Source: Bilabrum cf. latius
Lineage: Eukaryota
Direction of reading: 5' to 3'
Length of the DNA: 64,000 nt
Assembly (NCBI GenBank): GCA_965178125.1
Contig: OZ237774.1
Coordinates: forward strand, 310,001 to 374,000
The notes beneath the pieces are model-generated. The model was not told the origin of the DNA. It saw only the letters and a program-made list of their open reading frames with translations, and searched no databases. This document shows, in pieces, positions 1-64,000 of this stretch. A program made the position numbers and the translations under genes. Numbering within the stretch: the stretch's first letter is position 1; each line of letters opens with the position of its first letter.

Positions 1-223
1 GAGCGACATGAAGCTGTTGAGCTTTGCATAAAGCCGCCAGCGGACCATGAGCCAGCGCAAGCGGGGCTGTGCCATGTGGTGAATGAGGCTGCCAGTGTGT
101 TCGAAGCACCACTCCAAGAAGAAGAAGTACCACCGGCCGACGGTGAGGATGCTGCAATTGGTGGAGAAGCCGGTGGTGTGTCCGTACTTTCTGCACGAGC
201 AGTACTCACTCCACGGCGCCTCA
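1..223 (+). repeat. Diverged copy of host segment 37227-37563 (runs off window start)
   Basis: Near-identical stretch gcggaccatgagccagcgcaagc...gcagtactcactccacggcgcctca in both places; this copy lacks about 110 bp bounded by agcag microhomology. Confidence 0.85.
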
Positions 224-244
224 GCCACCCTCTGCCTCATCTGC

Positions 245-874
245 TCAGTGCAAGCCCGGCAAATCGTCGCACAGCATCAGCGGATCCGCCCTGATCGATT
301 CCAGAGCGTCCCTGGCACCCCCTACCGCCACCTCCCAGCAGCCCCTCCCACCACCATCCCGCCGCTTCAGGTACCAGTCCGCATCCCGCACGCCGTGCGC
401 CAGTGCCAGCACGCATCCCCCGTGACCTCCAGCACACGCCGCTGTCAGAGCGTTCCAGCCGTCTCCGTCCAAGGCCTCGTGACCGCCCGCCGAACGGCCC
501 AGCCTCAGCCGCTTGGACAGCTCCATGGGCCTGCCCTCGCTCGCTGCCTGGAACACCATGCTTGCGTCCCTGTGGGTGTCATGGGCGTGCCTCCAATGCA
601 GCATGTGTTTCATCCTTCGCCTGAACGGGTTGTAGTACTGCACGCCCCTGAGTTCTTCTGGGTCTGTATCCCGGAAGAGCGCATCGAGCAGTTTGGGCGG
701 GTCGTAATCATGGTCGTTCAGAGCTTTGACGATCACAGGTATCGATGAGAGTGGCCTCAAGTGTTTTGCAGCCATTACTTTCTGGACGAATCGCAGTCGG
801 CTGGTCAGGAAGGCGACGGATCCCTCTTCATGCTCGCACTCGAGCGGGAGGTTCGCATGAAGCATCGGTGCCAT
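245..874 (-). CDS. Ankyrin-repeat protein (5' end uncertain), paralog of 53128-53973
   Basis: GWNALTAACAGGHGGCVLAL ankyrin motif; shares EGRPxELxKRLRLG with the 53128 protein; ends TGA. Confidence 0.55.
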   Translation of the reverse strand: MAPMLHANLPLECEHEEGSVAFLTSRLRFVQKVMAAKHLRPLSSIPVIVKALNDHDYDPPKLLDALFRDTDPEELRGVQYYNPFRRRMKHMLHWRHAHDTHRDASMVFQAASEGRPMELSKRLRLGRSAGGHEALDGDGWNALTAACAGGHGGCVLALAHGVRDADWYLKRRDGGGRGCWEVAVGGARDALESIRADPLMLCDDLPGLH

Positions 875-2140
875 CCATGTGGTTGTGGCTCTCGGTTCCC
901 TCTAAGTCACAAGGGTTTGCAAAGAAGCATAGAATGGGTTGTATACTACTCCGTTGTGGCTCTCCAACTGCACCAGAGATATAACAGTGACATCGAAGTA
1001 AGCTGCGAATCATTGACACCATGCCTGATGGAAATTTATACGGGTATTAGCGTTTGTCGAAGCATTATTCTCACTGAGTAGTGCAAACGATACAAACGTT
1101 TATAGAACAGCATGAGCTCGTAGAATTGCAAGCTACGACCTTTGCGAAATACAAGGCTATCGTAGCCATGCCATTTAGCCTCGCTCGAGAGGACTCCTCG
1201 TCGAACTTGGGCCAGGGCTTCATGGTACTGTTTCTAGCTTTCAACCAAGTTCTACTTGTTCTGTGCCAGCTGACAGAGTACGCCGTAGTGCGACGTATCA
1301 AGGGCGTCGACCAAGGGTTCACAGAGTTTCCTAAATTCCTGCGGACGAGTGGAGCTGTGCATAATGCGCGGGCATTCGTTGACCATTTATATCAAATAAT
1401 ATACATACTGTGATTCCTACCTGGTTTGAAATCATCATGCGGGATATTGGCTTGGTGCATACCGCGATCATGACAGCAGGATCTTCCAGATCTCTGCCAG
1501 TAAAGCTGTGCTCGAGTTCTCTCGAATCATTTATGAGCTCAAGGATAGTATCACCAATGTTCTCCATTCGCGAGCCTTTATGTTACTTTCTACTCGAGAA
1601 GATGCAGAGCGGTTGCAGATGGTACGTCCCGCCGCCATGCGACCATAAACCGGTCGCTACACCAAACTGATGCAATACTTCGCACAATTCATCTGTAAAA
1701 ATGCGCACGTTTTGCGTGGCTTTTGCATGCCTGCTATTGTGTAGCATGGCCGCTAACGCCTTGGACGCGGATATGTCTGTGCTGTCCTACAAAGCTAGCA
1801 GTGCCAGCAAAGCTGGTCTCAAAGTCTCAAGGTCGAAGCACGATCACGGACGACCAACCTACCATCCAGAGCATGTGATATGGGAACCGAATGGCGTTTT
1901 CACCATTGATGGGGCAGTTAGATACCGGTTCACTGAATGTACTGTGGATGTGGATGGAGACGGGCGAGTGCAGCTTGTCGGTGAAGGTGTACAGCCCGGC
2001 AGCAGCGATCCACCTGAAGACTTAAGCCTTACGTCCGGCGGGGGTGATCTTCTTGGCGTGCTTCAGGTACTTGTAACAACTCTTCGAAACACGGATGTTG
2101 CGGCGCATGTTACGGCAGCTGGTGAGCCTAATTTGGATCG

Positions 2141-2401
2141 TGGTATTAAGGAGACAGAGTCTGATTCGTTGTTGACGTCAAATGAGATGATAAGCGTCTG
2201 TGCGATGAGGATGGCTCTGCGAAGAAGGAGAACGCCGCAACACCTTGTCCGTAGGTGGGAAGAGGAATTGTAGCGTTAGACATCGTAATCTGATTAACGG
2301 AAGAGGCAGGCCACGAAGAGTGGAGGTTGGCATTTCTCCAGTCAATCGCCTCCATTCGGGGTGGAAGAGCTCAGGACTGACAGATCGTCTTGAATTCTTT
2401 T
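2141..2401 (+). repeat. Ngaro-1 split direct repeat A1 (261 bp)
   Basis: Matches 36247-36507 (tggtattaaggagac...ttgaattctttt). Confidence 0.95.
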
Positions 2402-2449
2402 GGCGGATGGCCGGAGGCGGACTCCACTCTCCGCGCCCTCGATGGGGCC

Positions 2450-3673
2450 ATGACGAAGCAGCTGCGGGCGCTGGGACGGCGCATGCAGCATGCACCACAG
2501 AGCCAAGAGCACGCCATTATATTGGCGATCGCGTTCCTCGAACGGGTGACGCATGAGCAGCAGCGAGCAGCTGAAACAGGCTTGGAGATGCCGGCTCTCC
2601 ACCAGGTGGTCGCACTCGTCAGGCGCCATGCCAAGGAGCGGAAGCTACCGGCGGCCACGGGTGCGGGTGCAGCTGACCCGGGTGAGTCCTTGGTGCGTGG
2701 TGTGGTGTAGTCTGATGTGGTGTAGTCTGCGTTTGTCCCCGCCTCGTTACTCCGTGATCACGGGCCAGGCCAAATCAAAGCCACCGAGTTCCGGGGGATG
2801 TTCGTTCAGATCGCGAAGGCGGAGCTGATTGCAGCACTGCAGGCGAGCAGCGACTGCCCCCCGCGGATGTCGTTGGCAGCTACCTCCAAGTACCTTACGA
2901 AGGCGGCAGGCATCTTGGCCTCGGCAATCACCGGGGATGACGAGCGCATCAAGAAGAGCTGGGCAGACCTGCTCCAGCTCAAGAGCGATGATCCGCTATT
3001 TCCTGATCTCGCGGTGCCCAGACATGAGGACTTGGTGCACCCTCGGCCGTTCGCGCTGTTCACCTACGCACTGGTGCGGGCATATGCACGGGCGGTTACA
3101 GCAGTGGTGGAAACGTACGCCACGTCAGGACCTGCCTGGCCGACCCCACCGGCCCAGTCGATGTCGCCGTACAGGCCTGAGGCGGATGTGGAGGAGTTTC
3201 ATGCCGGTGCGACAGCAATCACGCAGTCCCTGGCGTCCTGGGGCAGGCAGCTGTGGAAGCTGCAGCTTCTGGCGCGCACTGCAGGCGGCAGCTTCGGCAC
3301 AGGGCTCCAGACGTCTCGTGCAGCAGCGAAGGACGTGTTCACTGCCATCGTGCTGACCGCGCAGGGCAAGATGGGAATCGCAGTGCCAGCGATTCGCACC
3401 AACAGTCAGGCCGATATGATGGCGGCGAGGGACCAGGTGCACACGCTGATCACGGCGTACCTCAAGGGCGATGACCTTGAGGACTCTGACCCGCTCGAAG
3501 GCGTGGAGCCTGGCCGCGTAGTGCAGGTCATCCGTGCGTGCTTGTGCCCAGAGGGCCCGCACGGCATCGGACCAGCACTGCTGAGCAGCACGCCACAGGG
3601 CCAAGCACTCGGAACGGCGGCGGCAGTGGCCCAACTGGAGAAGACCATCGAGCTCGCCCAGGGCTCCTCATGA
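2450..3673 (+). CDS. Ngaro-1 ORF1, putative Gag-like protein (2 in-frame TAG)
   Basis: ORFs 2390-2710 and 2798-3673 share a frame and are separated only by TAG at 2708 and 2723; ends TGA; Gag call is positional. Confidence 0.6.
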
Positions 3674-6600
3674 AGGCCAGCACGCCCGTGCCGCCACAGC
3701 AGGTGGCGGCCGGGCAGGCCTTCAAGGAGACGGCGGCGCCTCTACACGCAGGAGAGGCGCCGCCTCCGGCGACTACATGCACGGCGCCTGGAGCAGGGGC
3801 TCAAACGCTGTGTTCGGGAATGGAGGCGGGGCCGTGCCAGAGGACTTCTCTCACCTCTGGTACAACAGGACCTGTCCTTCCGTGGGTAGGATTGTGCGCC
3901 GGTCGCTTCGGTGGCCGGCTTCTCGGGATGGCTTCAGCAACGGACAGTTGGGTCGGGGAACACTCAACAGCTGAATGAGGAGCGGAACGTATACGACGGC
4001 AGTTTCGGACGGCAGGACGTGGTCACTAATGCAATTGGGCAGCGGTGGTTACAGTAGCCACGACGTCATCGTCAAGTCAGCGGGGAAGTACCAGCGGAGG
4101 GTGCAGCAGCAGTGCATGCGGCCCAGGAGATCCGTGTCAGCTACCCTGCAGCATCGACTACGTCAGCAGCGTTACCGAGGCTTCGGCCACGCACCCCTAC
4201 GCCACGGGTGCGCGACCAGGGCCAAGGTGACCCTGACTGGCAGCTCTGCAAGCCAGTAGTGGACCGTAAGCGGCCCCTGCTGTCCTTCGCAGCGTGTCAG
4301 GTGCTACATCGAGGCATCGGGAACAATCAATCCCACGCCTTGGTGGATCCCACTGCCGGGGGCAGTGGTTGGGTCCTCCGAGCCTGGAGCTCGGAGAGGT
4401 AGGGCGTGAGTTCAGATCTGAGCAGTTCTCCATCGGAGGAGGACGAGCTGCTGGGCTCAAGCCAAGGAAATACGTGGGGCACTTCTGACTGGGCCGAATG
4501 GCTATCCGCCTCGTCTGTCGTGCCAGTGGAACCGTGGGTTCCTAGCAGTTGGGATGACTCAGCTGCGCCATCGCAAACGTGGGCAGCCTGGATGCGATCC
4601 CTGCAGGATGCGGAGGGGCGCAGTCGTGCCAAAGAGGCACCGCCAGCGCTTGGTAGACAGCACCAGCGACTGGTGGCCCACCTGACAGCGGACCCCATGG
4701 TGCTCACGGGCGACCCCGAAGCAGCACGCGCCACCAGAGCGAAGCAGGTGCAGTGGGCTACGTACCTGCGTGCAGCGTGCCCGCCTCGTACCTTCCGAGC
4801 CAAGGACTGGAAGGCCATGTCACCGGCTGAGCGGACGCTGTGTGGATTTGCCCACGGTTTCCCGATGGGCCGCACAGCAGCTGTCCAGCAGCAGGTCAAG
4901 CTGCCGACAAACTCCATCCCGACTGAGGCTGCGGCTGCAGTGCACTGCGAGCTGGGAGCCAGCCTGCGTGAGTCGCGTAGGTTGGCCATCGCAGCGTCAT
5001 CTGCACCGAGCACCCCGGTAAGCGCGGTGGTCGCGATCCCTAAGAAGAAGGTTGGCGACTATCGGCTCTTGGTGGATGCATCGGACAAGCGGGCGGGCAC
5101 CCTGTTGGGGGCCAACGTGGCAGTCGAATACGAGCGCTGGACGAGTGCCCCGATGGCATCGATCGGCGAGCTGATGCGCAAGGCCGTGCGCATCTCGCAG
5201 CACACCTCCGAGCCCCTGGCGGGCCTGACAATTGACCTCAGCAAGGCCTTCTGGCAGTTCCCGCTGGCTGTTGGTGACATTCCGTATCAGCAATTGCGCA
5301 TCGGCGACATGGTGCTGCTCGGCACGCGCCTCGGCATGGGCAACAAGAGCAGCCCTGGTCACGTCACCACGGCGACGACTTGCTTCGGTGACGCCTTTGA
5401 GGAGCGCTGGAATTTCGATCCTGTGCGGCCCACGACTGCAACGTCGACCTTCGTGGATGATTTTGGTTTAGTGGCACCGTTGACGCGGATTGATCACTTG
5501 GCCATGTAGTTCGTGCATGATGCTGCGCGAGTGGGCCTCCAAGTCAGCGAGTCGAAAGCACTGGAAGTGGGCACCCCGGGGCCTCGGTTCGATTTCCTAG
5601 GGTACACGGTAGCGCTGGATGAGTTCAAGGTGTACGTGCAGCCGTCCAAGGTCACGAAGGCGGTCGGGCTCATTGACGGCATCTTGGGGGCCACCCAGGC
5701 TGGGATCCGTCGGTCAACGGGAGAATCGCTGGTGGGCCTGCTGTGCTACGTGGCAGAAGCCATCCTGCCTGCCAAACCGCGCTGCAGACCTCTGTTCTCG
5801 TGGCTGCATGCCAACGAGCACGCCTCGGTACTCTCCGTTCCAGCCGAGGTTCAGCGGACCCTGCGATGGTGGCGACATGCCCTGCTGCACCAGGATGGCC
5901 GCTCGTTCCCGCGACAGCACGATCCCGAACGCGATCCAGTGATGTTCACGGACGCATCGCTGCATGGATGGGGTGGCTACTTGGTCTGGCCCTCAGGTGC
6001 CACGTAGGCCATCTACGGCACGTGGCCGGATTCTACCTGCCTACTGTCCAACGACATCTCGGCTCTCGAACTCGGATGCATTGAGATCCTGTGTGATCAT
6101 TGGAAGAACGAACTGCGGGGACATGTGTTGCTTGTGCGGTGTGACAACTCCGCCTCTGTGCATTGTTTGCGTCGTGGGTTTTGTCGTAGTGTCCGCATGG
6201 CTCGCATCCTCGCTGACCTGTTCACCACCCTCTGCTCCCACGACGTGTAGGTTTGGAGCCGGCACATACCAGGGTTAGAGAACACCTGGGCCGACCGCTT
6301 GTCCAGGGAAGGTCACCCGACAAACTTGCCGCCGCACTGGGAATCGGTGAGGGAGCTCCCGACGCCTACGAGGACTTGGTCGAACTTGCGGGATCATTGG
6401 AAGAACGAACTGCGGGGACATGTGTTGCTTGTGCGGTGTGACAACTCCGCCTCTGTGCATTGTTTGCGTCGTGGGTTTTGTCGTAGTGTCCGCATGGCTC
6501 GCATCCTCGCTGACCTGTTCACCACCCTCTGCTCCCACGACGTGTAGGTTTGGAGCCGGCACATACCAGGGTTAGAGAACACCTGGGCCGACCGCTTGTC

Positions 6601-6952
6601 CAGGGAAGGTCACCCGACAAACTTGCCGCCGCACTGGGAATCGGTGAGGGAGCTCCCGACGCCTACGAGGACTTGGTCGAACTTGCGGCCATCAAGGCCG
6701 CCTCGAGCATCGAGGCGAATGGCACCACGGCACTTCGGCACTGGGCAGCGTACGGCCGCAGATACGGCCTCGACCTGGCGCCACCGGCCTTTGGCTCCAT
6801 CGGTCCGGCACGCAACGAGGCCTTCGAAGTGGAACTCGGCAGATTCATCACGTACGTGGCGGCGGCCGAGCCGGGCATCAGCGGCGCCTCCGCAAGCCAG
6901 TACGCAGCGCAAGTGGCGTCCTTGTACAAACGACTAGGAGGAGTCGCAGTGA
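3674..6952 (+). CDS. Ngaro-1 reverse transcriptase + RNase H frame (start unresolved; 8 in-frame TAG)
   Basis: RT motifs YRLLVD, IDLSKAFWQF, LGMGNKSSP, FVDDF, FLGY; RNase H motifs FTDAS, ISALEL, RCDN, HIPGLENTWADRLSR; only TAG interrupts until TGA 6950. Confidence 0.85.
6095..6688 (+). repeat. Exact 297-bp tandem duplication within the RNase H region
   Basis: 6095-6391 repeats as 6392-6688; 99 codons, in frame for pol. Confidence 0.9.
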
Positions 6953-7787
6953 AAGGACTCGGTGACTTTGGCCATGCAGTGGCCAGGCACTACACGGCAG
7001 CCAAGCCAACCCTTGCGAGTCTGCACCGCACGCCCATCCCGTTGTCGGCAGTGCGGCGCTTCTTTGAGTTCCAGCCATCCACCCCCGGCGAAAGTGCGGC
7101 CCAGTTGGCGGGTGCACTGGCCTTTGGGGGGACCATGCGCCTGGGCGAGGCCACCGGAGAGGCACGGGCTGCCTCTGACCCGCATCGCCTCAGGCATGTA
7201 TCCTGGGCAATCGAGGACAATCAGGTGATCAGCTGCTCCCTGCACCTGCGGTTCACCAAGGCGGGTGGACCAGCCACGGTGGCTATTGCAGCCCGATCCC
7301 CTGTGTAGGTGGACAAAGGCGGGGTACAGGGCAGCACATGCTGCCCTGTTTACCTTCTCGTCCGGCACGTCGTGACAAGGTTGACCTCGGCGGGAATCCC
7401 GGTCACCTCGCCCCACCACCTGCACAACGCCTGCCAGAACAGTCAGGTGTTGTTGTTCCCGGAGATCGCATCGCCCGGTCGCCGTAAGACGCGGCACATC
7501 GTCGCAGCCGATGTCGTACGCCTGGTGCGGAGCTGTGCAAGCCACCACGATGATGCGAGTGGGTGGCATGGGCACAGTTTCCGCATCACCAGCACCACCA
7601 CAATGGTGCGACTGGGCATCGAGCACGGCATTGTGCAGCGTCTTGGACGGTGGGCTTCCACCAAGAGCATGAACACCTACATCCGGCAGGAGGCCGACGG
7701 GCTGCCAGCGATCGATATTGGTTGGACGCACCTTGAGCTGCAGCGAGCACCACAGGCGGCGCTGCTCGAGGCGGTGGCACAAGCTCG
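6550..7787 (+). CDS. Ngaro-1 tyrosine recombinase; last codons displaced to 36006-36018 by the virophage
   Basis: Motifs GTMRLGE, FTK, HSFR, LGRW, MNTY; TAG at 7306; reconstructed empty site reads AQARASD-TAA. Confidence 0.85.
7783..7787 (+). repeat. 5-bp target site duplication GCTCG (left; right copy 36001-36005)
   Basis: aa-GCTCG-tgttgtag ... ctacaaca-GCTCG-ggcg. Confidence 0.92.
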
Positions 7788-7852
7788 TGTTGTAGTCCAA
7801 AAAAAATAGGAATATAATAATATTATATTCCTATTTTTTTTGGACTACAACA
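7788..7852. repeat. Left terminal perfect palindrome (32-bp arms + 1 nt)
   Basis: TGTTGTAGTCC-A8-TAGGAATATAATA-A-TATTATATTCCTA-T8-GGACTACAACA. Confidence 0.97.
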
Positions 7853-8674
7853 GGCGAATATATTTTTTTGTGCTTATTTTAATTATTTATATATTTTTGC
7901 TAAATATATAAATAATTTATTTGTGCTGTTTTTTTTATATTTATAATTTTTTGTATATTAAATATTTTTTAAAAATTGTAAAATTGATATATTATATTAA
8001 ATATTTATAATTCGTTGTGTGCTATACTTTTTTATTTTTTATAAAATTTTCGCGGAATAAGAATAAATTAATTTATTAATTTTTATCAAAATTTATTTTT
8101 ATTCGTCAGAATGAAAATTATTAAATTCGAAGAATTTAATTTATTTATGGTTCTATTGAATTTTAATTTTTATAGTTTTTTTTTACTGTTCAATTTATTG
8201 TTTCGCAAACTAAAGTTTGCTATTATTTCGGCTCTTTTGCATTTTATTTTATTATGGGCATTTTTAAGGGACTATTCATTAAAATATTTTATTGCTCTTC
8301 TTATGGCTCTATAATTTGAATTCATGCATTGGGGCGCTCACTTCGTTCGCTATTAAGGCGATTAATTCAAGCTTTCCATTTATTCACTCTCGAGATCTCC
8401 ATTTAAATAATTATTAATTCGTAGTTTTGCACTCTTTTGATTCTCCGAATCAAAAGGGTGCAAAAATACGAATTCAGAATTATTCTTTATAGGTGATTTT
8501 TAAATTCGTATTTTTACCACTTTTTTAAATCGTAGAATGAAGCACTTTTTTTAGAAAGTAATATAGATAAGCAAAATAGAATAAATTAATTAAAGGTGAT
8601 GTTTTATTTTAAATTGCAGTTGTAACTTTGCATTTAACTCTTCGAATGTGTCATAAACATATATTTGAGATGGT
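7788..8674 (+). repeat. Left terminal inverted repeat (887 bp)
   Basis: Reverse complement of 35114-36000, with at least 5 mismatches seen. Confidence 0.93.
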
Positions 8675-9216
8675 TGCAGTTCGGATATTAAATTTGTTCT
8701 TTCTCTTCTCATTACTTCCTGTATTTCATTTGTTGCTTCATATACTAGATCCTTAAATAATTTATTTGATGGCGAGGCAACGAAAATACTAGTTTTTTTA
8801 AATAATTCTTGGGCTAGTTCTAACGATCCAGTCAAACACAACATTCTTTTTTCTTTCTTTGTCAACCATGATTTTTTTAATGATTCATATACTTTCTTTG
8901 CTAGTTCTTGATATAATACCCTGTATGTTGAGTCATCGCCCTCTTCTCTTGCTTTTTCTAATCCCTCTAAAAATTGTTTGTCTGTGTCTGGATGTTTACT
9001 AACTAATTCGTCAAGGTCCACGACTAAAAGATTCTTGTCATTTCCCTCAAATTTCTTACATAATGTAGTCTTTCCGCATCCCTTAGGTATTACAAGACAT
9101 GTTTTTTTAATCTCGAATGCATTTCTTACTTTGCCCATGCAAGACACTCCGTAGTATCCTAGAGCTACTAGAGCCGAAGCCCCGCTTACTGATGAAATAG
9201 CTAATTCTAAAGCCAT
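8590..9216 (-). CDS. P-loop NTPase / kinase-like protein with hydrophobic N-terminus
   Basis: Walker A-like IPKGCGKTT, then LLVVDLDE; TCTA motif upstream. Confidence 0.6.
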   Translation of the reverse strand: MALELAISSVSGASALVALGYYGVSCMGKVRNAFEIKKTCLVIPKGCGKTTLCKKFEGNDKNLLVVDLDELVSKHPDTDKQFLEGLEKAREEGDDSTYRVLYQELAKKVYESLKKSWLTKKEKRMLCLTGSLELAQELFKKTSIFVASPSNKLFKDLVYEATNEIQEVMRRERTNLISELQPSQIYVYDTFEELNAKLQLQFKIKHHL

Positions 9217-9261
9217 TGTATATATAACATTAGATAATTATTTTATTATGTTAACTTATAT

Positions 9262-9975
9262 ATGCCAAAAAATAAATTGACAAAAAAAGAAATTATACAA
9301 ATTTTAAAAAAACGAGTGAAGGGCGGAAATGTATGGGAATTTATAAAAGATATACCCGTGGGTACTTATAGATTTTTAACAAGAAGAAATAAGAAACTGC
9401 AACAATTAAGTAAAGAAGCTAAATTACACGCTAAAATTGCACGTCAAACATACCCAAAGACTAAACAAAGGGATATAATAGACGGTTATCGTGTAATCTT
9501 TAAAGATGATAGAAGAAAAATTTATATTAGAGGTAATGATATTATTATCGGTGTTAGGGGTACAGTTGACGGATCTGACGTTATGGATGATTTAAAGATA
9601 GCACAAGGCACACTCGATAAAAGTGAGAACTTTAAAGATCTAGTTGATATTTATGAAGCTGTTAAACAAGCTTTTCCAGATCATAATATTTCTTTTGCCT
9701 CTCATTCTTTGGGCTCGGGGATGGTTGCTTATCTCACTAAAAAATACGGTAAAGAGATTAAAGGACATTCATTTAATCCAGCTTTAAATTTTGAAATGAT
9801 AAGAGACCCTAAATTTAATATTGGTAATATTAAGTATCATGTAATAGATGGCGACCCAATTAGTCATAATTTAGCCCAGTTTATGAATCCTGATCAAGTA
9901 ACGTTTTATGAATCTCCTCATGAAAAGAATAATTATTTTAATACACATGCACTAAAGAATTTTACGGATTTATAA
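9262..9975 (+). CDS. Alpha/beta-hydrolase (lipase class 3-like)
   Basis: IGVRGT, nucleophile elbow ASHSLGSG, FNP, GDPIS, C-terminal His; mavirus also encodes a lipase. Confidence 0.8.
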   Translation: MPKNKLTKKEIIQILKKRVKGGNVWEFIKDIPVGTYRFLTRRNKKLQQLSKEAKLHAKIARQTYPKTKQRDIIDGYRVIFKDDRRKIYIRGNDIIIGVRGTVDGSDVMDDLKIAQGTLDKSENFKDLVDIYEAVKQAFPDHNISFASHSLGSGMVAYLTKKYGKEIKGHSFNPALNFEMIRDPKFNIGNIKYHVIDGDPISHNLAQFMNPDQVTFYESPHEKNNYFNTHALKNFTDL

Positions 9976-10563
9976 ATGAGTGGTTATATAAATTTCTTCT
10001 TGCATCCTTCTAAATTCTATATCAACTTTCATAAAATCCGTAATCTCTTCTTTATTCAGTTGCCATAAATATAACTTTTCTAGATGTTTATTAGATTTCT
10101 CATTTAAATAATCAATTACTTCGTTTAATGTTTTTCCCCACAGAAAATTATCAAAATATATATTATCTTCAAGTCTTATAATTGAATCCAATTTTATATA
10201 CTCATCGATATAATGGTTTATTGGTTTCCTAAAATTTGTAAATTTTCGATTTATAAGTATTGGTTCAGATTTAAAAAGTTTGTTATAATCTAATGGTATT
10301 TTATGTTTTAATTCTCTTTTCTCTTTTTTGGTTAGCTTATTAAATTTTTCATAAATAATTGATAATAATTCGGTTCTTTCTTTTTTGGTACATTTTATTG
10401 AGTTATGTAAATTTGTATTTCTAATGAATTTATAAGGATAACGCTCCATTAAAAACTTACGAAGTTTTAATAGTAGAGTAATTTTTGAACCTATGTATAA
10501 TTCAACATCGATCTTATCTTGTTGGCGGTCTTTTGTGTTTTTATCGAGGAGTTTGCTTAACAT
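9970..10563 (-). CDS. Virophage hypothetical protein
   Basis: 197-aa ATG-TAA ORF in AT-rich DNA. Confidence 0.6.
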   Translation of the reverse strand: MLSKLLDKNTKDRQQDKIDVELYIGSKITLLLKLRKFLMERYPYKFIRNTNLHNSIKCTKKERTELLSIIYEKFNKLTKKEKRELKHKIPLDYNKLFKSEPILINRKFTNFRKPINHYIDEYIKLDSIIRLEDNIYFDNFLWGKTLNEVIDYLNEKSNKHLEKLYLWQLNKEEITDFMKVDIEFRRMQEEIYITTHL

Positions 10564-10605
10564 TGTTATATACTATATTATTATATTTTTATTAAAGCTT
10601 GTTTC

Positions 10606-10917
10606 TCATAAATCATACGTTTTTTTATAATCCTTTATTGAATCATTTAATGTTGGTTTATTCCATAGAATCCTCCACGCTAATACAGCAGGAGACCAAG
10701 GGATATAATCGGCTTTTTCTATATAGTATTGGTGTCGCTTTAGCCAGTTGACTTTTTTTTTATTATCTTGATGGTCTATATATGTTTTCCCATTTCTAGC
10801 CCCAAAATGTACAATATAATTTTTTGGTTCATAACCTTTTTTAGTTAATTTAAATGTTGCCATTAATCTTTTATTTTTTCTTGTCGATGGTTTAATATTT
10901 ACTAATTTAATTTCCAT
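10606..10917 (-). CDS. DUF5754-like small basic viral protein
   Basis: STRKNKRLM...VHFGA...YIDH...WLKRH...SPAVLAWRILW pattern common in giant viruses and virophages. Confidence 0.6.
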   Translation of the reverse strand: MEIKLVNIKPSTRKNKRLMATFKLTKKGYEPKNYIVHFGARNGKTYIDHQDNKKKVNWLKRHQYYIEKADYIPWSPAVLAWRILWNKPTLNDSIKDYKKTYDL

Positions 10918-10929
10918 ATATTATATATA

Positions 10930-11211
10930 ATGAGTTACCAAAAAACTTTAGATGGTATGATTAAAAAATGTAGAAATAAAATTAAACAACTTTTAAAAAT
11001 TCATGATTCATTAAATGATCTTAGTGATTATATACGTTATAAACTACGCTATCCATACACTACATCATCAACATTGATGCATCATAATAGACTACAAGAT
11101 GACCTAAGACATGCAAGATATAAATACGAAAAAGAATTAAAAAGACTTGAACAACTTTATAATAAAAAATATGGTTATGTTCCAATTTATAAAACTGATG
11201 TTTTGAATTGA
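10930..11211 (+). CDS. Virophage hypothetical protein
   Basis: 93-aa ATG-TGA ORF. Confidence 0.5.
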   Translation: MSYQKTLDGMIKKCRNKIKQLLKIHDSLNDLSDYIRYKLRYPYTTSSTLMHHNRLQDDLRHARYKYEKELKRLEQLYNKKYGYVPIYKTDVLN

Positions 11212-11268
11212 TCCAAATAGTTTTAATCTATTCTTAAATAAAAATAGAATAAAATTAATGTAATTTAT

Positions 11269-11844
11269 TTAATAGCCTTTAGATTTTAAAAATTTTGATG
11301 CTTCCCCGAGGCTCATACCTGTCTTTTTCATTACCTTCTTAATCATTTGACCTCTTTCTTTCATCTTTTGGGAAACTTTACGTTTAGGTTTCTTTCCTCC
11401 TGTAGCTTTCTTTTTACCTAAACCTTTCGTAGCTTTCTTTAAACCAAAATTAGCTAGTTGCTTGGCCCCGGGTGGTAAAAAGGATGTACCGAGGTCAATA
11501 GCTGTATTTTTTAATGCATTTTTAACGTTATATTTTCTGTGATTTGCGAGGGCGTCTATGCCTTCACTTGCTAGTGCCCCCACCCCGGGTATCATACCAG
11601 TTAGCCCTTTAGCAAGTCCAACTCCTGCATTCTTTAAAAATTTCCAAAAGTTTCCGCCTTTAACCTTTGCCATACGTTCGCATTCAAAGCATACCTCTTC
11701 AGCTTGTTTTTTGCCGAGTCCGTATAATTCCATTACAGCTTGTACATGGTCTTTATGTTCTTTGGTTTGTTTTCCCTTAGAACTTTTACGTTTAGGTTTT
11801 CCAGAACCTATAAGGTCCAAATATTCGTTAACTGTATATTTCAT
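11269..11844 (-). CDS. Lys/Gly-rich putative virion core protein
   Basis: Very basic; VKGG-NFWKFLKNAG motif; TCTA upstream. Confidence 0.55.
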   Translation of the reverse strand: MKYTVNEYLDLIGSGKPKRKSSKGKQTKEHKDHVQAVMELYGLGKKQAEEVCFECERMAKVKGGNFWKFLKNAGVGLAKGLTGMIPGVGALASEGIDALANHRKYNVKNALKNTAIDLGTSFLPPGAKQLANFGLKKATKGLGKKKATGGKKPKRKVSQKMKERGQMIKKVMKKTGMSLGEASKFLKSKGY

Positions 11845-11909
11845 AATAAATTAATCTAGAAAAAAAATATTAATTTATTAGTTCATTGAATAAACAACAA
11901 CTTATATAT

Positions 11910-12491
11910 TTATAATGAATAGTGACGTTCTATAATTGCGTAATTTTGTCTAACTGTAGATCCTCCACCAAATCTAATGTCTATTTCATTTTCACCAGCA
12001 ATCAATAAACGAACCGCTTTAAATGGATGGTCAGCTGGTAATTTAGAACATAAAGTAATTACACCGCCTTCTTTTATTTCTATAATTTGCCATTGATACG
12101 GTAAATTAGCAGGTTCAGTATTCCATGAATCGTCTAAGTTCTGGAATTGAAAAGCTATAGCTCCCGATCTAGTACCAGATCCATTGGTATTATACATAGA
12201 CACAGTAGCTTTTAAAAATACGTTATATGTATTATCTAAAGGCATAGAATAAGTCCCACCTGTAGCAGATAATACAGTATCAGCAACACCGAAAGTAGCG
12301 GGGTTGTTAGTAGTTGTAGCTTGGGGTAATACTATAGATGTTGATCCACTGTTAGACTGTACAAAATCAATGTTATTATATGTTACGTTTTGGCCCAATT
12401 TTTGTAAAAATTCGGCGTTTATTGTTTCCGCTGTTACTGATCCAGCTTTTAAATCTAAATTATTGCTTGATAAAAGATTTGATATACTCAT
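11910..12491 (-). CDS. Short fibre/spike-like protein (paralog 1)
   Basis: N-terminus MSISNLLSSNNLDLKAG shared with the next two genes; beta-rich. Confidence 0.55.
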   Translation of the reverse strand: MSISNLLSSNNLDLKAGSVTAETINAEFLQKLGQNVTYNNIDFVQSNSGSTSIVLPQATTTNNPATFGVADTVLSATGGTYSMPLDNTYNVFLKATVSMYNTNGSGTRSGAIAFQFQNLDDSWNTEPANLPYQWQIIEIKEGGVITLCSKLPADHPFKAVRLLIAGENEIDIRFGGGSTVRQNYAIIERHYSL

Positions 12492-12542
12492 TAATAAACT
12501 AAGATTAGAAAAATATTTTTAACGTTAGTTTAATTTATAAAT

Positions 12543-13034
12543 TTAATTTACTAATATGTTAGAACCATTAAAACGAATTGTGACGACCTTTAAATCTGTT
12601 ACATTAGGAGATTCAAATTCAACGGATGATGTAACACCTGTTGTACTTCCATTTTCCCACACTGTATTAATGGGAGTTGTAAATTCATCATTTGTAAATG
12701 CAAAAACTCTTAATTTTAATGTTCCTGCTGTTGCTCCTCTTATAGCGTATGTTCTTTCGAACGGTTTAGGACAATTTATATTAACTCTAACGTCATAATT
12801 AAACGTTCCAGTTCCTAACATGGTTAGATTTGATGTCCCGAAGGGCTTTGGATCTGCAGAACATGGGAAATCTGAGGTCATGCTATTGAACACATTAATA
12901 TTAACAGTTTCAAATAAACCATTTACGCGACCATCTACATTTAAATCCCCGCTAATTTGTGCATCATTTGACAATGCAACAGAACCTGCCTTAAGGTCTA
13001 AATTATTAGAACTCAATAAATTTGATATACTCAT
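12543..13034 (-). CDS. Short fibre/spike-like protein (paralog 2)
   Basis: Same N-terminal peptide; C-terminal FTNDEFTTP resembles FTNETFTTP of paralog 3. Confidence 0.55.
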   Translation of the reverse strand: MSISNLLSSNNLDLKAGSVALSNDAQISGDLNVDGRVNGLFETVNINVFNSMTSDFPCSADPKPFGTSNLTMLGTGTFNYDVRVNINCPKPFERTYAIRGATAGTLKLRVFAFTNDEFTTPINTVWENGSTTGVTSSVEFESPNVTDLKVVTIRFNGSNILVN

Positions 13035-13060
13035 ATAATATTATATTATAAGAAAATTAT

Positions 13061-14950
13061 TTATTTTATTCTTGCTATTATTAATCTATCATTTACGGAT
13101 CTTTCAACTTTTACTGAATATTCAGCATATACATAAGATGATGAAGATGATGACGTTAGGGTTTCAAAAGATACATAAGAATTAGAATTATTTAATATTC
13201 TGCTTGATGGTGTTGTGAATGTCTCATTTGTGAAACATTGGAATGTTACCGTAGTTGATGCATTAGATCCCGCAAAGGTATTTCCGCGAACAAGGAATTT
13301 TAAATTAAAATCATGATCTATCCAATCTTCGGAAATTCTAACGGTATAACTTCCAGAATTAGGACTTCCTAATGAACTCCCTGTAGCAACTAAAGTATAA
13401 GTATGAAATAACTTGAAATTTTCAGCGTCTGCATCAATAATACTATATGTTCCGTTTGTTGATTGATCATAAACAAAACTAGTAAATGATGACATAGAAG
13501 GCGTTGAAGATGGCAAATTATCAACGTAGTCTTTAGTTACTGCATCAGTTGACAATGTAGGAGTTGCCAAATTTGTAATTTTAGTATTATTCATATCTAA
13601 ATCGTTTAATGTTGTAGCATCTGTGACATTTAAAGTTCCAGTGACTGCAAGATTAGAACCCATAGCAACATTACCCGAAAAATTGCCGTTTCCCTGAACT
13701 AAAAAGTTTTGTCCAACGATGATACTTTTATTTATTGTTACTCCTCCATCAAATGTAACGCTTTCATTATCTGTATTATTAAAATTAACTAATCCGTTTA
13801 CTTCTAATGCTCCTAATGTAGATGTTCCAGTGACTCCATGAGTTCCAGAAACTGAAACGTTGGATAATGAAGATGTACCAGTTACGGACAAATCACCTTC
13901 AACGTCTGCATTTTGTTCAAATGTATGTTTTACCTTACTTATAATTGTTTCTGGTGCTGTATCATCTAGACCAACGTCAACTCTAAATAATTCATTGTTG
14001 GGATCACCTGAAATATTAGTATTTGGGATTTTTGTAATACTGAACCCTTCATATCCAACGGACATATACATACCATTCCTTAAATTAGTGTTGGGCATCG
14101 TTGGGTCGAATACTTGATTTGCTGAATCATACTTTATATTATATCCAATATGTGTATAATCTGTTTGTCTAGGTCCTACAGGAAAGCAACCACCTCCAAA
14201 CATTGCCCCATTTTGATTATATCCAGTGATCCATATTCCTTCATTTGTATTTGGATTGTTAGTGTTAAGATTTAAAATTTTATTTGGTAAAATCGTCTGA
14301 ATATTATTTACATGTACACTACCATTTGTACTAATATCACCATTAACATTTAAATTTTTGGCAATACCAACACCACCATCACAAACAATAGACCCATTTG
14401 TGTGATCACTTGAATCTGTAGTGTCATCTGCATTTATTTGTACTTTTGAGTCAACAGTTGAACCTAAATATAAATTGTAATTTTCCCATCCTGTAGTCCT
14501 TTGATTTCCTGACTTATTTCCTGTCCAAAAATATATATTTCTTTCTCCGTTTGTTTGATCTGAATAAACGCCTATAGCAGGTTTCCAATTAGCCGTGGGG
14601 TCTCCTCCTTCAATCAATAATGCACCTTCTGGGGTTGTCATGGTTGTACCCCATCCGCCATCATGTCCAGAACTAAAACCTTCTAAAGTTAAAGCGTTGG
14701 TTGTTACATTTCCTCCAATATTTGCATTTCCAGTAGTTCCAATAGTTCCAATATTTTGAATGTTTCGACCGTTTGCATTGTCTCCAATGGTCAAAACTTG
14801 CTCAATATTTGCTCCGTCCCCAGCTATGGCTGCGTCAACATATTCTTTAGTTGCTAGTTGGGTATTTTCTGTTATACTGGTAGTTGAAACAATAACACGA
14901 CCAGCTCTAAGATCTAAATTATTATTCGATAGTAAATTAGATATACTCAT
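13061..14950 (-). CDS. Long fibre-like protein (paralog 3, 629 aa)
   Basis: ATKEYVD and VTKDYVD fibre motifs; GGVGIAKNLNVNG beta repeats; G/T/N-rich. Confidence 0.65.
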   Translation of the reverse strand: MSISNLLSNNNLDLRAGRVIVSTTSITENTQLATKEYVDAAIAGDGANIEQVLTIGDNANGRNIQNIGTIGTTGNANIGGNVTTNALTLEGFSSGHDGGWGTTMTTPEGALLIEGGDPTANWKPAIGVYSDQTNGERNIYFWTGNKSGNQRTTGWENYNLYLGSTVDSKVQINADDTTDSSDHTNGSIVCDGGVGIAKNLNVNGDISTNGSVHVNNIQTILPNKILNLNTNNPNTNEGIWITGYNQNGAMFGGGCFPVGPRQTDYTHIGYNIKYDSANQVFDPTMPNTNLRNGMYMSVGYEGFSITKIPNTNISGDPNNELFRVDVGLDDTAPETIISKVKHTFEQNADVEGDLSVTGTSSLSNVSVSGTHGVTGTSTLGALEVNGLVNFNNTDNESVTFDGGVTINKSIIVGQNFLVQGNGNFSGNVAMGSNLAVTGTLNVTDATTLNDLDMNNTKITNLATPTLSTDAVTKDYVDNLPSSTPSMSSFTSFVYDQSTNGTYSIIDADAENFKLFHTYTLVATGSSLGSPNSGSYTVRISEDWIDHDFNLKFLVRGNTFAGSNASTTVTFQCFTNETFTTPSSRILNNSNSYVSFETLTSSSSSSYVYAEYSVKVERSVNDRLIIARIK

Positions 14951-15005
14951 TTTATAAATTAAGATTAGAAAAATATTCTAACTTTAATTTAATATATTAT
15001 AATTT

Positions 15006-16583
15006 TTAAGTTTCTAATGTTCCCATTATTTCGGCTACTAGGTCGTCATCTGCATCGTCTGCTTCTCCTGCATCATCTGCTTCTCCTTCTGATTCACTTT
15101 CAAATAACACTGCTAGTCCATCGGCTTCGTCACCTTCACCATCGGCTACTCTTCTTCTTCTTTCTCTTCTTTCTTCTCTGGCTCTTGCTCTGTCTGCTCT
15201 AACTCTTTTCATTTTATTGGCTCTTCTTTTAAACCTATTGAATAATTGCACCTTACGCACTCTGTCGGCTTCAGCTGCAAGTACTTTTGCTTCGTCTCTG
15301 AGTGGTTGCATTTTTGCTCTTAATTCTGTCAGTGTTTCTCTTGCTCCTTCAAAAGCTTTTTTCTTTTCTCGTAAGTCTTTAGCTTCTTTGAATTCTCTCA
15401 ATCTTTCATTTAATTCTTCTTCACGTTCTTCTATTTCATTTCTCACACTTGCTTTAATTTCTGGGAAACTTGCTTTAACCTCTTTTAATATATTGCGTAC
15501 ATCGACTAAATCTTGAATTGGAGAGGCTGAAACATACTTTTCATATAAATCGACAAAATCTTCGGCACTAAGTCCTTTAATATCTCTATTATAATTTAAA
15601 CCTTTCTCGTCTCTTTCAGATGGTGTCAATATTTCATCTAAGAAAGTATTAAATTTACCTTTTAATGATGATATCTGTCTTTTAACGTCTCGCATTTCTG
15701 TAGGTAATGGTTTAGCACTCTTTAATTCATAAAATTTATTTCTTTCTGAAAAATCAGTTACAATTATCTCAATTAAATCCTCTTTAGATAATTCTTTTTC
15801 TCTTACTAATTCTGCAACATCTCTATCAGGTTCAACCGCTTGAGCATCTCTTATTAACATTTGTAACGGTCTATCTTTTAAAATACCTCTTAGTTCTTCT
15901 TGTGCATTCGTAATATCCCTATCAATTGCAGAACGTGGATTTTTAAATTTAGATAAATCTTTACCCAGCATTGTTTCAATTCTAAACCTAAGCTCTGTTT
16001 TTGGTACTCCGTCGGGTATTTCTAAACCTTTTCGCATTTCTTCAATTTCTTCATCACTAAATTCATCAATTTTAGTTGTGCTTAACTGTTTTAGTAATAC
16101 TTGAAACTGTGCATCAGTAATTAATTTATTTGTTGCCAGACTTTCAAGTTCTAATGTTTTATTTTGAATTTTTACTTTTTCTCTTTCACTTGATGGTAAT
16201 GTTTCAATTTTTCCAACAAATTGCTTTAAAAAACTATTGACCCTGCCGATCATTGGTAAACTTGGGTTTTCTTTTAGCATTATTTCCTTCATTCTATCTA
16301 AATTAACATTAATTTTAGTTGCATTGTCAGAATTTAAACCATCAACTAGCTCGGACACAACGGTTCTTAATACTGAGTCCATGCGTTGTTCTCTTCTTCT
16401 AAGTTCTAGGGGCTGAAATTGCGACGATAACACTATATCATCTCGTCTTTTTTGATTTTTCAAAGCCTCTAAAATAGACTGTCTTTCATTTACTAAACTT
16501 AAATTTCTGTTTTCTACTCCTTTATTGCTTTCTTGACGTCTTATATTCTGTTGTCTTAGTATATTTCTTAATTCAGTTGACAT
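15006..16583 (-). CDS. Coiled-coil protein of unknown function
   Basis: 525 aa, E/K/R-rich, acidic tail; TCTA upstream. Confidence 0.65.
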   Translation of the reverse strand: MSTELRNILRQQNIRRQESNKGVENRNLSLVNERQSILEALKNQKRRDDIVLSSQFQPLELRRREQRMDSVLRTVVSELVDGLNSDNATKINVNLDRMKEIMLKENPSLPMIGRVNSFLKQFVGKIETLPSSEREKVKIQNKTLELESLATNKLITDAQFQVLLKQLSTTKIDEFSDEEIEEMRKGLEIPDGVPKTELRFRIETMLGKDLSKFKNPRSAIDRDITNAQEELRGILKDRPLQMLIRDAQAVEPDRDVAELVREKELSKEDLIEIIVTDFSERNKFYELKSAKPLPTEMRDVKRQISSLKGKFNTFLDEILTPSERDEKGLNYNRDIKGLSAEDFVDLYEKYVSASPIQDLVDVRNILKEVKASFPEIKASVRNEIEEREEELNERLREFKEAKDLREKKKAFEGARETLTELRAKMQPLRDEAKVLAAEADRVRKVQLFNRFKRRANKMKRVRADRARAREERRERRRRVADGEGDEADGLAVLFESESEGEADDAGEADDADDDLVAEIMGTLET

Positions 16584-16631
16584 ATAATATATTTACACTA
16601 GAAAAAAAATAATCTAATGTTATTCTATATA

Positions 16632-17480
16632 ATGGAAATTAACAATAAAACCATCAAACTATTTAATACTGACCATTCCGCATTATTTAAAGATCTTATG
16701 TTAGTTAAAGATGCCGATTTATTATTAAATGGTTCTTTCCCTATTTCATTTTTTGCTTCTGATCTCGATTTATATATGAAATTAGAAATGAAACAATATA
16801 AACTACTTTTACGTGAACTATTCAGCTTTCTAATTGACATTGGTGATCATATAGATGTTAGTGAACTTAAAATAGGTAAAAAGAAAGCAGGAACACAAAG
16901 AAAAGCTATTAAATTAGTTGCTGATGAACTAGAAAACCCAAAGTATATTAAACAAGAAAAAAAATGGGTTAAACTTGATTTAATAGTATTCACTAATGGA
17001 TACTATGAAGAGGTTACTATAATTTACGATTTTGGTGATTCAATTATGGGAAAAACTAAAGATGAAATAACAGAAGATCTAATAGAAGACGCCATAAAAT
17101 TGGAAAAAGAAGGAAAATATTATAAAGCATTAAAAAGATTACGTGAGATATACAGAAGAACAGGATATGATGATAAAATGGAAGAAATTAATAGTTTATT
17201 AAGTTCGGACAACGTCGGCTTTTTATATTTGACTAATGCCAGATTAGAAGCACTAAAAAACGTTAGAGATACAACGGCAACTAAAAACTATGTTATGAAT
17301 AATATTAAAGAAGATTTAATGGTCAGATTAAAGAATATGTTTAATTTGGATCTCAAGAAATCAGATTTTAAAATGAAAAATATTAGTAAAATACAAAAAG
17401 AAGTTATGAAAAAATTACATTCTTATATCACAAATGACGTTAAAAACGAAATTAAGGAATTCAAGCGTTTAATTAAATAA
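16632..17480 (+). CDS. Possible Pol-beta-fold nucleotidyltransferase-like protein upstream of the ATPase
   Basis: LLNGS...ASDLDL...VKLDL acidic pattern; ATG 16632 chosen from TCTA spacing. Confidence 0.45.
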   Translation: MEINNKTIKLFNTDHSALFKDLMLVKDADLLLNGSFPISFFASDLDLYMKLEMKQYKLLLRELFSFLIDIGDHIDVSELKIGKKKAGTQRKAIKLVADELENPKYIKQEKKWVKLDLIVFTNGYYEEVTIIYDFGDSIMGKTKDEITEDLIEDAIKLEKEGKYYKALKRLREIYRRTGYDDKMEEINSLLSSDNVGFLYLTNARLEALKNVRDTTATKNYVMNNIKEDLMVRLKNMFNLDLKKSDFKMKNISKIQKEVMKKLHSYITNDVKNEIKEFKRLIK

Positions 17481-17559
17481 CATTTTAAAATTGTTGCATG
17501 ACTACCTTTCTTTTTTTGTCAAATTAAAAAAATATTTTCTATTATAATAATAGTATAAA

Positions 17560-18621
17560 ATGTTTAGTTACAGTGGAGGAGATGATTCAATACCCATTGC
17601 ATACCGTAAATATACAGGTAATAACCAGCAAAGCAAAAATAAAATATTATATTATGACAATGAATGTAAAAATAAAGAATTAGAGCCCGAAGATATTACA
17701 GATGACCAATTATATGCAATCTTTGGAACTCATGCGGTAAGATCAAAGAAAGCCAAAGAACAGAAAAAGCAAGAATTAATAAATTTATATAATGGAACAG
17801 AAGAAGCCCAAAAATTCAACAGTGAAGAAATAAAAGATAAATCAATGTTTCGAGTTATTCCGTATTCACTAGGTCACACTGAAGATGATTCATTTAATAG
17901 ATTCGTATTTTTCTTAAATGGTAAGTCTGGTTCTGGAAAGTCATATTTTTCAACCGAAATAATGGAAATGTCACGAAAATTTGGAATTAAAAAGATTTAT
18001 GTGATCACGGATGTCAAAGATTCTAAATTTGGAAAAGTTAAGTATTTAGATATTAATTCATTAGTTGGTGAAAATGTAAGCCATGAAGACGCAAAAAAAG
18101 AGTATGAAAAAGCCAAAATTAAATTTAAATATAAAAAAAAGATGTATGCAGACGATCCAGAAATGCTAATGAAATTAGAGTTAATGTTACATGATATGAA
18201 ACCAGACGGAAAAGGTAAAGATAAATTTGAGTTTAAAATAGATCAAGAAGCAAGAAATGCAATATTTCAAGATTCATTAGTTTTATTCGATGATTACGAA
18301 AATAACCCAGACATAGGAAAGATTGAATTTTTAAGAGATAATTTATTAACAAAAGGTAGACACACTAAGACTAATTTAATTATTTGTAATCATAAAGGGT
18401 CAGATGGTGCACATATGAAGTTAATTAAAATTGAAACTACAGATTATGTTCTATTTCAAAAATCGAATGACCATGAAAGAAATTATTTATTAAGAACTTA
18501 TTTAGGATTCAATAAAGAACAAATTAAAAGGGTTAAACTAGCATTGAAAAAATCTAGATGGATTAGTATAAACCCAGATATAGGCTATATGATAAGTCAA
18601 AAGGAAGCGATAAAAATTTAA
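17560..18621 (+). CDS. FtsK/HerA-family DNA packaging ATPase
   Basis: Walker A GKSGSGKS, Walker B LVLFDD, KGRH motif. Confidence 0.9.
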   Translation: MFSYSGGDDSIPIAYRKYTGNNQQSKNKILYYDNECKNKELEPEDITDDQLYAIFGTHAVRSKKAKEQKKQELINLYNGTEEAQKFNSEEIKDKSMFRVIPYSLGHTEDDSFNRFVFFLNGKSGSGKSYFSTEIMEMSRKFGIKKIYVITDVKDSKFGKVKYLDINSLVGENVSHEDAKKEYEKAKIKFKYKKKMYADDPEMLMKLELMLHDMKPDGKGKDKFEFKIDQEARNAIFQDSLVLFDDYENNPDIGKIEFLRDNLLTKGRHTKTNLIICNHKGSDGAHMKLIKIETTDYVLFQKSNDHERNYLLRTYLGFNKEQIKRVKLALKKSRWISINPDIGYMISQKEAIKI

Positions 18622-18759
18622 GGTATTTTAAAAAAAAATTAACGAAGGTTTCATGTTGTATTTGTGGCTCACGAATAACAAGAGCAAATTTATCGGCTCA
18701 TCGCAAAAGCTTTAAATGTATAAACTCAAAAAAATAAATTTTCTAGTCATTATTTATTA

Positions 18760-19323
18760 ATGGATAGAAAAAAACTGAATCAATTAGTTTCAACTTATCT
18801 TAGTCCTCAAGAATTAAAAGAACTTTGGAATAAACACCCACACACTAAAGGTCCAGCCCCTCGTGTTGTATTATATGACGATATTATTAAAGCTCCATCA
18901 ATTGAATCATTATTTCAAGGAGATAATAAATTAATTGTCTTTTATCCGATGATTAAACAAGGTAATGCAACATCGGGCCATTATGTAGCTTTAACAAAAA
19001 AGGGAAATACTATTTATTTTTATGATAGTTACGGCGGACTCCCCGATGTTGGGCAAAAAAAATATGCAGATTTAAATTTATATCAAGAATCTAATAATAC
19101 ATTAATTAGGCGTTTACTCGATAGCGGTTATGACGTGGATTATTCACCATATAAACATCAAGGAGAAGGCGGTCATATTGCGACATGTGGAAGACACAGT
19201 TTAAATCGAGTACACTATACCGATCTTACAAACGATCAATATAATCAACTAATGCAAGAGGCAAAAAAGAAACTTAAAAATAGACATTCAATAGATGAAA
19301 TCGTTACAATGGCTTTTCATTAA
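18760..19323 (+). CDS. Adenain-like cysteine maturation protease
   Basis: GHYVAL, YFYDSYG, HQ...TCGRHS catalytic pattern. Confidence 0.9.
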   Translation: MDRKKLNQLVSTYLSPQELKELWNKHPHTKGPAPRVVLYDDIIKAPSIESLFQGDNKLIVFYPMIKQGNATSGHYVALTKKGNTIYFYDSYGGLPDVGQKKYADLNLYQESNNTLIRRLLDSGYDVDYSPYKHQGEGGHIATCGRHSLNRVHYTDLTNDQYNQLMQEAKKKLKNRHSIDEIVTMAFH

Positions 19324-19384
19324 GGAGTATAAAAAAGCGTTAGAGTCAAGCCTCCATATATTGAACTCTTGATATTTACAATTA

Positions 19385-19587
19385 AGTTAATTCCAAATTC
19401 GTACTTATTGCACCCTTTTGATTCTCCGAATCAAGAGGGTGCAAAAATACGAATTTGGAATTAACTAATATACCGTATTTTCTAAATTCGTAAAAATGCA
19501 CCTTTTAGGTCGAATTCATAGCCCATAGAATTTAACGCCTTTTATGATTAATCATTATCACTTTTTAGTCAGAATTTAACGCCTTTT
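19385..19587. promoter_or_regulatory. 82-bp imperfect hairpin plus two 17-bp direct repeats; origin or terminator candidate
   Basis: Hairpin 19385-19466 is homologous to the TIR hairpin near 8416-8474; agaatttaacgcctttt at 19527 and 19571. Confidence 0.55.
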
Positions 19588-21362
19588 TTGGTGGTAAAAC
19601 GCGGGGGTAAAATATCTAAAGAAAAAAATATATAGTATTTATATATATAAAATGTCAGAATTCAAAGTAACAAAACTATTAAACCTTGAATGGTACAAGA
19701 ACACAAAAAAATCTAACTGGTCAGGTGCTCAGGATCACGTAATCAAGAATAGAAAAGATAAAGAAATGGTTATTAAATCATGGACTAAAAAGCACGGTCA
19801 AATGTGGACATCATGCAAACCAGAAATGGCGAAGAAACTATTAAACAAAAACCGCGGAATTTATGAGTACATTATAGATTATCCTTTTAAAGTTTATTTC
19901 GATATTGACCATAAAGGAAAAGATGAAACTTTATTAAATACGGTTCTTGATAATATTAAATCTAGTTTTCCAAATGCAAAAATTGCAGTTAGTGGATCTA
20001 TTACAGACGAAAAAACAAGTTATCATATAACACTTAATAATTATGTTATTGAAAATGAAGAACAAAGAACCGAATTTTTAGGATGGCTTAAAGATCAAGG
20101 CAAACCATACGATCCATGTGTATATAAAAAAAACCAAACTATGAAATGCCCTAATCAGTCAAAACAAAATAGAGAAATTCAAAAGATTATTAGTGATGAC
20201 AATTTAGAACATCATTTAATAAGTTCTTTTATTCCTTCTCATACTGAATCATTCCCTAAACTTCTTACAAGCAATAAATTAAATGAAATTAAACAAGAAA
20301 ATCAAAGAAAAGGATTCGATATTTCAAAACTCCCAAAATTAACCCTTAAAATTCCCAATTCAACCAGCTTAAACCCTGATGCTTTAGAACTTCTTAACTT
20401 AGCCCCTCTCAATGAGAATTTTGATCATGGATATACACATTTTGCTTGTCGTTTTGCTTTCCATAATGATATATGCTTTAATGATTTTTGGAAATGGAAC
20501 AGTAAAAAGAATAATTCTAATGATCGTATGGCTAAGTGGTTTAAACATTGGGACAAAATGGAAACGTTCCCCCCTGTTTCTATATCAAACTTTCAATTTA
20601 TGCTTTATAAGTTTTACCCTGATATTTACAAAACTAGAGCATTTAGAAAATTCAAACAGATGACAGATATTAAATATGATACATTAACCGAATATTTAAC
20701 CGTTCAAGATATTGACACATTACATAAATATAGTATATTGGCCCATCCCATGGGTTGCGGTAAAACGACCAATGTCATAAATTATATTTGTAAGAATAAA
20801 AACAAAAATGCAATTTGGATAACTCCACGCCGTGCATTGGCAAGAAACACAGCCCAAAGATGCGACAATGCAGGACTTGAAATGAAAAATTATTTAGATT
20901 ACAAAAACAGCAGGGAAAAAATGGAGGAATTACCACAACAACAACAATTAATTATTAATACTCAATCTTTATTTTATCTTCATGATAATGAAGAAGAGGC
21001 AAAATATGACATTGTTGTTATTGATGAAATTGAAACAGTTCTTAAATCATGGACAGCATATACAACATTCAAAGGTAAGAATTTAGAAAAATGTTGGACA
21101 ACTTTTATTAAAATTCTTAAGTCAGCAAAAAAAGTTATTTTATTGGATGCTTTTATTATGATCCTAACGCCGGATGGGGTTCGGTGTTGATGCCAGAGTG
21201 GGAGCGCGTGAACGTCTCGTTGGGTTCCGATGGCGGTTGCGACCGGGAAGGTGCGACCAAGCCAACGGATTGCTTGCGATGACGCGCATACCCTCTCTGT
21301 GTTCAGGAGAGGGGCGGAGATTGGGTAATTTTTGAAGAAAGTTCCTGCTCCGTTCATTTAAC

Positions 21363-24300
21363 ATGAACAGCGCCGGTAGCCATCGGATCGACCCGGCGCG
21401 CGGGGCAGCAGGCAGCGCCAGGGTGATCGCCGCAGCTGCAGTGTTCGCTCGCGCGGTAGGCCAACCTGCGGTCACGTTGGCCGATTTAGCTACTCGATAT
21501 GGTATGAATGATGCTGTGTTCTCGGATTTCATTGCTCGTCTCAACGTGCAGCGCGACACCATGGCGCCTCGCGATCCCGATCTTCAACGTGCACACGATG
21601 CGGGGTTCCTGTGCTACTTGCTCGACAGGTACTCATCAAAGCAGTCCTTCACGGCATCACGGTCCATTAATGCTGTCAAGAGCACCGCTCTCGCCAAGTT
21701 CGTGTCAAATGGGACGCTAACGACTCTCGGTGCACGGCTGCTTCTGCCGGCGTCGCCGAGCTCTCCTCGACGGCAACAGCCTGAGCGACTCGCAGGACAA
21801 GTACATCTTCATCCTGTTCAGCAATCTCCAGAGGCTCCTTCTTCAATCGAGTCTCCATGGTCCCTGAGTTCACTACCGACGGGCCGGCGGACCGCTCCTC
21901 TTCGCGGACAGCATCGGCCACCCGGACGCCTCGACTTCGGCGCCGCCATCCATGCTTCACCTGGACGCGACCGAGCGGCGTAGAGTGCCACCAGGACAAG
22001 CCGCGGAATTTCGCCCTTGCGGGCGCGGCCAGGCTCTTCGACGACGCGGCAGGCCCCGCTCGCGCGAGGCGGGCGGGCCCACCTGCACGAGTCCCCGAAC
22101 CGAGGGCCCCCGGGGACAGCAGCAGATACCCAGCGCAGCGGACAGCCCAACTTCTCAACGTCTTCACCCCCGCGGCACCAACCTCCACCTGCCTCGGGCA
22201 GGCTCCCCGGTAGGCCAGGCACTCGGGACTTCGGCGATCCGACAGTGCTCGCGGAGGCGCTCAGCAGTGCAGCATCACGGTCAACGGGCCCGGCAGGCCC
22301 TCAGCTTCTTCTTCCTCGTGTGTCTCCGGCTTACGACTCCCCCGGCGTGACTCCGGGCACCAGCCGCTAGCTTGACGCGGTCTGGGGCCGCCTTCCTGGG
22401 GATCTCCAACGGGCAGTGTTGCACTCCACGACGCTGCGGGGAACGGCCGACCCAGCGACAATTCTGCATCTACGCCTGTTTGCGCTGTGGCACAGCATTC
22501 CGACTCTGCGCCAGGAAGAGCTGCTGTCGCACCTCTCCGCCCACGTGGAATTGCAATGGTACTTCTCGCACCGACTAGCAGCCTCGATGCACTCATCCCC
22601 GCCACCAGTCGACGCTACACCCGCTCATCAGCCACCCCGTGAACCTCCTGTGTCATCTTCTGCCTCACCGCAGCCTGCGTCTTCAATTGACCCAGTTTCA
22701 CCGGGCGCAGGCACGGCAGTGGACTCCGCGGTCGTTCGCTCGCAACCAGTGGAGATTTTGTAGCGTGAGGCCTCTGCACCTTCAATCGCTGCAATTCGAA
22801 TGCAGAATTGGTTTTCTGATGATTTCTTGGCAACGTTGACCTCGATCTTTCGCCAATCCGCGTTCATGCCGCGGTTTTGCTAGGCTGACGCGCTTCATTT
22901 GGACGCTAGCGGCCGCGATTTCGCTGCAGAACTGGCCCGTGCCCTGTTTGGTCAGGCCGTGACGAGAGCCAAGATTGAATCGGCTATTTTCTCGTTCACG
23001 AGCCGGCTTCATGCAGCTCTGCCGATGAGCAATGCCAGTTTTGGGAAGTTTGATGCGTCCAACTCGGAGTCGTCTGCTGCAGGCGGACGAGAAAAGTAGG
23101 TGCCATCTAGCGAGTTACTATGCACTATTTACTCGGCTATTTCCTTTGCTTTAGGCTGTGTGCTCGTGCGCGCTGCTTGCGTGCATTCGACGGCGTCCTT
23201 GCCGTCCTGGTTGCCGCAGGGCAGCAGCTCGTGGTCGTGTCCAGCATCACTAGTGCCCGATTGGAAAACCCTGGGGCAGGTTCGCAATGATTTTCTTCGT
23301 TTGGTTAGTGCTTCCGGGGCATCATCTGCATCGGCGTCCCGACTAGAGGTGGTGTTTGCCGCTGTGTGTGTGATACCACGCGGAAGTTCAGCCTTTGAGA
23401 TGCTCTCCTCCCATGCTTGGCGCCATACAGGCGAACGCTGTGACGTTGAGATTCGTGACCTTGTTGGGAATGAGATTCCTTCGTGCTCTTCTGGCGACTG
23501 CATGCGTCTCCTACAATTGCTGCATCCGTGGGCCACTGAGGCATGCAGATCAGGCGAACCTGGCCTCGTGCGCGGACTGCTACAGGGAGTCCAGGCTGAC
23601 ATGCAGGCGCCGTCCCGTCGAGCAGCACTGTCCCGTCACTTCGACCCCCGCGGGGGCAGTGGAGGCCGGGGCAGTGGAGGCGGGGGCAGTGGAGGCTCCA
23701 GGCGCAGCGGGGGTGACAGCGACCAGCCCAGTGCCGATCGTGGCGGAGGTCGACACCGTCGAGGCCGTGGACGTGGCGGCGCAGGCCAGCAAGGTGGCCA
23801 GCACCAGCGTGCGGACCGGCAGGACGGGGGTTCCACCAGGAAGTCCAAGGAGCCTTCACCTGACCCCCCCCCACGAGGTACGTCACGTCAGAGCCAGCCC
23901 AGCACTCCAACACCAACACTGCCGCAGGGGCGTACGCAGACTACCACCACATCGGACGCGTGTGCTGCTTCCACACCACCTGTCACGTCAACGCCCGCGC
24001 TTCACCCAGTCCTGGTGGCCCTAGCGCGCCCTAAGCGACCGCAGCGGCCGCCCACGGCGTCATCCACGAGGCTGCCAGGTAGGACGGACATCTCTCCAGC
24101 ATTCGTTGACTGGGCATATCCAGCTCCGGATCCAAGCCATGAGTGGGCAGGGACGACTGCACCCTCCGTCGAGGACTTCATACAGCGAAAGGACGATCAC
24201 CAGCGTACCAGAGAATGTCCCGGCGAATTCGTGGAGGCTCCAGCTGCGACGTGGGACCGTGAGCGGCTCCACCTGAAGGTTCACGACGACCCGCTGGCAT

Positions 24301-27122
24301 TCACGCCACGCAAGTACTTCGACAAGGTGCCTCGCTAGACTGCAACACTGCGGACCCGGCGGGAGGTTCTGTTTGGCGGCCGCACACCGAGGAAGGCCCC
24401 GTCCCTTGCCGAGTTTAAAGCCCTCCCACGAGTCGAGCGTGTACTGGCAGCACTGAACTATGGTTGCCCCCTAGCCATCGTGGACGAGGTGCCCAAAGAG
24501 CACGATCTAGACTACAAGGACCGTAAGCTGTCTCCGGAAGAAAAGTGGGAGATCGCCTGCGAGATCGGGCGCTCCATGCGGGCTGGCGAGCGTGACTTCG
24601 TGTCACCCAAAGATTTCGACACAGCCCGGGCCCGGCCGCTGGTGATCCCCAAGAAGGACTCGACAAAGCTACGGTTCCTTCAGGACTCCTCACTCAAGGT
24701 GAACGGCCAGCGTACCGGTCTGAACAAGGCCATCGACTACAGTGCAGCCACGCCTGTGCAGCAGACGAGCAGCATGGACGTGCTGCGCTCGGCAGCCGCA
24801 GCAGTTCGATCCTGCCCCAAGCGTGCCAGCGGATACGTCGTCGACATTTCCTCGTACTTTCGGGTCCTGCCGGTGGCAGTGGAGGATCTCCAATACAACC
24901 TGATCAAGCTGCCCGACGGGCGCATCGTGCAAGATTTCAGGCTCTCTATGGGCAGCTCATCATCTCCCGCCTTCGCAACTACGATCAGTTCGGCTTTGGC
25001 CCAAGCCCTCGAGGAGCAGTCCATTGGCAGGGCCATGCGACCCGGACGGAGACACAAGCAGAAGCAACGACGCCGGAAGCAGCAGCACGCCAACGCCCAA
25101 TCCAGCACGACGGACCAGGCGCCCCAGGCGAACTCGTCAGCAACGTCCACCCCGCCTGCCGCTAGCACGACAACGGGACATGTCAAGACGGCCCAAGACT
25201 AGTCCCGCCATTGGTAGGTCGAAAATGAGGTGTTTGTAGATGACTTTGCCTGCCTCGGCGGAGATCACGAAGTCGATGCATGGGCAATTCGAGCCATGGG
25301 GCAGCTGGACTCCACAAACTTCCCCGTCAGCATCTCGAAAGCATTGAAGCAAGGGGCCCCAGCCCCGGTGTTCGAGTACTTGGGCCTCACCTACGACTTG
25401 ATCAAACACGAGGTGCGGTGCCCTAAGGACAAGGCCAACGACGTCCTGCGCAGACTGCACGAGGCACTCACGACGAAGGGGATGCTGCTGTCTAGCTTTG
25501 AGACCTTGGTCGGCAAGTTGTCCTTCCTGTCGGGCGCACTTTATGGTATGCGCGGTGCTCTACGTCCCCTGTATGACGCCAAGGGCTGGGCCCTTCACAA
25601 GTAGGCCAGCCGGTCACGACCAGGTGAGGTGTGGGTCCCCACCTCCTTTGTGTCCAAGGGTGGCTTCACAGTTGGGGAAATCCTCGAGGGATTCCAGGTG
25701 GCTATCCAGCGCAAAGGCGGGCGCAGCTTTCCGATGCGGGGCACCATTGACTGTCCCATCCTTCGCACTGATGCGTCGGTGACAGGCTACGGCGCCGAGC
25801 TGCTTCTCCACGACAAGGACGGCAACATCACTTCGCACACCGGCATCCAGGGCACTTGGCCGCATCGCCTAGAGGCGAAGGATGTAGCGGCGGCAGAACT
25901 TGCAACATGTTTGTTGGCACTGGCGCATTGGCGACAGCACCTGCGTGGACGTGTGGTGCGTTTGTGGTGTGATAATGATGCTTCCGTGTAGCTGATACGC
26001 TACGGCAGACCCAAGAGCCACATCATGGCAGCCTTACTTCGCCCTATCTTCGTACTGCAGACAACGCAAGATGTGCAGATTCACGTGAAACACATTCCTG
26101 GCGAGGACAACGTCGTTGCGGACGCTTTGAGCCGCGGCTCACAGGAGGCATACACGCACCTGGACGCGGTGTATCAGGTCGACTGTCCCACGCCGATCTG
26201 GAACACCTTGTACAAGCACGACCATTTCACGCTGGTGGCCACTCTGGACTCAGTGGGTTGCGCACGGCGTGGGGGCACTTCGACAACTTCCTCACGTGGT
26301 ACGACATCGACCGCAGTTTCATGGACGGGCATCTTCCAGCAGCTCGCAGACTCTTCGCGTTCAGGCTCAATGCAGCGCTCTCGAGATTCGCAGTCTTCTT
26401 AGGGGAATGTTCGCCTCTCAGTGGCGGCACCATCGCTACATACACCAGAAATGCCTAGCGAGTCGTCATCGAGTCCACAGGTGCGTGCGGCGTCCCACGG
26501 TCAAGCTAGCTCGACAGCATCCTCCGGTACTACCACAAAGCATCGCCATCGGCGCACCCGTTGCGTCGATCTTCAGCCCCACTCCGCGCAATCCGACGGT
26601 GCTTCTCGACAGCCGGTTGCAGCACAACAGAGTAGGCTGCTCGGACAGCTGTCTGTCTCTGCTTCTGTGGGGGCCTCCGGCTGGGAGAGCTCGTCGGTGC
26701 GTCCAGACGACAAGCCGGCCTCCAATGGCAGCAAGTGCAGTTCATCACGCGAGACGGACGCATCCATGGTGTTGCCATCCGCCTGGGCCTCCACAAAGCC
26801 GACGGCCCAGCCAAGTTCTCCATCCAAGCCGCAGAGCCCATCGCAGTCCATTGCAGAGCCGGACGATGGGCAGTCACAGGCAGCAGGTTCTGCGGCGTGC
26901 GAGCCTTCGTGGCGTGGGCAGCAGCGAGCCACGCCCCAACTGCAGGCGCAGACGAAGACTACGCCCGGTAGCTGGCGCTCAGCTGCCCCACGTCAGGGCC
27001 AGTCTTCGTGGCGAACACGAAGCCGATCGTCAAGGCGCAGGTAGTACGGGCGCTCCGCAGCTTCTGCTCACGAGAAGTTGCAGGAGCGGTGCACGGACAT
27101 TCCATCCGCATCGCGGCAGTGA
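21363..27122 (+). CDS. Ngaro-2 Gag-like/RT/RNase H polyprotein frame, 1919 aa with 12 TAG read as sense
   Basis: Ten listed ORFs share one frame and are joined only by TAG; RT LRFLQD, VDISSYF, LSMGSSSSP, FVDDF, YLGL; RNase H RTDAS, AAEL, WCDN, HIPGEDNVVADALSR. Confidence 0.85.
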
Positions 27123-27316
27123 TGTGTTTGGACCGTGCTGGGGTCGCCTTCGAGGTCATTAGGCGATTTGGCAGATGGAAGTCGGCATCTGCATGCGAGG
27201 TGTACTTGCGGGGCGTCAGGGAAGGTTTGCCTCCTCTGGAGCTCGGCGGCAGGAGCCTCGATTTGAACAGGCCAGTGTGGGTGCTGGCCAGCGCGCTGCG
27301 GCTGAACTTGGAGTGA
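26258..27316 (+). CDS. Ngaro-2 tyrosine recombinase (-1 frame relative to pol; start unresolved; 4 in-frame TAG)
   Basis: GGLRLGEL, LHK, HSIR, FGRW, CEVY; ends TGA. Confidence 0.85.
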
Positions 27317-27356
27317 GCCACACAGCCGCAGCGTACAAGACATGGCGGTAAGATTT

Positions 27357-27817
27357 GGCGGAGTAGTGCACGTGCTCTTCCCAGCCCCGGTCAGTCCGGT
27401 CAAGGGTCGCGCACAGGCACAGCTTTGTCAGGTCTTGCCATGTCTGATTGTTAACGAGACTAGGTTGCGCGTACACTCTGGCATCATGATCCTAACGCCG
27501 GATGGGGTTCGGTGTTGATGCCAGAGTGGGAGCGCGTGAACGTCTCGTTGGGTTCCGATGGCGGTTGCGACCGGGAAGGTGCGACCAAGCCAACGGATTG
27601 CTTGCGATGACGCGCATACCCTCTCTGTGTTCAGGAGAGGGGCGGAGATTGGGTAATTTTTGCCCACCCTCCCAACCCCCTCCTCCTCGGCGGAGTAGTG
27701 CACGTGCTCTTCCCAGCCCCGGTCAGTCCGGTCAAGGGTCGCGCACAGGCACAGCTTTGTCAGGTCTTGCCATGTCTGATTGTTAACGAGACTAGGTTGC
27801 GCGTACACTCTGGCATC
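27357..27817 (+). repeat. Ngaro-2 B1-A2-spacer-B2 terminal repeats
   Basis: B is 129 bp and present twice; A2 (177 bp) matches 21158-21334. Confidence 0.95.
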
Positions 27818-29283
27818 ACTGATATTACATTAAATTTTATCGATCGTTTTGATGGTTCAGCTTATAAAAATATTATTGGAGCTAAAAATGCACCAGTTGG
27901 ACGTAAAATGAAGTTTTTGTCTGAAAGAACACTTTCGGTATGGCTTAAATATATTATTGATGACTTGAAGAATGAAAAGAAATTATTTATTTTTTATCCT
28001 TATAAAAAGGATTCTTCTAAATTTCCATCAATGGAAAAATTAAAGGCAGAACTGGAAAAGAAAACAGAAAAAAAGGGTATTTGTTACCATGGAGACAGTG
28101 GTGTCAGTGTTAATAATACATTAAAAGATGTAAATAAGCATTGGTCAGATTATGATTTTATTTTAACTAATAGTAAAATCACGGTTGGAGTAAATTATGA
28201 TAAAAAGAAATTCGATCGTGTATATTTGGCATTGTCTGGGTTTAGTTCTCCACGTGATGTGATCCAAGCATCTTATAGAATCCGTAATATATCCGACAAT
28301 GAAGTAATATCAACAATTTTAAATTTAAATAAATTTTCAGGAACTGATGAAAGCTATAGAGTCAAAGACAAGAATTTTAAAAAGCTTGTTAATGATTTAA
28401 TGGTCGAGGATTCCTCCCCAATTGTTGAAACATTTAAATTATTTTCACATAAAGCACATTATAAATTTATTGATGTTCCTATTCATTTAAATAAAAAAGA
28501 AGAAAGAGAATATTTGAAATACCTTCAAGAGGATGACACATATTACAGCTGGGATTCAATCCCTTGTTTTAACAAAAAATATAAAGAACTTGCAGAAAAG
28601 GAAACAAAAAAGAACCCATTGGATACTGATATTTTAGATGAAATAGAACAATTAAAAAAAAATGAAATTGAAGCGGTACAATCTAGAATATACGCAGGTT
28701 GTGCATCAATGGAAGACACGTTGACAATGCAAAAGTATTATTTCCAAAAGGTATTTAATGAAAAAACAACAGTGGAACAAATGGCTAAAGCTTGGGATGG
28801 TAAATATAATGAATTCATTAATAAGTATATTTTTTTTTTCAATATCGAAATAAAAAAAGGAGCTGTTCATTTAAAAGAAACCTCAAAAATGAAAAACATA
28901 TTAGATCAATTGAATCTTAATTTAAATTCAACAGTTGAAGAGATTGAAAAATGCAAATTAACAGACCAACAAAAAGAAGAAATCAATAATTATATTTTGG
29001 ATAACAACAAATTAAATAATTCATCTAGTATTAAATATATTAGTAAACTTATCAATACATTTTTTGGTGGTTATCATATAACTTATAAACAAACCAAAAG
29101 CAGAAATGGAGAATATAAAAGATCAAATAAATTCAGTCAAATGATTGAATTCTGTCAAGATCATATTTATGACTTTGAAGATGATAATGAAGAAGACGAC
29201 GGAGTTTTTTATGAAGATGATTTATTTGAATAAAAAAAAATAGATCTAAAGAATTAAAAATATAGTAATAGTATACATATATT

Positions 29284-29565
29284 ATGACTATATTAAATGA
29301 AGACGATATTTTTCAATTGCCCATATTTAGAAGATTACAACAATTAAAACAATCAAAGCATAAATATATAAGAGATAAAGCCGATACAATATTTGATAAA
29401 GCAATAAATGCATATAATGATGATGAAGGCGATGAATGGGAAAAATTAATTAATGGATGGTTTGAAGATGTTAAAGAAATGCTAAATTATGAACCAAATA
29501 AGAAATCTTTGAAAATGCCAAAATGGAAAAAAGAATATTACAAGAGAATTAATGAAATAATTTAA
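29284..29565 (+). CDS. Virophage hypothetical protein
   Basis: 93-aa ATG-TAA ORF; upstream motif shared with the primase-helicase gene. Confidence 0.55.
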   Translation: MTILNEDDIFQLPIFRRLQQLKQSKHKYIRDKADTIFDKAINAYNDDEGDEWEKLINGWFEDVKEMLNYEPNKKSLKMPKWKKEYYKRINEII

Positions 29566-29642
29566 TTAGAAAATACATCACTATTAACAGTTTAAAACGC
29601 ACTTAAACAATATTTTTTATATAAGCATATATTATATAAAGA

Positions 29643-30587
29643 ATGTCTATTTTTGAACAAATACAAAATATAAAGCCCAATCTTGCCGAAAAAAGCATAA
29701 ATGATTATATTAGAATCTATGAAAAAATAGAGAAACAAGATAAACCAATAATTGAATACTTAAAAGATGATGTGCCACAATCTAATCAATCTAGTTATTT
29801 ACATAAATATATAACAGTATGTAAGGCAATAAAAAAAGATTATGATGAAACATTAAATAAACAATTAATTGAATTGAAAAAGAACAATAAATTTTATAAT
29901 AAAAATGCCAAGGAACACGTAAAGAATTTTAAATATTCAGATATAGAAAAGAAATTAAAAGAAATTGAAGGAGGTAATAATAATAAAATGAATGAATATA
30001 GAGCATGGTTGCTATCTCTTTACGCATATATGCCACCTCTTAGAGTCACGGAATGGTTAACAACTAAAATATTAGATACTGACAACCACGAAGAAGAAAA
30101 TAAATTATTGTTAGATGATAAAGAGATTCACATATACGATCATAAAACTAAAAAGTCCAATGGTGTAAAATATATTAAAGTTCCAGATAGTGTTATTTAT
30201 TATTGTAAGCATTTTAAAGAAAAATATAAATGTGAATATGTTTTATCTCCATTTAAGAATCCAAATAAAAAAAACGACCAATCTAGTATAACAAAAATAT
30301 TAAACAAGATTTTTAAAAAGAAAGTTTCTATTAATGATTTTAGGAATGTTTATATTAGTGAGAAAATGAATAAAGGAACGTTATTTACTAATACTGAAAG
30401 GGAAGATTTAGCCCGAATCATGGGAAACTCACCAAGCACTCAAATGTTAACATACACTAAATATTGTCAATCTAATAATAATGATAAAAAACCAGAAGAC
30501 GCTATATTATCAATGATTAATGATAAGTCAAAACAGGAACAAATAAAAATATTATTAAATTGCATAAATAAATTAAATTCATCTTAA
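29643..30587 (+). CDS. Virophage tyrosine recombinase
   Basis: PPLR, HKT, NDFR, MGNS, MLTY: R-K-x-R-x-Y spacing of YRs. Confidence 0.75.
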   Translation: MSIFEQIQNIKPNLAEKSINDYIRIYEKIEKQDKPIIEYLKDDVPQSNQSSYLHKYITVCKAIKKDYDETLNKQLIELKKNNKFYNKNAKEHVKNFKYSDIEKKLKEIEGGNNNKMNEYRAWLLSLYAYMPPLRVTEWLTTKILDTDNHEEENKLLLDDKEIHIYDHKTKKSNGVKYIKVPDSVIYYCKHFKEKYKCEYVLSPFKNPNKKNDQSSITKILNKIFKKKVSINDFRNVYISEKMNKGTLFTNTEREDLARIMGNSPSTQMLTYTKYCQSNNNDKKPEDAILSMINDKSKQEQIKILLNCINKLNSS

Positions 30588-31757
30588 ATCAAAATCAAAT
30601 GTTTCAGTTTTTGGATACCATTTCACAGAATATAAACGTTCATAATTTCTAACCATTTTAGGGACATCTTCCATTAAATTCTTTCTTGGCTCTATTGTAG
30701 GCGTTTTATAACCCTTCCATAGAACATAATAACTAGGTTCGCCATCTCTGTATGTCGGTTTTAGTAATTTTGAAATTACCCATTTTTGTTCTTCTTTTTG
30801 CTCATTCATTACATATTTAATTTTTTGTAAATCTTCATTATAATATCTACCTTTCAATCCTTTAATTTTATATGAAGGCACACTATAAGTTTTCTTTGGT
30901 TTAAATACTTCTTCAATTTCATATATTTTTTTGCTGAAATTTTGACCTCTATTTAAATTATCCTCAATGTTTGCCATTCTTACTTTATCCCCTTTTTTTA
31001 ATATTTGATTTTCATTCACTAACTTATTTTTTGCTTCCTTTCTAGTATTTTTATAAACCTGTTCCCATAACTTTTTATTTTTAATAATTTCATTTGGCGT
31101 AAATTTAGTTATTCTTGATTTAGAATTATTATAAGCATCTACAAGATCCCAAATAATATTAACCCAATCTTTATTAAGCTGTAAAGACCTATTGATCATG
31201 CGTTTTAGAGTACCATTAAAACGTTCAATACCACCGTTTGACTCGGGTGAATAGGGATTACTAAATACTTGTTTTATTCCTTCTTTCTTAAGCATTTTAG
31301 TCATAACCGAATTTTTAAATTCACTTCCGTTATCAGATCTAATAATAGATGGTTTTTTATTTAATTGACCAATCATTAATTTTAATGCTTTTGATACGGT
31401 TTCTTTTTTCTTATTGTTAATAGGAAATGCAAAACCTTCTTTACTAAAAAGGTCTATACCAGTTAATAAATATTTTTTATTATTTTTTTCGATATCTTGG
31501 ACATTTACTAAATCCACGGCGAACTGCTCATAGGGTCTTTTTAATACTGTTGCTTGAACTGTTTTCTTTTGTTTAATTGGTTTGTATAATTGATAGTTTT
31601 CCTGAGATTTTAACCAGTTCATTATTTGTCGTCTACTTATATCGTAACCTCTTGATTTAACTAATTCAAATAATTTATCACGACCAAATAAAAAATGTTC
31701 ATCATAATATATTTTACTTAAAATTTCCCTTTGTTCTTTCGAAAGTGGTGGAGTCAT
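30579..31757 (-). CDS. Retroviral-type (rve) integrase with C-terminal chromodomain
   Basis: FAVDL, IDLFSK, RSDNGSEF, SNGGIERFNGTLK (DDE); YYVLWKGY...EP chromodomain-like tail. Confidence 0.93.
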   Translation of the reverse strand: MTPPLSKEQREILSKIYYDEHFLFGRDKLFELVKSRGYDISRRQIMNWLKSQENYQLYKPIKQKKTVQATVLKRPYEQFAVDLVNVQDIEKNNKKYLLTGIDLFSKEGFAFPINNKKKETVSKALKLMIGQLNKKPSIIRSDNGSEFKNSVMTKMLKKEGIKQVFSNPYSPESNGGIERFNGTLKRMINRSLQLNKDWVNIIWDLVDAYNNSKSRITKFTPNEIIKNKKLWEQVYKNTRKEAKNKLVNENQILKKGDKVRMANIEDNLNRGQNFSKKIYEIEEVFKPKKTYSVPSYKIKGLKGRYYNEDLQKIKYVMNEQKEEQKWVISKLLKPTYRDGEPSYYVLWKGYKTPTIEPRKNLMEDVPKMVRNYERLYSVKWYPKTETFDFDLR

Positions 31758-31830
31758 AAATACTAATAATTTTAGTTTAGAAATAAATCTAAATTAAAAT
31801 CTTTTAATTAACACAATAAAATTAATCTAT

Positions 31831-33636
31831 TTACATTTGGTCAAGCATTTTTTTAAGCTGGGCACGGCTTAACTTTTTACCTCCTTTGCTTTTACCTGAA
31901 CCGATATTTAATAGGTCACCGCCTTTCTTTGTGGTTTTCTTACCCTTTCCATAACCAAATCTAGAAACAAAATCGCCAATTGCTGAGCCGTCGGCAACTT
32001 GTGGAGCTAAACCACTATTACGTAATGTTCTTGATACTGCTTTTACTTCTGGTCTTTGAAGCTGACGACCAAGCCATGTAAGGCCTGACCATACCGAGTT
32101 CCCTAGGTCTCTAAAGGAGAAACCGCCGACAATATGGTTATCTTGAGCGGTATTTTCAGAGTATACAACGGATGCTTTGGCGAGATCTTCAGAAGAAAGG
32201 AGTGGTCTCATTGATTTATAAGTGCCGTTGTCTGATTCATTATATAATACTAGATCATCATAATATGCCATTACTTTTAATGTATATGTTCCATCGGCTG
32301 GGCATGACATTGTGGCTCTTACTGTCATAGTAAAGGTCTTGTTTGCATGGGATATAAAGGATTGTTGAGATGCCGCAGGAATGTCATTAGGCTTAACAAT
32401 AATGACAGAACCAGCACCGAATTTGGGTATTGGTGCTACTACTGGAGGTCCAACAGCTCCAGGTTTTTCTCCTAAAATTTGCTGGGCAAACTTGGCGTAT
32501 CTTTCATTATATCCGTTCTTAGCGGACATTTCATAAAGTTGATGTTGTGTGTAGTTATTGAAAATGTCGGTTTTTTGTGCGGTATCAATAGAAAGTTTTG
32601 TAATGTTTGAATATTGGTCAGCTTCTTCATAACTTAATCCATCAGCTGCCTTATTTCTCTTAGCGTAAATAAATAATGCGGTTGGTACACTGTTTAATAC
32701 AAATGAACCACTTGAAACCTCAACAGCTCCACCAGCTACTGTTAATGCTTGAGATTTAGATGCAAGTCTTACAACTTCTGGGGCATTATATACGATTTCT
32801 TTAGGGATATTAAGGTTAAGAGATGGATTCCAAGTATGGACCAAAAGGTTAAATTGTGATGCGGTACATGCGACCTCTGTTCCAGCTCTTGCATGTTCAT
32901 CATCGACCACTAGAAATTCGCCAACGTCGCCAGTAAGTGCGGACATATCGAACTCGCATTTAAAATCGTTTAAATTTCTAAATGGAACTGGGTTTGCTTC
33001 ATGGTATTGGAAAGGTTGGGCAAATATAACCTCTCTATATTTAAGTTGTATTGTAAAGTCATTAGCTCCATTTCTTACAATATTTACAATATCCCAGTTG
33101 TTACCAAGACCATTCGATGAAACAGTATCAACGGCATTTGCACCCTCACGGATGGAGTTATTAAGAATTGCGGAATCATACTTCGTAGAAAGTTGACCAG
33201 CTGGGGCATCGGATACTCTCATAAGTTGGCTGAGAGGTTGGGAATTTGCAAAACATTCGGCAACATCTGAAGGTCTTGATGTGAATTCGTGACCGTTCAT
33301 TTCAACCTTTGCATTATTAATAAGTCTATTGAGTGCCAGTTGACGAATACCAATCTTACCGTATAAGCTAGAAATTGGATCTAAACCAGCAGTCCCAGTT
33401 AGTCTAAGGGTTAAATTAGCTTCAAGCATAGGGACAGATTCGACGTTACCAGTTGGAAAAGTATATTCAAATCTTATAGTACCAGCTGATCCGTTAGTTG
33501 GTTGAGAAGATGCGGGAATTCTACGCCTTACTGATTCATTATTGGAGGCTCTTGCTCCGAGCATGACGTCTTTAGGTTCTTTAAATTTTTCATTTGACGG
33601 TGCCATGAGCACAACATTCTTATAGTATTGAGACAT
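31831..33636 (-). CDS. Virophage major capsid protein (601 aa)
   Basis: About 600-aa beta-rich protein next to the penton gene; LNSVPTALFIYA, LYEMSAKNG; basic Gly-Gly C-terminal tail. Confidence 0.85.
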   Translation of the reverse strand: MSQYYKNVVLMAPSNEKFKEPKDVMLGARASNNESVRRRIPASSQPTNGSAGTIRFEYTFPTGNVESVPMLEANLTLRLTGTAGLDPISSLYGKIGIRQLALNRLINNAKVEMNGHEFTSRPSDVAECFANSQPLSQLMRVSDAPAGQLSTKYDSAILNNSIREGANAVDTVSSNGLGNNWDIVNIVRNGANDFTIQLKYREVIFAQPFQYHEANPVPFRNLNDFKCEFDMSALTGDVGEFLVVDDEHARAGTEVACTASQFNLLVHTWNPSLNLNIPKEIVYNAPEVVRLASKSQALTVAGGAVEVSSGSFVLNSVPTALFIYAKRNKAADGLSYEEADQYSNITKLSIDTAQKTDIFNNYTQHQLYEMSAKNGYNERYAKFAQQILGEKPGAVGPPVVAPIPKFGAGSVIIVKPNDIPAASQQSFISHANKTFTMTVRATMSCPADGTYTLKVMAYYDDLVLYNESDNGTYKSMRPLLSSEDLAKASVVYSENTAQDNHIVGGFSFRDLGNSVWSGLTWLGRQLQRPEVKAVSRTLRNSGLAPQVADGSAIGDFVSRFGYGKGKKTTKKGGDLLNIGSGKSKGGKKLSRAQLKKMLDQM

Positions 33637-33706
33637 AATAATTTAACATTAGAAAAAAATTATTATATTTTTGTCTAATTGATTATTAAAACTTATATTA
33701 TTTTTA

Positions 33707-34597
33707 TTATTGTTGTACAAAATATAATTTTATATCAATTTGTGAATTTTTATTTAATGCGATTGGATGACCAACATTATTATAGTCAAACCAGTAAAAA
33801 TCTAGATAGAATGAATTTATATTTCTAGACTCTTTGAAATTGTGCCATACATGGTCGGTATCTCTTGCACTATATTTTATAAGTGATACAGGTTGATTAT
33901 TCGCCTGTTGCACGTCAAAGTCGACCAAGAATGAAGCAGTATCAGCAGACCCAGCGACTGCCTCAGGCTGGTTAATTGGGGGAGGTAATAGCTCGTTTTC
34001 TGTTGGTAAATTTGACCTTATGACAATTCTAGAAACTGGAGACATTAATTCAAGGGTACTTGTATATTGTGTTTCTGTGTCTTCTGCTAGTTCAACATAA
34101 TAAGGAGATGATAAAACAGATTCATAATTAAAAGATGGCATGTAAGAAAATAGATCATTATTAAATCCAATTTTCCAAGCAGATCTAAAAGCACCGACCG
34201 AAACAATTTCAAATTTATTTGTTGATACATTAAATGTCATTGTGGGAACATCTGCAATGCTCAAGGTTGAACATAAAGAACTAAATGTATTTGATATTGC
34301 CGAGGCGACATCTCTATAATCATAAATATATCCGTCTTGGTCATCAAATGCCGAAAAATCGACAATCTCAGAAGTTACAACACCAGAACTAATATTTTGA
34401 AATGATATAGTGGGTGTGTTAGCGTTTGGATCAAATAAGGGTAAAAGAATTTTATTCATAATTAAGCGTTCTACTGAAATTAACCATCCCGTAGTATCAC
34501 TTATAACATCTGTTTGTCTATTTACATTTACACGAGCAATTGAAGTTGTCCCATTTGCTCCACTGACTTGTCCAGTTAAATAAATATTACGACTCAT
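33707..34597 (-). CDS. Minor capsid (penton) protein
   Basis: 296 aa directly upstream of MCP; SPVSRIVIRSNLP and FYWFD motifs. Confidence 0.75.
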   Translation of the reverse strand: MSRNIYLTGQVSGANGTTSIARVNVNRQTDVISDTTGWLISVERLIMNKILLPLFDPNANTPTISFQNISSGVVTSEIVDFSAFDDQDGYIYDYRDVASAISNTFSSLCSTLSIADVPTMTFNVSTNKFEIVSVGAFRSAWKIGFNNDLFSYMPSFNYESVLSSPYYVELAEDTETQYTSTLELMSPVSRIVIRSNLPTENELLPPPINQPEAVAGSADTASFLVDFDVQQANNQPVSLIKYSARDTDHVWHNFKESRNINSFYLDFYWFDYNNVGHPIALNKNSQIDIKLYFVQQ

Positions 34598-34815
34598 AAT
34601 ATTATATAGTTAGAAAAAATATATAGTTTTTATTTTCGCTTTTTTTTTCTTGTGCATAATTATATAGATACGATATAGGGATTTAATCGCCTTGAAGTGT
34701 CTATGTCAATTGTTTTTGAGTTGTTCATGTTAGCCAGACATTGTTTTATATATATCTACATGCTTTTTAGTGTGTATCTATATAACTTTTAATTTTTAAT
34801 TTTTAAAATAAAAAT

Positions 34816-35083
34816 GCACGTAACTTATAAATATGATTTTTGTGTTCCCCAGCTCGTGACAATTCAGAATATATATAATTTGTCATATGTCCGCCAAATA
34901 TAAAACGTTGTCCATGGGGGACATTGAAAGCTTACCCCACGGACAGGAAGACCGTCCATCTGGACAGGATGACCTGTGTGTGTAGACTGAAGGTCTTTTT
35001 CATACAGACAACCCCATACAATATTATATCATTCGAAAGCCCTTGACGTGTGGATTATGATTCCGAGTTTTAAAGTTACGTGC
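34816..35083. ncRNA. Candidate structured RNA/ssDNA element
   Basis: ORF-free and locally GC-richer; 11-bp closing stem gcacgtaactt/aagttacgtgc with several nested stems. Confidence 0.3.
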
Positions 35084-35113
35084 GATTTTTTTCTGATTTT
35101 TTATTTTTATTTT

Positions 35114-36000
35114 ACCATCTCAAATATATGTTTATGACACATTCGAAGAGTTAAATGCAAAGTTACAACTGCAATTTAAAATAAAACATCACCTTTAATA
35201 AATTTATTCTATTTTGCTTATCTATATTACTTTCTAAAAAAAGTGCTTCATTCTACGATTTAAAAAAGTGGTAAAAATACGAATTTAAAAATCACCTATA
35301 AAGAATAATTCTGAATTCGTATTTTTGCACCCTTTTGATTCGGAGAATCAAAAGAGTGCAAAACTACGAATTAATAATTATTTAAATGGAGATCTCGAGA
35401 GCGAATAAATGGAAAGCTTGAATTAATCGCCTTAATAGCGAACGAAGTGAGCGCCCCAATGCATGAATTCAAATTATAGAGCCATAAAAAGAGCAATAAA
35501 ATATTTTAATGAAAAGTCCCTTAAAAATGCCCATAATAAAATAAAATGCAAAAGAGCCGAAATAATAGCAAACTTTAGTTTGCGAAACAATAAATTGAAC
35601 AGTAAAAAAAAACTATAAAAATTAAAATTCAATAGAACCATAAATAAATTAAATTCTTCGAATTTAATAATTTTCATTCTGACGAATAAAAATAAATTTT
35701 GATAAAAATTAATAAATTAATTTATTCTTATTCCGCGAAAATTTTATAAAAAATAAAAAAGTATAGCACACAACGAATTATAAATATTTAATATAATATA
35801 TCAATTTTACAATTTTTAAAAAATATTTAATATACAAAAAATTATAAATATAAAAAAAACAGCACAAATAAATTATTTATATATTCAGCAAAAATATATA
35901 AATAATTAAAATAAGCACAAAAAAATATATTCGCCTGTTGTAGTCCAAAAAAAATAGGAATATAATATTATTATATTCCTATTTTTTTTGGACTACAACA
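35114..36000 (-). repeat. Right terminal inverted repeat, ending in a 65-bp palindrome (35936-36000)
   Basis: Reverse complement of 7788-8674. Confidence 0.93.
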
Positions 36001-36101
36001 GCTCGGGCGTCCGACTAATCCCAACTAACTTGGAGACACTTTGCTTTGCTTCAACGAGACCACCCTCTGCAACCTCCCGTAAGGAAGATATGGTAAGACA
36101 T

Positions 36102-36669
36102 GGAGAATTCGTTGTGTGTCTCCGCTGGTGGACAAATCCATCGGTGGATTCAGGCACATGGCGACGGCTCTGTGTTCGATGCCATGTCTGGTTGTATTTG
36201 GGTGGTTGAGTCTGTAAAAGAAGCTTTCATGGAAGTCACGATGTCATGGTATTAAGGAGACAGAGTCTGATTCGTTGTTGACGTCAAATGAGATGATAAG
36301 CGTCTGTGCGATGAGGATGGCTCTGCGAAGAAGGAGAACGCCGCAACACCTTGTCCGTAGGTGGGAAGAGGAATTGTAGCGTTAGACATCGTAATCTGAT
36401 TAACGGAAGAGGCAGGCCACGAAGAGTGGAGGTTGGCATTTCTCCAGTCAATCGCCTCCATTCGGGGTGGAAGAGCTCAGGACTGACAGATCGTCTTGAA
36501 TTCTTTTCCCACCCGCCCGGGCCCGGAGAATTCGTTGTGTGTCTCCGCTGGTGGACAAATCCATCGGTGGATTCAGGCACATGGCGACGGCTCTGTGTTC
36601 GATGCCATGTCTGGTTGTATTTGGGTGGTTGAGTCTGTAAAAGAAGCTTTCATGGAAGTCACGATGTCA
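36102..36669 (+). repeat. Ngaro-1 B1 (36102-36246), A2 (36247-36507), spacer, B2 (36525-36669)
   Basis: 145-bp B present twice; A2 matches 2141-2401. Confidence 0.95.
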
Positions 36670-36943
36670 GACGTGTAGCCCCAATTTTATTTTCCAAACT
36701 CACAAGTAGTCGTATATCATATCATAGTGCGTCATTGAAATCACAAAGTGCTATAAGCTAGTTCTTTAGCGCGTAAATGATGCATTTGAAGAATATCTCC
36801 TGGCTCGGAAGAAGAGTCGTTTCTATTGAATCCTCTACGCTTTCGCAGAGAATCCTGAGAGCCAAGTGCTGCTCGCTCTCGCACGGCGAGCTGCAGGTGT
36901 TGGCTAGTCTCGGAATGATCCGCTTGAAGCGTTTATCGCTCAT

Positions 36944-38323
36944 TTGGGGTGCAATGCCCGCACCCTAAGTGGCGACAACGCCGATGAGGTCCGCGCTGGA
37001 TGGCTGATGCAAGCAGCTGAGCTAGCTGTGTCTGGCGGAAGACCAGTCGAGAACAGCGCAGTTGGGGCAGCAGGACAAGAAATGGCATGGGCAGCAGAAA
37101 TCGAGACTGTCCGCACGCGTATTGTGACGCGAATGCAAAATGATGGGGAAGCCGTTCCCGCGGAGCTATCAAGCGCTGTCACAAGCGTCTGTCTAGACGA
37201 TCCTTCCCGGATTCTGATGCTATAGCGAGCGACATTGCATGAAGCTGTTGAGCTATGCCAAGAGCTTCCAGCGGACCATGAGCCAGCGCAAGCTGGGCTG
37301 TGCCATGTGGTGAATGAGGCTGCCAGTGTGTTCGAAGCACCACTCCTAGAACAAGAAGTACCACCGGCGGACGGTGAGGATGCTGCAATTGGTGGAGAAG
37401 CCGGTGGTACGTCCGCACTCTCTGCCGGAGCAGGTGAGAGCGAAGGTCAAGCCACTGGCAGTGAGGGCCTGGGGCTCCATCTACCGCACTACTGGGAGGC
37501 ACCTCTGGGAACATTAGGTCAGAGTGAATCTCGCCAAAGCAGTACTCACTCCACGGCGCCTCACCTACCCTCAGGAAGCGGAGACTAGTGGGACGAAGAA
37601 ACCGCAAGCAGCGTCCCCGGATTCGGTACTGGGCTTCTGGATCCCGATAGCTCTGCTGTTTGGGGTCCGGATCCTGGTCATTCACTGCGGGGCACTGCTG
37701 TGCATGATTCGCCCGGCCATCACTCCGGTGGCTCGCCTGGCCATCACCCCGGTGGCTCGCATGGCCATCACTCCGGTGGCTCGCCTGGCCGTCACTCCGG
37801 TGGCTCGCATGGCCATCACTCCGGTGGCTCGCCTGGCCATCACTCCGGTGGCTCGCCTGGCCATCACTCCGGTGGCTCGCCTGGCCATCACTCCGGTGGC
37901 TCGCCTGGCCATCACCCCGGTGGCTTGGCCAGCCTGCCCACCCATGGCGTACCGGGCGCATCACCTACGCTTGCCCAGGATCATGCATGGACCGAGGCTG
38001 TTCCCCCACCAGGCCCAGGATCGCCGAATTACGACCCAACTGTGTTTACGCAGTACTGGCGGCAGAGGCTAGAGTCTGCAATGACGCAAGAGCTCCACGG
38101 ATATGGATCTGACAGTGGCTCCGACGGTTCTGTATCGGAGGCTCCGGATGGCGCTGGAAGACGTCGGAGGGGCCATCGTCGAGGCACGCAAGAATCCATG
38201 TCGCCTTGGCACCACGATGCCTCGGGAGCAAGGCGTAATCGTCACAGGCGCGACTCCGATTCTGATCATGATGGGATGGGAGGCTCTGGAGGGCTCCAAC
38301 GCGGTCTGCCTAGCGACCCATGA
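36944..38323 (+). CDS. Host hypothetical protein with GHHSGGSP repeats (2 in-frame TAG; start uncertain)
   Basis: ORFs 36944-37225, 37235-37588 and 37700-38323 share a frame, joined by TAG; ends TGA. Confidence 0.55.
37712..37925 (+). repeat. 24-bp coding tandem repeat (about 8-9 units)
   Basis: Unit ggccatcactccggtggctcgcct, no spacers. Confidence 0.9.
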
Positions 38324-38651
38324 ACTCTTTGGGACAGAACTGGTGACTAGTGCCGATTTTTGTCCTTCAGATGTGCTATATTTTGGGTTCTGGCACAACT
38401 TTGCATGAGTTGGGGAGTGCCAGTACACGCTTGTCGAACTTGAGCAAGATAGCTCCTCGGTACGGGTACTAGACTCCAATTTCTGTTTGATTTGCTTGCT
38501 GCTCAGATTGATTTTTCCAGGCCAATTTTCGACTATAAACTACGCGATGTCTAGGGATCCCGGATACACAAGCCGCCCCGCCCCAAAACCTCGATGGGCC
38601 TGCAACAGCCAACCAGGAAGCGCCTGCTTCAATAAGTGATCGCTTCGAATC

Positions 38652-39512
38652 TCACTTCCCTGAGATTTCCTTGCCCACCTCTTGCATGTAAGCGTACGCA
38701 GCAGGAAGCTGCTCCATTCCGTACCACTCCGTTTTCTAAAGGTGGGTGTCGTTGATCCTGGTCGCAAAGTGCCAGGGGTTGAAGCCCGCCATCACGTCGT
38801 CGTGCGCCTTGGCGTAACCCACGAAAATCTCCAGCATCTCCTTGATGGTCTCGTCCTGCGGTGCCAAGGGCTTCCGAACGTCAGCGAATGTGCCTGGGAC
38901 GAAGATGGCGCGCTGATGGGGGGCCATCTTGGGAAAAATGGTCTTCTCGTAGATCTGGATCGACTCGTTGGCGCTCCCTTTCATGTCCTCCCAGTTGTAG
39001 TGGTCGATGGAGAACAAATCGAGTGCGGCTGGGACGTGAGTCCAGTTCGTCATCGTGTCCGAGCACTCGTTTTCGTAGAAGAGTGTAGCCTTGCCGTTTG
39101 TCGCCGCGTCGACGTCTTGTCGGATCCGGTTGGCCGCCACCTCGAACACGTCGAGAGGGATTGAGTGATGACACGCCTACTCATCACCCAAAAAAATGCC
39201 CTGCACGGGGGCCTTGTCATCTCCTGGGAACTTCGGCAGGTGCGGCTTGATTTCGGCCAGAATACCCTCCCACGTCTGCTCCCAGCCAGGACACAGATCA
39301 TGCTGCTCCTTGCACCATATTCCGGAGCCCATTCGATAAAAACCATTCATGCCAAGGTTCTTGCCAGTCAGTATATCATCGATAGAGCTTGTTTGGCACC
39401 AATTCGCCCACTTGTACTGCTCAGTTGGGTAGCATTCGTAGAACATCATGATGTCTAGAGCAGCATGCGCCACCACACTCCCAAACAAAATACCTCCCAA
39501 TACTCGCAACAT
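38652..39512 (-). CDS. Secreted protein, possibly glycoside hydrolase-like (2 in-frame TAG)
   Basis: Signal peptide MLRVLGGILFGSVVAHA; IFLGDE, FSIDHY, FVPGTF; ends TGA. Confidence 0.6.
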
Positions 39513-39672
39513 ATTTACTGGTCTCTGAAGCAGGTTAAGGTTTCTGTGGTAAGCTATGATGCGCAAGTTGCACTTGGATCCGCATGAAACCAGGAATAAC
39601 ACGCAACTAGACAAGAGCGACACTTGACACAAGGGAGCCTCTCTGAGACCTGCATGGCACTTTAAAACTTCC

Positions 39673-40881
39673 TCACATCCAACCGCCTCCGCCCCCGCCC
39701 TGGAATCCTCCCCCTCCCATGCCCCCAAACCCACCGCCGCCGCCGCTGAAGCCTCCACCCCCTAACCCCCCCAAGCCACGGCCACCCCTTCTGCCTCTTC
39801 CTGGGCCTCTACCCAGCCCTCCTGGCATCCTCAACCCACCGGGCATACCCCCGGGGCCCCCCAAGTCGGGGTCAAGGCCCCCCGAAAACCCAGGGGGTGC
39901 CAACTCGTCCCCCCATCCCCTGCCTCCTGGGCCGCGGCCCCCCCTACCGCCATGATCCCCCGGAAATATGGGGTCATACCTAGCCCCTGGTGGGACCCCA
40001 CCCCTGGGGACACCCCCTGAGGGACCCCCCCTCCCCCCGGTGAACATGGGGTCGTCTGGTCCCACCAGCATGCCACCGCCCCTGCCCCTGCCACTGCCGC
40101 TGCCATCCCCTAGTCCACCAGGCCCCCCGCCTACCACAGAAGGCAGACTGTCTGGCAAACCGGCAGGGAGCAAATCACCAGAGCCAACTCCCCCTGTCAC
40201 AGGGCCAGCGAACCCTGACGAACGCTCGCCGCGGGATGCCCCGCCCGAGCCGCCGTCCCGATGACCAGAGGCAGGGGCAGGTGCAGGTGCAGACGAGCTC
40301 CCACCAGATCCTGACCCCCCTTCCCCCGCACCTCCCCTCGAGGTGTCCCCAACGGCGCCCCGCAGGCCGTCCATAACTGCTCGCTTCAATTCGTCGACTT
40401 TCGAGGGGTCGAAGAGAGGACCCAGCCAAGCAGGAATCCCGGCTCCCTCACCGGCCCTTACAGTGTAATTCACAATGGGTATCCGGACAGCGCGCGCGGA
40501 GGCTGTTGCGGCTGTCGTGGCAGTGTACTCGCTCGGTGTGATGGTGACGACAAGCTCGTTCGGTCCTTCACCAGACCCGCCACTTGCACTCGTCGATACA
40601 GCTAGTGTCACTCGTTGTGTACTTGTTCTGTGCTTAATGGCGTTGGCAGTCCACACCATGGCACTTGTGCCTGGAGAAGCCACAAAATCGCTGACTGGCA
40701 AGTGGGATCTGGCTGCTTCCTTGCTGCCTCCGGCCTTCGCAGTCGTCGTACCGGATAGATTGAATCCATCGGACTATACTATATGCGCTACTGCCAGAGC
40801 TAATGCTGCAGCCGCATTCCCACAGGTGACAGAGCCGGCGAATATGCCCACCTACGTTGGGAACGGGGTTGCCCCTGCCAT
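39673..40881 (-). CDS. PSMF1: Proteasome inhibitor PI31-like protein (2 in-frame TAG)
   Basis: GGMLVGPDDPMF and VPPGARYDPIFP motifs, Gly/Pro-rich tail; ATG 40881 is reached through two TAG. Confidence 0.75.
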
Positions 40882-42445
40882 AGCACTTAAGTTCCCGTGC
40901 GCGGATTTGCGAGGCAGCAAAGACAAGTGGTGGCAATCGAAAGAACTTATTTCGGACCTCGGCTAATTGTGTACCGATAAAGGCTGTATGGCTGGACCGT
41001 CACTTTGCTTAGCGGTTGTTTGCCTCATCTTCAACTCTTGGCTGAGCATTTTCTTGCTGATGAAAGGTAAACCCAAGGCTCGATGGATCCGCTTTGACCA
41101 GTAAAAAGATTTAAATCATTGTCTGCAGCCGTAGGCCGAACGGTTATTATTCAATTCAGTCCATGTATCCCTTCTTTGCTCGCCTGGTGAGATCGCTCAC
41201 AATTCCATCGTTCGTGTATCCCACCCGCGTGTGCATTGGCTTTTTCACGTGCCTCTACGCGAACTTTGCTGTCGTCATATAAGGCATGGGGTCGTGTGAG
41301 ACTGCCTTCACCTTCGCCTTGCCCAGCGAAAGAGTGCTGCTGAACGGTGGCGGCAGGCGCTTCTGATGATTGTTCAGCCGAGATCGGGCGGCATTCGGGT
41401 GGTACGGCACGGATGGCTTCTTCACGGCACCCGCACTGGTGACAGTCACGGTGCCTTTGCAGTGCGTGTCGGATGCAGCGCTGCGAGCAAAGCAAAAAGA
41501 GTGCAACTGTAATGTTGAGGGCATGCAGGCACAGATGCAAGCTACTTCCAAGCGGCCGTCTAGCAGACAAAGCCATATTGAAAGTTGTCTCACCTCTTCC
41601 TGAAAAGCTTCGGGGGATTCAATATGCTGCTGTGTGATCCGTACGCCTTTGATGCATCAAACTTGGGGGCTGATTTTTTCTTTTTGGCGCCCTTTGGCCT
41701 ACATGGCTTGGCAAAATACTGTCCATTAATCATAACTGTTCCCCTCGAGTGGTCGACACGCTTTCCGTGGCCTGGAGCTTTTCCCCCTTTGGCTGCTCCA
41801 CCCTTTGCTGCGCCGCTAGCAGGTCTTGACCTTCTGTCGTGTCCGCTGGCCGGGGCGGATCTCTCGGGGGCATCATGCATTTCTTCACCTTTACTTTCTT
41901 CGTGCGAAGCATCTGTGGCTCTGGCTCCTTCGCCTGCCTCCATAGTCAGCTTGCTAGTGCGCCGGGTTTCCGTTGCGTTTTTCGGTCTGGCGCCGTCGTG
42001 AAGTGCACGCTACCATGGAATCCGTTGTGATTGTCTTTAGGGGGCAATTTCGCAGCAACGCGTCAGCGAACCACCCATTTAATAATCATCAATTGATCTC
42101 GTTATACTCACAGAAAGGTTTTGTTTGTCTGCAATGGCATCAATCGCACTCGGTGGGGGAGATGCACTCGAACAAGAAATTGCTGCCGTCGAGGCGCGAC
42201 TCTCACAGGCTTTTACCTCGGGCCCCTACGGGTCTCTGGAAGCAACTGCTTAGAAACGTAAACTCAAGGCCAGGCAAGCCCCAGCTCCCGGGGGAGCAAG
42301 GAGTGCCGCGCAGAGGTTGCCGCGCAAAGCGAGGCGGCGCGGCGACGCAGCTGGGCGAGCAAGGCAGCCGTCCAGGTTACAGGAATCAGAAACGAAAGCG
42401 CGAGACGCGCCCCCTCCCATAGCAAGTAACGAAAGCCGAAGGGAC

Positions 42446-45400
42446 ATGTCAGAATCCTTCCTGCAGTCCAGACGACGATTCGATGCGTCAGCGAGCGGGC
42501 TGCCTGGAGTCGTCGATTCAATGCGCAAGTCGGGCCAGCAGCAGGCGAACATGCGCGCCTCTGGTACCGCTGGGACACGAAGCAATTTCGCTGCGGGGAT
42601 GCGTGGCACTGCAGGCTCGTCCACGGCGGCCTCCATGGCCTCTTTCGGCAGCAGCCAGCGTGGGGGAGGCATGGGCATGGGCATGGGCATGGGCGTAGGG
42701 GGTGGTGCCAGTGGTAGCGATCGGCTTGCGGCCACGGGACCCATGGTTGGTGTGCGTGGTAGTGTGACGAGTGCGGAGTATGGCGAAGGGGGCGGTGTGC
42801 GCCTAGACCAGCGAGGGGCGACGGTCGAGCTGGGAGCCATGCGAGGCAGGTTAAAGGGGCCTGGGGATGGGGATGGGGCCAACGGGGCGCATGGGGCCAA
42901 TGGGAGGAGCAGGGGTGGAACGGGGTACAGCAGCCTGCAGCGGTCACCGTCCAAGCTGCAGTCCGCGCTTGGTGTGACGAGTGCGAGCGGGCTTGGGTCC
43001 ACCGGTGCATCCAGCTCGGTCGGGAGCGGCACGCTGCGAACCTCGGGGCGAAGGTTCGGCCCGCTACCAGACGGCCCCAGCAACGACTCGGAGCCGGAAA
43101 CTATGGTAGGTGATGCGTTCGAACGTTCCTTCGGTTCTGGCGCCCCCAAGCCGCCGTCCCTGCGTGACATGAAGCCGATCGGGGCGGAGCTGGTGTACTC
43201 CAGAGGGGGCACCCCGGGGAACAGCAGGTCGGGGAGCAGGAGCAACTCGCCGGTGCAGGGGACCCAGGGAACAAGGGGTGGGGCCAGGCAGGGCTCTCTG
43301 CGCGGGAGTGCGAGCCAGCCCGCTCTGGGGGCCGGACATGGGGCAAGTGGTAGTGGCGGTGGCGGGGGTGGGGATGGGAATGGGGGTAATAGCAGGCGAC
43401 ACGCAGCGCGGTTGGCAGCGGCTGCGGGTGCTCGGTTGGCTCACGGCGACGGCGTGACGAGTGGGACGCTCGGGTCGCTGGGCGGGATGGGCTCCTCCAC
43501 CGGCTCGCTCGGTTTAGCCTCGTTGGACCGTGGTGTAGGTTCCGCAGGAGGGGGCGCCGCGCAATCCGGGGAACACGTGAGGCCGCTCCTCAGGTAGTCG
43601 CTTGCCTCGGGCACGTTCGATTCGGAACTTTCCCGGAAAATTCGCGCAGCGGCGCAAGCCGGATCGGCGGCCGCCGCGGCCACAGCCCGAGATACCTTGT
43701 TCCCTGGTAGCACGGGTGGGCAGATCGGTGCAAAAGATGGTACGGTGGGGCTACGGTAGGCCGCGGCGCAGGCGGAGCAGGAGCTGCCGCCGCGGTACCG
43801 CCGGGTGCTCGCGATGCGGCGCAGGTTCGAAACCCAGAAGGGGCGGCGGCAGGCCGAGGAACAGGCGGCAGCCGCCGAGGGTATGTTGGCGGGAGGCGGA
43901 GCAGAGCACGGATCGCACTCGTCACACCACCAGAGCGGCCTGGTGGGTCGGGCCCCGGGTTGGATCCGGAGGGGACAGGAAGTGCGGCTGGGGCTGGGGC
44001 GTTACGCCAAGGACCCGGAATCGTAGTAGGGTGCGGGGCCCGGACAGGGGGCCGCGAGCAAGGCTGGTGCAAGCGTGGGCGGTACTGCGGGCATGGGTGC
44101 AGGCACAGGAGGTGCCGTTGGCAGTGGCATGGGGTGGAGGCTGGAGGAACAGGCCGGTGCAGGCTCTTCCCATGGAGGCATGGGCGGCGGGGGCGCTTCA
44201 TTCACCAAGGCCTCCAAGTCAAAATCGAAGATGAAGATGACGAAGAAGAAGTCGATGGCAAGGATGGGCTCTGGGGGGTCCCGCGGGTCACCACATTCGA
44301 AGGATGGCAGCGGTACTGGCACTGGCAACAACGCCTCCGGGTCACGATCTCGACCCAAGAGCTACGGCAGGACACCGCAGAGCAAGGGTCCCGGAAGATC
44401 GAACGGTAAGGGCAGCAGACAATCCTCACACCTGCGGAGGCCCTCAAAGTCAGCAGCTGCTTCCGCTGGTGCTGCTGGTGCCGCTGCTCTCGAAGGGGGC
44501 GCTTCCGTGGATTCCCCTGGGCTGGCTGCCCGGCTCGGGATCTCGAGCAAGCCGAACTCAACGGCTATAGCGGCCTTCACCGATGCAATGACGTCACTGA
44601 GTGCGCCCGTGCCGATAGGAGGCGTAGACCGCAACGCCAAGGAATACCGCGTGCGGGGGTTCGATCCCGGGGCCTTTGCAGCGCAAGACGCCCGCGCTAT
44701 CAGGTGGCACATAGAGGACGCGGGTCGCGCCCTTCACGCCCTCCAGAAGCAGATGGCGGCGGCGGAGGGGGAGGCCGACGGCGGGCCGCCCTCTCGGTAC
44801 GAGATCCACGGGGGGCAGCGGCGGCGCCGCGCAGGAGGTTCCGCAGGGGGCGATGGTTCTGGCTCCGCCAACGGCAGCGACGAGGACGAGGACGAGGACC
44901 CGCTGACGATGGACGACGAAGAGCTCGCTGCGAAGAAGAAGAGAGACGCCCGGAAAGAGGCCATACTGGAGGCACAGGACGCGAGGGAGAAGAGGAGGGC
45001 GAAGCGGAGACCGACGGGTGCCAAAGCTGCGGTGCGAAGAGCAACGAGCGACGCCTTTGGGCTGGCGCCGCCGAAATCGCTCCTGGATCCGGAGATCACG
45101 GCGATGCTGGACGGGCTTCCCGCCGTGGGGGGCTCCGGGATTGTTCCCTCAGGGGCCTCTGGGGGGAGTTCGTCCAAGGGAAAGAGAAGGTTCCTTGGTG
45201 GTTCGCTGGGGGCTCGCAGGGACGGTGAGGGTGAGGAGGGGGGTGACGGGGAAGAGTTCGGTTTGGACGTGCTCGGGCCTGTGCCAGGCATACCCAGGGA
45301 ACAAGAAGAGGAGCAGGAAGAAATCAGGGCACAGGAAAGGAGGCGGCGAGGCAACCGCGGCACCGCGCGCTCGGACGCGTTGTCTGCGGAACCGGAGCCG

Positions 45401-45898
45401 GTGGGGCAGTGGGAGGGGCTCAAGCTGGTGGGCAGCACGCGGTCGGTGATGTCGGATAGTTCCGGTTTCGGTGCCGGTGACGGGGGGCAGGGACACGGGC
45501 TTGGGGAGGAGCGTGACTTGGTGGGCGAGGCCGGGGGCCTGCCCCGACTCACCAAGATCGGATCACTTCCCCCGCAGCTGAGGCCTAAGCGCACCCCCCT
45601 GCAACAGGAGCGCATGGTGGAGGGGCTTAAAGGCAGCAACCGCCCCCCCAAGCGCCAGAGCTGTGCCCTCTGCAACCATCCGTTCGCCGTGGTGAACCTG
45701 CCCACGCCTGTCACCAGAAAGGCAGTGTACGCCCTCTTGGATCAATGGGGGGCGCAGCCGGCAGGCGCGCCGCAGGCGGTCGCGCGGATGCGGCTGCCCC
45801 CCGCGTGCTATGAGCGGGTTAGGGTGTGTCGGCTGTGCACGCAGTTCTTTTAGGTGGTGGCCGATGAGATGATGGCGCCCACGCTGGACCCTAGGTGA
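42446..45898 (+). CDS. Gly/Ser/Ala-rich protein with C-terminal CxxC...CxxC (5 in-frame TAG; start uncertain)
   Basis: ORFs 42317-43597, 43805-44026 and 44075-45853 share a frame; first TGA at 45896. Confidence 0.6.
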
Positions 45899-46476
45899 GC
45901 GTGAGAGGGTGAGGGTGAGGGTGAAATTGGTTGGCGGCATTCGATTGGGTCGTGGATGCGCTGCTTGCGGTGCGACTAGCACCCTTGGCACTTCATGTTG
46001 TGTTGTTCTTTGTGGTTGAAGCATCCATTTGTTTTCCTTGCAACACCGTCCGGCACACATGCTCCGGTTTCCCTCGAGGCGCAGCGTCTGATTTAAATGC
46101 TGTAACGTGCACGTTGGCATGCCAAAAGCCGTTCCTTTCGACATTGTAGTGTTGGGGTAGTATATCGTAGTAAGCATGTGAGGAGTGAAATTATCGGTAC
46201 TTAATCTTTGCCAGAGGCTCGTTGGAACAGTGATATTGTTTGACTTGATGCCGGCACGTGAAAATGTCTGCTGTCGATCCGTTGGTCGAACTTCCTGGGT
46301 TTCCTTAGCTGTCAAGGATTCAGTTGTTCGTTGAAGCTTTAACTCTAAGTGCAATTCACATTTAAATATGACTTGAGAGCGCTTGGAGCTGTTGACATTT
46401 TCCCGCTTTCGAAAAATCCGGTCCGCCTAGAGCTTGCCTAATACATATCATTGCAGCCTAGTCCACGCTGCGTGAT

Positions 46477-48982
46477 ATGGCAATTGCGTCTGCTCAGTCA
46501 GCGATTCGACTAACGACAGGTATGGGCGCTGGTGGCGCGCCCAGCACCGCCATGGGCCTTCGCACGGGCCTTGGTACAGCGTCAGGCGCGGCATCGTTCG
46601 GCACCGTGGACGGGCAGGTGCCCGAGGGCAAGATGACGAGCACAGTGTACGGGCTGATCGCAAAGCAGGACTATGCAGAAGCAGCGCGAGTGCTCGTCAT
46701 CCAGCTGCAGCAGTTCCCTAGGTCCCGCGCTGGCTTGAGCCTGCTGGGCTACTGCTACTACCAGCTGCAGGACTTCAGGAGCGCGGCACAGACCTACGAG
46801 CAGCTCTGCACGTTTTACCCAGGCGTGGAGGAGTACTCCATGTATTACGCGCAGTCGCTGCACAAGGCAGGGCTGTACTAGGACGCTTCCAGGGCCGCTT
46901 CCAGGGTGGAGGGGGAGGACACGGAGCAGCGCGTGCGGCTGCTGCAGGCCAGCATCAAGTGAGTGCAGTGCAATGCAATGCACCGCGCATGCGTCGCGGT
47001 GCATCGTATTCTTGATGTGATGTGGCTGCTGTCCGTCATTTTTGCCATGCGCGTGCTTGCTTTCCTCTTCAATGCACATCGCCCGCAGGTATGACGAGGA
47101 GGACGTGGAAGGGTGCAGGGCACTGTTGAGCAGACTGGACGCCACGGATCCCGACCCGATGGTCATGCACGCCTGTCTTGAAGTCAAGGCCGGCAACTAT
47201 GACGAGGCGCTCGAGAAGTTCACCGCGGCCGAAGAGGCACTGGGACAGGCGCCCTACCTCTCGTACAACATGGCACTGTGCAGGTACCACAAGGGAGAGT
47301 GGACAAAGGCGGTGGGAGAGGTGTCCAAAGTCATCGACAGGGCAGTCACTGAGCACCCGGAGCTTTCCGTGGGCTCTTTCACTGATGGGATCGAGACACG
47401 GTCCGTTGGAAACACGCAGACTCTTCGGGAAACTGCCCTCGTGGAGGCCTTCAACCTCAAGGCCGCGATCGAGTGGCAGATGGACAACAAGATCGCGGCC
47501 AAGGAGGCCCTCACCGACATGCCGCCGCGATCCGAAGAGGAACTCGACCCCGTAACCCTTCACAACACCGCACTCGTCAGCGCGGCAGAGGACCCCCAGC
47601 AAGCCTTCAGGAAGCTCAACTACCTGCTGCAAGCCGCACCCTTCCCCCCGGAGACCTTCGCAAACCTCCTTGTTCTCTACCTCCAGCACCAGCTGGTGAA
47701 CCTGGCGGCGGACGTGTTGGCTGAGAACGCGCACCTTACCTTCAAATACCTGACCAAGGAACTGTACGAGTTCCTGGATGCTGCCGTGCTGGCTACATCC
47801 AGCCCGGAGGAGGCCTACCGCCGGTTGGACATCCTCTCCGCCCAACACGTGGACGGTCTCCGCAGACACACCAAGGGGATCCAGGATGCGAGGCTGAAGC
47901 GGGATAATGGTGCCATCAAGGCCGCTCTGCAGCTGTACGACGATGCACTGGACAAGTACATCCCCGTGCTGATGCGGATGGCAGCCATCTACTGGGACAG
48001 GCAGCACTACGCCATGGTGGAGAAGATCTTCAGGCAGTCAGCCGAGTTTTGCTCAGAGCACCCCGTTTGGAGGCAGAACGTGGCGCACGTGTTCTTCTAG
48101 CAGGGCAAGTACCAGGACGCGATCCGGTACTATGCTCCCATGGTGGAGCGACACCTTGAGGCGGAGAGGGCGGGGGCAGGCGCGGTGGCCGGCGAGGGGC
48201 TGCTGAGCGTGCAGGCAATCCTGGTTGCGAATCTGTGCGTGTCATACATCATGACGTCGCAGAACCAGAGGGCAGAAGACATCATGACGGCCGTGGAATC
48301 GGCGGAGAAGGAGTGGGCGGCCAGCCATGCGGACGCTGTGGGCGGGGGTGCAGCGGGGGGCGGGCCCGTGGTGGCTGGGCCCGGGGCCATGGCGGGAGGG
48401 GGCAGCGGGGGGGAGAGGCCGTACCACCTGTGCATCATCAACCTCGTCATCGGCACGCTGTACTGCTCCAAGGGGAACTACGCATTTGGATTGTAGCGTG
48501 TCATTTCCTCGTTGCAGCCATACGACCAGAAGCTGGGCCCCGATACGTGGCACTATGCCAAGCGATGCTTCATGGGCCTGGCGGAGAGCGCCGCGAAGCA
48601 CATGGCCCTTCTTGACGACGAACTTCATGCGCAGATCGTTGAATTTCTCGTGGCAGCGGAAGAGGCGGGGGCAGGGGTGCAGGCAGCTCTGCCTCAGGAG
48701 CAGAAGGCCGAGGAGGCAGCCGCTGCGGCGGAGGGCATGGTGGCTATCGGGGCAGATGGGTCGGCGACGGGAGCCGGTGCTGCTGGGGGCGCGGGGATGG
48801 GGGGCGGGCTCGAGATGGAGTCGAAAGAGGACGGAGAAGAGGAGGATGGGGCGGCGGCTCTGCTGGCGGCTGCCGAGGCGGAGGCTGCTGCGGGTGCCGG
48901 TGGGCTGGGGGCCAAGGGCAGGACGGTGGCGCAGGAAGCGAGGATGCTCCGGATGCTTTTCTTGAAGCTGAGGGAGGGGTGA
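46477..48982 (+). CDS. IFT70: Intraflagellar transport protein IFT70/TTC30 (intron 46959-47088; TAG at 46879, 48098, 48494)
   Basis: RSRAGLSLLGYCYY, LVEAFNLKAAIE, DMPPRSEEELDPVTLHN, PFPPETFANLL, YHLCIINLVIGTLYC; GT-AG intron restores SIKYDE. Confidence 0.95.
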
Positions 48983-49280
48983 TTGGATGCTCTGATGGCG
49001 TGTGGTAGCGTGGCATTGGAGGCCTGGCGGTGGTGCATGCGTTTTGAGCTGATTTCGTGCGAATTTGTTTGAAGCTAAGTGTGGCAAGCCACATTGAGTG
49101 TAGGAGCCGGCCAGCTGGTCCCGATACACACGCGAAGAGCTAAATGGATGGAATGGCACCGGGAAATATTATCTTCCGGCAAGTTGGTTGCGACCGGCAA
49201 TCGCACCTCGCCATTACCGCGTTTGCTGTTTGCACGCACCTGTGTATTCTAATCCAGGATACATCCAGCCAGTCACCCGG

Positions 49281-52121
49281 ATGAAGTCTTCCACAGGAAA
49301 GAGACGTAAGAGTACTTCAAAGTGTGCGTGCGTTGCATGTGCTGCAAACAAGAGAAAATGCAGTGGGGAGCGTCCGTGCGGTCGGTGCGCTCGTCTGAAC
49401 ATTCCTTGTGTCGACAAGCTGGACAAGCGAAGCCGAGCTTACAAGGAGAAAATGGCCAAAGAGAATACGGCTATTGTATCCGTGGTGCAGCCCACGGGCA
49501 AGTTCAAGCGCAAGATTCCATCGAAGGGTGCCATGGCTGTTGCGTCGCTACTGAATGGAAGACCAGAAGAGCTGCCCATCGCACCTGAAACGTAGAAAAC
49601 AGCACTGAACTCACAATCCAGGATAGTATCGAGTAAACCTTCGATTGAATTGGAGCAGCTGGAAGGCGCAGCCGCTCTATTTACGCTCGCAACCGACCGA
49701 ATATCGTAGTCGCAGCGCTGCGAGCCGGCGGAATTGCTTGCGACCAGTCCAGCGGCCATGTCCCTGAATCGCGACTACGTGGCTCGCTACCACGGGAACA
49801 TTCAGCCGAAGCCGAGTGCTGCCACTGGCCTGGTGGGCGGGTTATCATCCGATTCATCATCATCTTCAGGCCGCGACCAGAGTAGCGGCGCGGTTAGTGC
49901 CGCTTCGCAATCTGCACTTGGTACTCAGAACTGCACACAGGAAAGCAATGCTGTGCTTGGATCGCATGATTGCAGCATATCGCCCAATGGCATCGGCTTG
50001 CAGGCGAGTCTTGGGCAAGTGCTCCGTGCTGCCTCGCCCGGCTCTGCCCTCCGAGCCTCGGCCCACGCGTTCGGGGTGGCGCAGCCAGTCATGGCTTCTT
50101 CATCTTCATCTTCATCTTCATCTTCATCTTCATCTTCATCTTGTACAGCTGGCTCTAGGGCTGTATCCGGGCATTTTGGTGGGTCTCGGCGGCCATTCGG
50201 ATCCGGAGCACCTCTGGCATCTGCTGGGGCATCAGGCCAGTCCTGGCCATCGGCGCGGGCCACTGGGGGCGGGGTCAGTGCGGGGTCTCACGCGAACAGT
50301 GGTACATCTGATGGTGCCCGTGCTCACTCGTCACCAACTGCGGGGGAATCACACTCGTCACCACACAGTTCCTCCGTGGGCTCCGCCTCCACATCGCCGT
50401 CCGTGGTGTCAACGGCATCATCGCCCCAGTCGGGTGGCACGGAGGTGCATCAGACTGCAGCGATCACGCCCACGGGCATGTTGGCTAGTGGGTATGCTTG
50501 CCGGGTTGACAGCAGTGACAGCCTTTCGATCCTCAGTGCAGAGCTGAGCGATTTCACAGACGAGCCAGGTGCCGGTGCCCTCGGCAGCGTTCAGGCCCCC
50601 ATGGATTCCGATTCCGAGTCCGAGTCCATCGATGGCCCTCTTCCGGATTCACTAGCCGGTGGTAGCCGCGGCATCGAGCAACAACGGATGAACGCGACCC
50701 AGTCGTCTGGTGGAGAAACGTCGGCCAGTCGTAGGCGCAGTCAGGCGTGCGTGGGCAGCGCGGATGCTTGTCACGGTGCAGCTGATTTTAGGGAGGAGAT
50801 CCACGAGATCCTGTCGAGGCGGCCCATTCGCGCCCTGGCCCCGGCACCGGTCACTCGTCACACCGATAGCAAGGGCACAGCTATGTGCGAGTACCGGCCG
50901 GGGTGCACGCGTCCCGACTTTGCCCACTTTTTCGTGTGGCGGGGCACCGAGTGGATCTGGTCGTCAGAGAGGGTTTGCGCCGCTTTGACCAGGTGGGTAT
51001 TTGACCCGTCGGTGCAGGGTATCGCGGTGCAAGGGGATAAAAGGGTGTTGCTGGGCGGCGGGGTTGCTGGTCAATCGGCCATGGTCGGCGACGATGATGC
51101 CGGCCACTGCGGTGCTCAGGGTGCATCGAATTACGGCGCGATAGGATCGTCCCGTCTTGCCATGCAGTCATTGCACGACCTCAGGTGCGCTGAATCTATT
51201 TCTGATTCCGATCTGCCTACCTGCCGGGCGGTGTACGACACGCGCACGATGGAGTTTAGGGTGGGTGTCATCAACGCCGCCGGCCAGCGTGTGCTGAACA
51301 TGGACGACGACGTGCGGACCCTGGAAGAGGACGGAATCATTTCGACTCCGAGTGATCTGCCCGACCACGCCGCGCTCGGCTCGGCCATGTTCGTCAGCGC
51401 TTTGCTGCTTAGGGAGGAAACGATGGTGCTGCCCGGCTCCTGTATCCGCTACTGCTTCGCTTCGGATGCAAAGAAGGACTGCATCAAGGCTCAGCTCGGG
51501 TTCCGCATCATGGCGCGGCGCCGCGCACTGATGGGTCATCGGCCTGCGGAACCGGTGGAGCAGCTCCGGCTGGACCGTGCCATCGAACTCGTGCGAACGT
51601 TCATCGGGGAGCGGGTCCTGTGCCACGCGATCCGCAACCGCATGTCTATTCGCATCGAGTGGGATGGGACTGTCCCCCGTGCAGTGCAGTACACCTTCTA
51701 CCCGGTAGACCGCGTGCTGAGCGAGAGTGAGGTCAGAGATGTTCCGCAACCGGCGCCGCGCATCGCGCCGGGCGACCTGTGGGCGGCCATCGACGGCTGC
51801 CTGGGCCCGGGCTGGCACGGGCGGGCGCTCTCGGGCGAAGACGGCAGGGAGATTGACGGCCTTGCTCTGCTCTGCCTGGGGCGGATGTGGAGAGAGACAA
51901 CGTCGCGGGTGAAGGAAACGCCTGCTTGGTACAGATCCGGGCTGCAGGAAAGTTGGGGGCTGGCAGGCACAAGAGCCGGGCAAGCTGATGCGCTCGGTGC
52001 GGGTGGTGCGGATGGTGCGGATGGTGCTGATGGGTATCTTCCGGAGCCAGTATGTCCACCCGTGCGGCTTGCAAGCCATGCCAGTCAGTCCAGCACTACC
52101 ATTGCCAGCGCCAGCGCAATA

Positions 52122-52152
<31 letters not shown>

Positions 52153-53042
52153 GCAGCAGTAGCACAAGCAGCAGCAGCAGCAGCAGCAGCATGGCTGCAG
52201 CAGACCGTATCCCTATCGCCCGCAGCCCGCAATTGCTGCAATCTGCCAGCAGATCCAAGCATGAATTGGTTTCAACCTGGGGTGCACAAGAGAGGGAAAA
52301 ATCCTTCAAGTTGGATGTGGCCTGGTCAGGGTCAGGGTCAGGGCCAGGGCCAGGGCCAGGGTCTGGGGGTAAGGACGGGGGCGGCAGCGGCCCAGGTTTG
52401 GGTGCCAAGCGGAAGAGGCGCGATGTGTGTGACGAGTGGGACGGGCGTGGCGACGAGGAGAATACAATGTCTCTACCGAGTGATGGGGCATCGCACTCAT
52501 CACACCCGAAACACTCGTCACACGGCACCGGCATGCGCGTGTCGCTGTCCCGCATCGACAGGCATGCCAAGAGGCTCCGAGTTGAGATGCAAGCAGCGCA
52601 GCGCAGAACCGCACCGGCTAGCACTGCTTTGGATGGAAGTGGTAGCACCCGTTTGGTGGAGGAGATCGGGGCTTCAGGCGGTTCGAGCACGGGAACTGGA
52701 GCAATATCCACGGAGGAGGGCGGTGAGGGTGGGGGCAACCAGAGCCAGGCAAGCGTGGAGGGCGGGGGTGAGGGTGGGGTAGGTGAAAATATGGGTAGCA
52801 TTGAGCCAGGGGAGCTGCAATGCGATGCACCTCCGTCTATTCCCCCGGACATGCTGCGCCTGGCCGAAGGTTCGTCGGGTTCGTCGAGGGCCAGCGCTGC
52901 CTTTGGGGAGCGAGGGGTGCTGCGGGTGTGCGATCTGGGTGAGTTCGCAGAGGAGTTTGAAAAGGCAGACGCGCCAAAGGGAGGGCCTCTTCGTGAGTTC
53001 GAGAGGTGGGTGCATGGGCGGATTGGGGGATGCGAATTGTGA
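49281..53042 (+). CDS. Zn(II)2Cys6 binuclear-cluster transcription factor-like protein (2 in-frame TAG)
   Basis: ACVACAANKRKCSGERPCGRCARLNIPC; same frame as the 1102-aa ORF; Ser tracts from (TCTTCA)n and (AGC)n. Confidence 0.75.
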
Positions 53043-53127
53043 GGCATTTAAGATGTAGCTCCGGTCGGATTTCCGGTCTGGGTGGTGAATCCGGGGAAGA
53101 CTTGTGGATCTATCAGCAACCGCGGTC

Positions 53128-53973
53128 ATGTCTAAGCAAAGTGTCGAGCCGTTGTATGCTCAGGCAGAGCGAGCTGTAGACTATCGGTTCGTTGGCACTT
53201 TGAGCGCACGCTTTATCGATGACCTGCTGGCCCAGACGCACACCAGGTCCAATTGGATCAGAAGCTTATCACTAGAAGCTGACTATGTGGAATCCGGTTC
53301 CTGCGCGAAGCTCGTTAACATTCTTTTGCAATGTACCGCACTTGAATCCGTGTGCATTTCAATCCGAAAAAACGTGTGGATAGACTGGTAGGTTGGCCGG
53401 ATGATTTCAGCGTGTCGCATGCTTCGATCGCTGTAGATCTAGCGGCTTCCAACAACACATGAGCCCGAACTGCATTGGAGGAAGTTACGTACGGAGCCCT
53501 CACGTAGTATTTTCGATTGTCATGAGGCGAAGCTCATCTCACGGGAGCAGCAACTGGCGCCGCGCGATCTATCGCGCGACGCTCTCAAATCAATCGCAGA
53601 TGCTCTCAAAAATAACCATCGGCTTCTAGAATTGAAACTACCATGGGATGCTGTAGAGTAGGATGACGTTGCAGCGATCCGGGACGCGACATCGATCAGT
53701 CGCAAAGTTCTGGAGAATCGTAGGCGTTCCGCCGCACTGCAGCAAATACTGAACTTCAGACGGGCCTATGCTGCGCAGCGGGACGCACGTATACTGTGCG
53801 TGAGTGCAGCCGAAGGACGACCGCTAGAGCTAGCCAAACGCCTCAGATTAGGGGCGTTAGCAGGAGGTTTGAAGAAGAAGAAGAACGGAATGACGGCGCT
53901 GGAGGCCGCCGCTGCAGGCGGCCACACGGAATGCGTGCAGCAGATTCTTAAGTTCATGGAAAGGGAACACTGA
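53128..53973 (+). CDS. LRR-like + ankyrin-repeat protein (4 in-frame TAG)
   Basis: IRSLSL, LESVCI and LLELKL segments; NGMTALEAAAAGGHTECVQQIL; homologous to 245-874. Confidence 0.65.
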
Positions 53974-54175
53974 ATCAATCCGCACTGCTACTTAAGCGTG
54001 GCGTAGTTGCGTGTCCATCGTGATGTAGTGGCGTTTGATGAGGCTCTGGATAGGCAGCCACTTTTGGCAGCGACTAATTGTGGCGTGGGAACAATCATCA
54101 TGATACTGATCACGCCCAGATCAATTCAGGCCAACACCAACATGCATCGTGCAAATGCACCTTACATGATTCGCA

Positions 54176-55543
54176 TCACCCCACGCGCCTCTTCTTGGCT
54201 GCAGCTCTCCCTCCGCCCCTCCGCCCCCTCCCCCTCCCCCTCCCGCTGCTTCCAGTGGTGCGTCGCGTGCGGGCGGGCGATGTCTTCGCCCCGCTGGCCG
54301 TCCCCGACGGGGAAGCAGGGGGGCTGGCGGCAGCTTTGGCAGCAGCTGCCACACTTAATGCCGGCTTCTTTTTCACTGCGTCAGACAAGATCCTGCACAC
54401 GTTCGCAGCGATTGCTTTCTCTCTGGAAGTGTTCGACGCTTTGTCTGCCGCCGTTTTCTTCTCCACCACCTCCAGCTCGGACGCGTCGGAGAAATCCCCG
54501 TCCGAGTCGAGCTCGATGGGCTCGTCCCTGCCCCTCTTGTTCCCCAGGGCAGGGCCGGTGCCCCCGCTAGCGGATCCGGAGCCAGCACCAGCCCCCGAAG
54601 CAGGGCCCGAGGAAGAGGAGGAGGAGGAGGAGGAGGAGGAGGAAGAGGATACCGCCACAAGCTCCATGTCGTCGTCATTGATTTCCTTGGCAAGCGTCTC
54701 CTTGCTCGTGTCCACGTCCATGAGGAACAGCCGGGGAATAATGGCCCCATCCGTTCGCATCATCGATTCTACCAGCCTCTAGGTCTCGAGAAACAGGGCG
54801 TACATGGGCGAGTCGGTGGGCCTGCATTTCCTCGGGTATTCCTTCTCCTCCTCTGTTCCCTGCCTGGACCAGCAGTAGTCTCCCTTGCACTTGTACGCGG
54901 TGGGCTAGCTCTCGTAGTGCGCGCTTCGCTTGAGTTCGAATGTCCCGCAGGCGTACACCAGCCTCTTCCCCATGTCCCGGATGTAGTCCGCCACGTGCTT
55001 GGACTTTTTGCTGTAGAAGCGCAGGGTGTGCTGCTCCTGCAGGAACATGCCCACGAGTGCCCTGGCGTACTTCATGAGGGACGTGGGGCCCCCGTGCACC
55101 GGTTGCAACCACGCGGACTCGTAGACGGCGGCGATGCCCCCAGTGCGGGGGGTCTCTCGGATGGTGTCAGGAACCTTCATGAACATTAAGGTGGCGGGGG
55201 TCCCGTAGGCTGGGCTCGCGATTTTCGATGCGACTTTCTGCTTCAGCGCCAACGCCATGGCTGGCCTTTTCCCAACCGGGGCATCCTCGATCTCCATCGC
55301 CTCGCGAAGCACGTCCAGCTCGTTCACCATAACGATGGGCCAGCGGTACACGTACTTTGTCGTGAAGTACATGCCCGGCGCAAGGTACGGCCACGATGGT
55401 CTCGGGGCGAGGTTGTTCTGCTTGATGCTTTGCGGGAGAGCGTCGAGGCTGCCGAACGGGTTCACGACTCGTTTGTCCCATTTGTCGGCTTCGGTCCTCT
55501 GCGGCACTCGTGCTGCACGGCACGCCCTCGTCTGAATCTGCAT
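54176..55543 (-). CDS. Host hypothetical protein with Ser-rich and basic tail (2 in-frame TAG)
   Basis: ORFs 54905-55543 and 54176-54763 share a frame; ends TGA. Confidence 0.55.
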
Positions 55544-56209
55544 CTATACTGCCAGCTGTCCACTGTTTACAGTGAATCCAACGCCTGGTTGGTATACCAG
55601 AGCTGCTTGGAGCTAAGCCGATGTCATTTTGGCAGACACCACCACGGCTCTGTACGTCAATCCTTGATCGATACACGAGATAACTTTCCGAGGGCCGTAC
55701 CCGTGCTTAAAAGAATTTGCTCCCAAGAAGCGCGTAGCTACTCTGTGCACGCGGTCGAGCTTAGCTTCCGCGCTGTGCACTTCTCCCGCCTCGGTCCGTA
55801 TACCCTGTCTCCATGCTGCGAGCTGCGCATGCGCGTCCGCTCGCGCCTAAGCTGTGCGAGCTGCGTACGAAGATGGTGAAAATCCGTATTCGCTCGGTTC
55901 CGGAATCTGTTTGACGGCGTCGTGAACAAGCTGGTCCTCCAGCGCAGAAGGCAGTGGATTAGGTGCAACCTCGTCTATCATCATGCTGGCGATCCTAACT
56001 CTTTGTATGAACAAAGACAATAGAAGTATGTACAGCACGGCTCCTTGTTGTACTAGAACAATGGGTAGTGGGGGTAGAAGGGTTGGTCCACCGAGTATTT
56101 TTGCTCGCTTTATCGGGTTCCGGGGTTCCGGTTTGATAGGGCGGCGATTGCTCAAGATTCGTTCGTTCGTTCGGCGACGTTTACCGTACACTTTGCGCCA
56201 AGATTATCT

Positions 56210-58033
56210 TCAGTCATTCTTCCACCTGTTCCTCTTCAAGGGTTCGGGCCCGTCCGCCTCAGACCTCGCCTCAGAAATCACGTCCATCCAGATCGACAGC
56301 TCGTTCGTCGTCATGCCGTCCGCCCCGAACATGGTCTCTAGGGCGGGAAGCACGACCCCTTCCGGCCCTTTGATGTGGTGCAGGGTCGCGATGCGCTGCG
56401 TGCTCGGCTTGTGCCACTCGTCATATTTCTGCTCCACATCCCTCGAGTAGAACCAGTCTCCTCCGATCTTCCCGCGGAGGAACTTCACACCTGCATCGAT
56501 CAGGCAAGAGCCCAGCCGCCGATCACCCGCCCAGCAATTGGCCGTCCTGTGGCTGCAGTACGGTATTTCTCTCACCAGGAGGTCCACCCCGGCGCGGGTC
56601 ATCATCACGCCGGCCCCCGCACCGATGTAGTACGACTCATCGTGCCGCTGGTAGTTCTGGCACTTCTCCGCCAGCTCGATGCCCCCCGCCAGGCCGTACA
56701 CCATGCCGAAAGCAGCGGGGTTTGCCCAGGGGTAGTCGTCTCTGGGTGCCACAGCCACTGTCTTGGAGGTGATCGACTCCGGGTCCTTGCCGTCGGCCTT
56801 TGCCTTGGCTCGGGCCTCTGGCAGGTCAGCCACCCGGCCGAAGTCCGGCTCCGGATCCATCTTCAAGGGGTGCACCTTCGGGTGCTCCGAGATGTCAACG
56901 ATCTCGTCGGAGCCCCCCCCTCTTTTTTCGTTCCTGGATTTCTCCAAGCGGGCCTCGAACTCAGACCTGAGCTCTTTCAACTCCTTCTCGCTGAAATCGC
57001 TCTTTCGGGACCGCATTTCCTTAGACTGCAAGAATAGTTTCAGCTGCGGCAGGAAGAAGTACGTGTCATCATCCGCCATCACGTACCAGTCCACCCATGG
57101 CATCTCTTTCCTTGCGACATGGAAGGCACCCAGGTGCTTGATGAAGTCCCTGTCCCATGCCGGGGCATCGGGCCCGGACTCCTTGTCCGTGGGCACCGCG
57201 AACTCAGTGACACCGTCGTGCAGCTTGGGCAGCGTGAAGTTGTGCCCTCGCCAGAGAACAGTGACGCCCTCCTCGGTGGCCTTGTCTGACACGCCCACGA
57301 TGTTCCTGCGAGGCAGCCTGCCAAGCCACGAGAGCATGTGCGGGGGCAGCCGCTTCGGTGCCACGTTGTCCCCTGTACGCAGGATGAAACCGACGCGTCT
57401 CCAAAACGGATCACGGACGGGTCTTGGGCCGACCTCGGCCGATTCGGGCAGCAGGGGGGCCCATAGATCTTGCTCCTCCTTCTCTTTCTGAAGCCTGGCG
57501 AGCTCTGCCAGCTTTTCTGCCGTATTGGCGTCCACGGGGGCTTTAGTCGGAGGACACTCTGCTGGTGGTGGAGGAGAGGGGCACACGGGGGGTGCTACTG
57601 CCTCGCTTGGAGACTTATTCTCGCTGCTTCCAGCGGCGCTCTGCTCTGTCTGCTTGAGGACCTCCGATACGATCGCAGATATGAGCTCTGTGGATGGCGG
57701 AGACTATCCTTGGCCTGCTTTGGCTTGCATGGCTACGTGTTCTCCAATCATGCGGAGTTGATCCTACGACAGATGCACTCCTTGCGATGGCTGGTTTCCT
57801 GTGGATGGCAGCTCAACGTTTTGATCGCCTGAATGCGTTTCAAGCAGAGCCCCTCCATTCACGTGCGTATTTGTTATGCCATGGATGCCACCATGCGTAA
57901 ATATGATTCCAGCCGGTACTCCCAACAGAACTAGAGCGATGGCAACAGCAACGATGCCATACTGCTTGGACCTGTTCTCATAGGCCTCCTGCACATGCTA
58001 GTTGGTGCGCCCTCGGCCTGGAGTGGAGGCCAT
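56210..58033 (-). CDS. Fringe-like / GT31 glycosyltransferase, type II membrane protein (about 4 in-frame TAG)
   Basis: DWYVMADDDTYF, GAGAG, AGDRRLGSCL; N-terminal TM YGIVAVAIALVLLGVPAGIIF joins in frame through TAG. Confidence 0.75.
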
Positions 58034-59756
58034 CTTACTACTTCGTTCGTTTCTTACGGCGACCTGACGTACGTGAATTATGCAACCTGAGTAAGAGAAG
58101 GTACTACGGGGCGGGTTGCACCAAAGCCGGAATTCCACTGCAATCCCGGCACGAATTTCCAGGTGCAAGTGTTTCTGTTGAATCATGCCGGCGCTAGTCT
58201 TTATCGTACCAGCCATCATCAGTATACTATCTGATTTGCCTGATCCGAGAAGACAGGCAAATATCGTGCTTGCAGCTCTCGGATCATTGGTATGTTGAGG
58301 GCAAGGAGCGGCCCAACTCCAGGAGCCTAGCCAAAATGGCATTCACAGTGCTAGCATATCCTAATGTACTTCCACGTGAGTCTGGATCACCTTCTGAAGT
58401 TGCGGCAGCAGCCATGAGCAGCCTGGCAATCGCAAGTCAGGGATCCGTCGTCGCCTTGCTTTGGCAAGATCCCCTGGCATCTGGATGAGCTATGGAACTG
58501 CTCCAAGGCGGACCCCCACCCCGTCTTTTTTGCATTGTAGCCAGCAAACCCGCTCTTGATTCGCTACGGCTGGATGCTGAATTCGACGTTCAGGGCGAGC
58601 ATCCAGCCGGCCCTCGATGCTGCCGCTCACTTCGACATGCAGTGCACCCCGTGGGCCGGGCCGCGCATATTATACCTGGTCGCTCAACTACACCAACTAG
58701 AACCTCATGCAAGCGAAGTACCATTATTCGGTGCACAATGTGGGCGGCAGGGGTAGTGGAGCCAGGGCAAGCAGTGGCAAGCTGCATGTATAGGCTCCTG
58801 GACGGCAGGCTAGGCCTATTGAGTCACCTGTGATTTAGCCGTTTAATGTCCCGGTGTCTAGTAATGAATCGGTGGCGGTGGCATTCAGGTCCGGTGGGAA
58901 TGTGGTGAGCATTCGGCTGCTGCACGGGGACATGTGCCAAGTCGTGCCCAGAATGACGGATAATGCATCGCACTGCAGTGACACCGCAGCGGGGTGCGAA
59001 CCGCAGGTGCGGAACATAGAGTGCTTCGACCGAACCTCCGAAGGAAGGTTCCCTGAGGTTCGGCTGGTGGGGGACGAGCAGGGGCTCTCGTGCTCGCCCA
59101 CTGGAACACAACGGGATCGGGCATCGGCAACGTAACGCAGCTCGACGGGCAGACGGCGAGGAGCACGTGGCTGCTGCAGGCTGCGAGCTGCTCGGATGTG
59201 GTTGGTACGACTGTGACGAGTGATGCGGGTGACGAGTGCGTCCGCGGCATGCTCGCCCGACTGCTCGCCGTGAATGCCTCTGTGCGCTCCTCCGGTAATC
59301 CAGGCACATTCGAGGTTAGAGCATCGAACGTGGTGGCGGATGGGGCTGGACCGGTGGCTCATTTTTCTACAAGCTGTCAGGACCAGGGAGTTGGGATGGA
59401 GTCGCATGAGTCCTCCGCTGGTGTCACGCACGAGCTGGCTGTGAGGTGGACGCTCGGGGAGGCGCAGCTGGCCCCCACAATACTGTCCCGCACGGTGAAC
59501 GGCCAAGAGATTCAGGAGCCCAGGTTTGCAATCAATGGTATTAACGTGCCCTTTGATCCGTTTGGGGTCTAAGATTGATTGCTTTGGGCGAGGCTTCCGG
59601 ACCTTCTCGGCGCGCTGAGGTGGTTGCGTGCAAATTCCACAAAAATCGAACTTCTTGCAGAATCTTCTTGGGCGACATTCTACGTTTCTTTGCTGTAGCT
59701 GCCTTGAGTCTGATCCTCAGAAAGGGTCTTGTTATTGCTAGTTGCAACTCTTTGTC

Positions 59757-62700
59757 ATGAGGGCAGCTGCTCTGGCTGCCGTTTTAGTGCTATCCCAAGC
59801 TTTTGCCGCTGAGGTGTAGAAGCTTAATCCAGGCGTCGCTATGGTGAGAATCAATCATTTTCAGTGCTTCCGGGTGCTGAACATCACATGGACTTGTTGC
59901 TGCAATGTCGAAGGCTGCACTCAGCTCTGTACCGTTTGTGTTGGATGGACTGCTTGCACCACTCTACGGCCACGCATGCAAGCCAATCAAGCTTCTCTCA
60001 AAATGTGGTCCGCTTGCTCCGCTACTCTTGCAGACAAACTAGTCTATTTCTAGCGCAAGCTTCCACTACTACTCCGTGGACGTGGCCAATTACCAGAAGT
60101 TCAACCTCACGCTCAAAGTGACCGTGCTCGACGGCGACGTGGACCTGTACATGGCCTGCTCGGTGGACGCTACTGGTGACGCCACTGGCACTCCATCGCT
60201 TCGTCACCACACAGCACTTAGCATCAAGAGCGGAACGACGACGGACCTCATTCGCGTGCTGCCTGGTGCTCCAGAGAGCGAAAGCGCACCGCTCTGCCAG
60301 CCGGAGCAAGGCAAGACCGCCGTCACGTACTTCTTCTCCACGCACGGGTACCAGCTGTCCAGCTTCTACACCATCGTTGCACTCGTCACACGTGCAAACG
60401 ACGAGCCCTGGATGCACCCGCAGCCCCTCGATAGCGGCGTCCCTCAGGCGGACCAGGTGAACGCCTACAAGTACAACTACTACGAGTTTACGGTGGACAA
60501 GCCCGCCCAGGGGCCCGATCCGGACATCAGAATCGTGCTGTAGCAGGTGACCAACGACCCCGACATGTACGTGTCGTTCGCTGACAAGTCCACCTCGCCG
60601 CCCGTGGGAGCAGGCCAGTGGGCATACGCGGCCATCGCTCAGGACGGCACGGACACTGTGACGATCCACCCGGGCACCACGGGCTGCCACGCCAACGCCA
60701 AGTGCTACTGCACCGAGTGGCCTTGTAAGGTGCAGATTGCGGTATACGGGTTCGGGAGCGACGCGGAGTACATCGTGACGGCTGCCGAGTCCGGTTCATC
60801 GGATTCCGTGCAGCTGGTGGACGGCAGGCCCACGCCCGGCACGGTGGGACCTGATCAGTACCAGTTCTACAGGTTCCGAGCGGCTTCTGACAGCATCTCC
60901 GAGCTTACATTCACGCTGACGCCCACATTCGGCGACCCCGACATCTACGTGTCTGACTTGATTGAGCATCCCACTGCAGCCGGCAAAACGAATGCGTCGC
61001 TTGCTGGTCATTTCTGGTACAGCGAGGCCACGTTCGGGCTGGAGCAGGTGAGGCTGATGCCACCTGACGCTCACTCAGGCTACTGGTACATTGGCGTGCA
61101 CGGCTTTTCTTACACGAGCGACGTCCAGTATACGATTCTGGCACATGCTGAGGACTCCAAGTCGAACGGTTCCAAGATCGTGGAGCTGGCAGATGGTCAG
61201 GCGCAGGAGGGCGATGTGGAGCAGGGTGCCATCGCTTACTACAGGCTGCAGATTGGAAGCGGGGCTCGCAAGGACCTGCAGATCGCCGCGCAGGCGCAGT
61301 TGGGCGAGGTGTCACTCGTCGTCAACACATGCCCGTTCTCCGATCGTACCAAGTGCGGGGACTACCTGCCGACCAGGGACAACGCGACTTGGTCATCGGA
61401 GACGCAAGGCACGTCGCTTCAGTCCATCTACATCCTGGCCGAGGATCCCAAGGCCTGCGCGAGCTGCTCATACATCATCGGGGTGGTTGGTCGCACCCAG
61501 TCGCATTTCTCCGTGGGCGCCACCACTGCCGACACCACCACCGTGCTGCAGGACGGCGTCTACCGCGTGGCGCACGTAGAGGAGGGACGGTACGAGGACT
61601 TTGTGTACGAGATGTACTCGACCGATTTTGACCTGGTGATCACGCTGGTGCCTCTGTCCGGAGATGCTGACGTGTACGTGACGTCGTGCGGGCAGATCGA
61701 CGGCTCGTACGACCCCAGCCAGTGCGTCACCCACCCCAGGAAGGGGGCAGGGAACTTCACCTGGTCCGCTGCGACGTACGGCGCCGAGACGCTCTTCATC
61801 CCGCAGGACGACAAGGACGCGTGCACGCCTGTGCCCGGCATCGCCTGCCGCTACTACATCGGTGTGACCGGCTGGAACGGCCCTTCCACCTTCATGATTC
61901 AGGCGTACAACAAGTCCACCACCGCTCGCACCCTTAGTCTGGGCCAGCCGACGGCGGGGCTGGTGCAGCAGCACGTGTACGACCACTACCAGGTATTCTT
62001 GCCGCGCAACGGCACGGACGGTGGCGCTCCTACACCGACCTCTGTGATCGCCTCCCCGCTGATCGGAGACGTTGATCTCCTGATCAACCTCGGGAATGGC
62101 GCGGATGACAAGCCACCCACGCTGGGTAACGCGCAGTACAGCTCCACGGCGGCGGGCTCTGCAGACGATCGCATCACGGTCTCCAGCACGGACCAGCAGT
62201 GGGCGGAGCATTGCGACCCGCTCCCCGCTGGGGTGCCTTGCAGGGCCCTTGTGTCTGTGTACGGGTTCACGTACCCCAGCGCTTTCTACACTCTATCGGC
62301 TTCCAACGCGGGGCGTCAGCTGCTCCCCGGGCAGCCCGTGAGCGGTTCGCTGACGGCGGGGAACTACGACTACTATTCCTTCGCCGTTGGTGAGCCGCAC
62401 AAGGTGCAGATCCAGGTGCAGGTCATCAGCGGCGACCCTGACGTCACTGTGAGCGTGACCCAGGAACGCCCCACCATGGAGTCGGGCACCTGGACCGCCG
62501 GCTCTTTCGGTGACGATATCGTGACTGTGTATCCCAAGCCCCTTGACCCTCGCGCCTGCGACCCCCCGTGCCGGTACTATGTCGGCGTGTACGCCGCTCT
62601 GGGGATGGATGCCAACTACAGGGTGGTGGCTAGCCTGGGCGACCAGGACCCGATCGTGTTGCGGCCGGGGGAACCGGTGACCTCTCACCTGGCCAGACAC

Positions 62701-64000
62701 GAGGAGAGCCTGTACTCGCTGACTCTGGCAGAAGAGCCGAAGTACGCCTACGTTGACATCAACTTGAGCCCCTCCCTGGGCGATTCGGACCTGTACGTGA
62801 GCTTCAACGGAAACAGGCCGGGGCCCGACAACTGGCAGTACAAGTCCACTGCATTCAGCACGGACGATTACGTCAAGATCCACACGTATGACTGGCCGTG
62901 GCAGATGTACTGCAGGGGCAAGCCCACCTGCGAGATCCTGCTGACCGTGTACGCCGTCAGCAACACTACGTTCCAGCTGTCTGCCACGCCATCCACCTCG
63001 GCTACCGAGTTGCGCGCGGGCGTGGCCATCTACGACCATGTCGCGGTAGACACGTGGGACTACTTCTCCTTTTAGGTGCCTAAGAGCCCCGCCAGCCAGC
63101 AGCCCGTGGTGACCTTCAGCCTGACTGTATTCATTGGTGACCCCGACATGTACATCGCGTGGGACTACCCGAGGCCCAACGCAACCCACAGCCAGGCCAG
63201 GAGCGCGTCCTCTGGGCTGGCCAAAGACGTCATCATCTTGTACCCCCCGGGACAGAAGGACTCGTCACACGCGCAGAGCTACTGGGAGCTTGCGACCGCG
63301 GTGTCTGGCGTGCAGGGAGGCGATGTTCCCACCCAGGGGTATTCCCCTAGGACCCCTGCTGACCCCACCATGGGGGCCATGGACGCCGTGCAGACGTAGC
63401 TCGAGGCCTAGGGAATGCGCGTGCTGTCCGTCGCGCGGGATGACGGCGTTGTGGGGGCCGGTTCATCGGGCTCCGGTGCTCTGCGCGGGGGCGCGAACCG
63501 GCTGCTTGTGGCGGCGCAGGTGCCCGCACACGATGTCGGCAGTGGGCAGAACTCGGCTCTGCCTCCCCGCGAGCCCGAGCACCCCCTGGGAGCCGTGGGC
63601 ACGGGGTACTGCAGCGTGGTGACGGGTCCCTGTACCTACTACATCGGCGTCACCGGGTACCGCGCCAACGCCTCGTTCGCGATTCTCGCCCGGACGTCGG
63701 CCGCCAACGTGACGCAGCTGCGGGACGGGCAGACCGTGACCGACTTTGTTCCCCAGAAGGAGTACCAGCAGTACGAGCTGAGGGTGTCCGCGGCCGGGGT
63801 GGCAAACGGTGCTGAGCTGTCCGTGACCACGCTGGCGGGTGACGCCGACGTGTTTGTCACCGTGGACGGCAGCCGGCCTTCGATCAGCAACAGGCAGTAC
63901 TACAGCCAGAAGACCGTGGGGCAGGACACGATCTCCATGCGGCCAGGGGACGGGACCTGGGACCAGTGCGGGGCGCAGGAGGGCGGCTGCCGCGTGAGGA
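59757..64000 (+). CDS. Large secreted protein with tandem PPC-like beta-sandwich repeats (intron 59844-60033; runs off window)
   Basis: Signal peptide MRAAALAAVLVLSQAFA; repeated GDPDIYV / YYIGV units; at least 6 in-frame TAG. Confidence 0.75.

What the first reader, a model, noticed from the sequence alone, without database searches (positions are those of the whole stretch)
36944..64000. Host nuclear code reads UAG as sense (best fit Gln) while UAA and UGA stay stops
Seen: every host gene reconstructed in this span, and both retrotransposons, are broken only by in-frame TAG (more than 50 by manual count) and never by TAA. Conserved IFT70 has three (GLY*DAS, VFF*QGK, FGL*RVI). Complete host genes end in TGA. 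Internal alignments favour Gln: Ngaro-1 HDV*VWSRHIPG vs Ngaro-2 QDVQIHVKHIPG, and PPC repeat IVL*QVTND vs IQVQVISGD. UAA still terminates: 16 of 19 virophage genes use it, and so does the reconstructed Ngaro-1 YR at about the same position as the Ngaro-2 YR stop. Known: codes that uncouple UAG from UAA are rare (NCBI table 15, Iotanema, some ciliates, a rhizarian with Leu). I know of none in a Cafeteria-like virophage host, but cannot check this.
Basis: partly seen in the sequence, partly recalled or inferred. Interest (0 to 1): 0.9.

Follow-up and report, generated by a model that had tools for sequence, protein, structure and literature searches.

The report
UAG read as glutamine in flagellate
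The GC-rich nuclear genes of this virophage-carrying, probably bicosoecid-like protist use the normal stop codon TAG as an ordinary codon, most likely for glutamine, while TGA (and apparently TAA) still end genes, a rare kind of genetic-code change.

Summary
In 10 host genes (36944-64000) I count 35 in-frame TAG in 7,274 codons, with no TAA or TGA. Two Ngaro-like retrotransposons elsewhere in the window add about 24-28 more. All 9 complete host genes end in TGA.

TAG sits in frame at about 79% of its off-frame density. TAA and TGA are fully excluded: 0 seen against 24 and 154 expected.

Contigs of four public runs from four studies show no differing letter. Two runs hold GT..AG-spliced contigs that carry the TAGs, which rules out assembly error or editing.

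Glutamine is the best-fitting residue:
- A 94%-identical Ngaro-2 copy has Q at one TAG site.
- A conserved PRQTP motif has Q in 6 of 6 aligned relatives.
- Q leads the log-odds over 15 sites by 3-5 bits.

The three IFT70 sites do not show Q; their columns read P/A/E, M and S.

"UAA stays a stop" is inferred, not shown. No host gene here ends in TAA. The support is its absence in frame and 16 of 19 virophage genes ending in TAA. No tRNA or eRF1 could be checked.

This is the code type known from Iotanema and two phyllopharyngean ciliates, here in a new, probably stramenopile lineage.

The parts
37007..38323 (+). Host gene g36830 (low-complexity, His/Gly/Ser repeats); in-frame TAG at 37223 and 37586; ends TGA 38321
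   Evidence: no Pfam family; weakest coding signal (GC3 0.52)
38652..39512 (-). Host gene g38652 (secreted-looking, no family); TAG at 39177 and 38736; ends TGA 38652
   Evidence: no PDB relative
39673..40881 (-). PI31 proteasome-regulator homologue; TAG at 40852 and 40774; ends TGA 39673
   Evidence: Pfam PF08577 E=9.5e-11
42134..45898 (+). Host gene g42086 (1255 codons, low complexity); TAG at 42251, 43595, 43757, 44024, 44027, 45851; ends TGA 45896
   Evidence: TAG 44024/44027 lie in X5 piece 44001-45327 with 0 other letters
46477..48982 (+). IFT70/TTC30 gene: exon 1 46477-46958, GT..AG intron 46959-47088, exon 2 47089-48982; TAG at 46879, 48098, 48494; ends TGA 48980 at the conserved C-terminus
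   Evidence: 2093 homologues, best 54-56% identity; tblastn exons; splice joint in runs X5 and X7; columns at TAG
49281..53042 (+). Zn(2)-Cys(6) cluster protein gene; TAG at 49593 and 49707; ends TGA 53040
   Evidence: Pfam PF00172 E=8.7e-6
53128..53973 (+). Small LRR/ankyrin-like ORF; TAG at 53389, 53434, 53440, 53659; ends TGA 53971; least certain gene
   Evidence: Ank_2 E=6.6e-4, below cut-off; GC3 0.56
54176..55984 (-). Orphan host gene g54176; TAG at 55847, 55613, 55544, 54905, 54779; ends TGA 54176
   Evidence: all 5 TAG lie in X5 piece 54656-56082 with 0 other letters, 3 also in an X7 piece; no homologue found
56210..58033 (-). Host gene g56210 (membrane protein, no Pfam family); TAG at 57998, 57764, 57704; ends TGA 56210
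   Evidence: all 3 TAG lie in X5 and X7 pieces with 0 other letters
59757..64000 (+). Secreted PPC/UPF0669-repeat protein gene: exon 1 59757-59842, GT..AG intron 59843-60032, exon 2 60033 to window end; TAG at 59817, 60040, 60541, 63073, 63397, 63409; no TAA/TGA in 1351 codons
   Evidence: Pfam PF17065 E=1.9e-13; splice joint in X5 and X7
2381..7911 (+). Ngaro-like retrotransposon 1 (outside the stated span): ORF1 2381-3673, pol 3674-6952 (RT/RNase H), YR 6514-7911; 12 in-frame TAG (2708, 2723, 3887, 4055, 4400, 5507, 6005, 6248, 6545, 6935, 7306, 7807)
   Evidence: RVT_1 and Phage_integrase
21363..27316 (+). Ngaro-like retrotransposon 2 inserted in the virophage helicase gene: 1919-codon ORF 21363-27122 with 12 TAG; YR frame 25979-27316 with 4 TAG; both end in TGA
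   Evidence: RVT_3; paralogous copies of 87-100% identity in public assemblies
7750..36200 (.). AT-rich (30% GC) mavirus-like virophage, interrupted at 21200-27700 by Ngaro-2; 19 ORFs, 5,922 codons; stops 16 TAA, 3 TGA, 0 TAG; no in-frame TAG
   Evidence: MCP_V20_C, rve integrase, helicase

Best explanation
The nuclear translation system of this host decodes UAG as an amino acid, most probably glutamine. UGA is the working terminator. UAA is not decoded and most likely still terminates.

Inferred mechanism, by analogy with Iotanema spirale and the ciliates Hartmannula and Trochilia: a tRNA-Gln with anticodon CUA, one anticodon change away from tRNA-Gln(CUG). Such a tRNA pairs with UAG but not UAA. 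It would work together with an eRF1 whose N-domain no longer recognises UAG efficiently.

Shown here:
- TAG is frequent in frame in every host gene and in the resident retrotransposons.
- TAG is present in spliced transcript-like contigs.
- TAA and TGA are absent in frame.
- Homologues and close paralogues favour Q at the TAG sites.

Inferred, not shown: the suppressor tRNA, the eRF1 change, and termination at UAA in host mRNAs.
For: 1. ORF structure. TAG-sense reading lengthens ORFs 3-5 fold; TAA-sense reading does not.

2. Counts. In 14 CDS (10,740 codons) there are 54 TAG, 0 TAA and 0 TGA in frame, against 68.5, 24.4 and 154 expected from off-frame rates. 35 of these TAG are in the 10 host genes.

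3. Not an artefact. Four runs of four studies show 'other letters: none' over 44001-64000. Runs X5 and X7 hold contigs that skip 46958-47089 and 59842-60033 with GT..AG ends. One X5 contig carries the IFT70 splice joint and spans the TAGs at 46879 and 48098; its exon-2 piece, which holds 48098, has 0 other letters, its exon-1 piece has 1, and TAG 46879 is covered with 0 other letters by the X7 piece 46483-46958. 17 of 28 TAG in that stretch lie in listed X5/X7 pieces with 0 other letters.

4. TAG is conserved. In Ngaro-2 copies of 87-94% identity, predicted ORFs stop and start exactly at the window's TAG positions: P0276 ends at 1542, P0287 spans 1687-1893.

5. Gln.
- P0276 (237 of 251 identical) has Q at TAG 1414.
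- TAG 992 sits in a PRQTP motif with Q in 6 of 6 aligned relatives (four of these rows, P0121, its cluster-mate P0271, P0125 and P0131, i.e. three 90% clusters, are named).
- TAG 467 is Q in P0285.
- TAG 1414 is Q in P0121.
- The Ngaro-1 TAG at 6248 has Q as the commonest residue, 23 of 115.
- Summed log-odds over 15 alignable sites: Q +5.1 to +5.6 bits; the next best (H, or S at cap 50) between -0.6 and +2.7; L and E negative.
- PPC repeat columns: T4 Q3 S2 V1, and A2 T2 R2 D Q E F (the seed repeat is counted twice).

6. UGA. 9 of 9 complete host genes end in TGA. For IFT70 this falls at the conserved C-terminus.

7. UAA. There are 0 in frame. If TAA were a Gln codon used like CAA (22% of CAA+CAG), the probability of 0 among 58 is 4e-7. 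TGA-only ORFs do not extend through TAA. 16 of 19 ORFs of the resident virophage end in TAA; they would run on 6-355 codons if TAA were read through.
Against: - In the best-conserved gene, IFT70, no TAG site favours Q. The columns are P57/A16/E10/Q7 of 110, M117/L2/Q1 of 120, and S113/G6/Q1 of 120. Whatever the residue, at least one near-invariant column is replaced.
- Several Ngaro sites align to R, H, A or G.
- The Q margin is only 3-5 bits, and much of it comes from one element family.
- A Q opposite TAG in a close paralogue is also what a C/T transition gives under any meaning.
- No host gene in the window ends in TAA (0 of 9), so UAA termination in host mRNAs is not seen. The virophage could owe its TAA stops to life in other hosts or to factors of a giant virus.
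- No tRNA is in the window, no genome is held, eRF1 was not seen, and there are no peptides.
- The kinds of runs X5 and X7 are guesses of the index, not on record.
Confidence: 0.72

Rival explanations
1. UAG is a sense codon but stands for another amino acid (Ser, His, Leu, Glu, Ala or other), as UAG = Leu does in the rhizarian exLh and three TARA phyllopharyngean ciliates.
For: IFT70 columns at TAG are M (117 of 120) and S (113 of 120), not Q. Ngaro-2 sites align to R, H, A and G in relatives. H and S are the runners-up in the log-odds. SerRS, LeuRS and AlaRS ignore the anticodon (established knowledge; for LeuRS also stated in PMC5304391, section 9).
Against: Q leads by 3-5 bits over 15 sites, while L, E, K and M are negative. 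Q is found in 6 of 6 relatives at the PRQTP motif and in the 94%-identical paralogue. No single alternative fits both IFT70 columns.
Confidence: 0.1
2. Both UAA and UAG are reassigned (NCBI table 6 type, UGA the only stop). UAA is merely rare because the genome is GC-rich.
For: All 9 complete host genes end in TGA and none in TAA. Coupled UAR reassignment is by far the commoner type (PMC5304391 abstract).
Against: There are 0 TAA in 10,740-11,200 in-frame codons, while A-ending twins are 14-29% of their pairs (CAA 22%). That gives P = 4e-7 to 2e-4 for zero among 58. Off-frame density predicts 24. 16 of 19 virophage ORFs end in TAA.
Confidence: 0.06
3. UAG is ambiguous: sense inside genes but still a terminator near mRNA 3' ends (Condylostoma/Blastocrithidia-like), or read through at partial efficiency by a near-cognate tRNA-Gln.
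For: The Ngaro-1 YR frame has a TAG (7807) close to where the Ngaro-2 YR ends, relative to the shared alignment. The virophage avoids TAG in frame altogether. With 9 genes, absence of TAG stops is weak evidence.
Against: 0 of 9 host genes and 0 of 19 virophage ORFs end in TAG. Up to 6 TAG occur per gene, from codon 12 to codon 1240, which partial readthrough could not sustain.
Confidence: 0.08
4. No code change: the TAGs are assembly errors, RNA-edited sites or mutations in pseudogenes.
For: The premature stop codons in Cafeteria endogenous virophages that were re-sequenced proved to be assembly artefacts (PMC8547959, passages read; PMC10120064, passages read).
Against: Four runs of four studies show no differing letter, and spliced contigs keep TAG. 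Only TAG, never TAA or TGA, breaks 14 CDS. The IFT70 alignment is full length and ends at the conserved C-terminus.
Confidence: 0.02

Closest known systems
Iotanema spirale (Fornicata) nuclear code: UAG = Gln, UAA and UGA stops (Panek et al. 2017, PMC5304391; abstract and section 9 read)
   Same: Only UAG is reassigned, with Gln the inferred meaning, and the UAG/UAA pair is decoupled. The same mechanism is predicted: tRNA-Gln(CUA) plus an altered eRF1.
   Different: The lineages are unrelated: here a GC-rich genome whose IFT70 groups with a bicosoecid. In Iotanema UAA is the primary stop. Here every host gene seen ends in UGA, and UAA termination is only inferred. tRNA and eRF1 were not seen here.
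Hartmannula sinica and Trochilia petrani (phyllopharyngean ciliates): UAG = Gln, UAA the preferred stop (McGowan et al. 2024, PMC11687900; abstract read)
   Same: UAG-only reassignment to Gln, arising independently.
   Different: Those are ciliates with UAA as the preferred stop. Here the host is not a ciliate by gene structure and composition (inference), and UGA is the stop seen.
Rhizarian exLh and three TARA phyllopharyngean ciliates: UAG = Leu (PMC5304391, PMC11687900; abstracts read)
   Same: UAG alone is reassigned.
   Different: Leu scores negative here.
NCBI table 6 type codes (UAA and UAG = Gln: many ciliates, hexamitin diplomonads, oxymonads, some ulvophytes)
   Same: Stop-to-Gln change with UGA as a stop.
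   Different: There is no in-frame TAA here (0 of about 11,000 codons).
Cafeteria burkhardae endogenous mavirus-like elements with Ngaro insertions (Hackl et al. 2021, PMC8547959; passages read)
   Same: An AT-rich virophage with rve integrase in GC-rich host DNA, interrupted by a GC-rich insertion of about 6 kb carrying RT, RNase H and YR.
   Different: That paper reports no code change (passages searched for 'stop codon' and 'amber'). IFT70 here is only 54-56% identical to any database protein. The Ngaro ORFs here are full of TAG.

Membership tests
UAG-only stop-to-Gln nuclear code (Iotanema type; NCBI table 15 pattern) | UAG occurs in frame in conserved nuclear genes of mature mRNA | tested here: met
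   35 TAG in 10 host genes. Spliced contigs in two runs carry them.
UAG-only stop-to-Gln nuclear code (Iotanema type; NCBI table 15 pattern) | UAG aligns preferentially with Gln in homologues | tested here: met
   Q is top over 15 sites at +5.1 to +5.6 bits, with a margin of 3-5 bits. Q occurs in a 94%-identical paralogue and in 6 of 6 relatives at one motif. The three IFT70 sites do not show Q, so this is met with modest strength.
UAG-only stop-to-Gln nuclear code (Iotanema type; NCBI table 15 pattern) | UAA absent in frame and used as a terminator of nuclear genes | tested here: inconclusive
   Absent in frame: 0 against 24 expected. But 0 of 9 host genes end in TAA. Only the virophage uses it, in 16 of 19 ORFs.
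UAG-only stop-to-Gln nuclear code (Iotanema type; NCBI table 15 pattern) | UGA terminates | tested here: met
   9 of 9 complete host genes end in TGA, with 0 in-frame TGA against 154 expected.
UAG-only stop-to-Gln nuclear code (Iotanema type; NCBI table 15 pattern) | tRNA with CUA anticodon and Gln identity; no tRNA(UUA) | not testable with these tools
   No genome is held. There is no tRNA in the window by ARAGORN or Rfam.
UAG-only stop-to-Gln nuclear code (Iotanema type; NCBI table 15 pattern) | eRF1 N-domain altered at stop-recognition motifs (GTS, NIKS, YxCxxxF) | not testable with these tools
   eRF1 is not in the window and no genome is held.
UAR = Gln code (NCBI table 6) | UAA also occurs in frame as a Gln codon | tested here: not met
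   0 TAA in 11,200 codons; P = 4e-7 under the CAA/CAG ratio.
UAG = Leu code (exLh type) | UAG aligns with Leu | tested here: not met
   Leu log-odds are negative at 13 of 15 sites, and Leu is not among the top 8 residues.
Context-dependent stop/sense codes (Condylostoma, Blastocrithidia type) | The reassigned codon also terminates genes | tested here: inconclusive
   0 of 9 host genes and 0 of 19 virophage ORFs end in TAG. The sample is small.

The most novel reading that the evidence does not exclude
This may be the first nuclear genetic-code change in a stramenopile, in a host that lives with virophages and therefore with giant viruses, and the change is visible in the parasites. The resident Ngaro retrotransposons use TAG as freely as host genes. 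The resident virophage has purged TAG completely: 0 in frame where 4.3 would follow from the host TAG/CAG ratio and 94 from its own off-frame rate, and 0 of 19 stops. That pattern fits a code change acting as a translational barrier to incoming viruses, with the virophage (and presumably its giant virus) kept readable under both codes. It would make the 'code change as antiviral firewall' idea testable in a natural eukaryote-virus-virophage system.
Probability: 0.2. Interest if true: 0.88.

Novelty: new member of a known kind. Interest (0 to 1): 0.72.

Why it matters
Nuclear codes that separate UAG from UAA are few. From the papers read here: Iotanema, the rhizarian exLh, and two Gln and three Leu phyllopharyngean ciliates.

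A further independent case in a GC-rich, probably bicosoecid-like flagellate would add a data point on how eRF1 and tRNA-Gln(CUA) co-evolve. It would also show that UGA, rather than UAA, can be the main stop in such a code.

Practically, standard-code gene calling shatters this organism's genes. Public protein sets already hold its Ngaro ORFs as fragments cut at TAG. Annotation, phylogenomics and contaminant screening need the right table.

The host also carries a virophage and retrotransposons that treat TAG in opposite ways. That offers a natural test of how mobile elements and viruses cope with a host code change.

Tried and rejected
- Whole genome: none held, so no genome-wide codon inference and no tRNA, eRF1 or 18S search.
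- tRNA and other RNA in the window: ARAGORN 0 genes; Rfam 0 matches at gathering scores.
- Sequencing-run index: no RNA holder listed. The kinds of X5 and X7 are guesses. I rely only on what their contigs bridge.
- Orphan gene g54176 (5 TAG): no homologue among 8000 scored candidates; only low-complexity PDB hits.
- g38652: one insignificant PDB hit.
- Close relatives that could show TAG/CAG exchanges:
  - Ngaro-2 pol in viral contigs: none.
  - IFT70 in metagenome contigs: 15 loci, best 56% identity, none close.
  - Virophage MCP in viral contigs: none.
  - Virophage MCP in the phage collection: none.
- Exact look-up of four ATG-started window ORFs: not in the collection.
- Earlier notes of this scan: nothing for this genome, for relatives or by words.
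- Literature: eight searches found no report of a code change in Cafeteria, bicosoecids or a virophage host. Subscription journals and all supplementary files were not searchable, so a published description may exist.
- The first MAFFT run timed out and was repeated with faster settings.
- Considered and rejected: pseudogenes, editing, assembly error (see rivals). Pyrrolysine or selenocysteine-like recoding was also rejected, because there are too many sites, spread through all genes, and Q appears in relatives.

Full report
**Layout of the window.** GC-rich DNA (about 60% GC) lies at 1-7750 and 36200-64000. An AT-rich block (30% GC) lies at 7750-36200 and is interrupted by a GC-rich insert at 21200-27700.

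The AT-rich block is a mavirus-like virophage:
- Sputnik-type major capsid protein domain at 31834-33636.
- rve integrase with a weak, sub-threshold chromodomain match at 30582-31757.
- A helicase gene at 19652-21187, cut by the insert.

The insert and the left GC-rich block each hold a Ngaro/DIRS-like retrotransposon with reverse transcriptase, RNase H and tyrosine recombinase. This is the arrangement described for Cafeteria burkhardae endogenous virophages (PMC8547959, passages read).

**The observation.** Under the standard code the GC-rich parts are a mosaic of medium ORFs. Reading TAG as sense fuses them:
- 412 to 1928 codons in the insert.
- 368 to 1092 in the left block.
- 1373, 1314 and 1270 in the right block.

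Reading TAA as sense does nothing.

I built models for 10 host genes in 36944-64000 from ORFs, Pfam hits, homologues and contig joints. Together they hold 35 in-frame TAG in 7,274 codons, with no TAA and no TGA. The 9 complete genes all end in TGA.

With the two retrotransposons the count is 54 TAG in 10,740 codons, or 58 in 11,200 with looser starts.

The absence of TAA is not an effect of how the ORFs were cut. With TGA as the only stop, 10 of 13 gene ORFs stay exactly the same. An eleventh extends 23 codons into the IFT70 intron without a TAA. The other two gain 28 and 2 codons, holding three TAA in all, upstream of the start codon.

Off-frame triplet rates in the same DNA predict 68.5 TAG, 24.4 TAA and 154 TGA in frame. 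Observed: 54, 0 and 0. TAG is therefore nearly unselected in frame, while the other two are excluded like true stops.

**Artefact, editing or pseudogenes?** Contigs of four public runs from four studies were laid on 44001-64000. No differing letter and no indel was reported. One of the four (X1) may be the sample of origin.

Runs X5 and X7 hold contigs that skip 46958-47089 and 59842-60033 with GT..AG ends. Runs X1 and X6 run straight through. The index does not record the kind of these runs, but precisely spliced contigs for two genes in two studies are what transcript-derived libraries give.

A single X5 contig carries the IFT70 splice joint and spans the TAGs at 46879 and 48098. Its exon-2 piece, which holds 48098, has 0 other letters; its exon-1 piece has 1 other letter, and TAG 46879 is covered with 0 other letters by the X7 piece 46483-46958.

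17 of 28 TAG in that stretch lie in listed X5/X7 pieces with 0 other letters. The exon-1 TAG of the PPC gene (59817) lies in such pieces too.

The IFT70 model is full length. It has two exons and 792 codons, is 54-56% identical to the best database proteins, and ends in TGA at the conserved C-terminus. Assembly error, editing and pseudogenes are thus excluded for practical purposes.

The three TAG columns in 110-120 homologues are:
- P57/A16/E10/Q7.
- M117/L2/Q1.
- S113/G6/Q1.

Two homologues share the exact flanks VAHVFF_QGK with M at the site, so that alignment is not in doubt.

The retrotransposons are more telling, because relatives of graded distance exist in public assemblies.
- A 94%-identical copy of Ngaro-2 (P0276, 237 of 251 residues) has Q exactly where the window has TAG 1414. 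Its ORF ends just before TAG 1543.
- P0287, 87% identical, spans exactly the interval between TAG 1680 and TAG 1894. TAG positions are thus kept in diverged copies.
- In more distant relatives, TAG 992 lies in a PRQTP motif with Q in 6 of 6 aligned rows (the four rows named come from three 90% clusters).
- TAG 467 is Q in P0285, and TAG 1414 is Q in P0121.
- Other sites show R, H, A or G.
- For Ngaro-1, the TAG before HIPG (6248) has Q as the commonest residue, 23 of 115.

A simple log-odds sum over the 15 alignable sites puts Q first at +5.1 to +5.6 bits under four weightings. The next-best residue (H, or S at cap 50) lies between -0.6 and +2.7. L, E, K and M are negative.

The internal repeats of the PPC protein give polar columns that include Q: T4 Q3 S2 V1, and A2 T2 R2 D Q E F, with the seed repeat counted twice.

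Gln is therefore the best reading, with moderate statistical weight. It is helped by the prior that stop-to-Gln is the usual fate of UAG (PMC5304391 abstract). Under TAG = Gln the IFT70 sites are replacements reachable in one step from TCG (Ser) or TTG (Leu). This is inference.

**Is UAA still a stop?** This part is inferred.

For:
- TAA never occurs in frame.
- If it were a Gln codon used like CAA (22% of CAA+CAG in these genes), zero among 58 has P = 4e-7. With the other A/G codon pairs, P = 3e-9 to 2e-4.
- The virophage's 19 ORFs end 16 times in TAA, 3 times in TGA and never in TAG. They would run on 6 to 355 codons if TAA were read through.

Against:
- None of the 9 host genes ends in TAA. 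With GC3 near 0.7-0.8 that is unsurprising, but it leaves no direct example.
The Ngaro-2 YR frame (25979-27316) ends in TGA. The Ngaro-1 YR frame passes a TAG at 7807, at the GC/AT junction, and meets TAA at 7909 only inside AT-rich flanking DNA.

**Mechanism.** By analogy with Iotanema, a tRNA-Gln(CUA) is the only anticodon that reads UAG and ignores UAA. An eRF1 weakened for UAG would complete the change (PMC5304391 section 9). Neither could be examined here. No genome is held, and the window has no tRNA.

**Who is the host?** The IFT70 protein falls in a clade of 15 sequences with SH-like support 0.997. That clade includes Bicosoecida sp. CB-2014, with a labyrinthulomycete further out. This is a single-gene FastTree result, so only a hint. 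Nothing in the databases is closer than 56%.

**Known or new?** UAG-only reassignment is known from:
- Iotanema (Gln) and the rhizarian exLh (Leu) (PMC5304391).
- Hartmannula and Trochilia (Gln) and three TARA ciliates (Leu) (PMC11687900; abstracts read).

Eight full-text searches found no report for Cafeteria, bicosoecids or any virophage host. Supplements and subscription journals were out of reach.

I file it as a new member of a known kind. The main difference from the known cases is that UGA, not UAA, is the stop actually seen in host genes.

**A side result worth following.** The resident parasites differ in their use of TAG. The Ngaro elements use it at host-like density, about 0.6% of codons. 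The virophage has none in 5,922 codons and none as a stop. Its own off-frame rate would give 94 in frame, and the host TAG/CAG ratio applied to its 27 CAG would give 4.3. The virophage is thus readable under both codes.

Noticed in passing
7750-21200 and 27700-36200: The virophage is completely free of TAG in its 19 ORFs: 0 in frame in 5,922 codons and 0 as a stop. TAG is common off frame there (rate 1.6%). The virophage would be translated identically under the standard code and under the host's code.
   Followed up: partly
2381-6952: In Ngaro-1 the gag-like ORF1 (ends TGA 3671-3673) and the pol ORF (starts 3674) are in the same frame, separated by that single TGA. This suggests pol expression by UGA readthrough. 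In Ngaro-2 the two parts are fused in one 1919-codon ORF.
   Followed up: no
about 6000-6600: Ngaro-1 carries an internal tandem duplication of about 99 residues of the RNase H C-terminal part (DHWKNELRG...SNLR twice), each copy with the same TAG (6248 and 6545). The start of the YR frame is also repeated at 6217-6390.
   Followed up: no
19652-21190 and 27698-29233: Ngaro-2 is inserted in the virophage helicase/primase gene, so this virophage copy is probably disabled for replication although its other ORFs look intact.
   Followed up: partly
1001-1750: A short AT-rich island lies left of Ngaro-1. Ngaro-1 may also sit inside virophage DNA, in which case the element would begin near position 1000 rather than 7750.
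   Followed up: no
Ngaro-2 residues about 1490-1503 (window about 25830-25870); Ngaro-1 TAG 6005: Predicted ORFs of three related elements (P0121, P0125, P0126) all end at the position that matches the Ngaro-1 TAG before GTWP. This suggests a TAG kept at one site across distant Ngaro families of organisms with this code.
   Followed up: no
44250-44900: A low-complexity stretch in gene g42086. Many contigs of all runs break or join elsewhere here. A 628-base skip, with 27 other letters in between, is seen in three runs. This is probably a repeat-length variant or an assembly collapse.
   Followed up: no
54176-55984: Gene g54176 is covered by the transcript-like contigs of X5 and X7 but has no detectable homologue in 5.8 billion proteins. 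It is a lineage-specific gene.
   Followed up: partly
IFT70 tree (proteins P0088, P0003): A protein labelled as from Symbiodinium sp. KB8 groups with the bicosoecid and the window's IFT70. It probably comes from a heterotrophic flagellate living in the algal culture.
   Followed up: no
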